A stretch of 64,000 bases of DNA. Source: Pavona decussata. Taxonomy: Eukaryota. Numbering within the stretch: position 1 is the first letter of the stretch; each line of letters starts with the position of its first letter. The notes below the pieces were generated by a model. That model ran no database searches and was not told the origin of the DNA. It saw only the letters and a program-made list of their open reading frames with translations. Below, one piece after another: positions 1 through 64,000 of the stretch. Location of the stretch: positions 868,001-932,000 of the forward strand of contig CDRNST010000071.1 in the NCBI GenBank assembly GCA_977016875.1. The letters run 5' to 3'. The position numbers and the translations under genes are program-made.

Positions 1-1611
1 CGGCAAAAGGGTCGAAAAGAAGTTTAATGTACCAAAAAGTGTGATGCAAGTGCAAAGTTATTGTTTTGCTTACTATATCTGCCCCTTTTTTGATGTTTCC
101 AATTTGCTTTCCCCATCCCAGTTGTTTTAGCCTGACTACGGGCCTGTTAAAGCAATTCTTCCCGCCCCCCACCCCTTCCCTACTGCCTACTGCCATATCT
201 CAGTGACCATCTAACTAATTTGCATATTTGCTGTCACGCAACATTGTTAGACTTGTCTGAATCTTTTGGATTTCTTCTCTTCCCGTCGATAATGGTTAAA
301 AGGAAGCGAGGGGAAAACAGAAATCTTTCTGATAAAGCAAGATAGGAGCATTATTGAAGGCCCTGAAGCTGTAATTAGCAGTTTGCCCGTCGCGTCGGTT
401 TGTTTTCACTGGCAGTCATTTGGTCGCCAAACGATGTCGTGGTCGAAATTAGCCAACTTTAACGACCTTTTGTGAAAATCTCAATGGAGAACCCAGCCTG
501 ATATTTAGGTATGAAGTACATCAAGGCAATTGTTACTGAAAGCCAAAGTGTGAGAATATTTCGAGTTATACCACATACTGAAATGTGTGCTTGACCTTTG
601 ACACTACATTACAGAGTAAACCAGCTGTAAAAATATGCCGCTGGTTTTAAATTGTTTAAATTTGCCAGATATCATAACAAACACAAATTCATCGGTTATC
701 ATATCAGAAAGAGATTGTCTTTCGATATAAGAAATTCCGATTTTCGTACGCTTCTTCTAAAACAAACGGGGAGACAATGAAAAGTGGCGATTTTCCGGTT
801 TTAAATTCAATCATTTTTCAGTTCACAAGGCTTCGATCGATTTTCCTGATTTTCTCAAAACGCAAATGTTTCTGGCCAATTTAAGCCACACCATGATTCC
901 TACTTTAGTAAAACCTTATTATGGACAAAAGATGAAAGAAATCGACTCTGCTAAGTTTCGCCAGAAAATTCAGATTTTGCTCGATTTTTCCTGACCGCCG
1001 CTCTTAATATGTAACANNNNNNNNNNNNNNNNNNNNNNNNNNNNNNNNNNNNNNNNNNNNNNNNNNNNNNNNNNNNNNNNNNNNNNNNNNNNNNNNNNNN
1101 NNNNNNNNNNNNNNNNNNNNNNNNNNNNNNNNNNNNNNNNNNNNNNNNNNNNNNNNNNNNNNNNNTTAGTTGGATCAATATCAATCTTGGGTCAACGAAA
1201 TAAACTATCAAATTTTATGGAACAATTATGACCATGTTAATTGAAGATCAATCTCATTGTTTATTCAATCAGGTGAAACATCAAGATAAGACATTTGCAA
1301 AACAGACACATCCAAACCTACATTTACTATAGATTTCTTGTAAAATTTCTTCGATTGGTCCATTTGTTTCAATGCTATTTCGAGCTCCAAAAGTTTGTAT
1401 GAGTAGTTATTTCAACTGTCCCCACCCCATGTACCCCTAGGACATTAGAAACTGGAAAGAAGCTAATTCCCAGGCCAGGCAAGTTGAATTGCTTCAGGGG
1501 TTGCTCAGGGAGACGGTTATACATGTATTCAAAAACTCATTAATAATTCATAAGCCCATTGACCTATCAAATGGTCGATAATACATCACGTGCAGTGACT
1601 TTATATTGATA

Positions 1612-1720
1612 AACCTCCTTATTAGTATGTGATGTTTTATCAGCTGATAAAATACTCCTCATTAGTATGCGGTGTTTTATCAGCCGATAAAACACTCCTC
1701 ATAAGTATGAGGTGTTTTTC
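1612..1720. repeat. ~40-bp tandem repeat (about 3 copies), probably within a non-autonomous DNA element
   Basis: Unit aacactcctcattagtatgcggtgttttatcagctgataa repeated with few mismatches. Confidence 0.7.
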
Positions 1721-2010
1721 TTGTATGCTAATTTCCAACATTCACAAAAGCATAATATTGTTATGAACTCTATTGACACACGCTTTTCCAGGAATGTTTT
1801 TGAAGCCATTCAAAAAACTCGCAGCACGTGTTTTATCGGGTCTAAAACCACGAGGCACTGATAAAACACTCCTGCTCATTTTTTAAACATTACATAGGAA
1901 CAGAACCATGTAAAACATTGACTAGGAAAAACAACAAGTGCTCCCCTCGTAAGGCAGCCATGCTGTACACTAGGCTGCAGATTAGATTCATGTGGTGTAA
2001 ATATTTACAG

Positions 2011-5000
2011 GTGATGCAGCGAGATGTCCCTGGTATTGATCACTCATTTCTTGCTATGGACACCGAGGAAGGTGTTGAGGTGGTTTGGAATGAAGTGCAG
2101 TTTTCAGAGAGGAAATACTTTAAAAGCCAAGAGGTACATAACTTAAGCCTTATTGGCTTCGTCAGGCTACCCTTCCTCACTAATGTTTTGTTAATATCGT
2201 AATTTGTGTGTGTATAATTTATGTTGTAGGTTAAAATGATTTCAACGTAGGTTGATTTGTATTTTCCTTAGTTTCAGATGTAAATTACCCAACCTTAACA
2301 AACTTTAAGGAAAATACAAATCAACCTAGGTTGAAATCATTTTAACCTGGATTCATTTTAACCTACAACATATATAATTATATATATATGAGGCAAATCA
2401 ATTAACTGAACAATAAACTGAACTTTATTCTTGACTGCTTTTCTCCAATCCCTGGGCAATTGTTTTAGTGACTTGCAGTTTGTAATAAACTGAGGCAAAT
2501 ACTTCTTTTTCAGGAAACTGTCAAAGCTGTGTTTGAAAATTTAATTCAGTTGGACGTAAGTAGCACTTTCATTTGTAAGGATGACATTGGAATTTGTTTT
2601 CATATGACTATCAGTTTTTGTACATGCTAACCCCTATCTGTTCTTTATAGCATGCCAATATTGTGAAATTCCACAAGTTCTGGACTGATGCCCGCTCTGA
2701 AACACCTCGCGTCATTTTCATTACTGAATACATGACTTCTGGCTCTTTGAAACAGTTCCTGAAGAAGACGCGGAAGAGTAATTATAAAACATTAAATGAA
2801 AAGGTTTGATATAAAAAATGCCAACTCAATAAGCAGCATTTTAGATTGTATAAAATCAGTATCAACTAGTGTTCTGTCACAGATGCATGTAGCTTCAACT
2901 TCAAAGTATCAAAGTAATTAATAATGTAGAATTTCCATTTTTGTTTTTTTTTTATATATAATATTTGTGAAGATCTACAACTACAAATACAACTTTAATG
3001 AGTAGTCATCCCCAAGAGGGCTTTTCAGTCTCAATTATAAAAAATGAGTGAATTAAAAAATGAAATGATTTTTTAATACTGTGCAATTTGTACCCAAAAA
3101 AATATTTATTAGTAAGATTGTTTACTCTTGGCTTTTAGATGCATTGAGCTGTGCCATCATCGTAATAAATTATATAATTGTTTATTTGAGTGAGTATTAT
3201 GTCGCTTAAGATTTACCCTTCAATTAAATTGCAGGCTTGGAAAAAATGGTTACGGCAGATCTTGTCAGCTTTAAGGTAACTTCAAGACTGAATTTAAGGA
3301 TTCCTGTTTTTGGTTTATTGCCTGTTCTTCAGTTAATAAAGGTACTCAGGGCCCAAGTTTACACATTGTTCAAATTGTGTCATATGAAGAAATGAACCCC
3401 ATCACCAGAAAGATCACATAACAATTAGTAAGTTCACCAAGTTTGGTTATGTTTCATTGTGTATTAACCAGGCTGTGACCTGTCAAAGGTCACCCAAATT
3501 CCATACAAATGACTCTTTCTAATTCTAAGATAAGGTCCCCCAAATCCATATGTACAAGGTCTCTATTTTTTCTGATTTTTGAAAGCCTTCTACATGGTTA
3601 CAATCTAATTACAGAACCTCAAACTTAGTAAAAAGACTAATTTTAAATTAGTGTTAAATGTAATTTAACTTAGTTAACGACTTGGAGCAAGTTTGCTCCC
3701 TCGGGCGTGGCGTAGCATGGCGTTAGCATTTATTGGCGTAAGGTTTGGGCGCTGGTGGCGAGTTAGCATTTGGGCGTTTCTTGAACATTCCATAATTTAC
3801 TGTTGGGGCCTGGTTCAGGTCTGCGGGCAGACTTGCCTGGCCAGCGGTATTCTTTTGCGGTTTAGGTGTGCTCTTTTGCACATGCTCGGAATTTTACTTG
3901 ACTCAGCATTTTCGTGGAGTGGTTGGTTTATCGCGTTTTGTAGGGCTTTTCCTTGAACCTCGCTTCCCTCCTGGTAGGGTTATTGTTTGGGATTAGCATT
4001 AGGGTTGGGGGTTGGTTAAGGGTTAGGGTTAGTTCTATGTCTTATTTACTTGTTATTTTTCCACTGAGCTTCTAGTCTCAGTGTGACGGGTGCTAGGGGT
4101 GGAGCTGGGTTGTGGGCAGGGCTCGTGGCCGGATTGTGGGTAGGGCAGGTTTATGGGGTGTTCTACCTACCTGGGTTTGGGTTGGCGGTACCATCCCCCT
4201 GGCTCCTGGGCACCCAACTTCCATTTGTGACATAGGCATTAATGTGATCTTTCTTGTGATGGACTCCTAATTCTGATTAAATAAAAATATAATAACTCAT
4301 CCCCAGTCTCCATTTGCACTCTGTAATGGGCAATTTAGCAATAAAACTATAAGTTTGACTCCAGCCTGGTAATCTTAATGTGTTTTTGCAGCTATCTCCA
4401 TGGTTGTGAGACACCCATTATTCATGGGAACTTGTCCTGTGATACAATATTCATTCAGCACAATGGCCTCATCAAAATTGGTTCAGGTACGTTGAACACG
4501 TCAATAACTTAAGCTAACTATTTCATGGTTACAAGTACATTTTTATATTGGTGAACATATAAACATGTGATAAGTTGTGGTAACACTAACAGTTGAATCT
4601 TCCAAGCTCTTAAAATTCAGTATTTAAGTGAATGGCTTTGGAAACTTTTACAGTCTTATCCACGTCACTTGTGACAAGTATTTCTGAGGATGAAATGAAC
4701 ATTCGAATTTCTCTTTGTAATGTCCAGTTCTTGAATGGAATGTTGAACATTTCTCTGGAAAACTTTCCCAAAAAGACGCATTAATTGAAGAAAAGGTTCT
4801 AAATACTTGGGAAACAATAATTATTATTCTTAAAACACTTGATGCTGTAATGTAAAGAAAAATTCATAGCTTTATATCGTCAATAAACTAAGGGAAATTG
4901 CTACATCTCGTTGTCGATGTTCAAAACTGACATGTAAATTTCAAAACTCCTTTCAAAAATACCGGTCACACGTGACATGGATTGACTGTAAGTGCTGTTT

Positions 5001-8000
5001 ATGCCTTAGGCAGCTTATCTAGACTGGGCTTTTTTGGACTTCTGGTTCGAATGGGGGTGGGGGGTGGTGGGGGACAGATTCTAACTCTCTCCCTCCTACC
5101 TTCCACTAACTCCAAAAGTAATTAAGCTGGAATTTTATGATGATTTGCAACTGGTGGCCATCTTGGATCTGCTTTTTTTTTTTTTTTTTTTTTTTTCTGG
5201 ATTTCTACAAAACTTCCAAAGCCACCAAAATTGACCTAGAGTGACAAGTATGCTAAAATGATCTTTATTTGTAACAATCAATCTTTATTTATTTCATCAC
5301 TAAGTGAATACAGAGAAATGCAACTTCTTTTACTAAATACACTGGACCGCGGGTAGCGAAAGCTAATCGAAGCGGGCAGAGTAAGACAAGAAGAAGATAT
5401 GTACAATATATTAAAGAGACGCTAAAAGAAATAAGGGAGTAGAATATACTAAGAGAATGAAGTGATTACTTTATGAAATAAATAAATAAATAATTACATA
5501 TATATGTATATGATATACACTCTGGCAGTTTGTGGTTATAAGAAGTTATTTGCAACAGTTTAGAGATCAGGGTAGACATGTTAACATAGGTATTGTCATT
5601 GGTAAACCTAACCTTGTTTGATTGTCTGTTATCAGTTGCCCCTGATACAATTCATAACCATGTAAAGACTTACAGAGACGAGCGGCGAAACATGCACTTT
5701 ATTGCTCCAGAATACGGTATGTATTAACACCTGTGACTCACCCTGGGCTTTCTTAGTGCTTCATATTCCCAATGAAGCATAAGATTTCAAAGTTGACATT
5801 CAAATTCATAGTCAAGTAATTATTATTTTGTTATATTTATCAACAGGAAAACCTGGCCATAATTTTGACTGTAAAGTTGATATTTATGCATTTGGAATGT
5901 GTGCTCTTGAGGTAATGACTGTTACACTCAAAATCAAAAGTTTATTTAACAAACTTAGTTTTGATTTCATCTGTGATCCAGTCGTCAGTGTGACAACTTT
6001 TTGCATTTCCTAAGTTGTCTTTCATCACCTAGGCAAAAAATGGATACTGGTAAATGGTCCTACAGTAGTATGGCTATGTATAGTAGTATTTAGATTTCAC
6101 AGTGAACAACAGTGTATGCAAAAATCAGGGTTCCCACAGTCACGGGAAAAGTCAGGGGAAAACAGAATTTTTTCAAGGTTAATGGAAAACTCAGGGAATT
6201 CAAGCCAGGAAATACTAAATTCTACCTCAAAGTCAGTTAAAAGGCGGGGAATTGTATTTTTGGCTAGCCACCAGGTTTGGGAAAGGGTTTCCTCGTTGGC
6301 AAAGGTAATGTTGTTTTCAAAAGACATGTATTTATGAAGGATTTGATTTTGTGGCTTCATCGCCAGCTTATTGGTAGAGAAATTGTCTTCTGTGGACCTT
6401 GAGAGCTGGTTTGTGATCAGGGAAAAGTCAGGAAATTTTTATTATCGTGATAAGTGGCAACCCTGCTAATAAATGAACATACCTTTTTCCTTGTAGATGG
6501 CAGCATTGGAACTCCATGACACAGAAGGTCCTGTGTTGAGGGAAAACATCCGAAAAGCCATTGAAGGATTGGAACAACCATTTCAAAAGGTAGGTTTTCA
6601 AACAAAGCATGATTAGCTGCTCAAGGGACATTAGATCACTGTAGAGACGTTTTCAGTTTATTCCATGAAGATAAAGAGCTAAGCAAACTTAAGGTTTCTT
6701 CATTTTAGATCTCTTTAGTTGAGTTTTTTCATTCAACAGGATTTCATACGGAGGTGTTTAGCTGAAAATCCTGCAGAAAGACCAACGGCGAGAGATTTGC
6801 TGCTGCATCCAAGTCTGTTTGAGGTATTACATGCTTACTTGAATTGTGGATCCACAATGTCACTTCCTCAGGTTGTTGTTAATATTATTATGGTGTATTC
6901 CATCATCTCACATCGATATATCCTGATCCCTTTCTCACTTTGGTGTGCTGTGGGTGGAATGTGGTTCTGAGCTTACTGTTTTTGATCATGTACTTGGAGA
7001 GCATTAATCCCACTTTTTCTCATGAAATTTTGTCATGTATTGTGTGCTTTATCTGAAATCCTGCATTTATTGTACAGCTGTAAGCCCCATCATCTTGCAA
7101 CCAGTGCCGCTTTTTTTGACATTGGAAATTATCTCCTGGGTGTATAATACATGTTGTGTTGTACTGTACACTGTAAGTTGTGATAGTTTGTTTCCCACTG
7201 TACCTCCATTGTGCACAATTAAGTGTCATGTTGTGGGAAGTGAATTTTGCAACATGACAAGTTGTTGCATGTAGAGGTGGTAATATTAGACATTTACAAA
7301 CCATCACAACTTGCAATGCAACATTTGTTTTACAACAAGTTGTCTGAGAACAATTTAAATTTTAATGATTAATTGCCTTTTGTTTGTTCAAGGTTCATTC
7401 CCTCAAGTTACTGGCGGCTCATTGTATGGTGGATAATGATGGTAAAATGGCTAATCTGTTTGTAAAAACCTCTTAAACAGGAAGTTCCGGTATAAAAGGG
7501 ACCTGGCCAGGCCTCAATCAACCATCAAAGCGCAAACAACTGATAAACAACATGTGCCTCTTTCTTCAGCTTTTACCAATAAAATTGGCTTAGTTTTCAT
7601 AATTACAACTTGATATCTTTTAACTGTGGTGATAATTATTATAAAATTTTAGGCATATTTTTTAGAGGACGCTTGAGTCAACAACTTGCCATGACTGAAC
7701 AGCATCTAAATTTGCATCTCACGCCCACAAAGGTGTGAAATGAAGGAGGAGCTTGCCCTTTTATAGCAGAACTTCTTGTTTAAGGACTGAAGGCATAACT
7801 GTCCTCTGACAAATTTTGCATGTGATAGTCTAGCTACAAATAAGTGCTGTGGTCACACTTGGGCAAACTCGGATACATGTTTTTTTTTTAGATTTTTGTT
7901 TTTTATGGATTAAATATATTTTACCATAGAAAATGAAGCTTGTATGCCAAACTTCAGCAACTTTTTAGCAATCTTTTCTTTTTTGAGCAAAATTATCACT

Positions 8001-8331
8001 TACAGTATGCCTCTTATGCCATGAGTGCTAAATAGTAAGCATCAGAAAGTACTGATGACCAAGCAAGTTTAGTTAACCCTTTAAGCCCAAACAGTAATCA
8101 GCATCTAATTTCTCCTTGTAATATCAATGCTTATTCCTCCCCTGAGGTTATGAGATTTAAAGAAATGATCACCCAAGGTCAATTTTCATGATATTTTTCT
8201 AACTTCTCCCCAGTACTGTTATAAGAAAAGATATGTAGTTTTTTTTTTATCTTCTGAATTAATAAAGACTATTATTATTATTATTTTGAGGCCCTTTGGG
8301 CCATCTTGGCGCCAGGTGACAAGTGAAGTGA

Positions 8332-8376
<45 letters not shown>

Positions 8377-11300
8377 AGGCTTTTACCGAACGGTAAAATG
8401 CGCTTAATGGAACGTGACGCCTTAGGGGTGGTAGGTCACGCAATGTTGTGTCGACCCCAGACAACAATGTATACACGAAAGCCTCATTCATAAATGAATA
8501 CTCTCTATTCAGTAGGGTTAGGATAAAAGCCTTTCATGGCTAGGAAATTGTACCAATATGTTGCACAATTGTCTAGAAATGAATCTTACCTTTGCTGGGA
8601 TTGGTTCTCGTTTTGTAAAGCCCTATTGATGGCTAGTAGTTTGCCACGTTGTGTCTTTTAGTTTACAGTACATTTGTACCTATTGGCCGAACTTTGAGTC
8701 ACTGTCTCGCTATAAAAGCGTCAGAACACTATCCCAGGGCATTATCCTGGCAGTATTGCACGAACGCAAACACGTTTAAAAATTTTGTTTATCGTTCATC
8801 ATCATGGTTCGTCCACGTCCTCATCCTCGGCCTGCTACAACCGTCCGAAACGACGACCTTACAAAGCTTTCCGGCGAAGTCCTTCGACTGCGCTTGCAGC
8901 AACTGAATCTCCCGATCACGGGAACTCGTCCTCGCCTCATTGAAAGGCTTAGAGCAGCGACAACGCCCGCACCAGCACGTCCTAAACGACGCCCTTCTCG
9001 TGGTCGAGGAAAAAAGAACATTGCCGCTCCTGTGCGTACACGTAAACCACGGACTGTCGAAACGACCGAACCTACGGCCGAAGCCCCGCTATCGGACGGT
9101 GATGAGTACGTTTCAGACGCCGGTTCATCGGTTGGCGAGCTGTTCGAGGAGCAGATGGAGGACTTCGAGCCCGATCAGGCACACGATCGTGATCTCGTAT
9201 TCACGCCAGCCCAACTCGCCGCCATTCAGGACACCGTCTCGTCCACTGTTCAGGCAGCGTTAAGTTCTTTCCCGAACCGTGAAGCCCCAGCAAGGATGTA
9301 CCTTGACCAAAGCACGCCCACTCCGCGTTCGCAAAACGTGGCAACTCCTCTAGGCCTGAACCGTCCCATGGACAAATCACTTGAGGACAAAATACTCCGT
9401 GGTGAGTACATTGATTTCTGTTTACTTCTCCCCGATACGATTTATCGGTCCCAGTCCCCCGCCCTGCAGCTGCGATACGAAGAGTCCTCCCCAGGCTCCC
9501 AGGGCTCCCCGCTCACCCTGGTTAAACGGAAAAAGCCAGTCATAGATACCTTCCAAAAGTGGCTCGATGCCTTTAGCACCTACATGCTGGTAATCGTCGC
9601 CGCCTACCCCAACAGATCCTTGGAGCTGATCAAATATCAGCAGATCATCAGTCGAGCTGTATCAAAGTTTTAAGGCTTAGCGTGGCTGTCTTATGACGAA
9701 CAGTTTAGACGGCGTACCGCACACGATCTTAGCCTCCCCTGGGACAAAATCGATCTTGAACTTTGGACAGTCACCTTCTCTGGTCTTGCTAAGCCACATT
9801 GTTCTGTGTGCTCTAGCCCCTACCACCATAGCGACGACTGTCCCAATCAGGACCCCAGCAGAAAGCCCCGCCGCCCAGCCCTGGTCTGCTTTGACTTCAA
9901 CAAGCCCTCCGGCTGTCAGCGCCAGTCCTGCTACTTCCCACATAACTGCCGCCGGTGTGGTTCCAACACACACGCCGCCTTCAACTGCCGCAGTTCCAGA
10001 CAGTCAGCCAGCAGCAGCACCAAGACCGCCAGTCCCAGCGACCGCAGCAAAAAGTAAAGTGTCACAGCGCCAGCAGAACCAGAGACCCACAGTGTCCACT
10101 CCCTTACATGTAGATAACTTAGTACTAGAATTAGTTAATCACCCTGATCGCTCTTTTGTTAATAATTTAGCTAATGCCCTCCGGTATGGTGCTCGCATAG
10201 GTTACCTTGGCCCTCAACAAACCCGGGTGTCACGCAACTTGCTCTCCGCGTCTCAACATCCAGAGGTTGTCTCAGCAAACCTTAACAAGGAAATGCAGTT
10301 GGGTAGAGTCGCGGGCCCCTTCCCTTCCCCACCACTCCCGGATTTCCAGTGTCATCCCATAGGCGTGGTCCCCAAGAAACACTCCTCAGAGTGGCGCACC
10401 ATCTATCACCTCTCTTACCCTGAGGGTGACAGCATAAACGATCACATTCCAAAAGACCCCTATTCCCTTCAGTATGTACGGGTGGACGATGCGGTACAAA
10501 TTTTGCGCTCCTTGGGCCCTGGGGCATTCATGGCCAAGACAGATCTCAAATCCGCCTTTCGCCTTATGCCAATTCACCCTGACGACTGGAACCTTCTGGG
10601 TATTTACTGGCAATCCCACTACTACGTAGATCTTTACCTCCCATTTGGGCTCCGTAGTGCTCCCTTTTTATTTAATCAGATTTCTGATGCCTTGGAATGG
10701 ATCCTAAAGCATAACTATGGTTTGAGACACGTAATTCACATCTTGGATGACTTTTTTATCGCTGAACCCACGAAACTAGCTTGCTTGGGGAGCTTTAGTA
10801 CCCTCCTAAAGGTATTTATGTCCCTCCGGGTCCCCACGGTAGCATCAAAGACCCTGGGCCCCTCTCAGGTTTTAGAATTCATGGGTATCGTCCTTGATAG
10901 TAATCGCATGGAGGCACGCTTACCCGACGATAAATTGACCAGAATCAGAAAGCTCCTTGATTCTTTCGCCAATCGCCGCTCAGCCCGGTTGGTGGAGCTC
11001 CAATCCCTTATAGGTACCCTGCAGTTTGCTTGTAAAGTTGTTGTCCCAGGAAGGACTTTCCTACAACGCATGATTAATCTTACTAGAGGGGCTTCCAGCC
11101 GTTTTCACCATATTCGCCTAAACAAGGAATTTTTTCGGGATATCACCATGTGGAAAGCTTTTCTCGCTAAATGGAATGGGCGCTCCTTTTTCCTAGACTC
11201 TTTTGTAACTTCTACCCCTGACCTCGAATTGTACACCGATGCTGCCAGCACCATCGGGTTTGGGGGGTATTTTAATGGTAAATGGTTCCAAGGGCGTTGG

Positions 11301-13034
11301 CCCCCTCACATGCTCATTGACAAACGCAAGGGGATTAGTATCGAATGGCAGGAACTCTTTCCTATTGTACTTGCCTGTGCACTCTGGTACCCCCATTTTT
11401 CGGGGAAACGCCTTCAGTTTTGGTGCGATAATGAGAGCGTTGTCGCCATCATAAACTCGGGCCATTCCAAAGCTCCCAGAGTAATGGACTTAGTTCGTTT
11501 CTTAGTTTTAATTTCCATGAAACATAATTTCTTGGTGCGGGCCCGTCACGTCCCGGGAGTCTCCAACGAAATCGCTGATGCCCTCTCCCGTTTTCAGGTC
11601 AGCCGCTTCCGGGAACTCGCTCCCGATGCCGACCAGAGCCCCTGTTCCATCCCGCCTTCCTTCATGACCCTCTGAAGGATGAAGTTTTGATGTACGCTAA
11701 CTGGGCCTTATCAGTGAACACCAACCGAACATATAGCTCTGGGGAAAAGCGGTTTCTTCAGTTTTGCCTCATGAACAGGCTTACAACACCCGAAGGCGCT
11801 ATTCTTCCCGCATCTGAAGGGACCCTTGTTTATTTTGCATCCTTCCTAGCTCGTACAGTTCGTCACAGTACAATTAAAATCTACTTAGCAGCAGTTCGTA
11901 ATCTTCATATTCTTTCAGGGTATGAGGACCCCCTAAGAGGGCGTCTTCTTCTCCAAAAGATTCTCCGGGGTATTCTCCGTTACCATGGTTCCCCTCGCAT
12001 TCGCCGTCAGCCGGTTACCCCCCGGGTCCTGTTAGCTATTCGCCCCATCCTTGACAAGTGGTTAGGTCCCAGGGATTTTTCCATGATCTGGGCTGCCTTT
12101 ACTCTCGCCTTTTTCGCCTTTCTTCGTTGTAGTGAGTTTACCTATCCGGGGGTACATAAATTTAGCTCTAAATTTAACCTTACATTAGATTGCATTACTT
12201 TTCTGCCATGTCTGGCCCGCCCGCAGCGCATACTTGTCACGCTCAAGTCCTCAAAGACTGACATTTTTAGGGAAGGGCACTCACTGGTTATTCCCCGGTG
12301 TGCTTCCTTACTATGTCCAGTCTCAGCCATGCAACAGTATTTTATCTTGGCGCGGCCACAACCGGGAACCCTGTTCTATTTTCGGTCAGGCCGGCTACTC
12401 ACTAGGTCCTCCGTCACGCTATTGCTTCGGGACTCCGCCCGCAGCGCGGGGCTCCCTTACAAAAGTCTCAAGGGTCATAGTTTTCGCATAGGCGCAGCAT
12501 CCGCCGCTGCCGCTGCAGGCTTACCAGACTGGCTAATTAAAGTATTGGGGCGCTGGTCCTCAGACTGTTACCAGATTTATATCCGACTCCCGAATCAGTG
12601 CTTCTTTCTGCGGTCCCGCAAATGGCCCGTGTTTCGGGCAACTTTCTTTAGGCTAGGGTTGGCTTGGGGGGATGCATGCTGTGCATGCATCTGTGGCGGT
12701 TAAGTCTGCGTTGCGACTTCCCTCAAGCTCTTGGCATTGCTCGTATCTTGCCATCTCATACCTTTGCCTTTATCTTGTCCGATCCAGCCCGTATGGTGCT
12801 GGGGAGATAAGAAAGGCTCTGCCAATACTCTTGTCCTACCCCACGTTAGTGGGGAGGTAAGTGAGGCTTACGTTTGTTTTGCGCACATAACCCGAAGTCG
12901 TATTAACCTGCCACGGGGATGTATCCCCCAATTACGCCACCTTGTTGTCTGTTTACTTTGTCTCAATACTGTTATCTAGCTGCATGCTTTGTTAAACAAT
13001 AATAATTTAAAGTATATGCGGAATAGTGACATTA

Positions 13035-13116
<82 letters not shown>

Positions 13117-15570
13117 GGGGTTAAAGGGTTAACAATTAACAGTGAAACATAACAGCTGAAATACATTGTATCTGTGGCCCTCAAATATTAACATAAAAGT
13201 TGACATTTGAAACCATTTTGCTTATTTGTTAAAAATAAAACTATACACTGTACAATGATCAATTAAAAATGAAATAAACAAATATCAACTTACTATCAAT
13301 TATACAGTGCAGGTGGTTGGTTTCCAACTTACTTGTGCTGCCCCATTCTTCATTCTGAATACTTTCTGACAGATTTTCTTTCAAATAATACACTGCTGTT
13401 ATTTTAAAATTTGTTTATTAATTTGTTTCTTTTTTTCAGTTTCTCCTCCTGACAATCGTGAAGACACCGCTCCTGAAACAGTTCTCGCAGTTTTAAAACT
13501 CATTGATGGAACTGAGAGAAATTGGAAGTATGGTTGATACACAATAATAATTTGATTATTTATTATAGCATTTGAAGAAATGATAATTACAGTGTAATGA
13601 ATAAAATGATTACATTGAATGTATTTTACAAAACATAAAGGTGCAGAATGATACAACCTTACATTATTTTAATTACCTACATGTACAGTACACAAAACAG
13701 AGATTTAAATATCCATATACCAAGGATGTTTACTATTTGTATGTATTTAAACATATCTGTTCTGTTCTTGCCACATTTACTTTTGTAATGATTTTGCAGG
13801 CGAGGCAAATCTCCAGCGCTTGAACTAGAAAAGTATTTGGAAGAAGTAAGGTAAGATAATGAAAAGCCGTTATAGAAACATTAACGTGATAGGAGGTCAT
13901 GAAAATGTAGTAAAGAGGCGCTTGGATTAATAACAAAATGGCTGTGTGCATTTTTGTTAAGGACAGAAAACTTCACGTGTGGATGTAGTAACAAGCTGGT
14001 TTCACTCTAACATACATTTATGACAAGAATTTCTGCATGCATCACTTGGAATCCTTTGTTTTATTGTGTGTTACGTGTGTATTCGTTGTAGAAACGTTTT
14101 TATATCTTTTTATTGCTGCCTTTACTAAAAGGAATCCCCATTGTTCTTCATTTTGTAGAAATGGGCTCTTTCCACTGACTGGAATGCAACAGAGAAAAGA
14201 GGCAAGGCCACGACAAAGGTTTGTGTGGACAACATGTCAAATACGGGGCCACGCGATTAACGCTAACCCACAATTAAATTGCCCTAATCAAGGGATAAAT
14301 TTTATCCTTCCAAAATAGCACAATTAGCGCTAACCAAGGTATAGAGCGGTTTTCAATCGAGTAATCACTCTGGCCAAGCACAACAGGTGCAAACAGCGCA
14401 ATGAGCCAATCAGAATTCAAAGCAAATGCATGTAACTGGCGCCAAGCGCGGGAAAACGCGTGCGAACGAGGCACGATTTGTTTTTGTTTTACATCTCATT
14501 GGTTGAGAAAGTGGCGCGAATTTTATCAACCAATCACAGAGCGTAGTAATGCAAAACCTAAGCAAAAACGCAATTACTTTCGACATTTAATTGAAAACCG
14601 CTCTTAGTGAGGTGGATTAACTCAGCGCATAGTTTAATCAGCTTTTCAGTAACCATGGCCCGAAGCTCAAAATGTTGAACAATGGTTGCCATTAACGCTG
14701 CCTTCAGGGGAGTAGGGTACAAAAAAGGTCTTGAACCTCGGAGATTCTTTTTACTGAAAAGCACAGCAATGTGCAGTCATCTCTTAGCCGTTTCGTTTAC
14801 AGTTGTACTGTAGGAAATGAGCTGCTTGTCTTTAATCTCACCGATGGAGGAGCTAACTGGATCTGTGATAGCAGAAGACATGGAGCGATCATCTCTTGTT
14901 TTATCAACAACCTCTTCTTGCCAAACGTGTTGCTGCAAGCAATGTTATCGTGTTGCAGCTGTAGACCCCATACATGCGGCATTCTCAGGTTTAGACTCCC
15001 TGTGGTCTGATGTCTTTTTGGTGGCTTCCTTCAACAAAAGTTGAACGGATAGTGGGCAAATGTTGGATGAACGGAGTGTTCTAACGGTTTCTGTGCCATT
15101 TAACATTATCAAGAACAAAGGAAATGTTGAAGCGATGTTGAATGAAAGTTTAAACCAATTTAAATTTGATTCAACACACTTTCAACAATTCAAGCTTTCG
15201 ACATTTTTTTTACGCTTTCAACAATGTTGAACGACCTGTTGAAACGCCCCCGACATTCGGATTGGGTTCAACAAAGTGTTGAACGCATGTTGAAGCAAAT
15301 GTTGAAACCGTTTAAACAGGCCTTTACCTTGACTTGTCAATACCAACCTGCAACTGAGTAAAATGGCTGGCTACCATAGAGCTCATAGTTTGGGATTGCC
15401 TATCAAAGGCAATAAACCGGGAATACTGTCCCTACTTTTGTCACGGCGCATACGTTCTGCGCATCTCGAGATACTCGGGTTTCCTATGGGTGGTGCCTAC
15501 TAATACTGGGATATTTTTGCGCGGTTTAAAACTATTCGGAGAAAGCAGAACTTAGCAAGTGCTTTTGGGG

Positions 15571-15605
<35 letters not shown>

Positions 15606-18600
15606 CAGAGATAATAAAGCTGCAATTTGGAAAAAAAACGCCATACATTGTTTTGTATTTTACTGTTTTTCAGAATAATTGTTGCTTCATGATCTCTAAA
15701 AAATGCGTGGTTACCCCCAATTTTCGTTTTGGATTTCAATAGCCCTTGCTAAGATCTGCTTTTCCCGCGTAGTCATAAACCGCGCAAAAATATTTCGTTA
15801 TTAGTAGGAACCGTCCTTAATGACAGGCTTATCTCCTTTTGGAGGCTCGTACAACTCTGTGTGTTACTTTGTTCTCTTTGATTTCCAGGCCCACGTCCCC
15901 AGAGGGAGTCGAGTCAGTGCCTAGTGAAAATGATGACCATTATGATGAGGAAACCAGGAGAGTAAGCAGACTCTTAACCAGTGCATGCAGCTCTTGCAGT
16001 GTGATAAAACCGTCACACAAACTGCACAAAAAAAAAATGAATATTATAACACACCCTGGAGTAGACAGTTCCGTTGCAGCAATCATTTCGACAAAAATTG
16101 AATTCAATTCTTCTCTAAACGTTTGCGGTAACTTCTTCCCGCCGATGCGGTTATTTGCTCTCATTTTGAATTTTTAGACAACGGGGTTCTTTAGCCGCGG
16201 CACCTTCAGTGATGGAAAATGTAAGATTTGTCCATCGCGTGGTACGCCTCACAAGACATTTTCTGGGCAAGTGTGAATAGTTGCTTAAAACATGGCCTAC
16301 TGCAACACTGTCTTGATTTAAAATTATGAACATCAATGGAGGAAAACTGTTTTTATTGAAAATGTAGCCACAGTGGAACCTCCCTTAAGCGACCACCCAA
16401 AATGCCAAGATTTAGTGGTCGTTTACGGGAGGTGGTCGCTTACAAGAGTCGAACCAGAGAGGGGGTGGGTGGGGGGGGGGAAAGGAATCTTCCGAGAACA
16501 GGTCTGACACATCTACTTATTCGAAGAGAATTTATTACATGCATTTTCCAAGTTACAATACGAGCAGTGCTAGGTTGTCACTAAAAGTTGCTTGTAAACT
16601 CTGAGTGGCGTAGTACATACAACGAACATGGAGATCAGACCATGTGTCAAGTGGTCGCTTAGAAGAGGTTAAAGACAATGAAAAATTATAATGCCGTCAA
16701 GTGGTCGCGGTCGGTTATAAGAGGTGATTTACGAGAGGTTCCAACTATAGAGCTTTGACTGGGAAAAAAATGGTGTTTTGGATTGGTGGTCGCCTATGGG
16801 AGGTGGTCGCTTACGAGAAGTGGTCGCACACGGAGGCTCGACTGTATCAATCAAAAGTATTGCATTGTAACACTGTGAAACAAAATGTATCGTGAATGAT
16901 AAGCTGTTCCACCCGTCTGTATCCTTCTTTTCTTGTTTTCTTTTATCTCGTTCATTTACGTTTGCTTGTCGCTGTTGATAGGCCACTGTTAACAAATGTC
17001 AAATCAAGCTGAAACCCCAAGATGGTGGCGACGGAAAACTACAAGATCAGGTCAGTACAACGGAAAATAAAGTGTTCATATCCAAACTCTTCTCGTTTCA
17101 CTTAAATTAATTTCATCATTTTGCCAACTCTCCTCGATCGGTGGCAATTTTCCGTGATAAAGACGTAGGGACGCAGCGATGACGCAGTGGTGAGAGCACT
17201 CGCCTCCCACCACTGTGGCCCAGGTTCGATTTCCGGACTCGTGAATTTGTTGCTGGTTCTCGTCCCTGCTCCGAGGGTTTTTCTCCGGGTACTCCAGTTT
17301 TCCTCCTTCCACAAAAACCAACATTTCCAAATTTCAATTCGACCTGGAAACAGTGGAGAGAAGATCCACTCCGTGGATTCCACTGAAATTCCCATTATTT
17401 TGTTTACTTTATTTCAAATCGCCCGTAATGTACGTTGGTGAATAGAAATCGCACTAAAAATCTCCACTAACATTCCATTGATTTCTCTTCTGTAAAATGA
17501 ATCGTTCAATTGTGTTTTATATAGTTGGAAATACTTCTCAAGTTGGACGACAAGATGAACAGACATCTTATGTGCGATCTTCGCCCAGGTAGGATCATAA
17601 CTGAGAAATAAAGAACTTTTTTCTCGTCTCTAGGAAGTTGTAAAAATGCGTTCGTCGTTCCACAAATGTATAAAATTCTTCCATACTTTTGCGGGTTGTT
17701 CTTTTAATTTTGTAGGAACGTTAACACGGATTATATTTCAATTCCTTACTAAACTAATTAATCATCGGAAAATGTTTAGCCATCTACCTTGGATAGATAA
17801 AGTGACTAGTTGGGCTACGACATCTCTAAAGTTTGGCGCGAAAATTGCGAAACTGCGCCTGCGCAAGCCACGTTATGCTTGGCTTATCCCTAATCTCGTT
17901 CCCAGAGGCTGTGGTCCTTTTGGTCAGCATCAAGGAAACATGACTTACAGGAAAGCAGCCTCTGGGAACGAGTCTGGGATAAGTCAAGCATAACGTGGCT
18001 TGCGCAGGCGCAGTGTGACAAAGTTTTCGCGCCAAAATTTGGAAACCTAAGCGGCGGACGACGCGGAAGAATATGACGAGGAGATGTTATCACTTGTTCT
18101 TCTTTCATGAGAAGGAGGAGCGGCAGCCGCTGCCGCCGCCACTGGCCAATCCGACAATTGTAGCCACATCCTTCCAAGCAAGGGTTTTTTTTTCCTACTT
18201 GTCTTTAAAGTCATTGCAGGACTTGTCGTACAAAGCGTTGCCGATAACTTTGAACGGCCTCAGCGAGACGTTCGTTGAATTCTGTCGATCCTGTTCCTGC
18301 TTGTCTCGTACGTGTAAACCAGCCCTAACTCCAACGTATGTGTCGCATTTTGGTCTCATCGAATGGGTCCCGGAAAATCCGGCAAAAAATCACAGTAAAT
18401 CATCCAAATAATTGCACAGAACAAGTAACACGCAGACCCTATACTCCGAGATGCGAATGGCTATGATGGCATAAAAGTCGAATGGAATAAATATAAGATT
18501 TTTAGTACATGTAACTCTTAACGTATTCCAAGGAAAGAAAATGCGACGAGACCCAACGCATTGAAACTGGCAGACATTGTATGTAGCGGCTTGAAAACTG

Positions 18601-19395
18601 CTGTTGCTTGGTTTGTTTGCTTCTCCTTTTCCTTTGTTCTTAAATTTATTGCTCTCTTTAAAAATATTTTGCAGGAGACAAGGGTATCGACATGGCTGAT
18701 GATTTAATCAGATGTGGACTCATAAACAAGGTGGTTTAACTTCCCTTGAAAATTCACTCACAAAGACAAGGTTCATGAAATTCTTAGCGGTCTTTTCTCA
18801 GCGGTACGCTGCATTACCACCACCCCGTTTGTACGGCCACTTTTAGTTTTGTTACTCCCACATAGTGGAAATCTCAAAAAGGATGACTGGCGACATGAAG
18901 TGACAAGTCCTTCACGAGATTCCACCGTATCTGTATTACATCTAGTTCAGTGACTGATTCACTTTATAAATCTTTAATTTTTGCCATTGGCAAAGCTAAT
19001 TCGGCAATGGAGCAGTCAGCGGTCGCACCAGAAATTATTACATGTAGTACTAGTAAAGAGCAAAACAAAATTATAACATTGTTATTACACAAATGGTGAT
19101 TCCAAGGCTTGACACGTTGACACCATGCGAAAATAATTATTGTAACCGTTGATTTTCAGGCTGATCGTAATATGATTGCCTTTGCCATGCAAGAACAGTT
19201 GAATTTGTACCCAGCTATGAAGGCTTGTGAGTATTGCCCACCCACACAACGATATGTCCGTACATTTTTAGTTGAATTGAGGTTTTCAAAAGGTGTCATG
19301 AGCACTAAAAAAGTATTCAGCAAAAAGCATGGAACCATTTATTTATATGAAGAGATTAATCATTGCAATTGTTTTTTGTTTTTTTTTTCACAGAA
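2011..19395 (+). CDS. NRBP1: Nuclear receptor-binding protein (NRBP) pseudokinase, 19 coding exons visible, 5'-incomplete
   Basis: GT-AG exons 2011-2133, 2514-2555, 2651-2803, 3235-3275, 4392-4486, 5636-5716, 5847-5911, 6497-6589, 6740-6823, 7393-7441, 13440-13527, 13800-13850, 14159-14218, 15889-15961, 16982-17050, 17525-17588, 18675-18730, 19160-19226 and 19394-19395 join in frame (1356 nt). Peptides LAMDTEEGVEVVWNEVQFSERK, VIFITEYMTSGSLKQFLKKT, PIIHGNLSCDTIFIQHNGLIKIGSVAPDTIHNHVKT, SPALELEKYLEEVRNG and LLKLDDKMNRHL match recalled NRBP sequence. HGN replaces HRD and GSV replaces DFG, as expected for a pseudokinase. The N-terminal exon was not found. Confidence 0.95.
2219..2371. mobile_element. 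Palindromic MITE-like element
   Basis: aggttaaaatgatttcaacgtaggttgatttgtattttcctta is mirrored by taaggaaaatacaaatcaacctaggttgaaatcattttaacct. Confidence 0.65.
6126..6465. mobile_element. MITE with CAGGGTT termini (hAT-like)
   Basis: Terminal inverted repeats (TIRs) cagggttcccac / gtggcaaccctg; repeated internal tcaggg(g)aa motifs; no clear target-site duplication (TSD). Confidence 0.55.
8332..8375. repeat. (ATT)n microsatellite, left flank of retrotransposon
   Basis: Direct reading. Confidence 0.95.
8804..10057 (+). pseudogene. Gag-like ORF1 (SAP domain plus CCHC/CCCH zinc fingers) with one in-frame TAA at 9671-9673
   Basis: SAP-like LSGEVLRLRLQQLNLPITGTRPRLIERL. The frame continues past the TAA as GLAWLSYDEQFRRR...WDKIDLELW...CSVCSSPYHHSDDC...CFDFNKPSGCQRQSCYFPHNCRRCGSNTHAAFNC to a stop at 10057. 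Confidence 0.85.
9693..11675 (+). CDS. Reverse transcriptase-RNase H (DIRS/Ngaro ORF2)
   Basis: RT motifs PIGVVPKK, WRTIYHLS, KTDLKSAFR, LPFGLRSAPFLF and HILDDFF; RNase H motifs LYTDAAS, ELFPI, CDNESVV and NEIADALSR. The true start is uncertain. Confidence 0.95.
   Translation: MTNSLDGVPHTILASPGTKSILNFGQSPSLVLLSHIVLCALAPTTIATTVPIRTPAESPAAQPWSALTSTSPPAVSASPATSHITAAGVVPTHTPPSTAAVPDSQPAAAPRPPVPATAAKSKVSQRQQNQRPTVSTPLHVDNLVLELVNHPDRSFVNNLANALRYGARIGYLGPQQTRVSRNLLSASQHPEVVSANLNKEMQLGRVAGPFPSPPLPDFQCHPIGVVPKKHSSEWRTIYHLSYPEGDSINDHIPKDPYSLQYVRVDDAVQILRSLGPGAFMAKTDLKSAFRLMPIHPDDWNLLGIYWQSHYYVDLYLPFGLRSAPFLFNQISDALEWILKHNYGLRHVIHILDDFFIAEPTKLACLGSFSTLLKVFMSLRVPTVASKTLGPSQVLEFMGIVLDSNRMEARLPDDKLTRIRKLLDSFANRRSARLVELQSLIGTLQFACKVVVPGRTFLQRMINLTRGASSRFHHIRLNKEFFRDITMWKAFLAKWNGRSFFLDSFVTSTPDLELYTDAASTIGFGGYFNGKWFQGRWPPHMLIDKRKGISIEWQELFPIVLACALWYPHFSGKRLQFWCDNESVVAIINSGHSKAPRVMDLVRFLVLISMKHNFLVRARHVPGVSNEIADALSRFQVSRFRELAPDADQSPCSIPPSFMTL
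11687..12703 (+). CDS. Tyrosine recombinase (ORF3), C-terminus probably frameshifted at ~12586
   Basis: Catalytic motifs AFLRCSE, LKSSKTD, GHSFRIGAA and LGRWSSDCYQIYIR. An alternative frame after YIR reads TPESVLLSAVPQMARVSGNFL* (stop 12651). Confidence 0.93.
   Translation: MMYANWALSVNTNRTYSSGEKRFLQFCLMNRLTTPEGAILPASEGTLVYFASFLARTVRHSTIKIYLAAVRNLHILSGYEDPLRGRLLLQKILRGILRYHGSPRIRRQPVTPRVLLAIRPILDKWLGPRDFSMIWAAFTLAFFAFLRCSEFTYPGVHKFSSKFNLTLDCITFLPCLARPQRILVTLKSSKTDIFREGHSLVIPRCASLLCPVSAMQQYFILARPQPGTLFYFRSGRLLTRSSVTLLLRDSARSAGLPYKSLKGHSFRIGAASAAAAAGLPDWLIKVLGRWSSDCYQIYIRLPNQCFFLRSRKWPVFRATFFRLGLAWGDACCACICGG
13035..13116. repeat. (ATT)n microsatellite, right flank of retrotransposon
   Basis: Direct reading. 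Confidence 0.95.
14342..14604. mobile_element. MITE, AGAGCGGTTTTCAAT family (second copy at 45511-45772)
   Basis: TIRs agagcggttttcaat / attgaaaaccgctct; the interior matches the 45.5-kb copy in inverted orientation. Confidence 0.8.
15490..15820. mobile_element. Long-TIR MITE
   Basis: ggtgcctactaatactgggatatttttgcgcggttt...aaaattgggggtaaccatgcatttttcagagat is mirrored by atctctaaaaaatgcgtggttacccccaatttt...aaaccgcgcaaaaatatttcgttattagtaggaacc. Confidence 0.7.
16371..16844. mobile_element. Tc1/mariner (pogo-like) MITE
   Basis: TIRs cagtggaacctcc / ggaggctcgactg followed by TA; repeated internal gtggtcgct motifs. Confidence 0.75.
17168..17410 (+). mobile_element. tRNA-derived SINE
   Basis: A-box-like tgacgcagtggtg, B-box ggttcgatttcc, central ggtttttctccgggtactcc motif; homologous to 30218-30490. 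Confidence 0.8.
17827..18041. mobile_element. Palindromic MITE with a smaller CTCGTTCCCAGAG MITE at its centre
   Basis: Outer arms ttggcgcgaaaa...ctgcgcctgcgcaagccacgttatgcttggcttatccc / gggataagtcaagcataacgtggcttgcgcaggcgcag...ttttcgcgccaa; inner ctcgttcccagaggc...gcctctgggaacgag. Confidence 0.75.
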
Positions 19396-20637
19396 TTCCT
19401 GGCCGTTTCAGTCAGACCAAACTGCCGTTATAAGAGACACAGCTCTACAGAGCCCTTGTGTCGTTAGTCAATATTGTAAATACAGAAAAGAAGATTATGA
19501 TGAGTTCCTTGGCGCTTTTCCTTTCCATCTTTCGGTGAGCCGATAATTTGGTGCGTAAGGAAGGAGCAAGACTTTGTAATATACAGAAAAGGATTTTATA
19601 GAACTAAAGAAAACTAGAAAATGGATGCTTCCTTAACAACTATTTAACGCCGCGTAACGTAACTTAATTTGCGTTGTCTCTAAAAAAAACTTCTTCGTGC
19701 GGATCAAACTGTTGCGTAGCTTTTTCTTGCCCGGCCAGAAACCATACAAACAAATTTATTATGAGTAACTTAAAGGTAAAAGAACGCCTCTCTATAGTCC
19801 GAACTTGTGAAAACTTTGATCAGATTCTGGTGAGAAATTCCCGGCGACTCCTGTCGAGTCTCGAGCGTTGTCGCATCAAATTTGAACCTGCTCAAATTTT
19901 GCCGTTCAGAGTCGTCGAGAGTCGGGAGCTGAAGAATACTCCCTATAAATATATGAATAACATGTTCCCTCCGTTCTCAGGAAAGGCGTGTTGATTTGAA
20001 TACCCAACTAGTGTAAAATGTAAAACACTTCAATGTGAATATTGTACTATTAACAAAAGTCGTTAAAAATTCAACTCGATTTGTCACCCCCCCCCCCTCC
20101 CCCCTCACCACCCCCCTTGATATCAAAGGTCTCTTAAACGAACACCTCCAAAAATAATGCACGATGTGGAGTCGTCACCGTGGGTGGAGCTGGTACAACT
20201 CAAAATTTTTGTGCGGATGTGTGCCGCCTGCGACTCGTTTCTTTTCGTTTTCTAACCCGACTTTCTTTTGTTACAGACCAGAAGACACAATGTTTCCCCT
20301 TTTTACAATTTCAGGGCAATATTTGTGCTTCAGAGCAACCCCGCTTAATAGTCTTTGTGGCGCAAATTCGCACGTTACCTATTTAAAGTTCCCACCCCAA
20401 CCCGAAGAGTTATTTCCCGCCTTGCGGCGTGGTAGCGCCGGACACCTTTTGGCGGACAGGTAGCGCCGGTCCGGAATGGTTGACTAGGAAGTAACACTCT
20501 TAGTTAATGAATTTCCCTAGGTTTGGTTCGTGACCATTTTTGTGACAGGCTTCCCAACTGTTGCCTGTCTTAAATAGAAGAACACGTCTTCAAAGAGTCC
20601 CTTCTAGTGACGAATTTCGTCTTTTCTTTGATCTTGT

Positions 20638-23067
20638 CTAAGGCGCTGTATTGAAAGGCACCCCTTTCGCGTTTTCGTTGTTCGTTAACTCTTCTGTATC
20701 GCTATTAACGTTTGTTTGATTTCCAAAATCATTCGCCGAGAACCAGCCTAACACACACCCAGCGTACACAATAGGACTCTTGTACCCAGTCGCTGCGGCT
20801 TGACGCGCGGCCTGGATTCTGCGCATGGCTGATAAGTACTGACCGCTGGTTTGAGATCGCTGGCCAGTCTTGCAGTACAGTGCAAAGTCTTCGCAGTTGC
20901 TACCCACTATGTTGAATTGACCAAATCCTTCCTGCAGTGCCTCGCGCGCTCGCTGAAGAACAGTTTTGATGTCATCGCTATGCCTTGTTGTGCATGTCCC
21001 ACGTGGATGTCCGCTGAATTCTTCATCGCTGACGCCGTACTGATAAACGTACCAATCGGAATTGACGGATCCCAGGAAGTTCTGAAAGTCGCTCTCTACG
21101 ATCTCTGAGCTGTCCATATGACCAGTTTCAAGAGGGGTTTGAAAATGCACCACTTTTCCATCGCCCATGTAGATACCTATTCAAATAGATAACAGATTTC
21201 ATTTCGTAATACAGTGCGCATGTCAATGACGTCTCTTCGCAACAGAGTCAAGAAATTCAGAGGACCTGTTTGTGGAAGGGACAGAATTAGGGAGTTTAAG
21301 CAACTACTATGGCGAAGGCAACGAGAACGTCACAAAACAATAGGATTTAATGACAAAAACAAAACTCTGCCCGTGCATTAACAACTTTTGGTACATTTCT
21401 TCCCCGTACTACACCAAGCAACAACGTGAAATGACCAAATTCAAGGTTTTGTGGCGAACGTTAGCACACGACAGTGAATATTTTATTCTCTTTCTTGACT
21501 AGAACACTGTCCCCACCAATTCTGTTCCTGGATAGTTCGGCCACATTGTACAAGTTGAACGAGGTGGAATAATCGCGAGATAGAGTTCGAGAAACTGTGA
21601 ACTTATATTTTCAAGTGACGATTTCACTTGGGCAATAAAACAGGTCGAAGAGTACGGTAATAAATTTACGACACAGTAACATTGACAATTTTCGTTAATC
21701 AATATAGGATTTTGCTCGATCACGGGCTCATCTTCACCGGTGTTGCAGCTGAAGACCTTAATAATTGCTTTTTAATTCTTTTCAGGTGAGTATTAAAATA
21801 CTGCGTCACTATGGGGCAAGGTTCGGGTTGTAACTACAATTTGTTTTTCCGCGACAAAAAATAAGTACCGAAAATTAAAAGTGGTGATTTTTTGGAAAAA
21901 TTTTCCTGAAATGATTGCGGGAACATGATAGAATTTGTTTTGGACCTGAATTTTTCATTTACGCACTTACATCAAGCGGTTTTCCTCAAATAAAACGTCA
22001 GCAAAGCGTAGTTAATTAAGGCGGCCCGTTCCTATTTATCGGCACGTTGGCAACATTTTCAATCGTGCTTTTTGACAGGAAAGACTCAACCGGGATTTCT
22101 TTGAGTTTTGGCACCCTTAACGAGAAACGCTTGTACTTTTGGAATATTTTATTTTATTTTGTTATGGTAGTTAAAGTTTTTAAGAAACCAGCTTTTACTG
22201 AAAACCTTATCAAAGTGTTTTTCGAAAAGTGCCCAAAATCTTGAAATCTGACGGCAGATTTTTGCTTTATTTTATCAATTCTAATAAGCCTCCAAGCTTC
22301 GCATCTGCAAGTTTCTTTGCAGTTATGGCCATACAACGCACTGCATACTTTGAAATTGCTAATGCACAAATATACCGCAAAAGTGCAGCTAGACTGCCTC
22401 TCATCTGACTAGTCAATGTCGCTCAAATATTTATTGAAAGCAATCAGAAACCTAAGGCGAACACCATTTGCACTAGAACATGTGTAATTTAAGTTAAACT
22501 TCCAGAGTGGAATTATAATATCTTATGTTAATCAGAATTATCGCCCATCTGTCTTTTAATTGCCCCAAAATTCTTAGTATTACAGCACAGTTTAAAGTTA
22601 AGGTTGGGGTTAGTGCAAGCTCGGTACCGAGAACTTATGAAGAGTCCTTAAATCATAAAATATACGTACTTTTCCGTTTCTTGTCTAAGCTTTCAATTTT
22701 CCTTGCAACTGCTGACATTCTATATCATCACTCCAGAGGGAAATAAAAATCTGTCGAATTTTTTAAGCCTTTCTGTGTAGTCTTAATGAAACGTTTAATA
22801 TCGAAAGGAAGAGCATTCTCTAACTTGACTTCAGCTCATTGTACTAACAGTTTGTATCATTTCTAAACCTTTTAGATTTATTATTATTCCAAAGTAATCG
22901 CCTATTGTTTACAATAAGAAAAAATTGTATGTTACTAAGAAGTGGGGGGGGGACTTATTAAGGTGACGCAAAATACTCTTACCGTGATGTGCATAGCTCA
23001 CAGAACGAAATACGTAAATATGATCTCCTGCTAATGGAAAAGAGGTAATTTTCTCCGCCTGTTTCAT
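20638..23067 (-). CDS. LRAT/NC-domain (PLAAT/H-rev107-like, NlpC/P60 fold) protein, 2 exons, 207 aa
   Basis: Exon 23067-22983 (MKQAEKITSFPLAGDHIYVFRSVSYAHH) splices in phase 1 to exon 21176-20638 (GIYMGDGKVVHF...FNIVGSNCEDFALYCKTG). HHGIY, VVHF and NCEDF give the His-His-Cys triad. Confidence 0.88.
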
Positions 23068-23523
23068 TGCTGAGAAGCTTCGAATCACTAAACGTTCTGT
23101 TTTCCTTCGATGGAGAGTCGTCTGGCCACCTGCAAACTAAGTTGTTGCGTTCTGGCATCGGTCCAAACGCTTCTCGTTTGGATATGATTATTAATGCATT
23201 GACGGGAGCCAAATCCGTAAAAAGAAAACATTTTCGCTGTTTCTGCGTATCATTTTAAAAGGCCCGTGCAAACGACAAAGTGTCACACAGGAATATTGCA
23301 TTTCATAATGTCTCCCCGTTTGCGCGCTCATATATTCAGAAAATGTCAGTTTTTTCTCAAAAATAATTTTCCTCACACGACAAACCAGCACAACATGTGT
23401 TTGCCAACATATAAACCTGTCGAGATGTACGCTTCGCCGCTCTGGTAGGTTTTTCTAATTAATTATATTTTGTTCAGAAAAAAATGATGGGATTGTACAT
23501 TTTCCTCTAACGTTGAAGCGCAA

Positions 23524-24166
23524 CAGTCGAACCTCTTTATTACGGACACCAAGGGGACAGGAATAAGTGTCCGTATTATAGAGGTGTCCGTTTTAGAGAG
23601 GTAGGCTTTATATGGATTTCGGTCTCTCAGGGACCAAGTGAACTGTCTGTAATAGAGAGGTGTCCGTATTATAGAGGTGTCCGTTTTAGAGAGGTAGGCT
23701 TTATATGGATTTCGGTCTCTCAGGGACCAAGTAAACTGTCCGTAATAGAGAGGTGTCCGTATTATAAAGGTGTCCGTTTTAGAGAGGTAGGCTTTATATG
23801 GATTTCGGTCTCTCAGGGACCAAGTGAACTGTCTGTAATAGAGAGGTGTCCGTATTTTAGAGGTGTCCGTTTTAGAGAGGTAGGCTTTATATGGATTTCG
23901 GTCTCTCAGGGACCAAGTGAACTGTCCGTAATAGAGAGGTGTCCATATTTTAGAGGTGTCCGTTTTAGAGAGGTAGGCTTTATATGGATTTCGGTCTCTC
24001 AGGGACCAAGTGAACTGTCTGTGATAGAGAGGTGTCCGTATTATAGAGGTGTCCGTTTTAGAGAGGTAGGCTTTATATGGATTTCGGTCTCTCAGGGACC
24101 AAGTGAACTGTCCGTAATAGAGAGGTGTCCGTATCGTAGAGGTGTCCTTGAGAAGAGGTTCCACTG
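23524..24166. mobile_element. pogo/Tc1-like MITE containing a tandem array
   Basis: TIRs cagtcgaacctct / agaggttccactg followed by TA. Confidence 0.8.
23581..24138. repeat. Six near-identical 93-bp tandem units
   Basis: Unit starts at 23581, 23674, 23767, 23860, 23953 and 24046. Confidence 0.95.
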
Positions 24167-25183
24167 TAGCTTAATTTAGGGGAGACCTTGAAGCCGGGCG
24201 GGGGGGGAGGGTTTTAATCAAACCAGGGGGAGATAGAGTCTTTCAATCAAGCTGCGTTTCGCTCACTGTTAGGAGTTTAAACTAGGGTAAACTCCATGAC
24301 GAGACGTTTTTCGGGTTTTTGTATATGTTGTTAAACACAAGCCAATTGAAATGATTCACGGTTAACATCAAAAGCTATACGAAGGCCTTAGGACCTGCTT
24401 ACATGGACGGCGGGTGAGCCGCCGGCGAAAGGGCCCCCCGCTACCCTGAGCAGGCCAACTATTCATACATATGGCTTTACAAAATACACTGAAATGTTTA
24501 CATGCAAGATCGGTTCACTCGCCTACCAGGGCCAATCCTGGCGTGCTAGAAACTTCACATGTAACGGCTGGGCTATGTTTTAGCTTGGCTGAGATGATAA
24601 CCCAGGCCTGACCCAGGTTACCCGCCCTCCATGTAAATGGCCCTTAGTTGACTCAACACAGGTATTTTTTATGAGCAAACGCAGAGTGTAAAATAGCACT
24701 AACAATCAAGAAAAATAGACAGGTGTTGTTTCCAGGTTTATTTCTTCTTCAGCGACCTCTTCTTAAAGTCTAGCTGAATTGTTTCAACATTGCAATAGAT
24801 AAATAGTTGGTTAACCCACGTAAAAAAAAAAAAAACATTATATTTTCCCTCGTTAATGTTACTGTGAGCCGGTTTCAGCAACTGCTCTGCTCAATAACAA
24901 TTTCGGTTTTTTTCCTTGGAAAATGCCATGTTGAATCCAGGTTTGCAGGACGCGCAAGTAAACAGGAAGAATATTGGAGTGGCGTTTAACTGATTTAGGT
25001 TGAAGATAACAAAGAAGCCGAATGATAATGAAGTAGAAAATACAAAGACAGCAATAAGGAATAAAAATTAGAAATAAGAATTAAAAGCTAGCTAGAAAAA
25101 CGCTCTTTGATACGTTGCTTAAAAATTAAAAAAAGAATTTATGTCTTTAAAAGACTGTTCTAAAAGGTTCCATTCCTTAATAC

Positions 25184-26895
25184 CAGGCGCGGATCCAGGA
25201 TTTTGAAATGGGGGGGTGAATTTTTGTAATAATGTAATTTTTTATAGAGCCAAAGCCTGGTTGAGGTGTTTGAGGTCTGTGCAGCGAAGAGCTCTCAAGG
25301 AGCTTATTAACGTTAACAACAAAGAAATTATTCTCAAAAAAGCAGATAAAGGCAGAACAACCGTCGTTATGAACGGAGAAAACAAAATCAATGACGGACA
25401 GAAACAATTGGATGATAGAAATAACTGTCAGCCACTAGACGAACCAATGGTTAGAGACACATCCCAGAGAGTTAAACACCTCATTAATGCCCTTCATCAA
25501 GCAGGGTGCATAGACGAAATGACGGTTAAATGGTTTAACCTAACACCAAATCCGCCTCGAAGCCCAGTGTTTTATACCCTCAAAAATTCACAAACCGACA
25601 TTAGTCGGAAGTCAAGACCTATCATATCTGGGTGTGATGGCCCAACAGAACGCCTATCATCATTCGTAGACAAACTACTTCAGCCAATAGCACAAATACA
25701 GGACTCGTTTCTAAAAGATACGACACATTTCATAAGGTTTATTGAAAGCACTAGGGTGCCTAGAAACGCTTTTCTAGTCTCAATGGATGTCACTAGCCTT
25801 TACACGAATATCCCACAGGAGGACTGAAAGAATCACTATAGTATGCAACGCATACGAGAACTTTCATGCCAATAATCCTCCTATGGCTACAAATTTCCTC
25901 AGAGAAATGCTCAGCCTTATACTGAAGGAGAACTCCTTCCAAACACACGGAACTGCCATGGGCACTAAAATGGCAGTAGCTTTTGCCAACATCTTTATGG
26001 CATCTATAGAAAAGGAGATCTTAAGGCAGAGCGTTCACAAACCACTAATGTGGAGAAGATTCATTGACGATGTATTTTACTTGTGGGATACAAACAAAGA
26101 AAAAATAGAAAATTCATTGAGCGAGCAAATTCGTACCACCCTACTATAAAGTTTACCGCTGAAGTCTCACAATAAGAAACAACATTCTTGGATACAACAG
26201 TCTATAAGGGACAGAGATTCGAGAAAGAATCGATTCTCGACGTGCGCACACATTACAAACCTACTAAAACATTTCAGTACACAAACTACAACAGCTGCCA
26301 CCCAGCAGGCACTTCTGAGGACAAACGCTTCTAAAGTAGTGTTTGACGAAAACATTAAAAACTTTAAAACACGCCTGGTATCGAGAGCTTATCCTAGTAA
26401 CCGGGTGGACAAAATCCTCTCCGAAGTTAACTTCGCAGAAAGGAAGAACGCTCTTACACAAAAACAGAAAGTGCACAAGAAAATTCTACCCTTCGTGACA
26501 CAATTTCAACCATCACTGCCATGTTTGAAAAATATTCTAATGGACACTGAATGGCATTTAATCAAAACCAGCCGCTACTAAGAGAGATATACAAGGAACC
26601 TCCCTTTATCTATTATAGAAAAGGGAAATGCTTATTAAAGAAAAATTATAAAGGCTTTTATCAACACAATGGGCACACAGCGGGAGTCGTGTAGGTCTGT
26701 CAACCCCATTTCAACAGGCTCAAAATGAATAAATTGATTGGTAGAACCAGTCATCGCTAATGCACATTCTCCACCTCAATTAGAGAAATCAAATATTATT
26801 TCAATATTTGACGGATAAGGAAAAAAAAAAGGAAGGGGGCTCAAAAAAAGGGGGGTGAAAATTCACCCATTTCACCTCCCCTGGATCCGCCCCTG
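25184..26895. mobile_element. CAGG(C/G)GCGGATCCAGG-type non-autonomous DNA element with 5-bp TSD (AATAC)
   Basis: TIRs caggcgcggatccagg / cctggatccgcccctg, each flanked by aatac. Confidence 0.75.
25281..26650 (+). pseudogene. Degenerate Penelope-like reverse transcriptase
   Basis: IILKKADKGRTTVVMN, RPIISGCDGPTERLSSFVD, SMDVTSLYTNIP, GTAMGTKMAVAFANIFM and WRRFIDD, spread over several frameshifts and stops; no GIY-YIG domain seen. Confidence 0.85.
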
Positions 26896-27131
26896 AATAC
26901 CCTGGTAAAGGAGTCTCTTCTTTCCGTAGTTTGTTCGTACGCGTGGAAGACGGAAATCTTTCTTTCTCTAGGTATTATAGGAAGGGATGTTACTGTTCTT
27001 AAGATTGCATACCGAGTCCTCAGTTTTCTAATTTGTTGTTTCTTTTTCGCGGTCTCTTACATAAAGTCGAAACCTCAACTGCGCTTAAAGCTGCAAAAAG
27101 TTATGAATTTTTTTTTTTTGGAGGATAATGG

Positions 27132-27229
27132 TAGCGTCCCACGCAGTCGTTTTTTTTTTTTTTTTTTTTTTTGGGGGGGGGGGGGGGGAGGTAATACGAG
27201 TCCCCTAAAAGCGACTGCGTGGGAGGCTA
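27132..27229. mobile_element. Short MITE with 9-bp TSD (Mutator-like)
   Basis: TIRs tagcgtcccacgcagtcg / cgactgcgtgggaggcta; TSD ggataatgg on both sides. Confidence 0.8.
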
Positions 27230-28167
27230 GGATAATGGTTTCTTAGGATAAGAGTTTGGTTTTCTGGGAATTTTTCTCGTGCAGTTATTCCCAAATAAGA
27301 CAACATGTAGCTCCTTTAATACAAGAAAATGTAAACAAAAAATATAAAAAAAGTTAAAGTTTTCGTTCTGTTCGGCTGAATAATTATTGTTCCACTCAAT
27401 CCGTTCTCTGGCTTAAAACGTTCCCGCATTACTAATCATTATTCTCAGTTACAACAAGGGACACCTCCTATATCTTTTGCACATACTCATCAACAATATT
27501 GTTGATCAATCTGTCTTCGAAAAAGTTGGCCTGTCTATTAATTGTCATCTTCGGCAACTGTCGGCTAGCCTTCTTTTCATCTTCGGAAGTTGTCGGTACT
27601 TTAGCATTTTTCTTTAGTAACTGTCGGCCAATCGTTGCTCCACTGTATAAAATTTCTTTTTTTGTCTTCTATCTGTAAATACAAAGCTCGCTAAATATTA
27701 AGCTATCAATAAATCTCCTGGCAGAAACGTCGTGCGGAAAGTTTTCAGTCATTCAGCTATCATCTCAGAATTAGTTCACCAGCAGAGATGTCGACAATCA
27801 AAACTGCTTTTAGTGGCAGTTTGACTTACTGTTCATAATTAAATTTCTGATATCCAGAGGTAGTTTTACTATATAAAAAACCGGCTTCGTATAAATCCCC
27901 ATTAAATTGCACAAATATTCGTACGCTTGATTAATATGTAATATTTTTCCTGCTTTCAGTTGCTTCGTATGGTAAAGTTGATACCTGTCATATTTTTCCC
28001 AGGATAGCTGAGAGAGCTTGCAACTGTAAAAAGTGCTTTCTTGGTAAAAAAAATTCATCTTTGTCTTACGTTTCGGCTCCAACTTTTCAAAAGCATTAAT
28101 TACCCATGAACTCGCTGAATTTATCCCCTCAAACAGAAGACCTCTTACGTTAGAGACAATCAGACTT

Positions 28168-31100
28168 CTATATAGACACAGGTGGACTTTGAGTTGCGGC
28201 AGGTTTCTTTGGAGGCTTGTACACAAAAAACGCTGGTTGGTTATAAACCCGAGTACTTTGATGTTCCGCCTCCACCCCATGCTCCTGCGGTTGACCCTCT
28301 TCGTTTTTACCGGGTTTGAATGAGCCCGTGTATCGATGGTTCCAGCGGTAAAGTATAAACACGGAAATCAGAACTACTATCATAGCTGCAAGCACTATCA
28401 GTATGATGACCCAGGCCGACACGCCCTTTGGCCTTGGGGTGGGGAGGTCCTGCTGCATTTCAGGAGGCTGGGTCTTAAATTTCGGCAGATTCCTTTTCGG
28501 AGTTGTGAGTGTAGAAGAAGGTGCGGTGCTTCTTGTTGTACCTTCAAAAAAAGCAGACCAAAAACAATGCAATTGAATACATGGATACTTGTTAAAAAGC
28601 GCTTTAAAGTCCAACTAGGGGGCGAAGGGTTAAGAGATCAGACCTCAACGCCGAGAACTCAGTCCTATAACGAACAGCGGTGTTCTTCAATTTCCACATG
28701 GCTAGTAACCAGGCTAAATAATAAATAGTGTAACGTGGTATAGGAGCCATTGGAAATTGCTCGACGTTTCAATGATATGATGATTTAACCAAGACTTGAA
28801 GATGTGTTCTGTGCTTTAGAGTGAGATGTTTAGGGCTCGAAGAGCTTATGACCAGGACGGTAAATTTCCCAAATCTCTATTCAGGTTTTACATCCATGAA
28901 TTTGGCAGAATATATGATGGTTTCNNNNNNNNNNNNNNNNNNNNNNNNNNNNNNNNNNNNNNNNNNNNNNNNNNNNNNNNNNNNNNNNNNNNNNNNNNNN
29001 NNNNNNNNNNNNNNNNNNNNNNNNNNNNNNNNNNNNNNNNNNNNNNNNNNNNNNNNNNNNNNNNNNNNNNNNNNNNNNNNNNNNNNNNNNNNNNNNNNNN
29101 NNNNTCAGATCGATTGATTGATCGATCGATTGAACGAACTAACNNNNNNNNNNNNNNNNNNNNNNNNNNNNNNNNNNNNNNNNNNNNNNNNNNNNNNNNN
29201 NNNNNNNNNNNNNNNNNNNNNNNNNNNNNNNNNNNNNNNNNNNNNNNNNNNNNNNNNNNNNNNNNNNNNNNNNNNNNNNNNNNNNNNNNNNNNNNNNNNN
29301 NNNNNNNNNNNNNNNNNNNNNNNNNNNNNNNNNNNNNNNNNNNNNNNNNNNNNNNNNNNNNNNNNNNNNNNNNNNNNNNNNNNNNNNNNNNNNNNNNNNN
29401 NNNNNNNNNNNNNNNNNNNNNNNNNNNNNNNNNNNNNNNNNNNNNNNNNNNNNNNNNNNNNNNNNNNNNNNNNNNNNNNNNNNNNNNNNNNNNNNNNNNN
29501 NNNNNNNNNNNNNNNNNNNNNNNNNNNNNNNNAGTTTTAAAGACCACAAGTAATCTTGTTATCTATCTTATATATCACCTTCAGTAGGTATTGATGATGG
29601 CTTACAGCTGTCTGAATCGTCTTCACTAGGGGGGCAGTCAGACGTAGACCCTTCCGCCGCTTTGCACTGGCTCTCAAAAGTGGACAACGACCAATTACTG
29701 GGCCAGGCACGCTTAACTCGATCAGTATCTGTTATCGAGAATCCTTTATATCTTAACAATGCATTATCAAGCACGTTGAACTCTTCAAAGTGAAACTGTT
29801 TCAAAAAACCTTTAAACGACACTGATTTGACCTTTGCAGGGAGAAGTACCTCAGGGGGGGCACCGCCGTAGTAAATCACGTTTGACTGGTTGTTGAGATT
29901 GAGTCTATAAAACTTCCCACTGGTATTTCCGGTGGCCTTTCCAGTATTCCCCCTGTCGAGGATGACCGTTAATCGCGTTCTCTTGCGGCGGATCTCCACA
30001 TAATGCCAGCAGCTATCAGATAGAGCATTCTTTCCAGTTTCCAAGACAACAGGGACTGCAGTTTGAATAGAATAGGACACGTCGAAATTGGTCAAATTCT
30101 TGTATAAATTGCTTGTAATGGCCCTGGGTTTGATGTTTCAAAGAGCGGTTAACGCTAAGCTTAGATTAAACAACGATTAAGTTAAAGTCACCTAGCGAGG
30201 TAAGGTAAATCATTATCGGGAGCAGGAATGGCGCAGTGGTGAGAGCACTCGCCTACCACCAATGTGGCCCGGGTTCAATTCCCGGGCTCGGCCTCACATG
30301 TGGGTTGAGCTTATTGTTGGTTCTCATCCTTGCTCCTAAGAGGTTTTTCTCCGGGTACTCCGGTTTTCCCCTCTCCTCAAAAACCAACATTTCCAAATTC
30401 CAAAGTCGTACTGGAGAGTGTCACTCCCCAGTTAGTGCTCTGCGCTGAATACATTGACACTTATTAAATAAATAAAGTTATTTTATTTTAACCTCAGGTT
30501 AAATCTGAAAGTCAGTGAAGAATTCTCGAAGGCTCGACCTGATTAAAAAGTAAAAGTGAGAAAGGCCAGGTGGAAAATCTGGAAACTGAGATGACATCTG
30601 CTAATCAAAACCATCTGCCATAGTACCGTCTCCATCCTGTGGTCATATATGGCTTACAATCTATTAAAAACTCTTCAGGCACAATTTAATAGTCGAATGG
30701 CATAGCCTTTTAATTTCATTTTATTTCATTGTAGTTGTAAGTTGTCTCTCTGGGAAGATCCGTGCAACATAGAGAGGAGTAAAAACGCTGAATCTGCACA
30801 TTGCACGGAAATCAAATTAAATTGGAAAACTGTTTGAAGAGAAAAGAAACAATTCCTTTCAAACCATGACATTTGATCTTAGGTGATCATTTCCTTTATT
30901 CTGTAGTAATATATCAAACACGAGGAGGGATGTGTCCCCCGATTTCCAAACACCTAGAAGTAGGTTGGAAAAACGAGGCGCAGCCGAGATTTTTTTTTTA
31001 CCAACTTCGAGGTGTTTGGAAATAGAAGGAAACCCTCTTTTGAGTGTTTGATATAGCTTCTCAAACTATTGATAATTCTTGGAGAAATTCGAAGCGAAAG

Positions 31101-34100
31101 TTCACAAAATTTTATGATAATTAAGATCACATTTCTAAACCCCCTTCACGGTAGAGAGTGTCCAGGCTGACGTATCTGCTTTCTTGAATATGGCGAGGAC
31201 AAGCTTGCTTTATTAACTTGAAATCGGAAGAAAAACTTGACAAAAGCAACGAAAGCAGAGACGTATAAACGAGACAAAACTACGGCTAAAAACCTTAAGT
31301 CCCACCAGAATGGCAACTGTGATTTGAGCCGGCCGCCCGACTTCAAACTTTATGAACTGTAATTCATAACATTTGGCTATATAACAGTGAAATTAAGGGG
31401 AGGGGAGTATGCTTTTTTGGCCGGACAGTGTCCCTTTAAAGGGTTAAAGCGGCAATAAGCCAGCTGATGCTCAAAGAGATCCTTAGCGACTCTTAAATGA
31501 ACCTCCGTCGAAATGTTGAAAAGACCCTTACATTCCTTAACGCGGTTGCAGAACAACTTACCTTTGCCGCCAAGATTAGCACGCACACGCATACTTCCAT
31601 TTACGAGTTCTACAAGCAAATAGTCTTTATCTTGACCCATGTAAAAAATTAAGCCATCCTTATCTTGTGTTAGGAACATAAAATCTATGGAGTTCCTTTC
31701 TGTTGACAGGAAAGGGCTTTTGTCTTCAAGGCGCTGGGAAATATAACCTCCGCTCTTGTGGACATTCATAAGGACAACGGTAGACTCTGGTGAACAATGA
31801 CAAAAATAATCATTACGAAGACCGAGATTGACAAAGTTAGAATTGATTGAGTGCCTTTTGTACATGTTGGTTTCTTGAACCACAACAAACGAGAAAGTGC
31901 AATGAACCATGATATTTGAAGGGAAAATTGACTGACTTAAATGCGGGCAAACGTAAAAAATAACAAAAATCCGTGAAGATTTCAAAGGTAATAGATTTTG
32001 ACCTTATGCCACTTGGAATCAGCAAAGTCATGTTTAATAAATCGCTCCGCGTGTTTCTCCATTTTTTCAAAAATCCGTTAAGATTTTGACCTTATGCCAC
32101 TTGGAATCAGCAAAGTCATGTTTAATAAATCGCTCCGCGTGTTTCTCCATTTTTTCAAAAATCCGTTAAGATTTCAAAGGTAATAGATTTTTGGCTAGTC
32201 TGTGAGTTTACTAAACCAGCCATGGTACACGAAATCGTAAAATGAAAAAAATGAAAAAATGAAAATAAACTCACGGATTAAAATGAACATGAAAACTTAT
32301 CATCTTTGTGCTCTCGAAGTAAGACTCCTGACGGAGTTTTCCAACGCCAACGCTTTTTAACGTTTGACCGCACTCAAGACTGATACAAAATTTTGCAACT
32401 CGTGCTGAGATTGGAGGAAGGTACGTGAGCCAGATATTACAGAAACATTACAGGACAGAGAGGGAAACTAGGGGCGTTGGCTGGGATGTGTGAATTTCAC
32501 TTAATTTATTTTTGGACATCGTCTAAACGGAAGTTGATTTCCCGAGACGTCCGCAAACCGTCAGTATGACGTCACAGGAAGTCAACTGAGCGTTCCAACG
32601 TTGTATTGTGTAATGGCGGCTGTTGAATATTCAGTATGGTTTTCCTAAGTGGCATTTACAGGCTTCCATTTTCACGGCGTCAAAAAATAGCTTAATTGAA
32701 ATTCACATAGCCTAAGGGCTGTACTGGGGGTCTCCCTCTTTGTCCCCTTATTTTCTCTTGATTCAACTAGTTCCTCACCCTTTCTGCACCTTTCTCCTTC
32801 GAATCCAGTCCCCGCGCAATCACACTCTGATTCCCGTATTTTGTCGATGCATCGACCGCCATGGTAACATGACTGGGCATTGCATGCTCCGGGGCAGCTC
32901 TCGTCAGCATCAGCTGGCCGCTTGCGTATCTTTGCTCTTTCCAAACGACCGTTTGGAGATCGATTTATTCTTATGTCACCAATACATCCTTCAAACAGTC
33001 CAAGGGACAAAGAACTATAAATTTAACAAGGAAACAGAATATTAGTTGTTAGCGTGCATTTGTTTGTTGGTTTGTTTTTTTGTTTGTGGAAAGCACATCT
33101 CCATTTAGCTTGCTGGACGTGCTGTGTAACGCTGTGAGAATTTTAATAATTTATTTCAGTGTGAATTAAAAATAACAAAGCAGTGACACAACCATCATTC
33201 ATTTATGTTCATTTAGCAAATGAAAGTTTTATCAATTTCACTGAAAAATCTGCCCCTGAAACATGACAGCTACATAGTAAATAAACTGTCAAATGAGTTG
33301 GCGATTTTTAGGAAATACGGTCTCAAATCGCTCGGTCTCCAAGCGCGTTATAACGCTTTCGTATTTTTAATTATTGAAACGTTCGATTTTTTGGAGAAAT
33401 CATTGCTTTTGCCAACTTACACACTTGCATATTTTAGGCTTGATTTGTGTGTAAAGTATTAAGCCAGGAATTCGCTGGTGAAGCTTTGTAGCTGAAAAAT
33501 TTGCGATAATCACTAACAACATGACAGTCAAGTAAATATCAATGTTTTACATTACCCCGTATCGAAAACTTCGTCGAATAGTCGAGGATATGACCATTTG
33601 CCTTTCATCATTGGAATTCCAGCTACATACAAGGGGCCGTTCAGGGAAGACTCGTCGTTTTTAGTGAATGTAATGGAAGGTTCTGTCGGGCGAATATCAT
33701 CAATGGAAAATATTACTTCTTTCTCAGATAACTCAATTTTGACCTTATGCCACTTGGAATCAGCAAAGTCATGTTTAATAAATCGCTCCGCGTGTTTCTC
33801 CATTTTTTCACCAATCTTCGCACGAAAGCGAGCGCCTTGGTCTTTGAGAACAAACAAATCCATAAATTGATCTCTTCCGTCAGGGCCGTCTTGGTGGAAA
33901 ATCAAAGCATCTTTGTGTGAGTTTGTCTGGAAGAAAAACTGCAGCGTTGCATTAGGGCTCCAGTTCCACGGCTCGTACACGGCATGCGGAGCTAGTTCGG
34001 CGCTGTGCTTAGTAAACCGGCCAGAAAAACGATAACCTGCGTTGCCTTCAACAAGCACTTCTACCGATGTTAGTAAGGCCATCATCAGCAAAAGGAATAC

Positions 34101-34118
34101 CATAATGTCTTTTAACAT
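28168..34118 (-). CDS. Neurexin-like gene A: signal peptide-LamG-EGF-LamG-Cys loop-S/T stalk-TM-4.1m motif-PDZ-type tail, ~624 aa
   Basis: Exons 34118-33556, 33014-32779, 31786-31562, 30055-29579 and 28541-28168 (GT-AG, in frame, 1875 nt). LamG motifs ADSKWHKV, LYVAGIP and FEGCI; EGF CYHGGRCIDKIRESECDCAGTGFEGERC; TM followed by YRWNHRYTGSFK; ends PVSI. Extra exons could lie in the N gaps at 28.9-29.5 kb. Confidence 0.88.
28925..29532. other. N runs (assembly gap or masking) in gene A intron 4; another at 1017-1166
   Basis: Direct reading; a GATC/GATT-repeat island lies between the two N runs. Confidence 0.95.
30218..30490 (+). mobile_element. tRNA-derived SINE (same family as 17168)
   Basis: tggcgcagtggtgagagcactcgcc, ggttcaattccc, tttttctccgggtactccggtttt and an A/T-rich tail. 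Confidence 0.8.
31995..32157. repeat. Two exact 75-bp copies of gene A exon-1 sequence (33736-33810) in intron 2
   Basis: attttgaccttatgccacttgg...gtttctccattttttca at 31995-32069, 32083-32157 and 33736-33810. Confidence 0.92.
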
Positions 34119-36574
34119 GGTGTGCCAAGCAAAGCTGAGCCCTGACCTTGTATCACAGAAGAGATTTTACTGAAAGTCTTTTGGCATTCTGTTGGCTTAA
34201 AAGCAGGACTTCCTGCATTGCGTTTTAATAACCCGTAGAAAACAAGTTGATTCGCCCGTTCACGTCAACTTTGAACCGCATAGCCACTATCTACCGCTTG
34301 TGACAACCTCATTGGCGAATATTGGTCTGTTCTTATCTCATCAAAAAGCGCAAATTTCGAGGACCAAGTAAAAAATGAAAAAGTAGCTCTCCGCAAACAA
34401 AAACCGTCATAAAAATTTGAAAGTATTAATTACTCTTTCCCGTAGATACTTGCAAATACAGAATTGAGGAACGACCATTGCCAACGCGAATAGTATTTTT
34501 TTTCCTTTTTCACCTGGCCCACGCATTAATGCTTTCATTATTTTTGGTTATTACCCGAAGCTTTAAGGCATCAAAACTGTTGTATTGTGATGTAATTTTC
34601 TCTTTAACCACTCAAAATCCATTTTTGTGCCATAATATCCTTGAAATAGCACTCATTATCATAAGGTAAAATAATACAAGTGAAAACAAAAGTTGTCATT
34701 CATTGTTTAAAATGACCTCGGAAATGTGAAGGTTACTCATTCGACACACTAATTTTGAAGCGCAATTGTTGACAAATATCGAGTAATTTTCTGTTCATTT
34801 TGCGAATCAATTCATTAAAATTCATTAAAAATTCACAGCTTTGTATATGAATATTACGTGGTATCGTTTATTTGAGACAGACTTAAACTATAAATGGAAA
34901 GTTCTTCGGCCCACGAAAATTTTCTAACATCACGTTTTGCCGTTACGTGCCTTTGTAGCACTGTGCGCAGTACAACAGGCTGCAGTGAACGGGAACGCGG
35001 GAAAAGAAGCCCATTAAATAATAATTCATAATCACTCAGCCTTATGTTTTGCTTTGAAAGTGTCTTCGTTAAAATAAACATGATCTACATGGTCGTGGAA
35101 GTGTTACAAATTTTATAGTGGCGAAATTTTGTGTTCTTTGGAGAGACGCTGCATTCCCCATTTCAAGTCTGATTAATACAGTATTTACTCAACGCAAGTG
35201 GAAAATCTCCCATCTTACCCAACAATAGTAACAAAAATAAATGAAAAAATAATACCTTTTTATACAACTCGCGATTGCATCTTCCGGTAGCTTATCAATT
35301 GCTAGCCCACTTGATCTAAAATTTATAGTTAGGTCCATTACAATGCATGTCAAATTTTCCGTTCTAACAAGCCTGATTCCGATAATAAAACTCACTGGTT
35401 TATTTTTCAAACGTATGTTTTATCAACCGTCGTTTGAAAAACTAGTAAATGAAATAATATCTTGCTATGAACAGAGAACGAAAAAAGTGTTTCATTTTTC
35501 ATAGTTAATGCTTTGAACAACGGTTCATAAAAAAAGCGTAACAAAATATAAAATTAAATGCAGAAGATATTTATTAATGCGTACTTTAGTGATTTCAAAC
35601 TAAACTGTCTAAACAACTAACATTATATTTGATTCATGAATCTCCTTAAAAAAAAAAAACAACTATGAAATTGTTCAGTGTTAAAACATGTTCCCGATTT
35701 ATGTCTACTTTCAACGAATGTGATATGAACATGATATTAAAATAATGATGGTTACGATCATACACGCCGATTAATAATCACTCTGGCATTTGTCACGACT
35801 TTAAAAGAAATCTAGGTACCGAGATCAGGAACCCAGCAACTAAAACAATCAATAAATTTTCCATTTCCCTCCAATTTATATAAAACTCATCGACATCGAA
35901 ATTTCTCCTTTCGTATACATGCCTCAAACAAACATTGTGTTATCAATAATATAACAATACTTTTAGGAGTGCTCCTTGCTTGGAATAAATAGTGTCGTTA
36001 TCTACAAAAGATACCCTCATATCGCCTTTCCATTCTTCCCAATTTGTATAGGACTTGTCGCCATAATGGGGGAAGTTGCATCTCCGAGTAAGTTGTTCTT
36101 GACGACTCAAAGGAACATTGGTGAAAAAGAAACGATCATTGTGAGTACATTGTTTTGACAACTTTGTTTTTTATTTTATCGCCTGAATTGCTTCCTATTC
36201 TCAAGCCATCATCTTTCTCACATAAAAACACCTGCCACTGTATTTACTAATTTCAAGAGGCTGCGGTTATCCTTTTTGCTGCTTCAACAATTAAGTTTTA
36301 ATTGAGACTGCTTGATGCCTCACTTAAAACTTGAATCGTGTGGAGAATGAACCCTGAAGAATGGTTCAAATTTAGAATGACTTAAATTGTTTGTCGCAAT
36401 GGTAACTAGAGGCCTTTTATTTCAGTAAAAGACTATCTAATCCTTATTTAAAACTTTCAATCTCGCCTGGAGGAAAGTCAAGCTCGACATAAAGTATAGG
36501 CACGTAATGCGTGCAAAGGGGTCATTCTTTACGATTTCCTGTTCGTTCCCAGTACTTCGTGGTACTAATCCATA

Positions 36575-37166
36575 GATTTCAGATTTTTTTATTATGCACT
36601 ATTTCAAGAGTTTACTACAAAAGGAAATTACAATACATCACAAAAGTAACATAAAGACAACATTAAATTACATAAATATGAAAAGTAAAATGTGCGCAGT
36701 GACCAAAGGAGCTTAGGTTTTCGAGTTGGTCACTGCCACGTGCAGCTAACTGGCGTATAACGTGCAACTAACTAGTAGAACAATACAAAAGACAAGAATA
36801 ATAAGAGTGCATAGAAACATACTTCAATTTTTACATAAAAAAACAATAGAAATGAAAATTGATAGTGAGGGCTGCGAAATCAAATATTCATTGGGTATTT
36901 AAAAGATACAATTTTTATTGCTTGTAGAAGCTATTATATGGGAGTTTTTTTAATTTAAAGGGAATTTTTTCCCAAGTTTTAGATCCAGCAAATGCAAAAG
37001 TGACAGCTCCGTAATTTTTCATTATCCTCGGCCGATGAAAATTAAGGTTCGATACAAATCTGGTGGTGTACCTATGAACTTCAGAGGCAAGAGTTAGGGT
37101 TCCTTTGAAAATCCTAGGGATGTTAGTAGTATTGTTAGTAATTTTATTTACGTACATACATTTCAC
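36575..37166 (-). mobile_element. 5'-truncated LINE (CR1/L2-type) 3' end
   Basis: ORF2 C-terminal-like peptide HRYTTR...YGAVTFAFAGSKTWEKIP, followed by a 3' UTR ending in AATAAA. Confidence 0.7.
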
Positions 37167-39684
37167 GGTGCAGGGAAGGACGCACTAAAAATAAAAAAAG
37201 TAGCGTCAACACTGAACTTGCAGGAAATCATCCCAGGTCGCTTGAAAAATTATTTGTTGAAGTAACTTGCTGCTAGATTTTTCAAAAACAAAATGTGTCC
37301 TCAGACTGATTGAATAGATTCCTCCCTACAGACGTCTGCGTCATGCTGGTTGCTTCCTTTTTTACTGATTTTGATGGAGTGTTTAAACTACAGGGGTGTT
37401 AATCTCGAGCAAATCCTATAATTATTATTGTTATTTACAGATAGATTTCCTGCGAGAATATCCTGCGACTTGAACTTTCGTGTCGCTTTGGTAACGGATG
37501 GCAACATGCGATTTTTACCACGTGCCGCCGACACGATATTTTGTCAAAAAATTGATTACGTCACTTGTGTAAACAAAACTGAAATCGCTCGTGTAACCAT
37601 GATTTAATCGATGACGCCATTGTTGCCTTGATTTGGATACCATCCGAGAAACACAACGAGAACAAGATTAGTAAACTAGTTCACGAGCCGTTCAAGAGAA
37701 AATGACTTCAATTGCATATTATAACGAAGCTATTTGAACAGTTCATTTATAGCATTGCCCAAGGGTTTCAAGCCATTTTCAATTCTACTAACAAAATTTA
37801 CAAAAAGTAAGGAAGGGAAAAGAAAAGCAATGGCTTTTGATTATTTCCGAATCAGGCTCCAGAGGCGGCAATATTATACAGAGAATGGAAGCGCAAATTC
37901 GATTTATTCAGTAAAGTTTAAGTTAAAACTAATGTTGTCCGATGTGTTGACGTTACTTCCATCATTATCAAGGCATCGAAACGTCGGACACATTAGTTTT
38001 AATTTTTGTGCTGATTTTTTCAGTTCAGTAACAGCCACCAGTCATACAAAGTTTAAGTTATTTTAATTATTGAAAGGAAATATTTTGAATGTTATTCCAT
38101 AGAATAAATTCTCCATGCAATAATAGGAATAACATCAATCAGTGTCTTAATTAACAAATACTAGTAGTTACAGCAAAAGGGCAAAATCACTTAACTTTTA
38201 CAGGGCTCAGTTAATAACGTTCGCAATAATAATCGTAATCACTTATAATACTCATTCACTTTAAACTCTTCCTGAAGTTATGTATTTTATAACTTTGTGT
38301 TACAATACAATCGAAAACGGAGCGGCGTTATTCCACCAGAAATCATAACAAGAACTTTTGCGACACTTTCATTTGTTAGTCCACTAGCCAATTTCAAATG
38401 TTTAGATCGGTGGGATGCGAGGGAAACAGAGACGTACTTTTATTCCTCTCACGATTGTCTCCCAAATTCTCCCCAAATCCTGAATATCTGCAACAGGCTA
38501 AGGTTTTGTAAATTAAATAAATGTAAATGTAAAGATATGAAACATATATTTTGAACTGCGGATGAAAGATCAAATAGAAGAAAGATCCTCGTAGTTAGTA
38601 CGCAACTTTAGCAATTGTGAAAAGAAAGCCTGAAAAAAATATTAACAGCGAGGATCTTTCTTCTATTTGGTTTTATAAATTAATAACTTATTCATTCGTA
38701 ACAATTAAATAATATTTTAAGGCTTCAAATATATTACAATGGAAACATAATTTACTGATATCGATATGAGACAGCTTTCTACCAGAGGCAGTTATACGCA
38801 TGGTCAAAATACATGACACAATTCCTTAGCTAAAAACGACCTACGCGGCGGGACTGTGAACATTGCCCTACTGACCCTACTGTTCCATTGTCTTGAATAG
38901 GTGTCGAGTAAAACCTGGAGAGAGTAAACAATCGCTGAAGTTGGCCACGGTGGGGACAGCTGGTCAAAAGGGGTGGGCGCACAACTTGTTCTCGTTTGAG
39001 CGCTCATTCCGGCGCTCATTTGACTCGACAATTGATGGGAAAATAGGAGTCTGCTCATTGTTTTTCACTCAATCTTTCAGTTCACTTTCAATTTTCCCAC
39101 TGACTTCGTACTGGGTATCGTACCGAATTGAAACAGAACTGACTGGATATCCTTATCTTTTAGAGGATGCTTTGTTCTAATGAACTGAGACAGATTTTAA
39201 AGCTTAACACTAACAACTTCACTTCTTTGTCCGATTATAATAACTTCCTTAATCATTTCAAGCGCTTGCATTTCATTAATATTCTTGTTATCCTCGTCGG
39301 AAGTCTTTGTCTTCGCACAATTCATTCACCATACCCCCCCTCCCCCGTAATCGTCGACTCAATTAATGTTCAGAAATTTTTCTGATTTAAGAAACTGTTG
39401 ATCCTCAAAGTCTCTCAGGCCAAAGCTAATAGACCTTATTCCAAAATGGCTACTATTTTAATAGTTTTTGTTCGCATTCGAATTAGCCCTTCTTACCTCG
39501 TTCTTAAGCTTCAAAATCAAAAGAATATTTTACCGTGAACGAGGCAAGAAGGGCTAAGTTGAATGCAAACAAGGAATATAATGGATGCCATTACGGAATA
39601 AGGTTTATACACATCCCATCCCCTAGCTTCATCACCTCTGGTCGTGAAGAAAACGGACTCGACAAGAAATGAGACTGAAGCCTG

Positions 39685-42600
39685 TTACATTAAAACTACA
39701 CTGCGCATGAGCATAGTTGCCACCGAGAGAGAAAGGCACCATCCGGGGGAGGGGACAGGAGACGAAGAGTGACGAGGATCCTTCTTTTCCCTTGCTGTTG
39801 GTGAACCACTGTTTCCGTCGTTTCCATTGTTGTTGTTGTTGTTGTTGTCATTGTTCTTGTTGTTGTGGTTGTTGCTATTTGAGTCCGATTTGAATGACCC
39901 TGTGTGGTCAGGTCCTACTGTAGCAAGCGTTTCGCTTCCATTTATGACTACCGTTGGGTTCAGCTTGTCTAAGGACAAAGTCACATATCTAATTTTGAAT
40001 AAAACCACAATGGTGATGAACTATTGATGAAACTTAAGAATCACAGAACGAGTAGAAGATTGGGAACGAACTCGAAAGGCTCTTCAAACCTTGGATGATC
40101 ACGTGTCTCGCCAATCTCGTTCCCAATCTCCTTCTCCACTGATCAGCAACAAAGGAGCGTGCATTTTAATAACGTGACTGGCTAGAAATTCTTTAGTCAT
40201 ACTCGTTCCCACTTTGATAATTTTAAAAAAGCTTTAAAAGTCATAATGGGCGATGACATGCGTGGCAGCTAATACTGTAAGGCTCTTTTGAAGCAATCTG
40301 CTGTTTAAATTTCCTTCCTTTTGTTTCGGTTATGTTGTATACAACCGGAAATCGGCGATTTAAACGGACAATTGCGTCAACGTCCAGCAATATTTACACG
40401 TCACGCTGGTCACGCAAGGATGTTTTGCTGTTCTCTTTCCCAACCTCGTTCCCAGGGTCTCTCCTCTTGGGAAAGGAAAAAGAGAGATCCTGGGAACGAG
40501 GTTGTCTCTTTCCTTTGCCGTCCTGAGCAGTTTAAGAACTACAAAATACTGACGGCAGACTGATCCTAATGGTGGAGGTGACGAACTTGATATGATAGGA
40601 ATAACCAGCAAAGGCTACTTCTTCTTCTCCAGTTGTTTAATGAAAAGAAAACCAGGCCAAAAATACTTTGTTCGGAAACTTTACCACTCAGCTGAAGTAT
40701 TGAATGCGATGGTATGAAGGATACATGTACTAAACCATGATGCATATATGAAGTGTTTACCTGATAGCTCACAATGACGGCCATAGTACCCAGTCTCCTT
40801 ACAATCACACTCAGTCTTGGTTACCAGGTCCACGCATTGTCCACCATGTTGACACATGTTGAGTTTGCTTGAACACGCCTCGCCACTGCAGTTCCCCCAC
40901 ACAAGACGTGACTTGATTAGCTTGACATTCTCAAAGGGTCTCTTGGTACTGCTGTATCGCAGGAGGGCAACACATCCCTGGAACCAACTGCCATTAACGC
41001 AAAATCAGCTATATCAGTTTGTTTGTATGCATAAACAACCGAAATCCTTTGCAGAGATGTTATAAAAGAAATTAGACTTAACCTGAGACTTAACCGAAGG
41101 GGAGGGGGGAGGAGGAGAGGAAGTTAACTTAGGGTTACCCTTCTCCCCCCCCCCCCCCCCCCTTCGCCCCAATAAGCCTGATACTCAGGTTAAGTGAGAC
41201 TCGGACTCCTCAACTAAGTAGGGTAAAACAGCTCGACTTTTTTCACAGAATTCTGGTAACGCCTTCATAATTCATTAACTAAACCCTGGACTAAACCAAT
41301 CAAAATAATAAAGCTCTGGGATGATGAACAATAGCATTAATGATTTAAAATTGACTTGTGTAGATATTTCTTCAGCTCGTAAAATAATAGAACATAAAGT
41401 GACACTTTTTTTAGACCGAACGCCTCGAAAACTTAAGCCTTAGTAGCCTTTAGAAATTTAGTGTTTGTTGCTCAGGATCTTTGCAATTCTGTCGTGTAAT
41501 TGTTTGCCGTTACAGCTGTCAATAGCATGCAGACTAATATCTATTCCACGGCCGACATCAAGACGCAATCATCGTATCACGTGGAATTGTCAGAATTCAG
41601 TCATTGAATGATTCGTAGTACATTGACTTTCTCTCGCGAGGTCGAATTCAATTCCTCTTTTTTCCTCGGAAAGAGAAGGAGAGTTATGTTATTTAATGCG
41701 ATCAGTAATCTAGCTTTTCATTATACTGTAGAAATCTAAAGCGACTGTCCTTAAATAAAATCTGCCCTACCAAGAGAAAGCTTGCAAGCTTAGCTCTATA
41801 AGATGACCCTTGCTTCAGTTTTGCTTTTAAAGAAATCCCGATGTGTGAACTTTCATCCGGAAAGCTACTAAGCATTGTTTTCCTGTAGTCCTGTTATTTT
41901 GTGCTATAAAAGATGGTTGTTATTGATTACTTTTCAGTTTATATGATCTAGTTTTTTCTCTTGGACAGTATTTGATGCGAAAGTAATAGAAAAATAGGAC
42001 GGTCTGGATAGCAGCAGGCCGGTTAAAAGCTTAAGAAAAACGACAAGAGTTTTGATGTTTGAAAACATGTTTGGACAGCTATTCTGTGCTCTTCAGATGT
42101 AAATCGTTAAGTACAAATACCAATGCAGTGTAATTAGCGATCAGCTCACCTGCTTTCGTCTACAATTTTACTAAGCAACCCTGGCTGAGACCATTTATTA
42201 TATGCAGGCTGGTTCTCCAAGTCTAGAAATGGAATTCCTCCGATGAAAAGGGACCTCTTTGGTTTACCGTTTGTTCCAGAGAGCTGTGGCGGTTGTACGC
42301 AGGTGATCAGACGGGCTGGCACGTTATCCACGGTAAAATTGACCTGAGTACCGAGTCTTGAAATCGCCATCTTGTGCCATGCGTCATCGATGAAGTTCTT
42401 CTTAATGGAGACCTGATCAGATGGACATCTATTGCCGGCTAGCTGGAGAACGGCATTGCCATTTGACAACAACGAAACCTCGATGTAATCATTAATGCTG
42501 CGTGATCCTGCCTGTCTGCCTGTTCCCTGGTAAAGTAGTAAAGAGGGTTTCTTTACAGCAGTTTTAAAGTAGAACTGTAGTTCGCTGGTTTCAGCCATGG

Positions 42601-42763
42601 GCCAACCGCTGAATTCTGCATACGAGTTGAACTGTCCACTAAGCCGCAACCCAGCAGTGGAATCCATGATACTGACTAGCCAAGAGAAAAGGACAAACAT
42701 GTTCAAAATATTTGGCATGTTACACAAAGATGATATTCGCAGAAAAAAGAAACGGCGACTCAT
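39685..42763 (-). CDS. Neurexin-like gene B: signal peptide-LamG-EGF-Asn-rich linker-GPI-like tail, ~374 aa
   Basis: Exons 42763-42150, 40987-40761 and 39968-39685 in frame. Motifs IDDAWHKM, LFIGGIP, WFQGCV and EGF CQHGGQCVDLVTKTECDCKETGYYGRHC; C-terminus SSSPVPSPGWCLSLSVATMLMRSVVLM. The start may be a downstream Met. Confidence 0.85.
40441..40504. mobile_element. 64-bp MITE with perfect 9-bp TSD
   Basis: caacctcgttcccagg...cctgggaacgaggttg flanked by tctctttcc on both sides. Confidence 0.85.
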
Positions 42764-43203
42764 TTGATTCGCCTTAAAGAGTTAATTTAACTTTCTTCAT
42801 CAATGAAATGATCAAAATCACTCTTAAACGTTGAGACGATTTGACAAGTTCTGCTTAGACGAAAGTGAAATGTGCGAGTTTTCTTTGAGGGTATAAAAAT
42901 TGCATTGGACAAATTATATCGCCTATCTCGTCATAAAACCACAGTCGGATTTCATTTCATTTGTTAACTGGCGTGTGAATGGTTGACATGTGCCGCTAGA
43001 TTGTAATCTCACTGTCAAAAGCCAAGTTGTATGCAAATCTGAAAGAACATTAATTTCGTATGAATGAAATGATTCACCGACTCACATTGAGCTGTGAGAT
43101 TAACACGAGTTCGTTACTGACCAAATTTTGCCGAGTTTCTTCATTGAACGAAATAACCGCCCTAAACTATTTTTATCACCCACTTAATGATCTTTTTACT
43201 TCA

Positions 43204-46200
43204 TCACTGTAAATTCAATGTGAAGGGTTTTAAAAGATGTGTAAGAAGTGGTCCTACACTGATCATGACAAGAACCACATACATTGAAGAGCCTCAAGGA
43301 TTAAGCCCCTTGGAGTCAACGAACGGCATTTTGAAGAGTTTTCCTGATATCAGCAACGAAGAATGGGATGCAGGAATTCAAGGTAAATTGTCTTTTTTGT
43401 TATCAAATAATAATTTTTTTTTTCAATTAACTCATACGCAAATCAAAGAAGAAGTGCCGTAATTAATTTATTTATTTCCACCATTCAAGAAAATTCGTTT
43501 ACTCCTAACTTCAAAACCTTGTAATGCAATTATAACTTTCGAGTCTGTTGATTAAAATAATTGCAGTGTGAGAGACCATTCAAATGAATGCTACAAAACA
43601 GTGCTTTCATGCAGTTCTTTTGCTTTTAAACTCTAGAATTTTGTTTAACTTGAAACTTGACAATAAAGAAGGACAAGGGTTTCAGAGCCATGTTAAGTCT
43701 TACCCTCTGAACAGTTCAAACCATGGTACCCAGTTCCTTTGCAGTCACACTCTCTCCGGACGATCTTGTTCACGCATTTTCCGCCATTGTAGCATTTTCC
43801 ACTAAAAGTCGAGTCTTTACATGCGTTACGGCAGCCAGGCACAGTGCGTTCGGTTTTCAACAAGCGAGCTCGACGAAATTTTTTGTTCCCTACGGCATAT
43901 TTGGGAGTTTTTACACAGCCGTCAAATCTAAGTGAGAAAGAGTACAAAAACGTTTATTTTATTCTATTTTAGTTATTGATTTTCCAGTCATACCATGCGG
44001 CTTACATTATTCATTTTCATTGTTCTTCTCAGCGCTGATCAGCTGTTGTTTTCGTTTGGTATGAAGTAGCAATCTTTTATAGTGGTTTCGTTCTTGAAAA
44101 CCAAGGGTGAAGTTGCCAAATCACAAAACACGCAAGTATTGAAAGAATGGACCAACCCGAAATCTCAGCTAAAATATAGAACAAGTGGGACAAAAAAATT
44201 AAAAGAGTTGCTAACAGAGGAAGAACATGTCGCAAGCCTTGTTCCCAGGCATCCATGGTGTGTAACCGAGCACGTGACCTCGCCCGTCGAGCTGATCGCA
44301 CTTGGTCCCACCTGAGCTACAATGCCAGGCAAAAATTTACAAGGCACTTGACGGAAAAAGTCGAAAATCGCCTCCCCCCTTTAAACAAAGTCGAAACAAC
44401 AACAACAACAACAACAATTTAAGACGTACTTTTGTTTGGAGCACCCAAAGTTTTGTACAGTTACTTTACTTCAGGGGGGAGGGGGTGTAAGGCGCATAAG
44501 TCTGTCACCATCTGTTTGCCCGGATTGCGGAAATGTCTGGGAACAAGGGTTATGTTAACAATTTACAGAGCAGCAAATGAAAAATCAAAGAAAAAACAAA
44601 TTAAAATCGAGGGTCTGAGGGACGTTTTGGTGTTATTTGCCCTTTATTTTTAGCCTTTGCTGGTAAATTCGCCAATATTTTAATAGCTCAAATAACTGCG
44701 AGGCTGATATGACTTCTTCAATATTTTAATGTTACCTGTTTTTAGAAAAAATATTGTCGAGTCGGTTAGCATCTGTAAATAAAGGGTGACAAACCCGCGC
44801 GACTCCCTCGCGCGTGTTTTAGCCTTTTGCGCGAGTATATCTTTCAGAGTAAAAATTGGCTTCGAAGGCCTGCGCTACTTCGGTGTATTTGTAGCGGGTT
44901 GGGAGGATTTGATAGCGCCTTATAGTTAACCATCGTATGTTTAACGATAATAGTCATTTATGCAGCGACATCAGAATGGGGAAACGAGGGACCTTAAAAA
45001 AAATTCTGACCCTCACCCAGGGAGGGAGGTGGGGTAATAGAACGTTTAAACAGAATCATTTATAAAACCATTACTGTATTCCGCTCAATCACGCCGTTAC
45101 ATGAACTCACTGGCGAGTTTAATTCGTTGCTACACAGGTCCCGGTCTTTCAATCTCGTCGAACACTTGAATTGTTAAATATTAAGTTTGATTCCTTTTCC
45201 GTCTTTAGAATTGTCCTGTCTAAATTCAGTAAATTCAAGCAGAGGGGAATTTAATGGAATTGGAGAGCAACAAGGATTGATTCTGGGCATCATACGCATA
45301 TAAGGTATGTTGCTCTCTTGAAGTTTGATATTTGCACAATAAAATATTAAAATCCCACAGTAGAAAACACCATCCCATCCTTCGTGAATCTGTCCCATGA
45401 TTTCAGCAAAGAAGATTCGGAGTACTGGAATAAATCTGCACTTAAATAAACCTGGGTAGGATATCGCTCATTATTAACCCATTGATTAATTTCCATGCGG
45501 CCTCGTAGGATAGAGCGGTTTTCAATTGTGTGCCAAAAGTAATCGCTCGTTTGCTTTGGTTTTGCATTACTGATTGGTTAACAAAATTTGCGCCAATTTC
45601 TCAACCAATGAGATGTAAAACCAAAACCAATCGTGTCTTGCTCGCACGTAGTTTTCCCGCGCTTGGCGCCAGCTGCATGCATTTGCTGTGAATTCTGATT
45701 GGTTTATTCCGCTGTTTGCACCTGTTGTGATTGGCCAGTTTTGGTTTTATGACACTCGATTGAAAACCGCTCGGATTATTCCGCGTTTAAGAAAGATCTA
45801 AAAAAAAACCTCGGCAATTTTTCTGTCCTCCTTCAGGGTGTAAAAAGCAATTTGGCGGGCCAAATGCATTAATGTTCCCATTAACCTGCGATCAGAACCT
45901 TCCCACCAGAAAAGAGAAGAAATTAAAGGAGAGCTCTTTATCCCTCGGGGATGTTAGCGAAACAAACACAGCCTGGTCGCAGGGAACACATATGAGGTTA
46001 TTTTTCCCTATCAGTATGTCATTTGATTCATTAGAAAACAATTAAATTATGTTTTCACAAACAGTTGAATGCTCTGAAATAGAAAGACATTGAAGCTACT
46101 ACCATAGGAGTCATATGTGTCGGAACACTTTTCTCCACCTAGCTTCCTCCAATGTTGATAACAATGACTTGCAACCCCGAAACTGCAGGGGAGGGGAGAG

Positions 46201-48683
46201 CTATACACACACACTTAGATGTATTCTAATGTTAAGCTAAGTAACCTAAGTCAAAGTAATTTTAACGAGCGGTATATAGAGTAAGAATCGACTGTTAAAT
46301 CAGTCGAGCAAGCCAATAACTTGCAAAAGGACCCTATTCTTGGTCAGATACGATCAAGCCATGTAGCTAAGCTCGTTTCAAACAATTAGGTGCGCTATGG
46401 AAACTTGTCAGAGAGATATCGATTGTGTTTCATAGTGCACAACTCCTTCCCTAAACCAAGATTGTGGTAATCTTCTTCCAGCGGTTTACTAGACATTTCA
46501 TCACGTGATTCTTACAACTGATATTGTCCACGCGGCAAATGTCAGTGATCTGGCAATATTTATCACTTGACCAATACTGCGAATTAAGCGATTTTTTTGC
46601 CCCTGAAAACGAGCACGTTGCACTGAGAAAGAAAATTAAATCATGATTTGAATTCAGGCTCGAATTATCATAATATCGAAGGATAATGATCTGGCTTGAA
46701 AGATTGACCTCAAAATTTTAGTATTTGTTTTGGATAAGTCAGTTACTGACACTCTTAATCAGGCTATTTCTGAGTGGTCTTTGGTCTGCGTCGTTCTCTC
46801 AGATTTTGAAGAACTGAAAGTAAGTTTTTTTTTCCTCTTAAGGTCGACAGAACTCCAAACAAAGCCACCTGAAGCCTTGATATGACATGGAATGCATGTA
46901 GAGTGGTTTCCAGTCTTTGGAACAGATGCGACACTTCCGACCAATTTCCATCGTTTTTACAATATGGCAGGGGGACCATTGTGGACTAGATCATCTCTTC
47001 CAAGAAGTGTGAACAACATTTCCGTGCCAAAGGTGGAAATGCATGGCTTGGATTCCTCGAGCGCCTAAAGCAACTGACTCGGCGGCCCCGTCTGATTCAT
47101 GTGCACCTTTCACATGCGCCATTGGTGGAGATAGTCCAGTTGAACTTTCTCTTTTTCTCACTTTTCAGCATTTTACGTTTATTATCGCTTCAAGGTTTTA
47201 AGCAATACAACAATACCTCCATAGGCTTATAGCGGGAAGCCTCTGATTAAATCATTCAGAACGTTTTAGGTACATAAAGGGGGAAATGGAGGGATTAATA
47301 TATTTGGGAGTATTTGGAAACGACAACTTGAAAATTAAGTGGTACGTGCAGATTAACTTTCACTGCCTTCGTTCTAAGGGTGACCAATTCTGTTATGCCC
47401 TTTCATTCCTGCGCTGCATTTTCCACCTTTCCAAATTAAAATTAGGTGAAATTAGTTCATTTTATTGTTAACAAGTTAATTTTTCAACCAGTGGTTTCAT
47501 CTAACATCATAAAAAAAAAAAAGATGTTAAAAGAATAGCCATATCTCTTGGCCCACTGACAAAATCGACCTGGAATTTGAAAACGCGGGAATTAGAGCAA
47601 AAAAAAAAACAAAAACAAAAACAAAACAAAACTCAACAAGGAGATGACGAAGAAAGACCCAGCACACGACAGGCTGATAACAGGCGACTGTTCAGCCCTT
47701 TTTCTCTGCTCACAATTCTTATTTTCCTGCAGAGTTTCCATTAAATTTCCTTGTGATCTTCCTTTGATAAGAGCCGGGAACATATGCCATTTTGTTAGTC
47801 AGTGTTTTTGTGTATGTACTGTGGTCGACAATTATTAGTATATCTATTTAATAGGAACCGGTCAAAAATTTAATGATTTATGTCAAAAGCGTAGCCAGAT
47901 TAACCATTTTTAACACATTTTCAATCTTCTATTGTTGTTCTTGAAAATTTGTAGCAAGTACTATTCTTTAGCTAAAACTCGTTTCCCTTTCTGGCTTTCA
48001 ATGCGGTTTTCTCAACACAAGGTGTCTTCGCTATCAAGTTTATCTTGTACGCTCAACATATTTTTCCCAATAAACTGTGAAAATCTCAACTTCTTTTTTA
48101 CTCCCGGTATATAAAATTCCGTATTGACTTACCCTCCGAGCTTCATGGCAATATCCCGCGAATCACGAAAAGTCCACTTAACATGCTCCCACTCCTCGGG
48201 CGGGAAGTAGCTCACGAATAGCGGGCCATGTTTCCTGAAGTCGCTTTTCCTTAATCTATTACAAAGCTTGAAGCTGGTATTGCATCCGTCTACCGCAACT
48301 ATCACAGACTCCGAAATTCTTTTCAAGGTGATTTTGTGCCAGCTGAGGTCGGTGAACGAGCCGTTTATAAAATGTTGTTTATTCCGGCAGCTGCCCATTG
48401 TAAGTCGAAGTCGCAGTTGACCGTTCAACAAAAATGCGTCTATAAACTCCTCTACCCCGCTGTCGTCCATGTAAAACAACATCCCGTTCTTTTTCAACGT
48501 TTTGAAGCGGAAAATAAGCGTGGAATTGTTGATGAACTGCAGTGAGCTGAACGCAGAGTAAGCGACCGTGCTGTACTTTAAAGTATTGTCGGTTCCGTTT
48601 GTCGGGATGAGCTTCACGCCATGAACGATTTGATGGCAGATGGCAATCGCAGAACAGATTTCTATGAAGCGCAAATTTTTCAT
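43204..48683 (-). CDS. Neurexin-like gene C: signal peptide-LamG-EGF, last exon a GPI-like tail interrupted by TGA at 43296-43294
   Basis: Exons 48683-48133, 43927-43704 and 43343-43204. Motifs FRFKTLKKNGMLFYMDD, FTDLSWHKI, FDGCV and EGF CYNGGKCVNKIVRRECDCKGTGYHGLNC. Exon 3 reads GKLFKMPFVDSKGLNP*GSSMYVVLVMISVGPLLTHLLKPFTLNLQ*; exon 3 is the least certain. Confidence 0.8.
45511..45772. mobile_element. MITE, AGAGCGGTTTTCAAT family
   Basis: Same TIRs and inverted interior relative to 14342-14604. Confidence 0.8.
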
Positions 48684-49699
48684 CCTGGTATCTAGATAGA
48701 AGCCGCTGACGTGACTCTAAACTTATAGTATATAGCTGACAGTCATGTCATTCACTCAACCAAAGTACCAAAATACCCAGTTTTGATCTGGAGTCGTTCA
48801 ACAATTAGCTGCAAAGGTCTACGAACAGGCGTTTGCAGCTCTCGTCATAAGCGATAAGATTGTGGTCAGGAATAGATTTGGAATTCAAATGACCTTATAT
48901 CTTTGTTTTTTGACAGATGGGCACGAAGAAGACAACATGCCGTTGACACTAATTCCAAATGATAATTATACTGGCTTTTTTCTTTTTTAAAATCTGATGC
49001 GTAGCATCAACCCGGGAGTATCAACTGGTCTGCGATTTAATGTAGCTTCTGTATTTTTTAGTTTACAGTGTGGAAACAAGTGAAATTCTCTCAAACGTTT
49101 GCCGGTAATCTTGTGGCTGTAACTGTTCAGGAGTTCTTGGTAACGAGTGACGACAGAGGAAGACTTGAACGTTATCAACTGGACACAAGCGACAAAAGAT
49201 TGTCTAACCTCGCTTTACATCAGCTTGTCATCGTCTGGTTCTCAGTGCAGTATTTGTGTTCTGCATTTAACGTAACAAGGGATCAAAAATAATCAAAATG
49301 TTGCATTAAAAGTGGTATTTTGCTAGAATTGTCTCGTTTCTAACTGTCTATACTCTAAGAATCAAACAGACATTGCAGTCAACTGAACACATACTTCCAA
49401 GGTTGAATAAAGATGATTATCTCGAAAATTGTTACAAGCTCTGTTTTAAGTAAACAGACCTTCCAACATTTGTGTACAATTTACTTATTTCCTTTATCAA
49501 AGGATTTACATCATTGCTCCGAGTAGTTTGATAAGCAATTCAAAGAATTAATTTTAAAAAAGACAGCTTTTACAGTTACAGAAATTCCTTCTAGTATGGC
49601 ATGCTGAACACGCTTGTATCAGTCAAAAGACAGCTTTCCCACTGAGGAGACTGCGCGGAAACGTTCATCCGCTGACCGACAATTATTTTTATCAAAGTT

Positions 49700-49919
49700 C
49701 AATATCGTACCCAGAGTCCTCAGGCTTTTTTGTCAGCGGGTGGGCGCCAGGAGACTCTGGAGAATTCGAAAAAAATTGATTTTTTTCATTGGCTGTCCCG
49801 TAACAGTTTGCATTGTTTTACCGAAGAAATCCCTGCGATAATAAAATTCAAGTTCCCCAGAGCCTCTCCTTGCGACAAACCGCTGGCCATAGAGCCTGAG
49901 GACTCTGGGTACGAGATTG
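49700..49919. mobile_element. MITE with 9-bp TSD (Mutator-like)
   Basis: TIRs caatatcgtacccagagtcctcaggct / agcctgaggactctgggtacgagattg; TSD atcaaagtt / atcgaagtt. Confidence 0.8.
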
Positions 49920-50764
49920 ATCGAAGTTCGGGCAAAACCTTGTTCCCAGGGCATTTCCAAATTTATGAGAGAAAAACCCTGGTGACGAAGTTGAACAGGT
50001 ATACAAACGTGATCATTTTCTCTTGACTCAGTATCAATACCTAACTCTAACTACCTGATAGAATGAAGACACCAAAACGGTCCACGCCTTTCTCGGCTCC
50101 CAAAAAGTTTCAGTTGCGGGAAGCTCAAAATGCGGATACGTTCAAAATGAAACCTAAACGGTAAACTGAAGATAAACTGTTTGCAGTATACGTGGTCTAA
50201 TTGTAATAAAAAGAACTCTTTATCATTAGAAAAGCAAATTAACAAATTGGCTATAAATCACTGTCAGTATAAAAACTTTCAAATCCGCTCTCTCGTAAGG
50301 CCTCTTTTCCATATGCAAAGTTTAAAGCTTCTTCACGTGTCAATCACATTCCACTTTGTTTTTCTGTTTTCCTTTCAACCTGTCAGAATCTACTTTCAAG
50401 AACATTCTATCCAGCCTCAGTTTTGGTTAAAACTAAGAAACTGCTATATATTACAAATTATCGTTAGTGTTTCTATCATTAACCGTCTCCCCCATCCCCC
50501 ACCCCCTTCTCTCCCACCCCCACTGTTTTCATTCCTTTTCGTAAGCTCCTTTCGCGTCTCACCCTGGTTTACAGAGAGCCTAGAACAGGCTATTCTGCCA
50601 TTTGCTTGGAAGATATCCAAAGCGCACGACAACATTTCAAACCTCAAGGAATTAAATCCTTGACAATTAGTAACAATTATTGGACTCGTGTTGTAAGACC
50701 ACGACCGCCCAACTCAAGAAGTACGTCAACAAGGGAAGCTTGACTTTTGAAACAGTCAATTTGT

Positions 50765-52376
50765 TCAGGTATTCATAAAAACGTTTCGAGCCAATGCAAT
50801 CAGCCCAAGATGCAGAACGACGCGGAAAGCGCCGCTACTTTTCTTTGCCATCGCTGCAATTTTGTTGTCAACCGAGGAACTGAAAGTGACTTCAGCTGAA
50901 CTGAAAAGTAATGGTGAAACTCTAGCGGTCGAGCTTGAAAGGACTGGAAACGAATCATGTTGCTTGGAACTGGACGAGTTTCCTGGAACCGAGCTTGACT
51001 TCTCAACATACTGCGCATGCACCGGAGGATCCGAGGCTGACTGAGTACGACTTGAAGAAACCATACTTGGCGCCATTTCGGTAGAATATACGCTAAAAGA
51101 ATTAAATACGCTTGAAAAGCTGGTCGTGATTTTGCGCCCATGCTCGAGGTGAGCGCCAACATTGCATATCATCTCCTTGATTCCATACCCAGGGCATTCG
51201 CATTCTTTTCCAGTGACGTCATTTGTGTGATTGCGACACTTCCCGCCAAAAACGCAGCGGCTTTCACAACCGAGCTTAGTTCCCGCGCTGTAACGCAATG
51301 GCAAAGCCTTGGGACTTTCTCCTGGTACGGTTTGACTCACTTGGCCGATACACCCTTGAAACCTGCAAACATGAAACAGAAAGTCATATGAACTATCAGT
51401 AAAGGTTCATAAAAACTCAAAATAAAACTCTCTTTTGGTTCATTAGCATAAGACACTGTTCACCGAAGTGACAAGTTGGTTTACGAACCGCGTTGTAAAG
51501 TATTAAAACCTAGAGGCTATTTATTTTTCATAAGCCATTGACAAGAAACTGATAAGAATCTTTCTCATTCATTATTCCTATTTCGAAGGCAGTTTTTGAT
51601 CCTTCAGACTCCCTGGGTGTACTAAAAAAAAACATGTGACTCGTGAATCCGTTTTAACAAGGAGAAAATTTAATCAATTTATCACTTTTTTTGGAACAAA
51701 TATCAAAGAAAGCTATTCATTAAACTTTGTTTTTAACTGTTTCGACAATCATCTTCAAAGTGAATTGCTTAATCTGTTTTAAGTCCAGCCTCTTACAAGG
51801 TAACTCATAAATTTTCAATTATAGTTAAACTTACACAGATGTGATGGCTTGGCGGAAAATTCCTGGTTTCGCTAAAGAATTCAGGCTGATGAATAAAGGA
51901 ATGCTTCCAACGAACAGAGTGTCCCATTTTTCTCCCTCCGAGGAAGGAATTTCACAAGGGATGCTCTGTGAATGACATCCGTCCACTGAAAGGGTCAGGT
52001 TAGCGAGTGTTCTCGTTAACCGAACACGATGCCAACGTGAATCTGAGAAATTTCCTTGGATCACGAGCTCTTCCCAGGGGCAATTGTCAAAATTTACTCT
52101 TGCGCGGATATTTCCGTTAACCAGAAACAAGTCAAAGTTAAAGTAGTCGCGGTCATCTTGGTAGGCAAGAAACTTGTCGGATTTGTTCGTGTTAAAAAGG
52201 AACGAAAGCGAGCCTGGCCCGTGCCACGCACTGATATCATACACGGCGTGCGAATTGAACTCATTGTACGCCAGGAAAACGCTACTGGCGTTTTGACCTT
52301 GAACGCTTACCTGGGCCTTTAGTACAAAAAGAAAAAAGCATGTCAGATATTTAAAACATCCAGTAAACTTCGCCAT
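50765..52376 (-). CDS. Neurexin-like gene D: signal peptide-LamG-EGF-Ser-rich stalk-GPI-like tail, ~379 aa
   Basis: Exons 52376-51835 and 51362-50765 in frame. Motifs FSDSRWHRV, LFVGSIP, FQGCI and a divergent EGF CVFGGKC...CECPGYGIKEMIC; C-terminus KKSSGAFRVVLHLGLIALARNVFMNT. Confidence 0.85.
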
Positions 52377-53572
52377 GAAAAACGACCTAGCGAGGTAGCT
52401 CAGCAAGTTCAGTTGTTTTTGCAGTTGGCAGAGCACACGTGGTCTCCTGAAAGCGCCTTTGTCAAGAACACGTTTTAGTGCGAAGAAGTGAAGCTCTGAA
52501 CTGCTGAACTACAGAACGACAATGCTTATCTTCTGAAAGCATGTCATAATATCAACAAGATTCGCTGAAAGAGCGATAAGATCAGCATTTCAACATTACT
52601 GGGAGCTTCATTAAACTTTTTGATCCAAAACTTAGCATGCATACAAAAATTTAATGAGAATCGTACCACAAGCTGTCATATATCTGACATTGGGAAAGAA
52701 ATTCAACAATAATGTTAATGTATTAAATCGTTTAAATGTGCACTGATTCGACGGGTTGATCTCAGCGGGAAATATTCCTAGATGATAATTGGAGATTTTT
52801 CACTGATTTTTGTGGTTTGTAAAACCACTGATTTCCGATTCAAAATATACAGCTCAACACGTGTTAGATATCAAATTACCAACACACAATTAGGTTCCCT
52901 TTTCAATTTCAAAATTCTACAACCCACTAAAGATATTTACTCAGTTTTATTACTAAAAATGAATCCGGATTAGACATTAATTTAGACACTATAACAAATT
53001 CGCTATAATAAAAAATCCTTTTGCTGCAGAGCACTTAATAATTACCGGCAAAATCATATTTGAATAATCATGAGCGTGAAATTAACTTTCAGTTTAAGCT
53101 TGTCGGTTTAGTCCCTTCCTGTGATATATACACACAAATTAACGTAGTCAGCCCAATCTTGGGCTTTGTTAGAGAGTTTTTAAAACCTGTGCACCTTCAA
53201 TAAAATACACGGTGGCGAGCAAAGACAAACGCTTTCAAACTCAGCTGGGAAATTTGGCTGTCACCTCGTATTGAAGTTGATGCTGGGTGACTCGTTACGT
53301 AGGAAACAAAGCAATCTCAGCTAATCACATCAAAAATTCAGTAATTACCGCTGTGAATTAATGACGTGATGCAAAACATGCGACAGGTGCCAAGCGTGGT
53401 AAAACGTGTCATTGGCGAGAATCTCAAGTTTTGTTTCACGCTTTATATATTAAAGTTCTCTGACAACAAATCAACACTCAAATGGTTAATGTCATGAAAG
53501 GTGTAAGTCATCGCAATTTGAACTGATAACTCAAGTCAATCGTTTGTCTCACGATTGTGTAGCATAGTTGTT

Positions 53573-53620
53573 GATTGCGAGGTTTCGACCGCTATACTAC
53601 TGGTCTTCATTAGGCGATAG
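53573..53620 (-). ncRNA. Degenerate minimal type I hammerhead ribozyme motif (Penelope-associated type)
   Basis: The minus strand reads atcgc-CTAATGA-agacc-loop-ggtc-GAAACCTC-gcaat: one change each from CTGATGA and GAAACGTC, with stem II intact. Confidence 0.45.
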
Positions 53621-56238
53621 TTTCAACTAGCGTGTAAATTCCAAATTTCATTTGAACAAGTGGAAAAGCATTTTACCATAATAAAAATTCGATGATTATC
53701 GCCTATTTTTCGCTTTTAAATTGCCCGCGCACCGCCATTTTGAATTTCATGCCATCGTACTGATATGATTGACAGGAAACCATACGACGTCATGAAATTC
53801 AAAATTTAAGGGAGGGGAGATAGAGTAAAGAACGCACTTGATTATCTTAACCTTCGGAGGCAACACAGCAAACTCTTGAATCCGCTCTCGTCTTCCTGTC
53901 TGCGTTTACAACAGTTTACTTCAACGCGCAGAACGTTATTATAGTTCTCTTCTGTAAAAGTTGTCAGATCGGAGAAGTTGAAGTATCGTAAGGATAACAA
54001 AATGAAGACTATTTAACAATGTCAATACCAATTTTATTTTTTAGAAATGAATCAAATTAATACAAAAGTTTCATTTTAAAACTCTCCAGCGATCGTTTAA
54101 TTACTGAATAACTCGAAGTAATCCAGGAACTTGTAAATTGTTAGCCTTGGGCGACTGCACCGGTCGCTTCCTACTGATATAAATTAAATCCTTGCATGTT
54201 ACGAGTTTTATAGAACTGAGTGTAGCAGAATTGCATGAACTTACAGACTTACGCAAGGTAGTCCACAACTTTTAAAAGAACTTTGCCTGGCAAAATGCAC
54301 GGCTCTTGGAGCCTAGCACCTACTGTTCTTTCGTTACAGCGCAAAATGCCGAATTAAGGCGAAATAATAAAAACCAAAAATGAAGAAATTTCCGATGCAC
54401 TTTACTCCAGTTAATGTTCTCGCCATTTTTTTGTAACCAAGCAGACCGGCGAGAACGAGCGTTCATTTTTCAGACGACTGACCAATTGAAAACATAACGT
54501 CTTTAAACAACAATTAACAAATATATAGGAGTTTAGTATGAAATCCGGCCCAACAATATACTTTGAGCTGGTTCAAATAGCAATATTTTCTTTCCATAAC
54601 AGCGAAATGTGATCATGTTTTACAGTTCTTTGAAGTATTGAAGTGAAGTGGCCCTGGATTAAAAGAGTAACGAAGTATAAATTTGCCATTATTCGGCTAT
54701 CCACTGCTTAAAGATGCACTCAATTAACATGCAAATCATTGGCTTTACCTATCTCTTATTCTCATTTATTTACATCATTAGAATGTTCGTTACCTTTTAG
54801 ATCATTCATATCTTGTATTGTGCAATTTGCCAGCGAAAGTGTATCTGCTTAAATATACCTATTGAAGATTCCACAAGCTTTTTAAAACTATAAAAGCCAT
54901 TTCATGGATACAAGAGGTAAAACTCCTTAGGGTGTTTACAATTTTCTGGATATCTTACTTGGAATCAAACTGATCATAAAATTTCGGAAAATTCAGAGCT
55001 ATGGTTGTCATTTCTTCCGTTCCCAGTCTCCCTTCAAGGAAAGTCACGCGGTATTGTGAAGGGAAAGCGTAATCCCTTCCCATGGCCAGTAGCTGTTTTA
55101 CGAAAAACTTTCCATTATCCAACAGTGATACCAACCTGTTCTTTTTTCTAATTATTGCTAATGGTTAACACCCTTAATTTTGTCAATCACGACACAAACA
55201 GTATAAAGAAATTTCTTCTGAAGCTAACCCAAAATGTAAAGCATCCAGTTGCTCGGAAACTCCTTAATATTGAAGCTCCAATACAATAGCTATTAATGAA
55301 GCGAATATTACTATCCGACGATATATAGCAAGAATAACAATCTAACTTATGCAAGTTATTATTTTTATTAGGGGGAAGTAGCTAACTCTGTGCTAAATAG
55401 AATTGCAGGCCGCTTAGTTTTTTTTACAAAATACGAACATGCCATAATTCTTGATTGGTTTCAGCGCCGCGACCCTGTTTCTCAGATGTCGGAACAAGCG
55501 TGACACAAAATCCAAATTTTCATTTTTTGTGTCTTGTAGGCAGATAATTTTTTTTTTCATTAAGTAGCTTAAAAACGTTTCTTGCAGGATCCATGAGACT
55601 AATGATCAGTGCTTCCAAGTTTTTCTCTGAACAACATCTCAAGGCGACTGCAAAAATTCCAAACTGATGACCGAAGTCCACGATTGGTGGCACTGGATTT
55701 ACGTGGCGTGACGTCACCAGTGTGGAATGTTTGATGTCGCTCCTCAGACGTAATTTCTTAGGGGAAAGAAAAACATTGTGTTGAGTCATCATTGATGACA
55801 ACGGCACCAGCAAATTGTTACTGATACCCTATAACGCAGTTCTTTCATATTGCTAAACCATTTTAAGAACACGTTCTCAGGTAAATGAACAAAACTCGCA
55901 AGCGTTCTAAGTGATCGCTGATACATGCGGCCCTGACATTCCTGAAACAAAACTGCACTGGATCCAAACATTCCATAATCTGATAAATGCTGCTCTCTCT
56001 GCCATTATTAATTACAGTTGCTAAGCCGTATCCTTGCATCTCAGTCTTCGATCAGTCTCTGGTAGCAAATACATACTCGGTCCCATGCCAGATATTCCAT
56101 TCTTCGTTTACAAACAGCTATCGTCAGCTGCACAAAGAGGCAATTTACACTGGGCCTTCCTTGTCTAACCACTTCCTTGTACTCTACCATGATGATATTT
56201 GCCATGGTACGCATAGGACTCTCCTAAGACGCGGGCCC

Positions 56239-59200
56239 TTAAGCTTTCTCTTCGTGCGACGAGACATAAATTCGAGGTTTGGACTTCTGCGTGCGCGCAA
56301 CATGTTGTGGCAAATCTCCGCTGGACGACGCTGGCTCGGGTTTAAATGAACCGCTGTATCGAGAATTCCAGCGATACAGGAAAAATATTGTAACAAGTAT
56401 AGCAATAACTGCAACTACAACAAGCACAGCTATCACCCAAAACGGCACCACCTGCGGTAACGAGGCGTGGACCTGGGCACCAGTAGGAAGGAAGCTTGGG
56501 TCCGAGGTTGGTTCAGTTGTTGAAGACGATGACGACACGTCATCTTTAAATAAAAGAAGAGTAAGATTCAATATAAATTTTGAAATTGTATTCTTCATTG
56601 AACACCAGTCTGAAAGTTCGAGCAGAAAGTATAATAAATTAGATACCGCTGCAGTGATATTCAAGTTCTAAGGGTGTTGATCTCGTTACTGGACCGGATT
56701 AAGCTTTCGTTTCTGTTGAAACCACGGATTGCGTAACCAGATTATAACGTGTAAATAAAGTGCACTCACCGTAATTAAAGCTTTTTGAAAGAGAACATTA
56801 ATACTGCACTGTTAATTATTCTTAACGAAAGTTTCCACGTTTCGGGGTGCGCTGATGAAATCCTAAATCCTTGGGTCTAGGGTTGATTTTGTTTGTGTCC
56901 TCTTTTTTCGTTCACCAAGGTTGTAAAATTGGTAGCTTTATTTTGTACACTATTCGGTTTGCAGTGAAAATAGTTAAGGTTGATTTTGGGGCCCCTTTCA
57001 TGACATACCTGTCGTGGTCCCAGTAGTAATGTCCCCGCAGCTCGCATCCTCGTCATCCTCCATTGGATCGCATCCTGAGCCACTTGTCTCTGCTACTGTG
57101 GACCCATCAATCACACTGCCAACAATCTCAAATCGTTTGTCTGTTATTTCAGGCACGACATAATCCAATAACTTCATTTTCCTGAAGTAAAACTCTCTTA
57201 CCTCTCCAGATAAGTTCATTTTTGATTGAGATTTTAAGAAAACGTTCTTGGGTCCGCCGGCCAAGTACACTTTAGGGTCCGGATCCTCGACATTCAGCTG
57301 AAAAGATTTTCCTTTCATTTTTCCATCGGCTAACACGATACCATCAACCTTTAATGTCACGGCTCGGCCGCGTCTGCTAAATTCGACCCAGTGCCACTGT
57401 CTATCATAGACGAGAATCCCTTTTCCAGGTAAAACGACTTCACCTGGGGATTAAAGAACAAGCGAAATAACGGTTGGTTACCATTTCGCAAAATTCCATG
57501 CAGTTAATTCCCATCATCAATTTCCATTCAAGAAAAAGTTATTAATTTGAAGTTGATACTCTAAAGAATTAGCGCTTCATTGTGGTTGATCATGAGGTGG
57601 AAGGTATGATCCGTGAGAGGTCTGGAACCAGCCTCGTTTCCAGGCCTCATCACACTTATCGAAAGGGCCCAGCGTCATAGTTAGAGGCTTGGGACCGAAC
57701 TTCCCGATCAGCTCAACAGGAGACATCACATTCGACGCATCACGGGCGAATGGAAACAAGGATGGTCTGTGGATGATCCTTCTACTTCAAATGTTACTAT
57801 AATTAAAAAGAAGGCTATTGCGCAGTACTTTCTAGTCACGTGTTTGTGGATAGTACACTGCATGGTGCTCTACCCACTATGTCGTCAGGCATGTAAGAGA
57901 GAGCGAGTGAATGAGCGAACGAGTGAGTGAGTGAGTGAGTAAGTGAGTGTCCGTAAACAAGTAGGTCCGCAGCGCGTGCATAGCATTACACACATGTGCA
58001 CAATGCATACCTATTTGTTATTATGCCGTAGAAGGTAGTTCTAACTTTTGAGCCTGTGTTTAAAATCCTAAAGTGTGACCATTTAATGCAGTACCCTTAC
58101 TTACCCTCTCCAAGATCCACTTCTACTCGTATTTTGCCATTGACCATCTCTATAAACAGATAATCATTAACCGAGTGCGACTGGAGACTAAAAATTATTC
58201 CATTGGGAGCGTCAGTTCTCAGACCGAAAGCGACGTCGCTCGTGTTTGAATGCGATTTTTCTTCTGATGGATCCACGTGATAGACAATATAACCGCTTCC
58301 GTTCAGCCAAATGGATGCCGCCTCTAAAAACATGAAAGAGATATTACTTACTTATAGCCGAAGTCAATAGACTCTAAACTAATGATAAGAACACCGAGGG
58401 GAAAAAAACGAGAATAATTTTATTAGGGCAACAAGATTTTTCTGTCAGATATTGTCTAATTATTTGTGTCCCTGCGTTAATTTAATGTCTTCCTGCGCCA
58501 CTTAACCCGACATCACTATCTTGGGTTTCGTAGTTTTCCCGCGCTTTTGCCCCGACCTCAGTTTTGATTTCGAACACCGAGGCTAGATTTACGAAGTCCC
58601 TCTAATTTAAGAGGTATCTTAAGCATTGCTTTTTTAAGAATAGTGTGTTGTTGAAATCACAATAGACTGTTGGCCATCCGAGTTTTTATACTAGAGGACG
58701 CATTACCCGTCTGGACGAACGTGAGCAAACATTTGTTGTATGTATGTATGTGTATGTAAATCTTTTTTTAAACACGGAAAATCATCAGTTAAGCTTAAGT
58801 TAAAAACTAAAACTAATTACAACTGCTTTACAAGATTGCCGTGTGGGAATCCGTTATATCAGCTAACTTCTTGATATTTCGCACAAAATGCTCAACGGAT
58901 GAAGCATTTTTTAAGCTCAGCTTTTGTGCAAGTTATTCCATAACATGGCCCCGCTGTAAGAAAAGCTTCGTTTCAAATAATTGGTGTTTGGTTTGGACAG
59001 GGACAGCCTTCCCTCAGAGTTTCTTAAGTTGTAAGCAGAATGACGCTGAGAGAAAAGACTTTGTAGATATTCCGGACTAAGGTCATTTATGGTTTTATAC
59101 ATCATTTTTGTTTCTTTCGCCGAAGAGATAGCCTCTCCCAGTCGAGGGTGGAGAGAAGGTGGTTTGAGCTCTTCTGGTTATGCATCTGAAGTATAAAGAG

Positions 59201-59346
59201 GGGCACAAGACGCATTATCCGTCTGGACGAACTATCTTCCATTGTGCGTCGTTCAAGACGCACAATGGAAGATAGTTCGTTCAGACGGATAATGCGTCTT
59301 GTGCCCCTCTTTACAGAGATGCATAACCAGACGAACAACAAATGTT

Positions 59347-59377
<31 letters not shown>

Positions 59378-59842
59378 TTGTAGTATAAAAACGGCCATTG
59401 TTGAGAGTCAATACTTATGATACATTTTAACTTAATGATATAATGATAAACTTTAAGCCTTAATGATGTATAAAAAGTATAAATGACCTTAGTTCGGAAT
59501 ATCTACAAAGTCTTTTCTCTCAGCGTCACTGTGCTTACAACTTAAGAAACTCTGAGGGAAGGCTGTCCCTGTCCAAACCAAACACCAATTATTTGAAACG
59601 AAGCTTTTCTTACAGTGGGGCCATGTTATGGAATAACTTGCCCAAAAGCTGAGCTTAAAAAAATGCTTCATCCGTTGAGCATTTTAAGCGAAATATCAAG
59701 AAGTTAGCTGATATAACGGATTCCCACACGGCAATCTTGTAAAGCAGTTGTATTTAGTTTAAGTTTTTAACTTAAGCTTAACTGATGATTTTCCGTGTTT
59801 AAATAAAGATTTACATACACATACATACATACAACAAATGTT

Positions 59843-59873
<31 letters not shown>

Positions 59874-62800
59874 TTCTAGTATAAAAACGGCCATTGTTGA
59901 GAGTCAATACTTATGATACATTTTAACTTAGTTAGGAGACCAAAGCGCGGGAAACTGCGAAAACTAGGTATGACGACATTGGCTATCTTTCAGTGTTCTA
60001 TGGAAACTAAAATCTTTGCTCGAAGCAATTAAAGGATTAAAACTACATGGTATTTCTCTTAGGCTACAGTTATGTGAGCTGAAATTGTTACTGAAATGTA
60101 ATATGAGGAGAGAGATGTCAGGCCTTTCTCCAGTCAAGCCAGGTAAAATTCAACTGAGTTACCTAGCAACCAAAATGTTGTAACACGTTACTTGGCATGA
60201 CACAGGAAAGTAGCCACATGTGCTAAATTTATCCTCGTGTCCTTGTAGCTGATTGGTTAAACGAAATGGGCTATTCTCTCGTAATTGATATGACTCATGG
60301 AAAATTAGACAAAGGCAGGAAACAAAAACCTGATTCCGCAGACTCAATAACTACCTTCTAAAATTATCATAATCATAACAAAAGCAAGATAAGAAGGTTA
60401 AATAATTTCTAATTAAATTAACACCATTTCAAGGCTGATGCCGATATTGAGATAACATTAATATTTGTTTACAAGATCGCTGAAGTGAATTTCTGGCGTG
60501 GCAAAGCTGGAAAGAGATCGCAGATTAAATTAACTTTGATTTTAACCCCAAAAGAAGACAGGAAAATTCGAAGAAAATCTATCTATATATGCGCGATGAT
60601 AAAACTAAGGATAATTAGCCTTGTTTGAGATATAAATCCAACCCTTACGTAGTAATTGCAATGCGTGTAATACACTGTTACCCTTTGGAAAATGTGGTGG
60701 TACTTGATGATTGACTGAATTCTCGTTATCGTTTACTACAGAGTGAAATGAAATTGTAAGGAGAAATTATGATTTGATTGCTGGCCTCTTGTGGAGTTAG
60801 GTGTTAGCGGACTGTCATTCAGGCTTAGGCAGAAGATATCTATGTGGTTTATGGTTAACCATCTGCCGAAAGAAACGCCTTCTTTCTATTCAAAGAAACC
60901 TGATAACCTTGAAAAACAAGGAGTAAAATCACTGAGTAATTTGCATCAAAAATCGCCATTGTTTTGTTAGAAACAATACACTGCTCAACTGTTACCAACT
61001 AAGACAGCCGTGTAAAAAAAAAACACTGCTTCTTTTTGTTTTCTATGCAAACAAACTTCACTAGAGAATCAGGGTGGTTGATTCGCTGCTAGACAAGCAC
61101 AATGGATTACAACACATCAGTTTTCCTTTCAGTTATACTCAGTCTAAATGCCAAGTTGTAATTCTTCCAGCCAAAGACGGAAATGTATGATGTTATTATC
61201 CGTAATTTCAGTTGAAAGAAAGTAAAATTCAAGATAAAGTCTTGAATTGAAGATGAATTGTACCACCAATAATTACTTCACGCGAAACTTATCTTATACT
61301 TTTTAGTGTAGAACAGGAACTTAATTGAATTCTCATTCTCTCAGTGGTATTTTGTGTTTCTATAAGCGGAAAGTGAAACGGTTTATCGTAAAGTCGGTCA
61401 TTTTTCTGGTCAGCCATGTTTCTATTAGTCGGCAGTTTTTTGTTTTGTTTGAAGTTTTGGCGATTAAAATTTCACAAGGCATTTTCAACCGCGGAAAAAA
61501 CGTTGTCTTACTTGATAAACGGTGGTCCCCTTGTCTGAAAATTGCTAATATCACCAATTAATTAGCTACTAGTAAGGAAAACGTCTAAAACAAGAATGTT
61601 ATGCGCAGTGAGACTGGTACCCACCGTCCGTGCAGTTGGTTCCTTCGTACCCAGTTCCCTTGCAGTCACACAAGACTTCACGGCTGACAGTATCACGACA
61701 GACGCCTCCATTCATACACCGGTCGCTTTGTGAGCAAGGGTCCAGGCAATCCTGTGTTGTCCCATAAGTGCTCAATAAATGTGCTTCTTTCAAAGGTCCC
61801 CGGCCACCATTGTGCATAATCCCGCTTATGCAGCCCTGAAATCTAAATGTTCGGCAAAACCAATTAACCTTCTTTCTCTCAACACGGGATCATGCATTAG
61901 TTACTTCATGCGATATACATTCATACATTACTAGTCCATCGCGTTGAATACAATTAATGTCACACGTAGGAATTTTCACCTGTAAAATGTTCAGTGCATT
62001 GCCTGCTTTTTCAGTTTGATTCGGTTGGGATGAGTTCTATGAGTTTTTCTCAGTTTTTCTGAGGCATGAATATTATTCGACACGATTCAAGTATGACGTA
62101 TATTAAAATCGCACCCAACTTTTTGTTTTGTGTATGAAATTCTAAAGTGTGACCATTCAGATGTACCCCGCACAGAGCAGTACTTTCCTGTGGTTCGGCT
62201 GTGTATTATGCTGTAAAAGGTAGTTCAAGTTTTTAGACTGTAGATAAAAGCCTAAAGTGTGACCATGCAAAAGAAAGCTAGCCCGTAGAACTTCAATATT
62301 GGTGATCTCAGTGTGCAATAAATTCTGTGGATGAAAATCGTAAAGTGTGATTATTCAAACGGTACTGGCGTTTAGTTTGTTTGTTCTTAGCAATTTGTAA
62401 AATGAAATTAGTGTTTTCCATTAATTTCTAATCCGGACAATCATAATCAAGTAGTTTTTGCGTTGGTCAGCTAATTTTATTCAACAAGAAAGTTTCACAG
62501 AGGAACAATGTATTATTCATTAGGGAGGCTGGATTTCACTTCCAAAAATAAATTATTTATGTATATTTTTCTTCAAAATGAATTTATTAATTCTTTTCTC
62601 AGGAATAAAATGTTAAATTCTGTTTCGAAGCCGAAAGACAACGAAGTTAATTGAATCAGAAAACAGGAGTTGGTTAGTAAAGCGTGGTAATTTTGGGGAC
62701 ACTGTGTTTTGCACGAATTAAATTTTTACATCGCCTCTTTGGAGAGAGTACAAATTAAGAAAGAACTGTAAAATAATTGACTTAACTGCATTCGCAGTTT

Positions 62801-63556
62801 GGGAATGTCTTCACGCAGCTGTTGCTTACAAGACGGTCATTGATTGATTTCATTTGTTCAAATAACATCCTGTTTGTTCGAAAAAAATGGTATTAAACTC
62901 GACAAAAATCGACAAATTCATTTACACGCAGGTGCGCATGCAACAAAACTCAACCCCAAAATCAAAACTTGCAAGAAAGAAAAGCGGCAATTCGCAATAC
63001 AAAAGATTACTTTAACAATCAGCGCGCACAACTCTTACCTGTTGAGATTAAAATTCTCATAGCGTATAGCCGGTAAAGACAGGTCATTGTATTTTGTGTA
63101 CCAAGGAATACCGCCAACGAGTAAATCACTTGTGCCTCCAAACACGTATCTCCCATCTCCTGTGTAGTAGGTGCTGTTACTAAACTTGTCGTCCACGGTC
63201 ACCTTTGTTACGCTATAATTTCTTTGGACAGTTACTTTGTGCCACTTTCCGTCGGCGAGTTTATGACCAACAAGAAGACTTTGCGTTTCTTCGCAGTTTC
63301 CCATTTTCAGTCGCAGTCTGAGTCTTCCGTCCAACAGGGACAGAGAAATGAACTGACACTGTCCTTTGTCGTCCTCGTAAACCAGGAATCCGTTCTTGCT
63401 GTACGTCCTGAAGTGAAACTTCAATGAACCGTTTGTTTTCGCGTTCCATCCCTTAAAAACAGCGAAGGCTGTTGGGTCTTTTGAGAAACGAAGACCCGTG
63501 CCTGCTAAGGATCCGGCTATGAAACTGAGTTGAAAGAAGACCGCAATAGCAAGCAT
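56239..63556 (-). CDS. Neurexin-like gene E: signal peptide-LamG-EGF-LamG-Cys loop-stalk-TM-4.1m motif, ~564 aa
   Basis: Exons 63556-63039, 61842-61625, 58323-58105, 57443-57009 and 56543-56239 in frame (1695 nt). Motifs FHFRTYSKNGFLVYEDD, LADGKWHKV, FQGCI, CMNGGVC...CDCKGTGYEGTNC, FGLRTDAPNG and YDRQWHWV; TM followed by YRWNSRYSGSFK. Confidence 0.9.
57901..57948. repeat. (GAGT)n-like microsatellite
   Basis: Direct reading. Confidence 0.85.
58671..59395. mobile_element. Palindromic MITE interrupted by a LINE fragment; ~80-bp-arm hairpin centred at 59253
   Basis: Arms tttttatactag..gacgcatta.ccgtctggacgaac / gttcgtccagacggataatgcgtcttgtagtataaaaa; central hairpin 59173-59331. Confidence 0.75.
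58735..59170 (-). mobile_element. CR1/L2-type LINE 3' fragment with (CATA)n tail
   Basis: LDWERLSLRR...MMYKTINDLSPEYLQSLF...YLKRSFSYSGAMLWNNL; an inverted copy lies at 59463-59831. Confidence 0.8.
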
Positions 63557-64000
63557 TTCACTTACGTCCCACACAAGGGAGGTTCCATATTAGTTGAATA
63601 GCACAAAGCGAGAAAAAAGAGGGCGTGCTTTTCAACAAACTCGGAAAAAATACTTTACACTCGATCAATGACCAGACGTGCAAGAGGCCAAGTTAACCAA
63701 ATCGACCCTTCAAGGCGGCAGTGCGTCACTGCGAACTGGCCTCGCTTATCTCGCATATGATTGGCCAAACGAGCGATGTTATCCGGCTGTAGTACTTATT
63801 TGCACACGGCTGCGGCGGGAGTTGAATTCAGTGAGCCGGCGGTTGTAGAATAAATTGAATGAGTACGAGGCCTATGGATTACGTCACTGTTACTCCAACG
63901 TGCTCCTTAACGCTAAACGTTTTCCTGCACACGTTTTAGCATAAGTCTCTTTCTGTTCTTTGCAAATACGAAGTAAAGTCGCGAAGCAAAACATTTTTCA

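Follow-up and report, generated by a model that had tools for sequence, protein, structure and literature searches.

Positions 28168-63556 of a 64,000-nucleotide stretch of Pavona decussata DNA (the window) are likely to hold five short neurexin genes of a cnidarian-specific kind, each transcribed on its own and arranged head to tail in a conserved array. All five, ordered E, D, C, B, A, lie on the minus strand within 35 kb. The outer genes, E and A, encode proteins with two LNS domains, a transmembrane (TM) segment and a neurexin-like juxtamembrane motif, and the inner genes, D, C and B, encode single-LNS proteins, some or all of which may be lipid-anchored. This reading draws on the domain content, the splice structure of A, the expression of A and of D orthologues, the kinship of the first LNS domains with LNS1 of alpha-neurexins, and the conservation of the array.

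Layout of the array and gene models

Searches were run exon by exon, and the frames and lengths of the models were computed arithmetically. RNA contigs were aligned to 29533-35500 (gene A); the models of E, D, C and B are based on splice sites. In each of the genes, exon 1 codes for a signal peptide followed by a Laminin-G (LNS) domain (Pfam Laminin_G_2, E-values 6e-20 in E, 3e-12 in D, 4e-13 in C, 5e-11 in B and 3e-10 in A) and is followed by a consensus GT donor, the intron lying in phase 2. Exon 2 opens in all five with one base and [RVGSx]F[QED]GC, followed by an EGF-like six-Cys unit. Pfam EGF scored above the cut-off in E (27.8 bits) and B (28.3 bits), at the cut-off in A (21.5) and below threshold in C (17.9), and gave no match in D, where the unit is recognized by its six-Cys pattern only. 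The first LamG domains of the paralogues share only 28–31% identity with that of gene E. A second LamG domain, divided between two exons, was found by Pfam in A and E, which also share an acidic Cys-loop, a TM segment, the motif LYRWNxRY[ST]GSFKP (YRWN[HS]RY[TS]GSFKP) and the intron phases 2,1,1,1. An earlier note, written from the letters alone, had described five head-to-tail minus-strand genes, each with a signal peptide and LamG on a first exon ending in phase 2, strongly diverged LamG domains, and outer genes extended by a second LamG, an acidic Cys-loop, a TM segment and YRWNxRY[TS]GSFK, all of which was borne out. Its exon 2, starting xF[QED]GC and continuing into an EGF, was recovered in all five genes as regards the start, whereas the EGF was recovered by Pfam in E and B, marginally in A, and not in C or D.

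Gene E (56242..63556, stop 56239-56241, about 564 aa) is of the TM type and was modelled from Pfam matches and splice sites. Its exon 1 (63556-63039) carries the signal peptide and LNS-a, exon 2 (61842-61625) FQGC and the EGF, exons 3 and 4 (58323-58105 and 57443-57009) LNS-b and then SGSG and the acidic Cys-loop, and exon 5 (56543-56242) an S/T stalk, the TM segment, LYRWNSRYSGSFKP and the end ..HEEKA. The Ser-Gly repeats followed by the acidic Cys-loop, SGSG-C-DPMEDDEDAS-C (57034..57093), form a candidate heparan-sulfate region. Orthologues of E exon 1 were found on many coral contigs at 64–95% identity, with a dN/dS of 0.20; the tail is kept in L018 and L019, and the juxtamembrane motif is invariant among E orthologues, which in two other corals end in ..HDEKV and ..HEDKV.

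Gene A (28171..34118, stop 28168-28170, about 624 aa), also of the TM type, was modelled from RNA contigs and Pfam matches. It comprises exon 1 (34118-33556, signal peptide and LNS-a), exon 2 (33014-32779, FEGC and EGF), exons 3 and 4 (31786-31562 and 30055-29579, LNS-b and the acidic Cys-loop), and exon 5 (28541-28171, stalk, TM segment, LYRWNHRYTGSFKP and the end ..PPVSI). The loop, C-PPSEDDSDS-C at about 29600-29640, is the counterpart of that in E. Spliced RNA contigs from three studies (X4 record 17, X9 record 20, X1 records 1 and 5) prove exons 1–4, with joints at 33014/33556, 31786/32779 and 30054-5/31562, all GT..AG; they extend to 34291, upstream of the ATG. Intron 4 (28542..29578) contains both assembly gaps, N runs at 28925-29104 and 29144-29532 with a 39-nt piece between them. 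X1 record 1 passes from exon 3 into exon 4; its match to the genome ends 45 nt above the gap, at 29579/29577, and it continues for another 1306 nt. The exon 4/5 junction, which crosses the gaps, is predicted from a donor GT at 29578-29577 and an acceptor AG at 28543-28542; these give an in-frame join (G|GT = Gly), and the corresponding junction of gene E has the same phase. A small additional exon of A may be concealed in the gap; the splice-site model of E has no exon at the matching place.

Inner genes and their C-terminal ends

Of the LNS(A)-EGF-LNS(B) cassette found in the outer genes, D, C and B have the LNS(A)-EGF part; LNS-b is missing from them, as are the Cys-loop, TM helix and cytoplasmic tail. 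Gene D (50768..52376, stop 50765-50767, about 379 aa) has two exons, the first (52376-51835) with the signal peptide and LNS-a, the second (51362-50768) with FQGC, a degenerate six-Cys EGF, a Ser/Thr-rich stalk, ..AMAKKSSGA and a 20-residue hydrophobic C-end. Gene B (39688..42763, stop 39685-39687, about 374 aa) comprises exon 1 (42763-42150, signal peptide and LNS-a), exon 2 (40987-40761, WFQGC and EGF) and a putative exon 3 (39968-39688) with an Asn-rich stalk, ..SPVPSPG, WCL.. and an 18-residue hydrophobic C-end. In gene C (43207..48683), exon 1 (48683-48133, signal peptide and LNS-a) and exon 2 (43927-43704, FDGC and EGF) are followed by a candidate tail exon (43292-43207) with a weak acceptor, encoding G-SS and a hydrophobic segment.

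Orthologues of D were found intact in several assemblies at 48–86% identity, and as complete open reading frames on 1.4–2.1 kb transcript contigs in many runs. Two of these, P0198 (365 aa) and P0204 (385 aa), agree with D in architecture and tail, and P0204 belongs to a 13-member cluster with further transcript-length forms of 378–418 aa. The D tail is kept in five genomic copies from four assemblies (L018 with two copies, L019, L022 and L024). An orthologue of B was found in one other assembly (L019/L021), with 42% identity in exon 1 and 57% in exon 2, and has a downstream open reading frame ending in ..MEWCL and a hydrophobic end. Orthologues of C exon 1 share 56–75% identity, and exon 2 is 72% identical in L019; these are exon-level genomic open reading frames only, full-length transcript-derived C orthologues not having been found. 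Comparison of the window with L019 by blastn and tblastx gave no convincing conserved C tail exon, the candidate hydrophobic open reading frame in L019 having a poor acceptor.

The hydrophobic C-ends of the inner genes span about 12–20 residues. Small residues followed by a hydrophobic extreme C-end, the GPI-type pattern, were recognized by eye in D, B and their orthologues; the spacer is short in D, where the run begins only 3 residues past the small residues, and absent in the C candidate. On this pattern we infer that D, B and perhaps C end in a GPI-attachment signal. GPI-like tails had been claimed for all three inner genes: a hydrophobic tail is reasonably supported for D, through transcript orthologues and genomic copies, and for B, whose tail is conserved in kind, whereas that of C is a candidate for which no conservation was found, and the GPI anchor itself is a prediction from the hydrophobic segments.

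It is possible, if rather doubtful, that the family is right and the inner proteins are not GPI-anchored, being either secreted LNS1-EGF proteins or type I proteins with a short C-terminal helix and almost no cytoplasmic tail. The 3-residue distance in D and the 13 residues beyond the hydrophobic run in Nematostella P0190 speak for such a reading. So does gene C, which may be secreted: its frame stops 3 codons past the EGF if the donor of exon 2 is unused, and its tail exon combines a weak acceptor with the lack of a conserved counterpart. That donor is, however, a consensus GTAAGA in the same phase as in B, A and E; orthologues of D and B keep a hydrophobic extreme C-end after Ser, Gly, Ala or Asn in every species seen; and the spacer is variable in length, with a 6-residue insertion in L022, which fits a cleaved signal better than a helix.

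The resemblance of the inner units to truncated forms of A or E could also suggest decaying partial duplicates of a TM-type gene that have lost their 3' halves and are unexpressed or non-functional, and the degenerate EGF of D and a dN/dS of 0.63 for D exon 1 against a close relative (a value from small counts, compatible with relaxed constraint) point the same way. We regard decay as very improbable: in this genome the reading frames are open and the splice sites and signal peptides undamaged, orthologues of D and C are intact in several assemblies and one of B was found in another, D orthologues are expressed as complete mRNAs, and the tail motif ..AMAKK.. with its hydrophobic end is conserved.

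Relationship to neurexins

Comparisons of the LNS domains support a neurexin-type identity of the five genes, as opposed to generic LamG proteins. The best PDB match of E exon 1 was neurexin-1-alpha, and the top matches in a library of 1.84 billion proteins were named alpha-neurexins, aligned at the N-terminal LNS1; short library matches at 33–41% identity included N-terminal fragments of vertebrate neurexins 2 and 3. A profile built from the five LNS-a domains scored 84–111 bits on LNS1 of four alpha-neurexins and at most 50 bits on the remaining LG domains of neurexins, Caspr and laminin. In a careful maximum-likelihood tree with Caspr and laminin alpha as outgroups, the five LNS-a domains and Nematostella XP_001631934 ('neurexin-3', 304 aa) formed one clade (99/91), sister to LNS1 of bilaterian alpha-neurexins (97/84), with Caspr L1-4 and laminin LG1-5 outside. 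The grouping supports the neurexin assignment of the earlier note, which had proposed an LNS-domain phylogeny as a check. For the LNS-b domains of A and E, the closest matches were second LNS domains in further short neurexins of cnidarians, followed by neurexin LNS2.

The stalk and tail add to this picture. The acidic Cys-loop and adjoining Ser-Gly of A, E and the E orthologues follow the same pattern as alpha-neurexin stalks, and acidic Cys-loops together with the spacing LY-x4-R-x2-G-S-aromatic-basic are common to the alpha-neurexins P0035, P0051, P0234, P0041 and P0045; the juxtamembrane spacing of A and E is identical to that of P0035, P0051 and P0234. The predicted 4.1-type motif beside the TM segment, recognized beforehand, is found in A and E with alpha-neurexin spacing. 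Pfam Syndecan gave weak, sub-threshold matches. The Cys-loop stalk also resembles the heparan-sulfate-modified Drosophila Dnrx peptide quoted in Zhang 2018, and the stalk region is heparan-sulfate-modified in mouse Nrx1 and Drosophila Dnrx (PMC6173057). The neurexin/Caspr PDZ-type end (EYYV, EWYV, EWFI) is absent from A, which ends in ..PPVSI, and from E, which ends in ..HEEKA or, in the two other corals, ..[DE]KV; the conserved end may still be a PDZ ligand of another type.

LamG domains are widespread and fast-diverging, those of the array share only 30–41% identity with neurexin LNS1, and the LNS-b scores are ambiguous (59 and 51 bits for neurexin LNS2 vs 57 and 52.5 for Caspr L1), so that LamG-EGF adhesion genes derived from Caspr, laminin or agrin might have converged on neurexin features. 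Such convergence is highly unlikely in view of the 97/84 clade that excludes the Caspr and laminin domains, the two-fold gap in profile score, the independent neurexin-specific stalk (acidic Cys-loop and Ser-Gly) with the same juxtamembrane spacing, and the neurexin-like names that NCBI gives to relatives in Nematostella, Rhopilema and Stylophora.

Grouping with alpha-neurexin LNS1, the Cys-loop and the juxtamembrane spacing place the five genes among the cnidarian short neurexins, and they therefore belong to a known kind, the delta- and epsilon-Nrxns of Guzman et al. (Nat Commun 2024; PMC11294457), probably to the class that these authors call 'delta'. The part of that paper considered here describes short Nrxns that are found only in cnidarians, encoded by separate genes and expanded in copy number, in keeping with the short sea-anemone neurexins mentioned in the earlier note; the delta-Nrxns of Nematostella are neuronal, and their knock-down led to less peristalsis. 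The five coral genes are likewise short, cnidarian-restricted and each a gene of its own, and the 304-aa Nematostella 'neurexin-3' nests among them. Nematostella short Nrxns have clear PDZ ends, one being noted for an 'incomplete C-terminus' (PMC11294457), whereas A and E are without a classic PDZ end. The same part of the paper makes no mention of a genomic array, a GPI-type or single-LNS subclass, an LNS1 affinity, an acidic Cys-loop or a 4.1-type motif. Single-LNS inner members with a hydrophobic C-end appear to be new.

With bilaterian alpha-neurexins, A and E share an LNS1-like LNS-a, an LNS2-like LNS-b, a Cys-loop beside Ser-Gly, a single TM segment and LY[KR]xxxRxxG[ST][YF][KR]. They differ in having one cassette instead of three and in missing the EYYV/EWYV end, and the other three coral genes differ further in missing everything from LNS-b to the tail. 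Alpha-neurexins have six LNS domains (four or five in cnidarians) and three EGF units, and the coral genes have one or two LNS domains each. Vertebrate beta- and gamma-neurexins are also short forms alongside long ones, arising from internal promoters of the alpha gene with LNS6 or no LNS (PMC11294457); unlike them, the coral short forms are independent genes with an LNS1-type domain. Caspr/Neurexin IV (CNTNAP) resembles A and E in its LamG-EGF modules, single TM segment and juxtamembrane R-x-K-G-S/E-Y. It differs in its N-terminal discoidin domain and four LamG domains (references P0088 and P0089), in falling into other clades and in its tail spacing; Pfam found no F5/8 type C (discoidin) domain in any exon of the five genes.

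Proposed roles of the encoded proteins

The module common to all five proteins would be a signal peptide with an LNS of alpha-neurexin LNS1 type, followed after the phase-2 intron by its last beta-strand (FxGC) and the EGF-like unit. E and A appear to keep the first LNS1-EGF-LNS2 cassette of alpha-neurexin, set directly on a neurexin stalk and tail: an acidic Cys-loop by Ser-Gly as a candidate heparan-sulfate site, then one predicted TM helix and a cytoplasmic LY[RK]xxxRxxGS[FY][KR] at neurexin spacing. They would thus be type I adhesion receptors, probably proteoglycans, whose LNS domains would bind putative partners and whose tail may provide a link to the cortical cytoskeleton by way of a FERM/4.1-type protein. 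D, B and perhaps C would present LNS1-EGF on a Ser/Thr/Asn-rich stalk with a short hydrophobic end after small residues. As GPI forms they would expose a binding module of this kind on the outer leaflet with no cytoplasmic link, and might be ligands or co-receptors for the partners of the TM forms, or compete for them.

Ephrin-A (GPI-anchored) and ephrin-B (TM) present one binding module in two ways, by a lipid anchor in the former and by a TM segment with a signalling tail in the latter. The likeness is an analogy of working and not of kinship, the fold being unrelated and the coral anchor a prediction. We tentatively put forward, with somewhat less than even confidence, an ancient coral 'neurexin locus' in which two heparan-sulfate-bearing TM short neurexins flank lipid-anchored single-LNS1 neurexins as a new anchorage class. 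If so, one LNS1-type module would have signalling and non-signalling presentations encoded side by side and perhaps co-regulated, with the conserved gene order as a handle on co-regulation. If GPI anchoring does not hold, what is left is a tandem family of known kind with good annotation.

Neurexins are central synaptic organisers. The cnidarian short neurexins were linked to neuronal function only in 2024. Our reading would imply that they derive from the LNS1-EGF(-LNS2) end of the ancestral protein and that the proteoglycan stalk and 4.1-type tail motif date back to the cnidarian-bilaterian ancestor. A conserved subclass without a cytoplasmic part would raise questions of cis/trans competition, decoys and ligands at early synapses or epithelia, and the five paralogues offer a set for binding screens against neuroligin, dystroglycan, alpha2delta and Ig-type partners in corals and Nematostella.

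Gene boundaries, conservation and age of the array

The units had been described as separate genes and not exons of one, and this is supported: each has its own signal peptide and stop, the A contigs hold A exons only, and complete D-orthologue transcripts exist. Alpha-neurexins have repeated LNS-EGF-LNS cassettes, and the five units lie head to tail on a single strand within 35 kb. Nevertheless, the chance that they are wrongly cut exons of one multi-LNS gene (an alpha-neurexin or large LamG protein) is negligible, given that each starts with Met and a signal peptide and ends in a stop, that the TM-and-tail exon of E sits upstream of D, C and B, that all five first LNS domains are LNS1-type and not a 1–6 series, that the A contigs begin in their own 5' UTR with no joint to B, and that D-orthologue mRNAs start and stop inside one unit.

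The array recurs, complete or partial, in three further coral assemblies: as E, D, C, B, A in L019/L021, as E, D, D', C in L018 and as D, C in L024. Around the locus of the 304-aa Nematostella relative, a stretch of 10 kb to each side showed no neighbouring LamG. Since the paralogues are only 28–31% identical, the same order recurs in distant corals, and a Nematostella gene is nested in the clade, the array is old and not a recent local expansion; the earlier suggestion of a locally expanded repertoire, with hypothetical roles in wiring, allorecognition or symbiont contact, is not supported in that sense. The conserved E-D-C-B-A array appears to be new, its layout being without description in the literature searched.

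LNS1-type matches in this genome are limited to the array and one gene on another contig (C87:193792-200500), a second short neurexin and the orthologue of Desmophyllum KAJ7365339. Like A and E, it encodes a signal peptide, LNS-EGF-LNS, acidic Cys-loops, a TM segment and a juxtamembrane ..NGSYKG. Unlike them, it consists of two exons and is uninterrupted before FxGC, its long stalk bears two Cys-loops, it has the PDZ-type end ..VTEV, and it lies outside the array; its orthologue branches outside the five-gene clade.

Five short neurexin-like genes in a tandem array

In the 602-Mb coral genome that carries the window (contig C71, 868001–932000), five units lie on the minus strand at 28168–63556, in the order E-D-C-B-A along transcription. 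Each of the five starts with a methionine, a hydrophobic signal-like segment and a Laminin-G/LNS domain, here called LNS-a (Pfam Laminin_G_2 E-values of 6e-20 to 3e-10 across the five first exons), and exon 1 ends in every gene at a consensus GT donor in phase 2. Exon 2 of all five opens with one base followed by [x]F[QED]GC, which is the last LNS strand, and then by a six-Cys EGF-like unit. The Pfam EGF model scored above cut-off in E and B, at cut-off in A and below threshold in C; it was not detected in D, where the six-Cys pattern alone remains. The Pfam matches, the splice sites and the phase-2 ends of exon 1 bear out the five tandem genes with Laminin-G and FxGC/EGF exons described in the earlier note. 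All searches were made per exon, no spliced protein being used as a query, and the predicted product lengths were derived by frame arithmetic only (E, 564 aa; D, 379 aa; C, 287 aa with a candidate tail; B, 374 aa; A, 624 aa).

Relationship to neurexins

When exon 1 of E was searched, the best solved-structure match was neurexin-1-alpha, and the best non-coral matches in a library of 1.84 billion proteins were six-LNS proteins of 1400–1650 aa; those looked up were named neurexins (Ptychodera, Schistocerca, Pollicipes, Magallana and a penguin fragment). The exon aligned with the N-terminal LNS1 in most of these six-LNS matches, and its short matches, at 33–41% identity, included N-terminal pieces of neurexins from pig, dog and fish. 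A profile built from the five LNS-a domains scored 84–111 bits on the LNS1 of four alpha-neurexins and at most 50 bits on other neurexin LNS domains, Caspr LamG domains (references recognised by Pfam) and laminin LG domains. An IQ-TREE phylogeny of 64 domains, with neurexin LNS1-6, Caspr L1-4 and laminin LG1-5 as the comparison set, placed the five LNS-a, two D orthologues and a 304-aa Nematostella 'neurexin-3' in one clade (UFBoot 99 / SH-aLRT 91). This clade was sister to bilaterian LNS1 together with a Lingula short form (97/84) and separate from neurexin LNS2-6, Caspr L1-4 and laminin LG1-5, in agreement with the neurexin identity proposed previously. The second LNS domain (LNS-b), which only A and E possess, matched best, per exon, the second LNS of other cnidarian short neurexins, followed about equally by neurexin LNS2 and Caspr L1.

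Outer genes E and A

In E and A, the second LNS is divided between two exons and is followed by a Ser/Gly-flanked acidic Cys-loop, a Ser/Thr-rich stalk, a 23-residue transmembrane (TM) segment and the motif LYRWN[SH]RY[ST]GSFKP. The intron phases (2,1,1,1) are identical in the two genes, and the introns are all GT..AG. The alpha-neurexins retrieved for comparison likewise have acidic Cys-loops beside Ser-Gly and a tail of the form LY[KR][YF]R[NS]R[NSD]EG[ST]Y[KR], in which LY, R, G, S, the aromatic and the basic residue occupy the same positions as in A and E; the Cys-loop by Ser-Gly and this equal motif spacing agree with a neurexin-type stalk and tail. In Nrx1, the heparan-sulfate serine lies directly before the Cys-loop. 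Mouse Nrx1 and Drosophila Dnrx were reported to carry heparan sulfate on the stalk that links the last LNS to the TM segment, the Nrx1 site being the Ser of the peptide LVASAE and the Dnrx test peptide having an acidic Cys-loop between repeats at Ser-Gly positions (Zhang et al. 2018, PMC6173057). Gene A ends in ..PPVSI and gene E in ..HEEKA, kept as ..H[DE][DE]KV in two other corals, and the classic neurexin PDZ end is absent from both.

Transcripts of gene A and the assembly gaps

Two N runs (28925–29104 and 29144–29532), separated by a 39-nt piece, lie between exon 4 and the TM exon of A, and RNA contigs were aligned to 29533–35500, i.e. above these gaps. Contigs from three studies (X4 record 17, X9 record 20, and X1 records 1 and 5) gave the joints 34164/34291..33556 to 33014..32779 to 31786..31562 to 30055..29743/29577, and the skipped parts are flanked by GT..AG on the minus strand. 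By these spliced contigs, exons 1–4 of A are proven and the gene is expressed. The contigs start upstream of the ATG of A, and no exon of gene B was found in them.

X1 record 1 departs from the genome at 29579/29577 and continues with 1306 nt that do not match 29533–29576, so that a donor must lie 45 nt above the gap. For intron 4, the sequence offers a GT at 29578–29577 and an AG acceptor at 28543–28542, and the two 'extra' matched bases of this record are explained by exon 5 beginning with GT. The predicted exon 4/5 junction is in frame (G followed by GT, giving Gly), with the phase found in E, whose corresponding intron is 465 nt long and free of gaps. From the donor and acceptor sites, the in-frame junction and the phase shared with E, both gaps therefore sit in intron 4 of A, where they may possibly hide a small additional exon.

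Over two segments of intron 3 of A (30130–30527 and 30926–31323), contig depth summed to between thousands and 100,000 in each of the four runs. Loose ends and short internal joints are numerous there, and the segments resemble transcribed repeats of high copy number, e.g. SINEs or another kind of transposable element. One contig from a metatranscriptome (X11 record 7) is ~91% identical and unspliced over 29547–30307 (exon 4 of A and into both flanking introns); it probably derives from genomic DNA or pre-mRNA of a related coral present in the sample.

Hydrophobic ends of the inner genes

Exon 2 of D runs from a Ser/Thr-rich stalk through ..AMAKKSSGA into 20 mostly hydrophobic residues and a stop. 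Its transcript-derived orthologues P0198 (365 aa) and P0204 (385 aa), each a complete ORF from a short contig, match D in plan and kind of C-end, and the P0204 cluster has 13 members, further transcript-length forms of 378–418 aa included. The same plan and hydrophobic end recur in five genomic copies from four other assemblies, one of them having 6 residues inserted after the small residues and before the hydrophobic run. Exon 2 of B closes with a phase-1 GTAAAC donor, and the putative tail exon would start at 39968, behind the one fitting acceptor that has a pyrimidine tract; it would encode an Asn-rich stalk, ..SPVPSPG-WCL.. and 15 more hydrophobic residues before a stop. A comparably placed ORF downstream of B exon 2 in a distant coral ends in ..SME-WCL.. 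and a hydrophobic end. Judged by sequence, we treat the C-ends of D and B as conserved and GPI-signal-like.

Exon 2 of C has a GTAAGA donor in phase 1; left unspliced, it would reach a stop 3 codons past the EGF. The candidate tail at 43292–43207 has a mediocre acceptor and no spacer, and neither a conserved counterpart in other corals nor a transcript was found for it. The GPI-like tails that the earlier note assigned to all three inner genes are thus retained for D and B as conserved GPI-signal-like ends, and for C as a candidate only.

The Asn-rich run in the stalk of B (39780–39860, minus strand; ..NNHNNKNNDNNNNNNNGND..) is encoded by an AAY-rich simple repeat, and its length is likely polymorphic.

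Conservation and age of the array

The LNS-a domains are 28–31% identical to that of E and are mutual closest relatives within the genome, one gene on contig C87 excepted. Assembly ERZ25071792 (L019/L021) carries E, D, C, B and A in a single orientation, with per-exon identities of 35–72% to the window; ERZ25067546 (L018) has the order E, D, D', C, with an additional D copy, and a third set (L024) has D, C. The 304-aa Nematostella relative nests within the LNS-a clade and has no LamG neighbour within 10 kb. Compared with close relatives, and on small counts, exon 1 gave a dN/dS of 0.20 in E and 0.63 in D, and exon 2 of D gave 0.39. By the divergence of the paralogues, the gene order in other corals, the nesting of the Nematostella relative and dN/dS, the array is old and has been kept, its members evolving at unequal rates; the local expansion proposed earlier is not a recent one.

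At L018:14299–15862, in a related coral, D and D' stand in tandem with nearly identical exon-2 products, a duplication showing that array copy number differs between lineages. A 196-aa open frame with a tandem 'VTVRVTRI' repeat in intron 1 of the C orthologue (L019:13859–14449) was rejected as an exon, being a minisatellite.

Known short neurexins and proposed roles

Short neurexins specific to cnidarians, of a delta and an epsilon type, were described by Guzman et al. 2024 (PMC11294457) as separate and expanded genes; the Nematostella delta-Nrxns are neuronal and required for normal peristalsis, and one Nematostella short neurexin has an 'incomplete C-terminus'. These delta and epsilon genes bear out the earlier note's mention of short neurexins in a sea anemone, and the gene family itself is already known. 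The text examined of that paper makes no mention of a gene array, lipid anchor, LNS1 affinity, Cys-loop or 4.1-type motif, and a full-text literature search returned no other paper on these; as far as searched, neither the conserved array nor the subclass with a single LNS and a hydrophobic end has been described.

A sixth short neurexin, with two exons, lies outside the array on contig C87 of the same genome (G000 C87:193792–200500, plus strand; L003, L025). Its exon 1 encodes signal peptide, LNS and EGF with no intron before FxGC, and an LNS in exon 2 is followed by a long stalk that contains two acidic Cys-loops and by a TM helix, ..NGSYKG and a terminal ..VTEV. This gene is the orthologue of Desmophyllum KAJ7365339 and may be of the epsilon type.

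We propose that E and A would serve at the surface as type I receptors presenting LNS1-EGF-LNS2; they probably carry a glycosaminoglycan chain close to the membrane and would reach the cortical cytoskeleton via the 4.1-type motif, and a further docking site is suggested by the conserved extreme C-end of E. In D and B, and possibly C, a flexible, glycosylated and lipid-anchored stalk would bear LNS1-EGF alone; having no cytoplasmic part, these proteins would act by binding only and may serve as trans ligands, cis co-receptors or competitors for the partners of E and A. Mammalian LNS1 is a variable domain with ligands of its own (IgSF21 and alpha2delta-3), which fits a diversifying recognition module.

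Other features of the window

A third assembly gap (1017–1165, 149 N) lies outside the array. At 8804–12703 on the plus strand, three consecutive long ORFs (289, 660 and 338 aa) occupy a GC-rich island (0.48–0.49 vs 0.35–0.42 around); the 289-aa ORF has a SAP domain and the 660-aa ORF a weak reverse-transcriptase match (RVT_1, E 2e-5), and the island is probably a retroelement insertion. On the minus strand, a 176-aa ORF at 20641–21168 has a match to the acyltransferase family LRAT / H-rev107 (PF04970, E 1.5e-11); it probably belongs, as an exon, to a flanking gene that lies downstream of the array.
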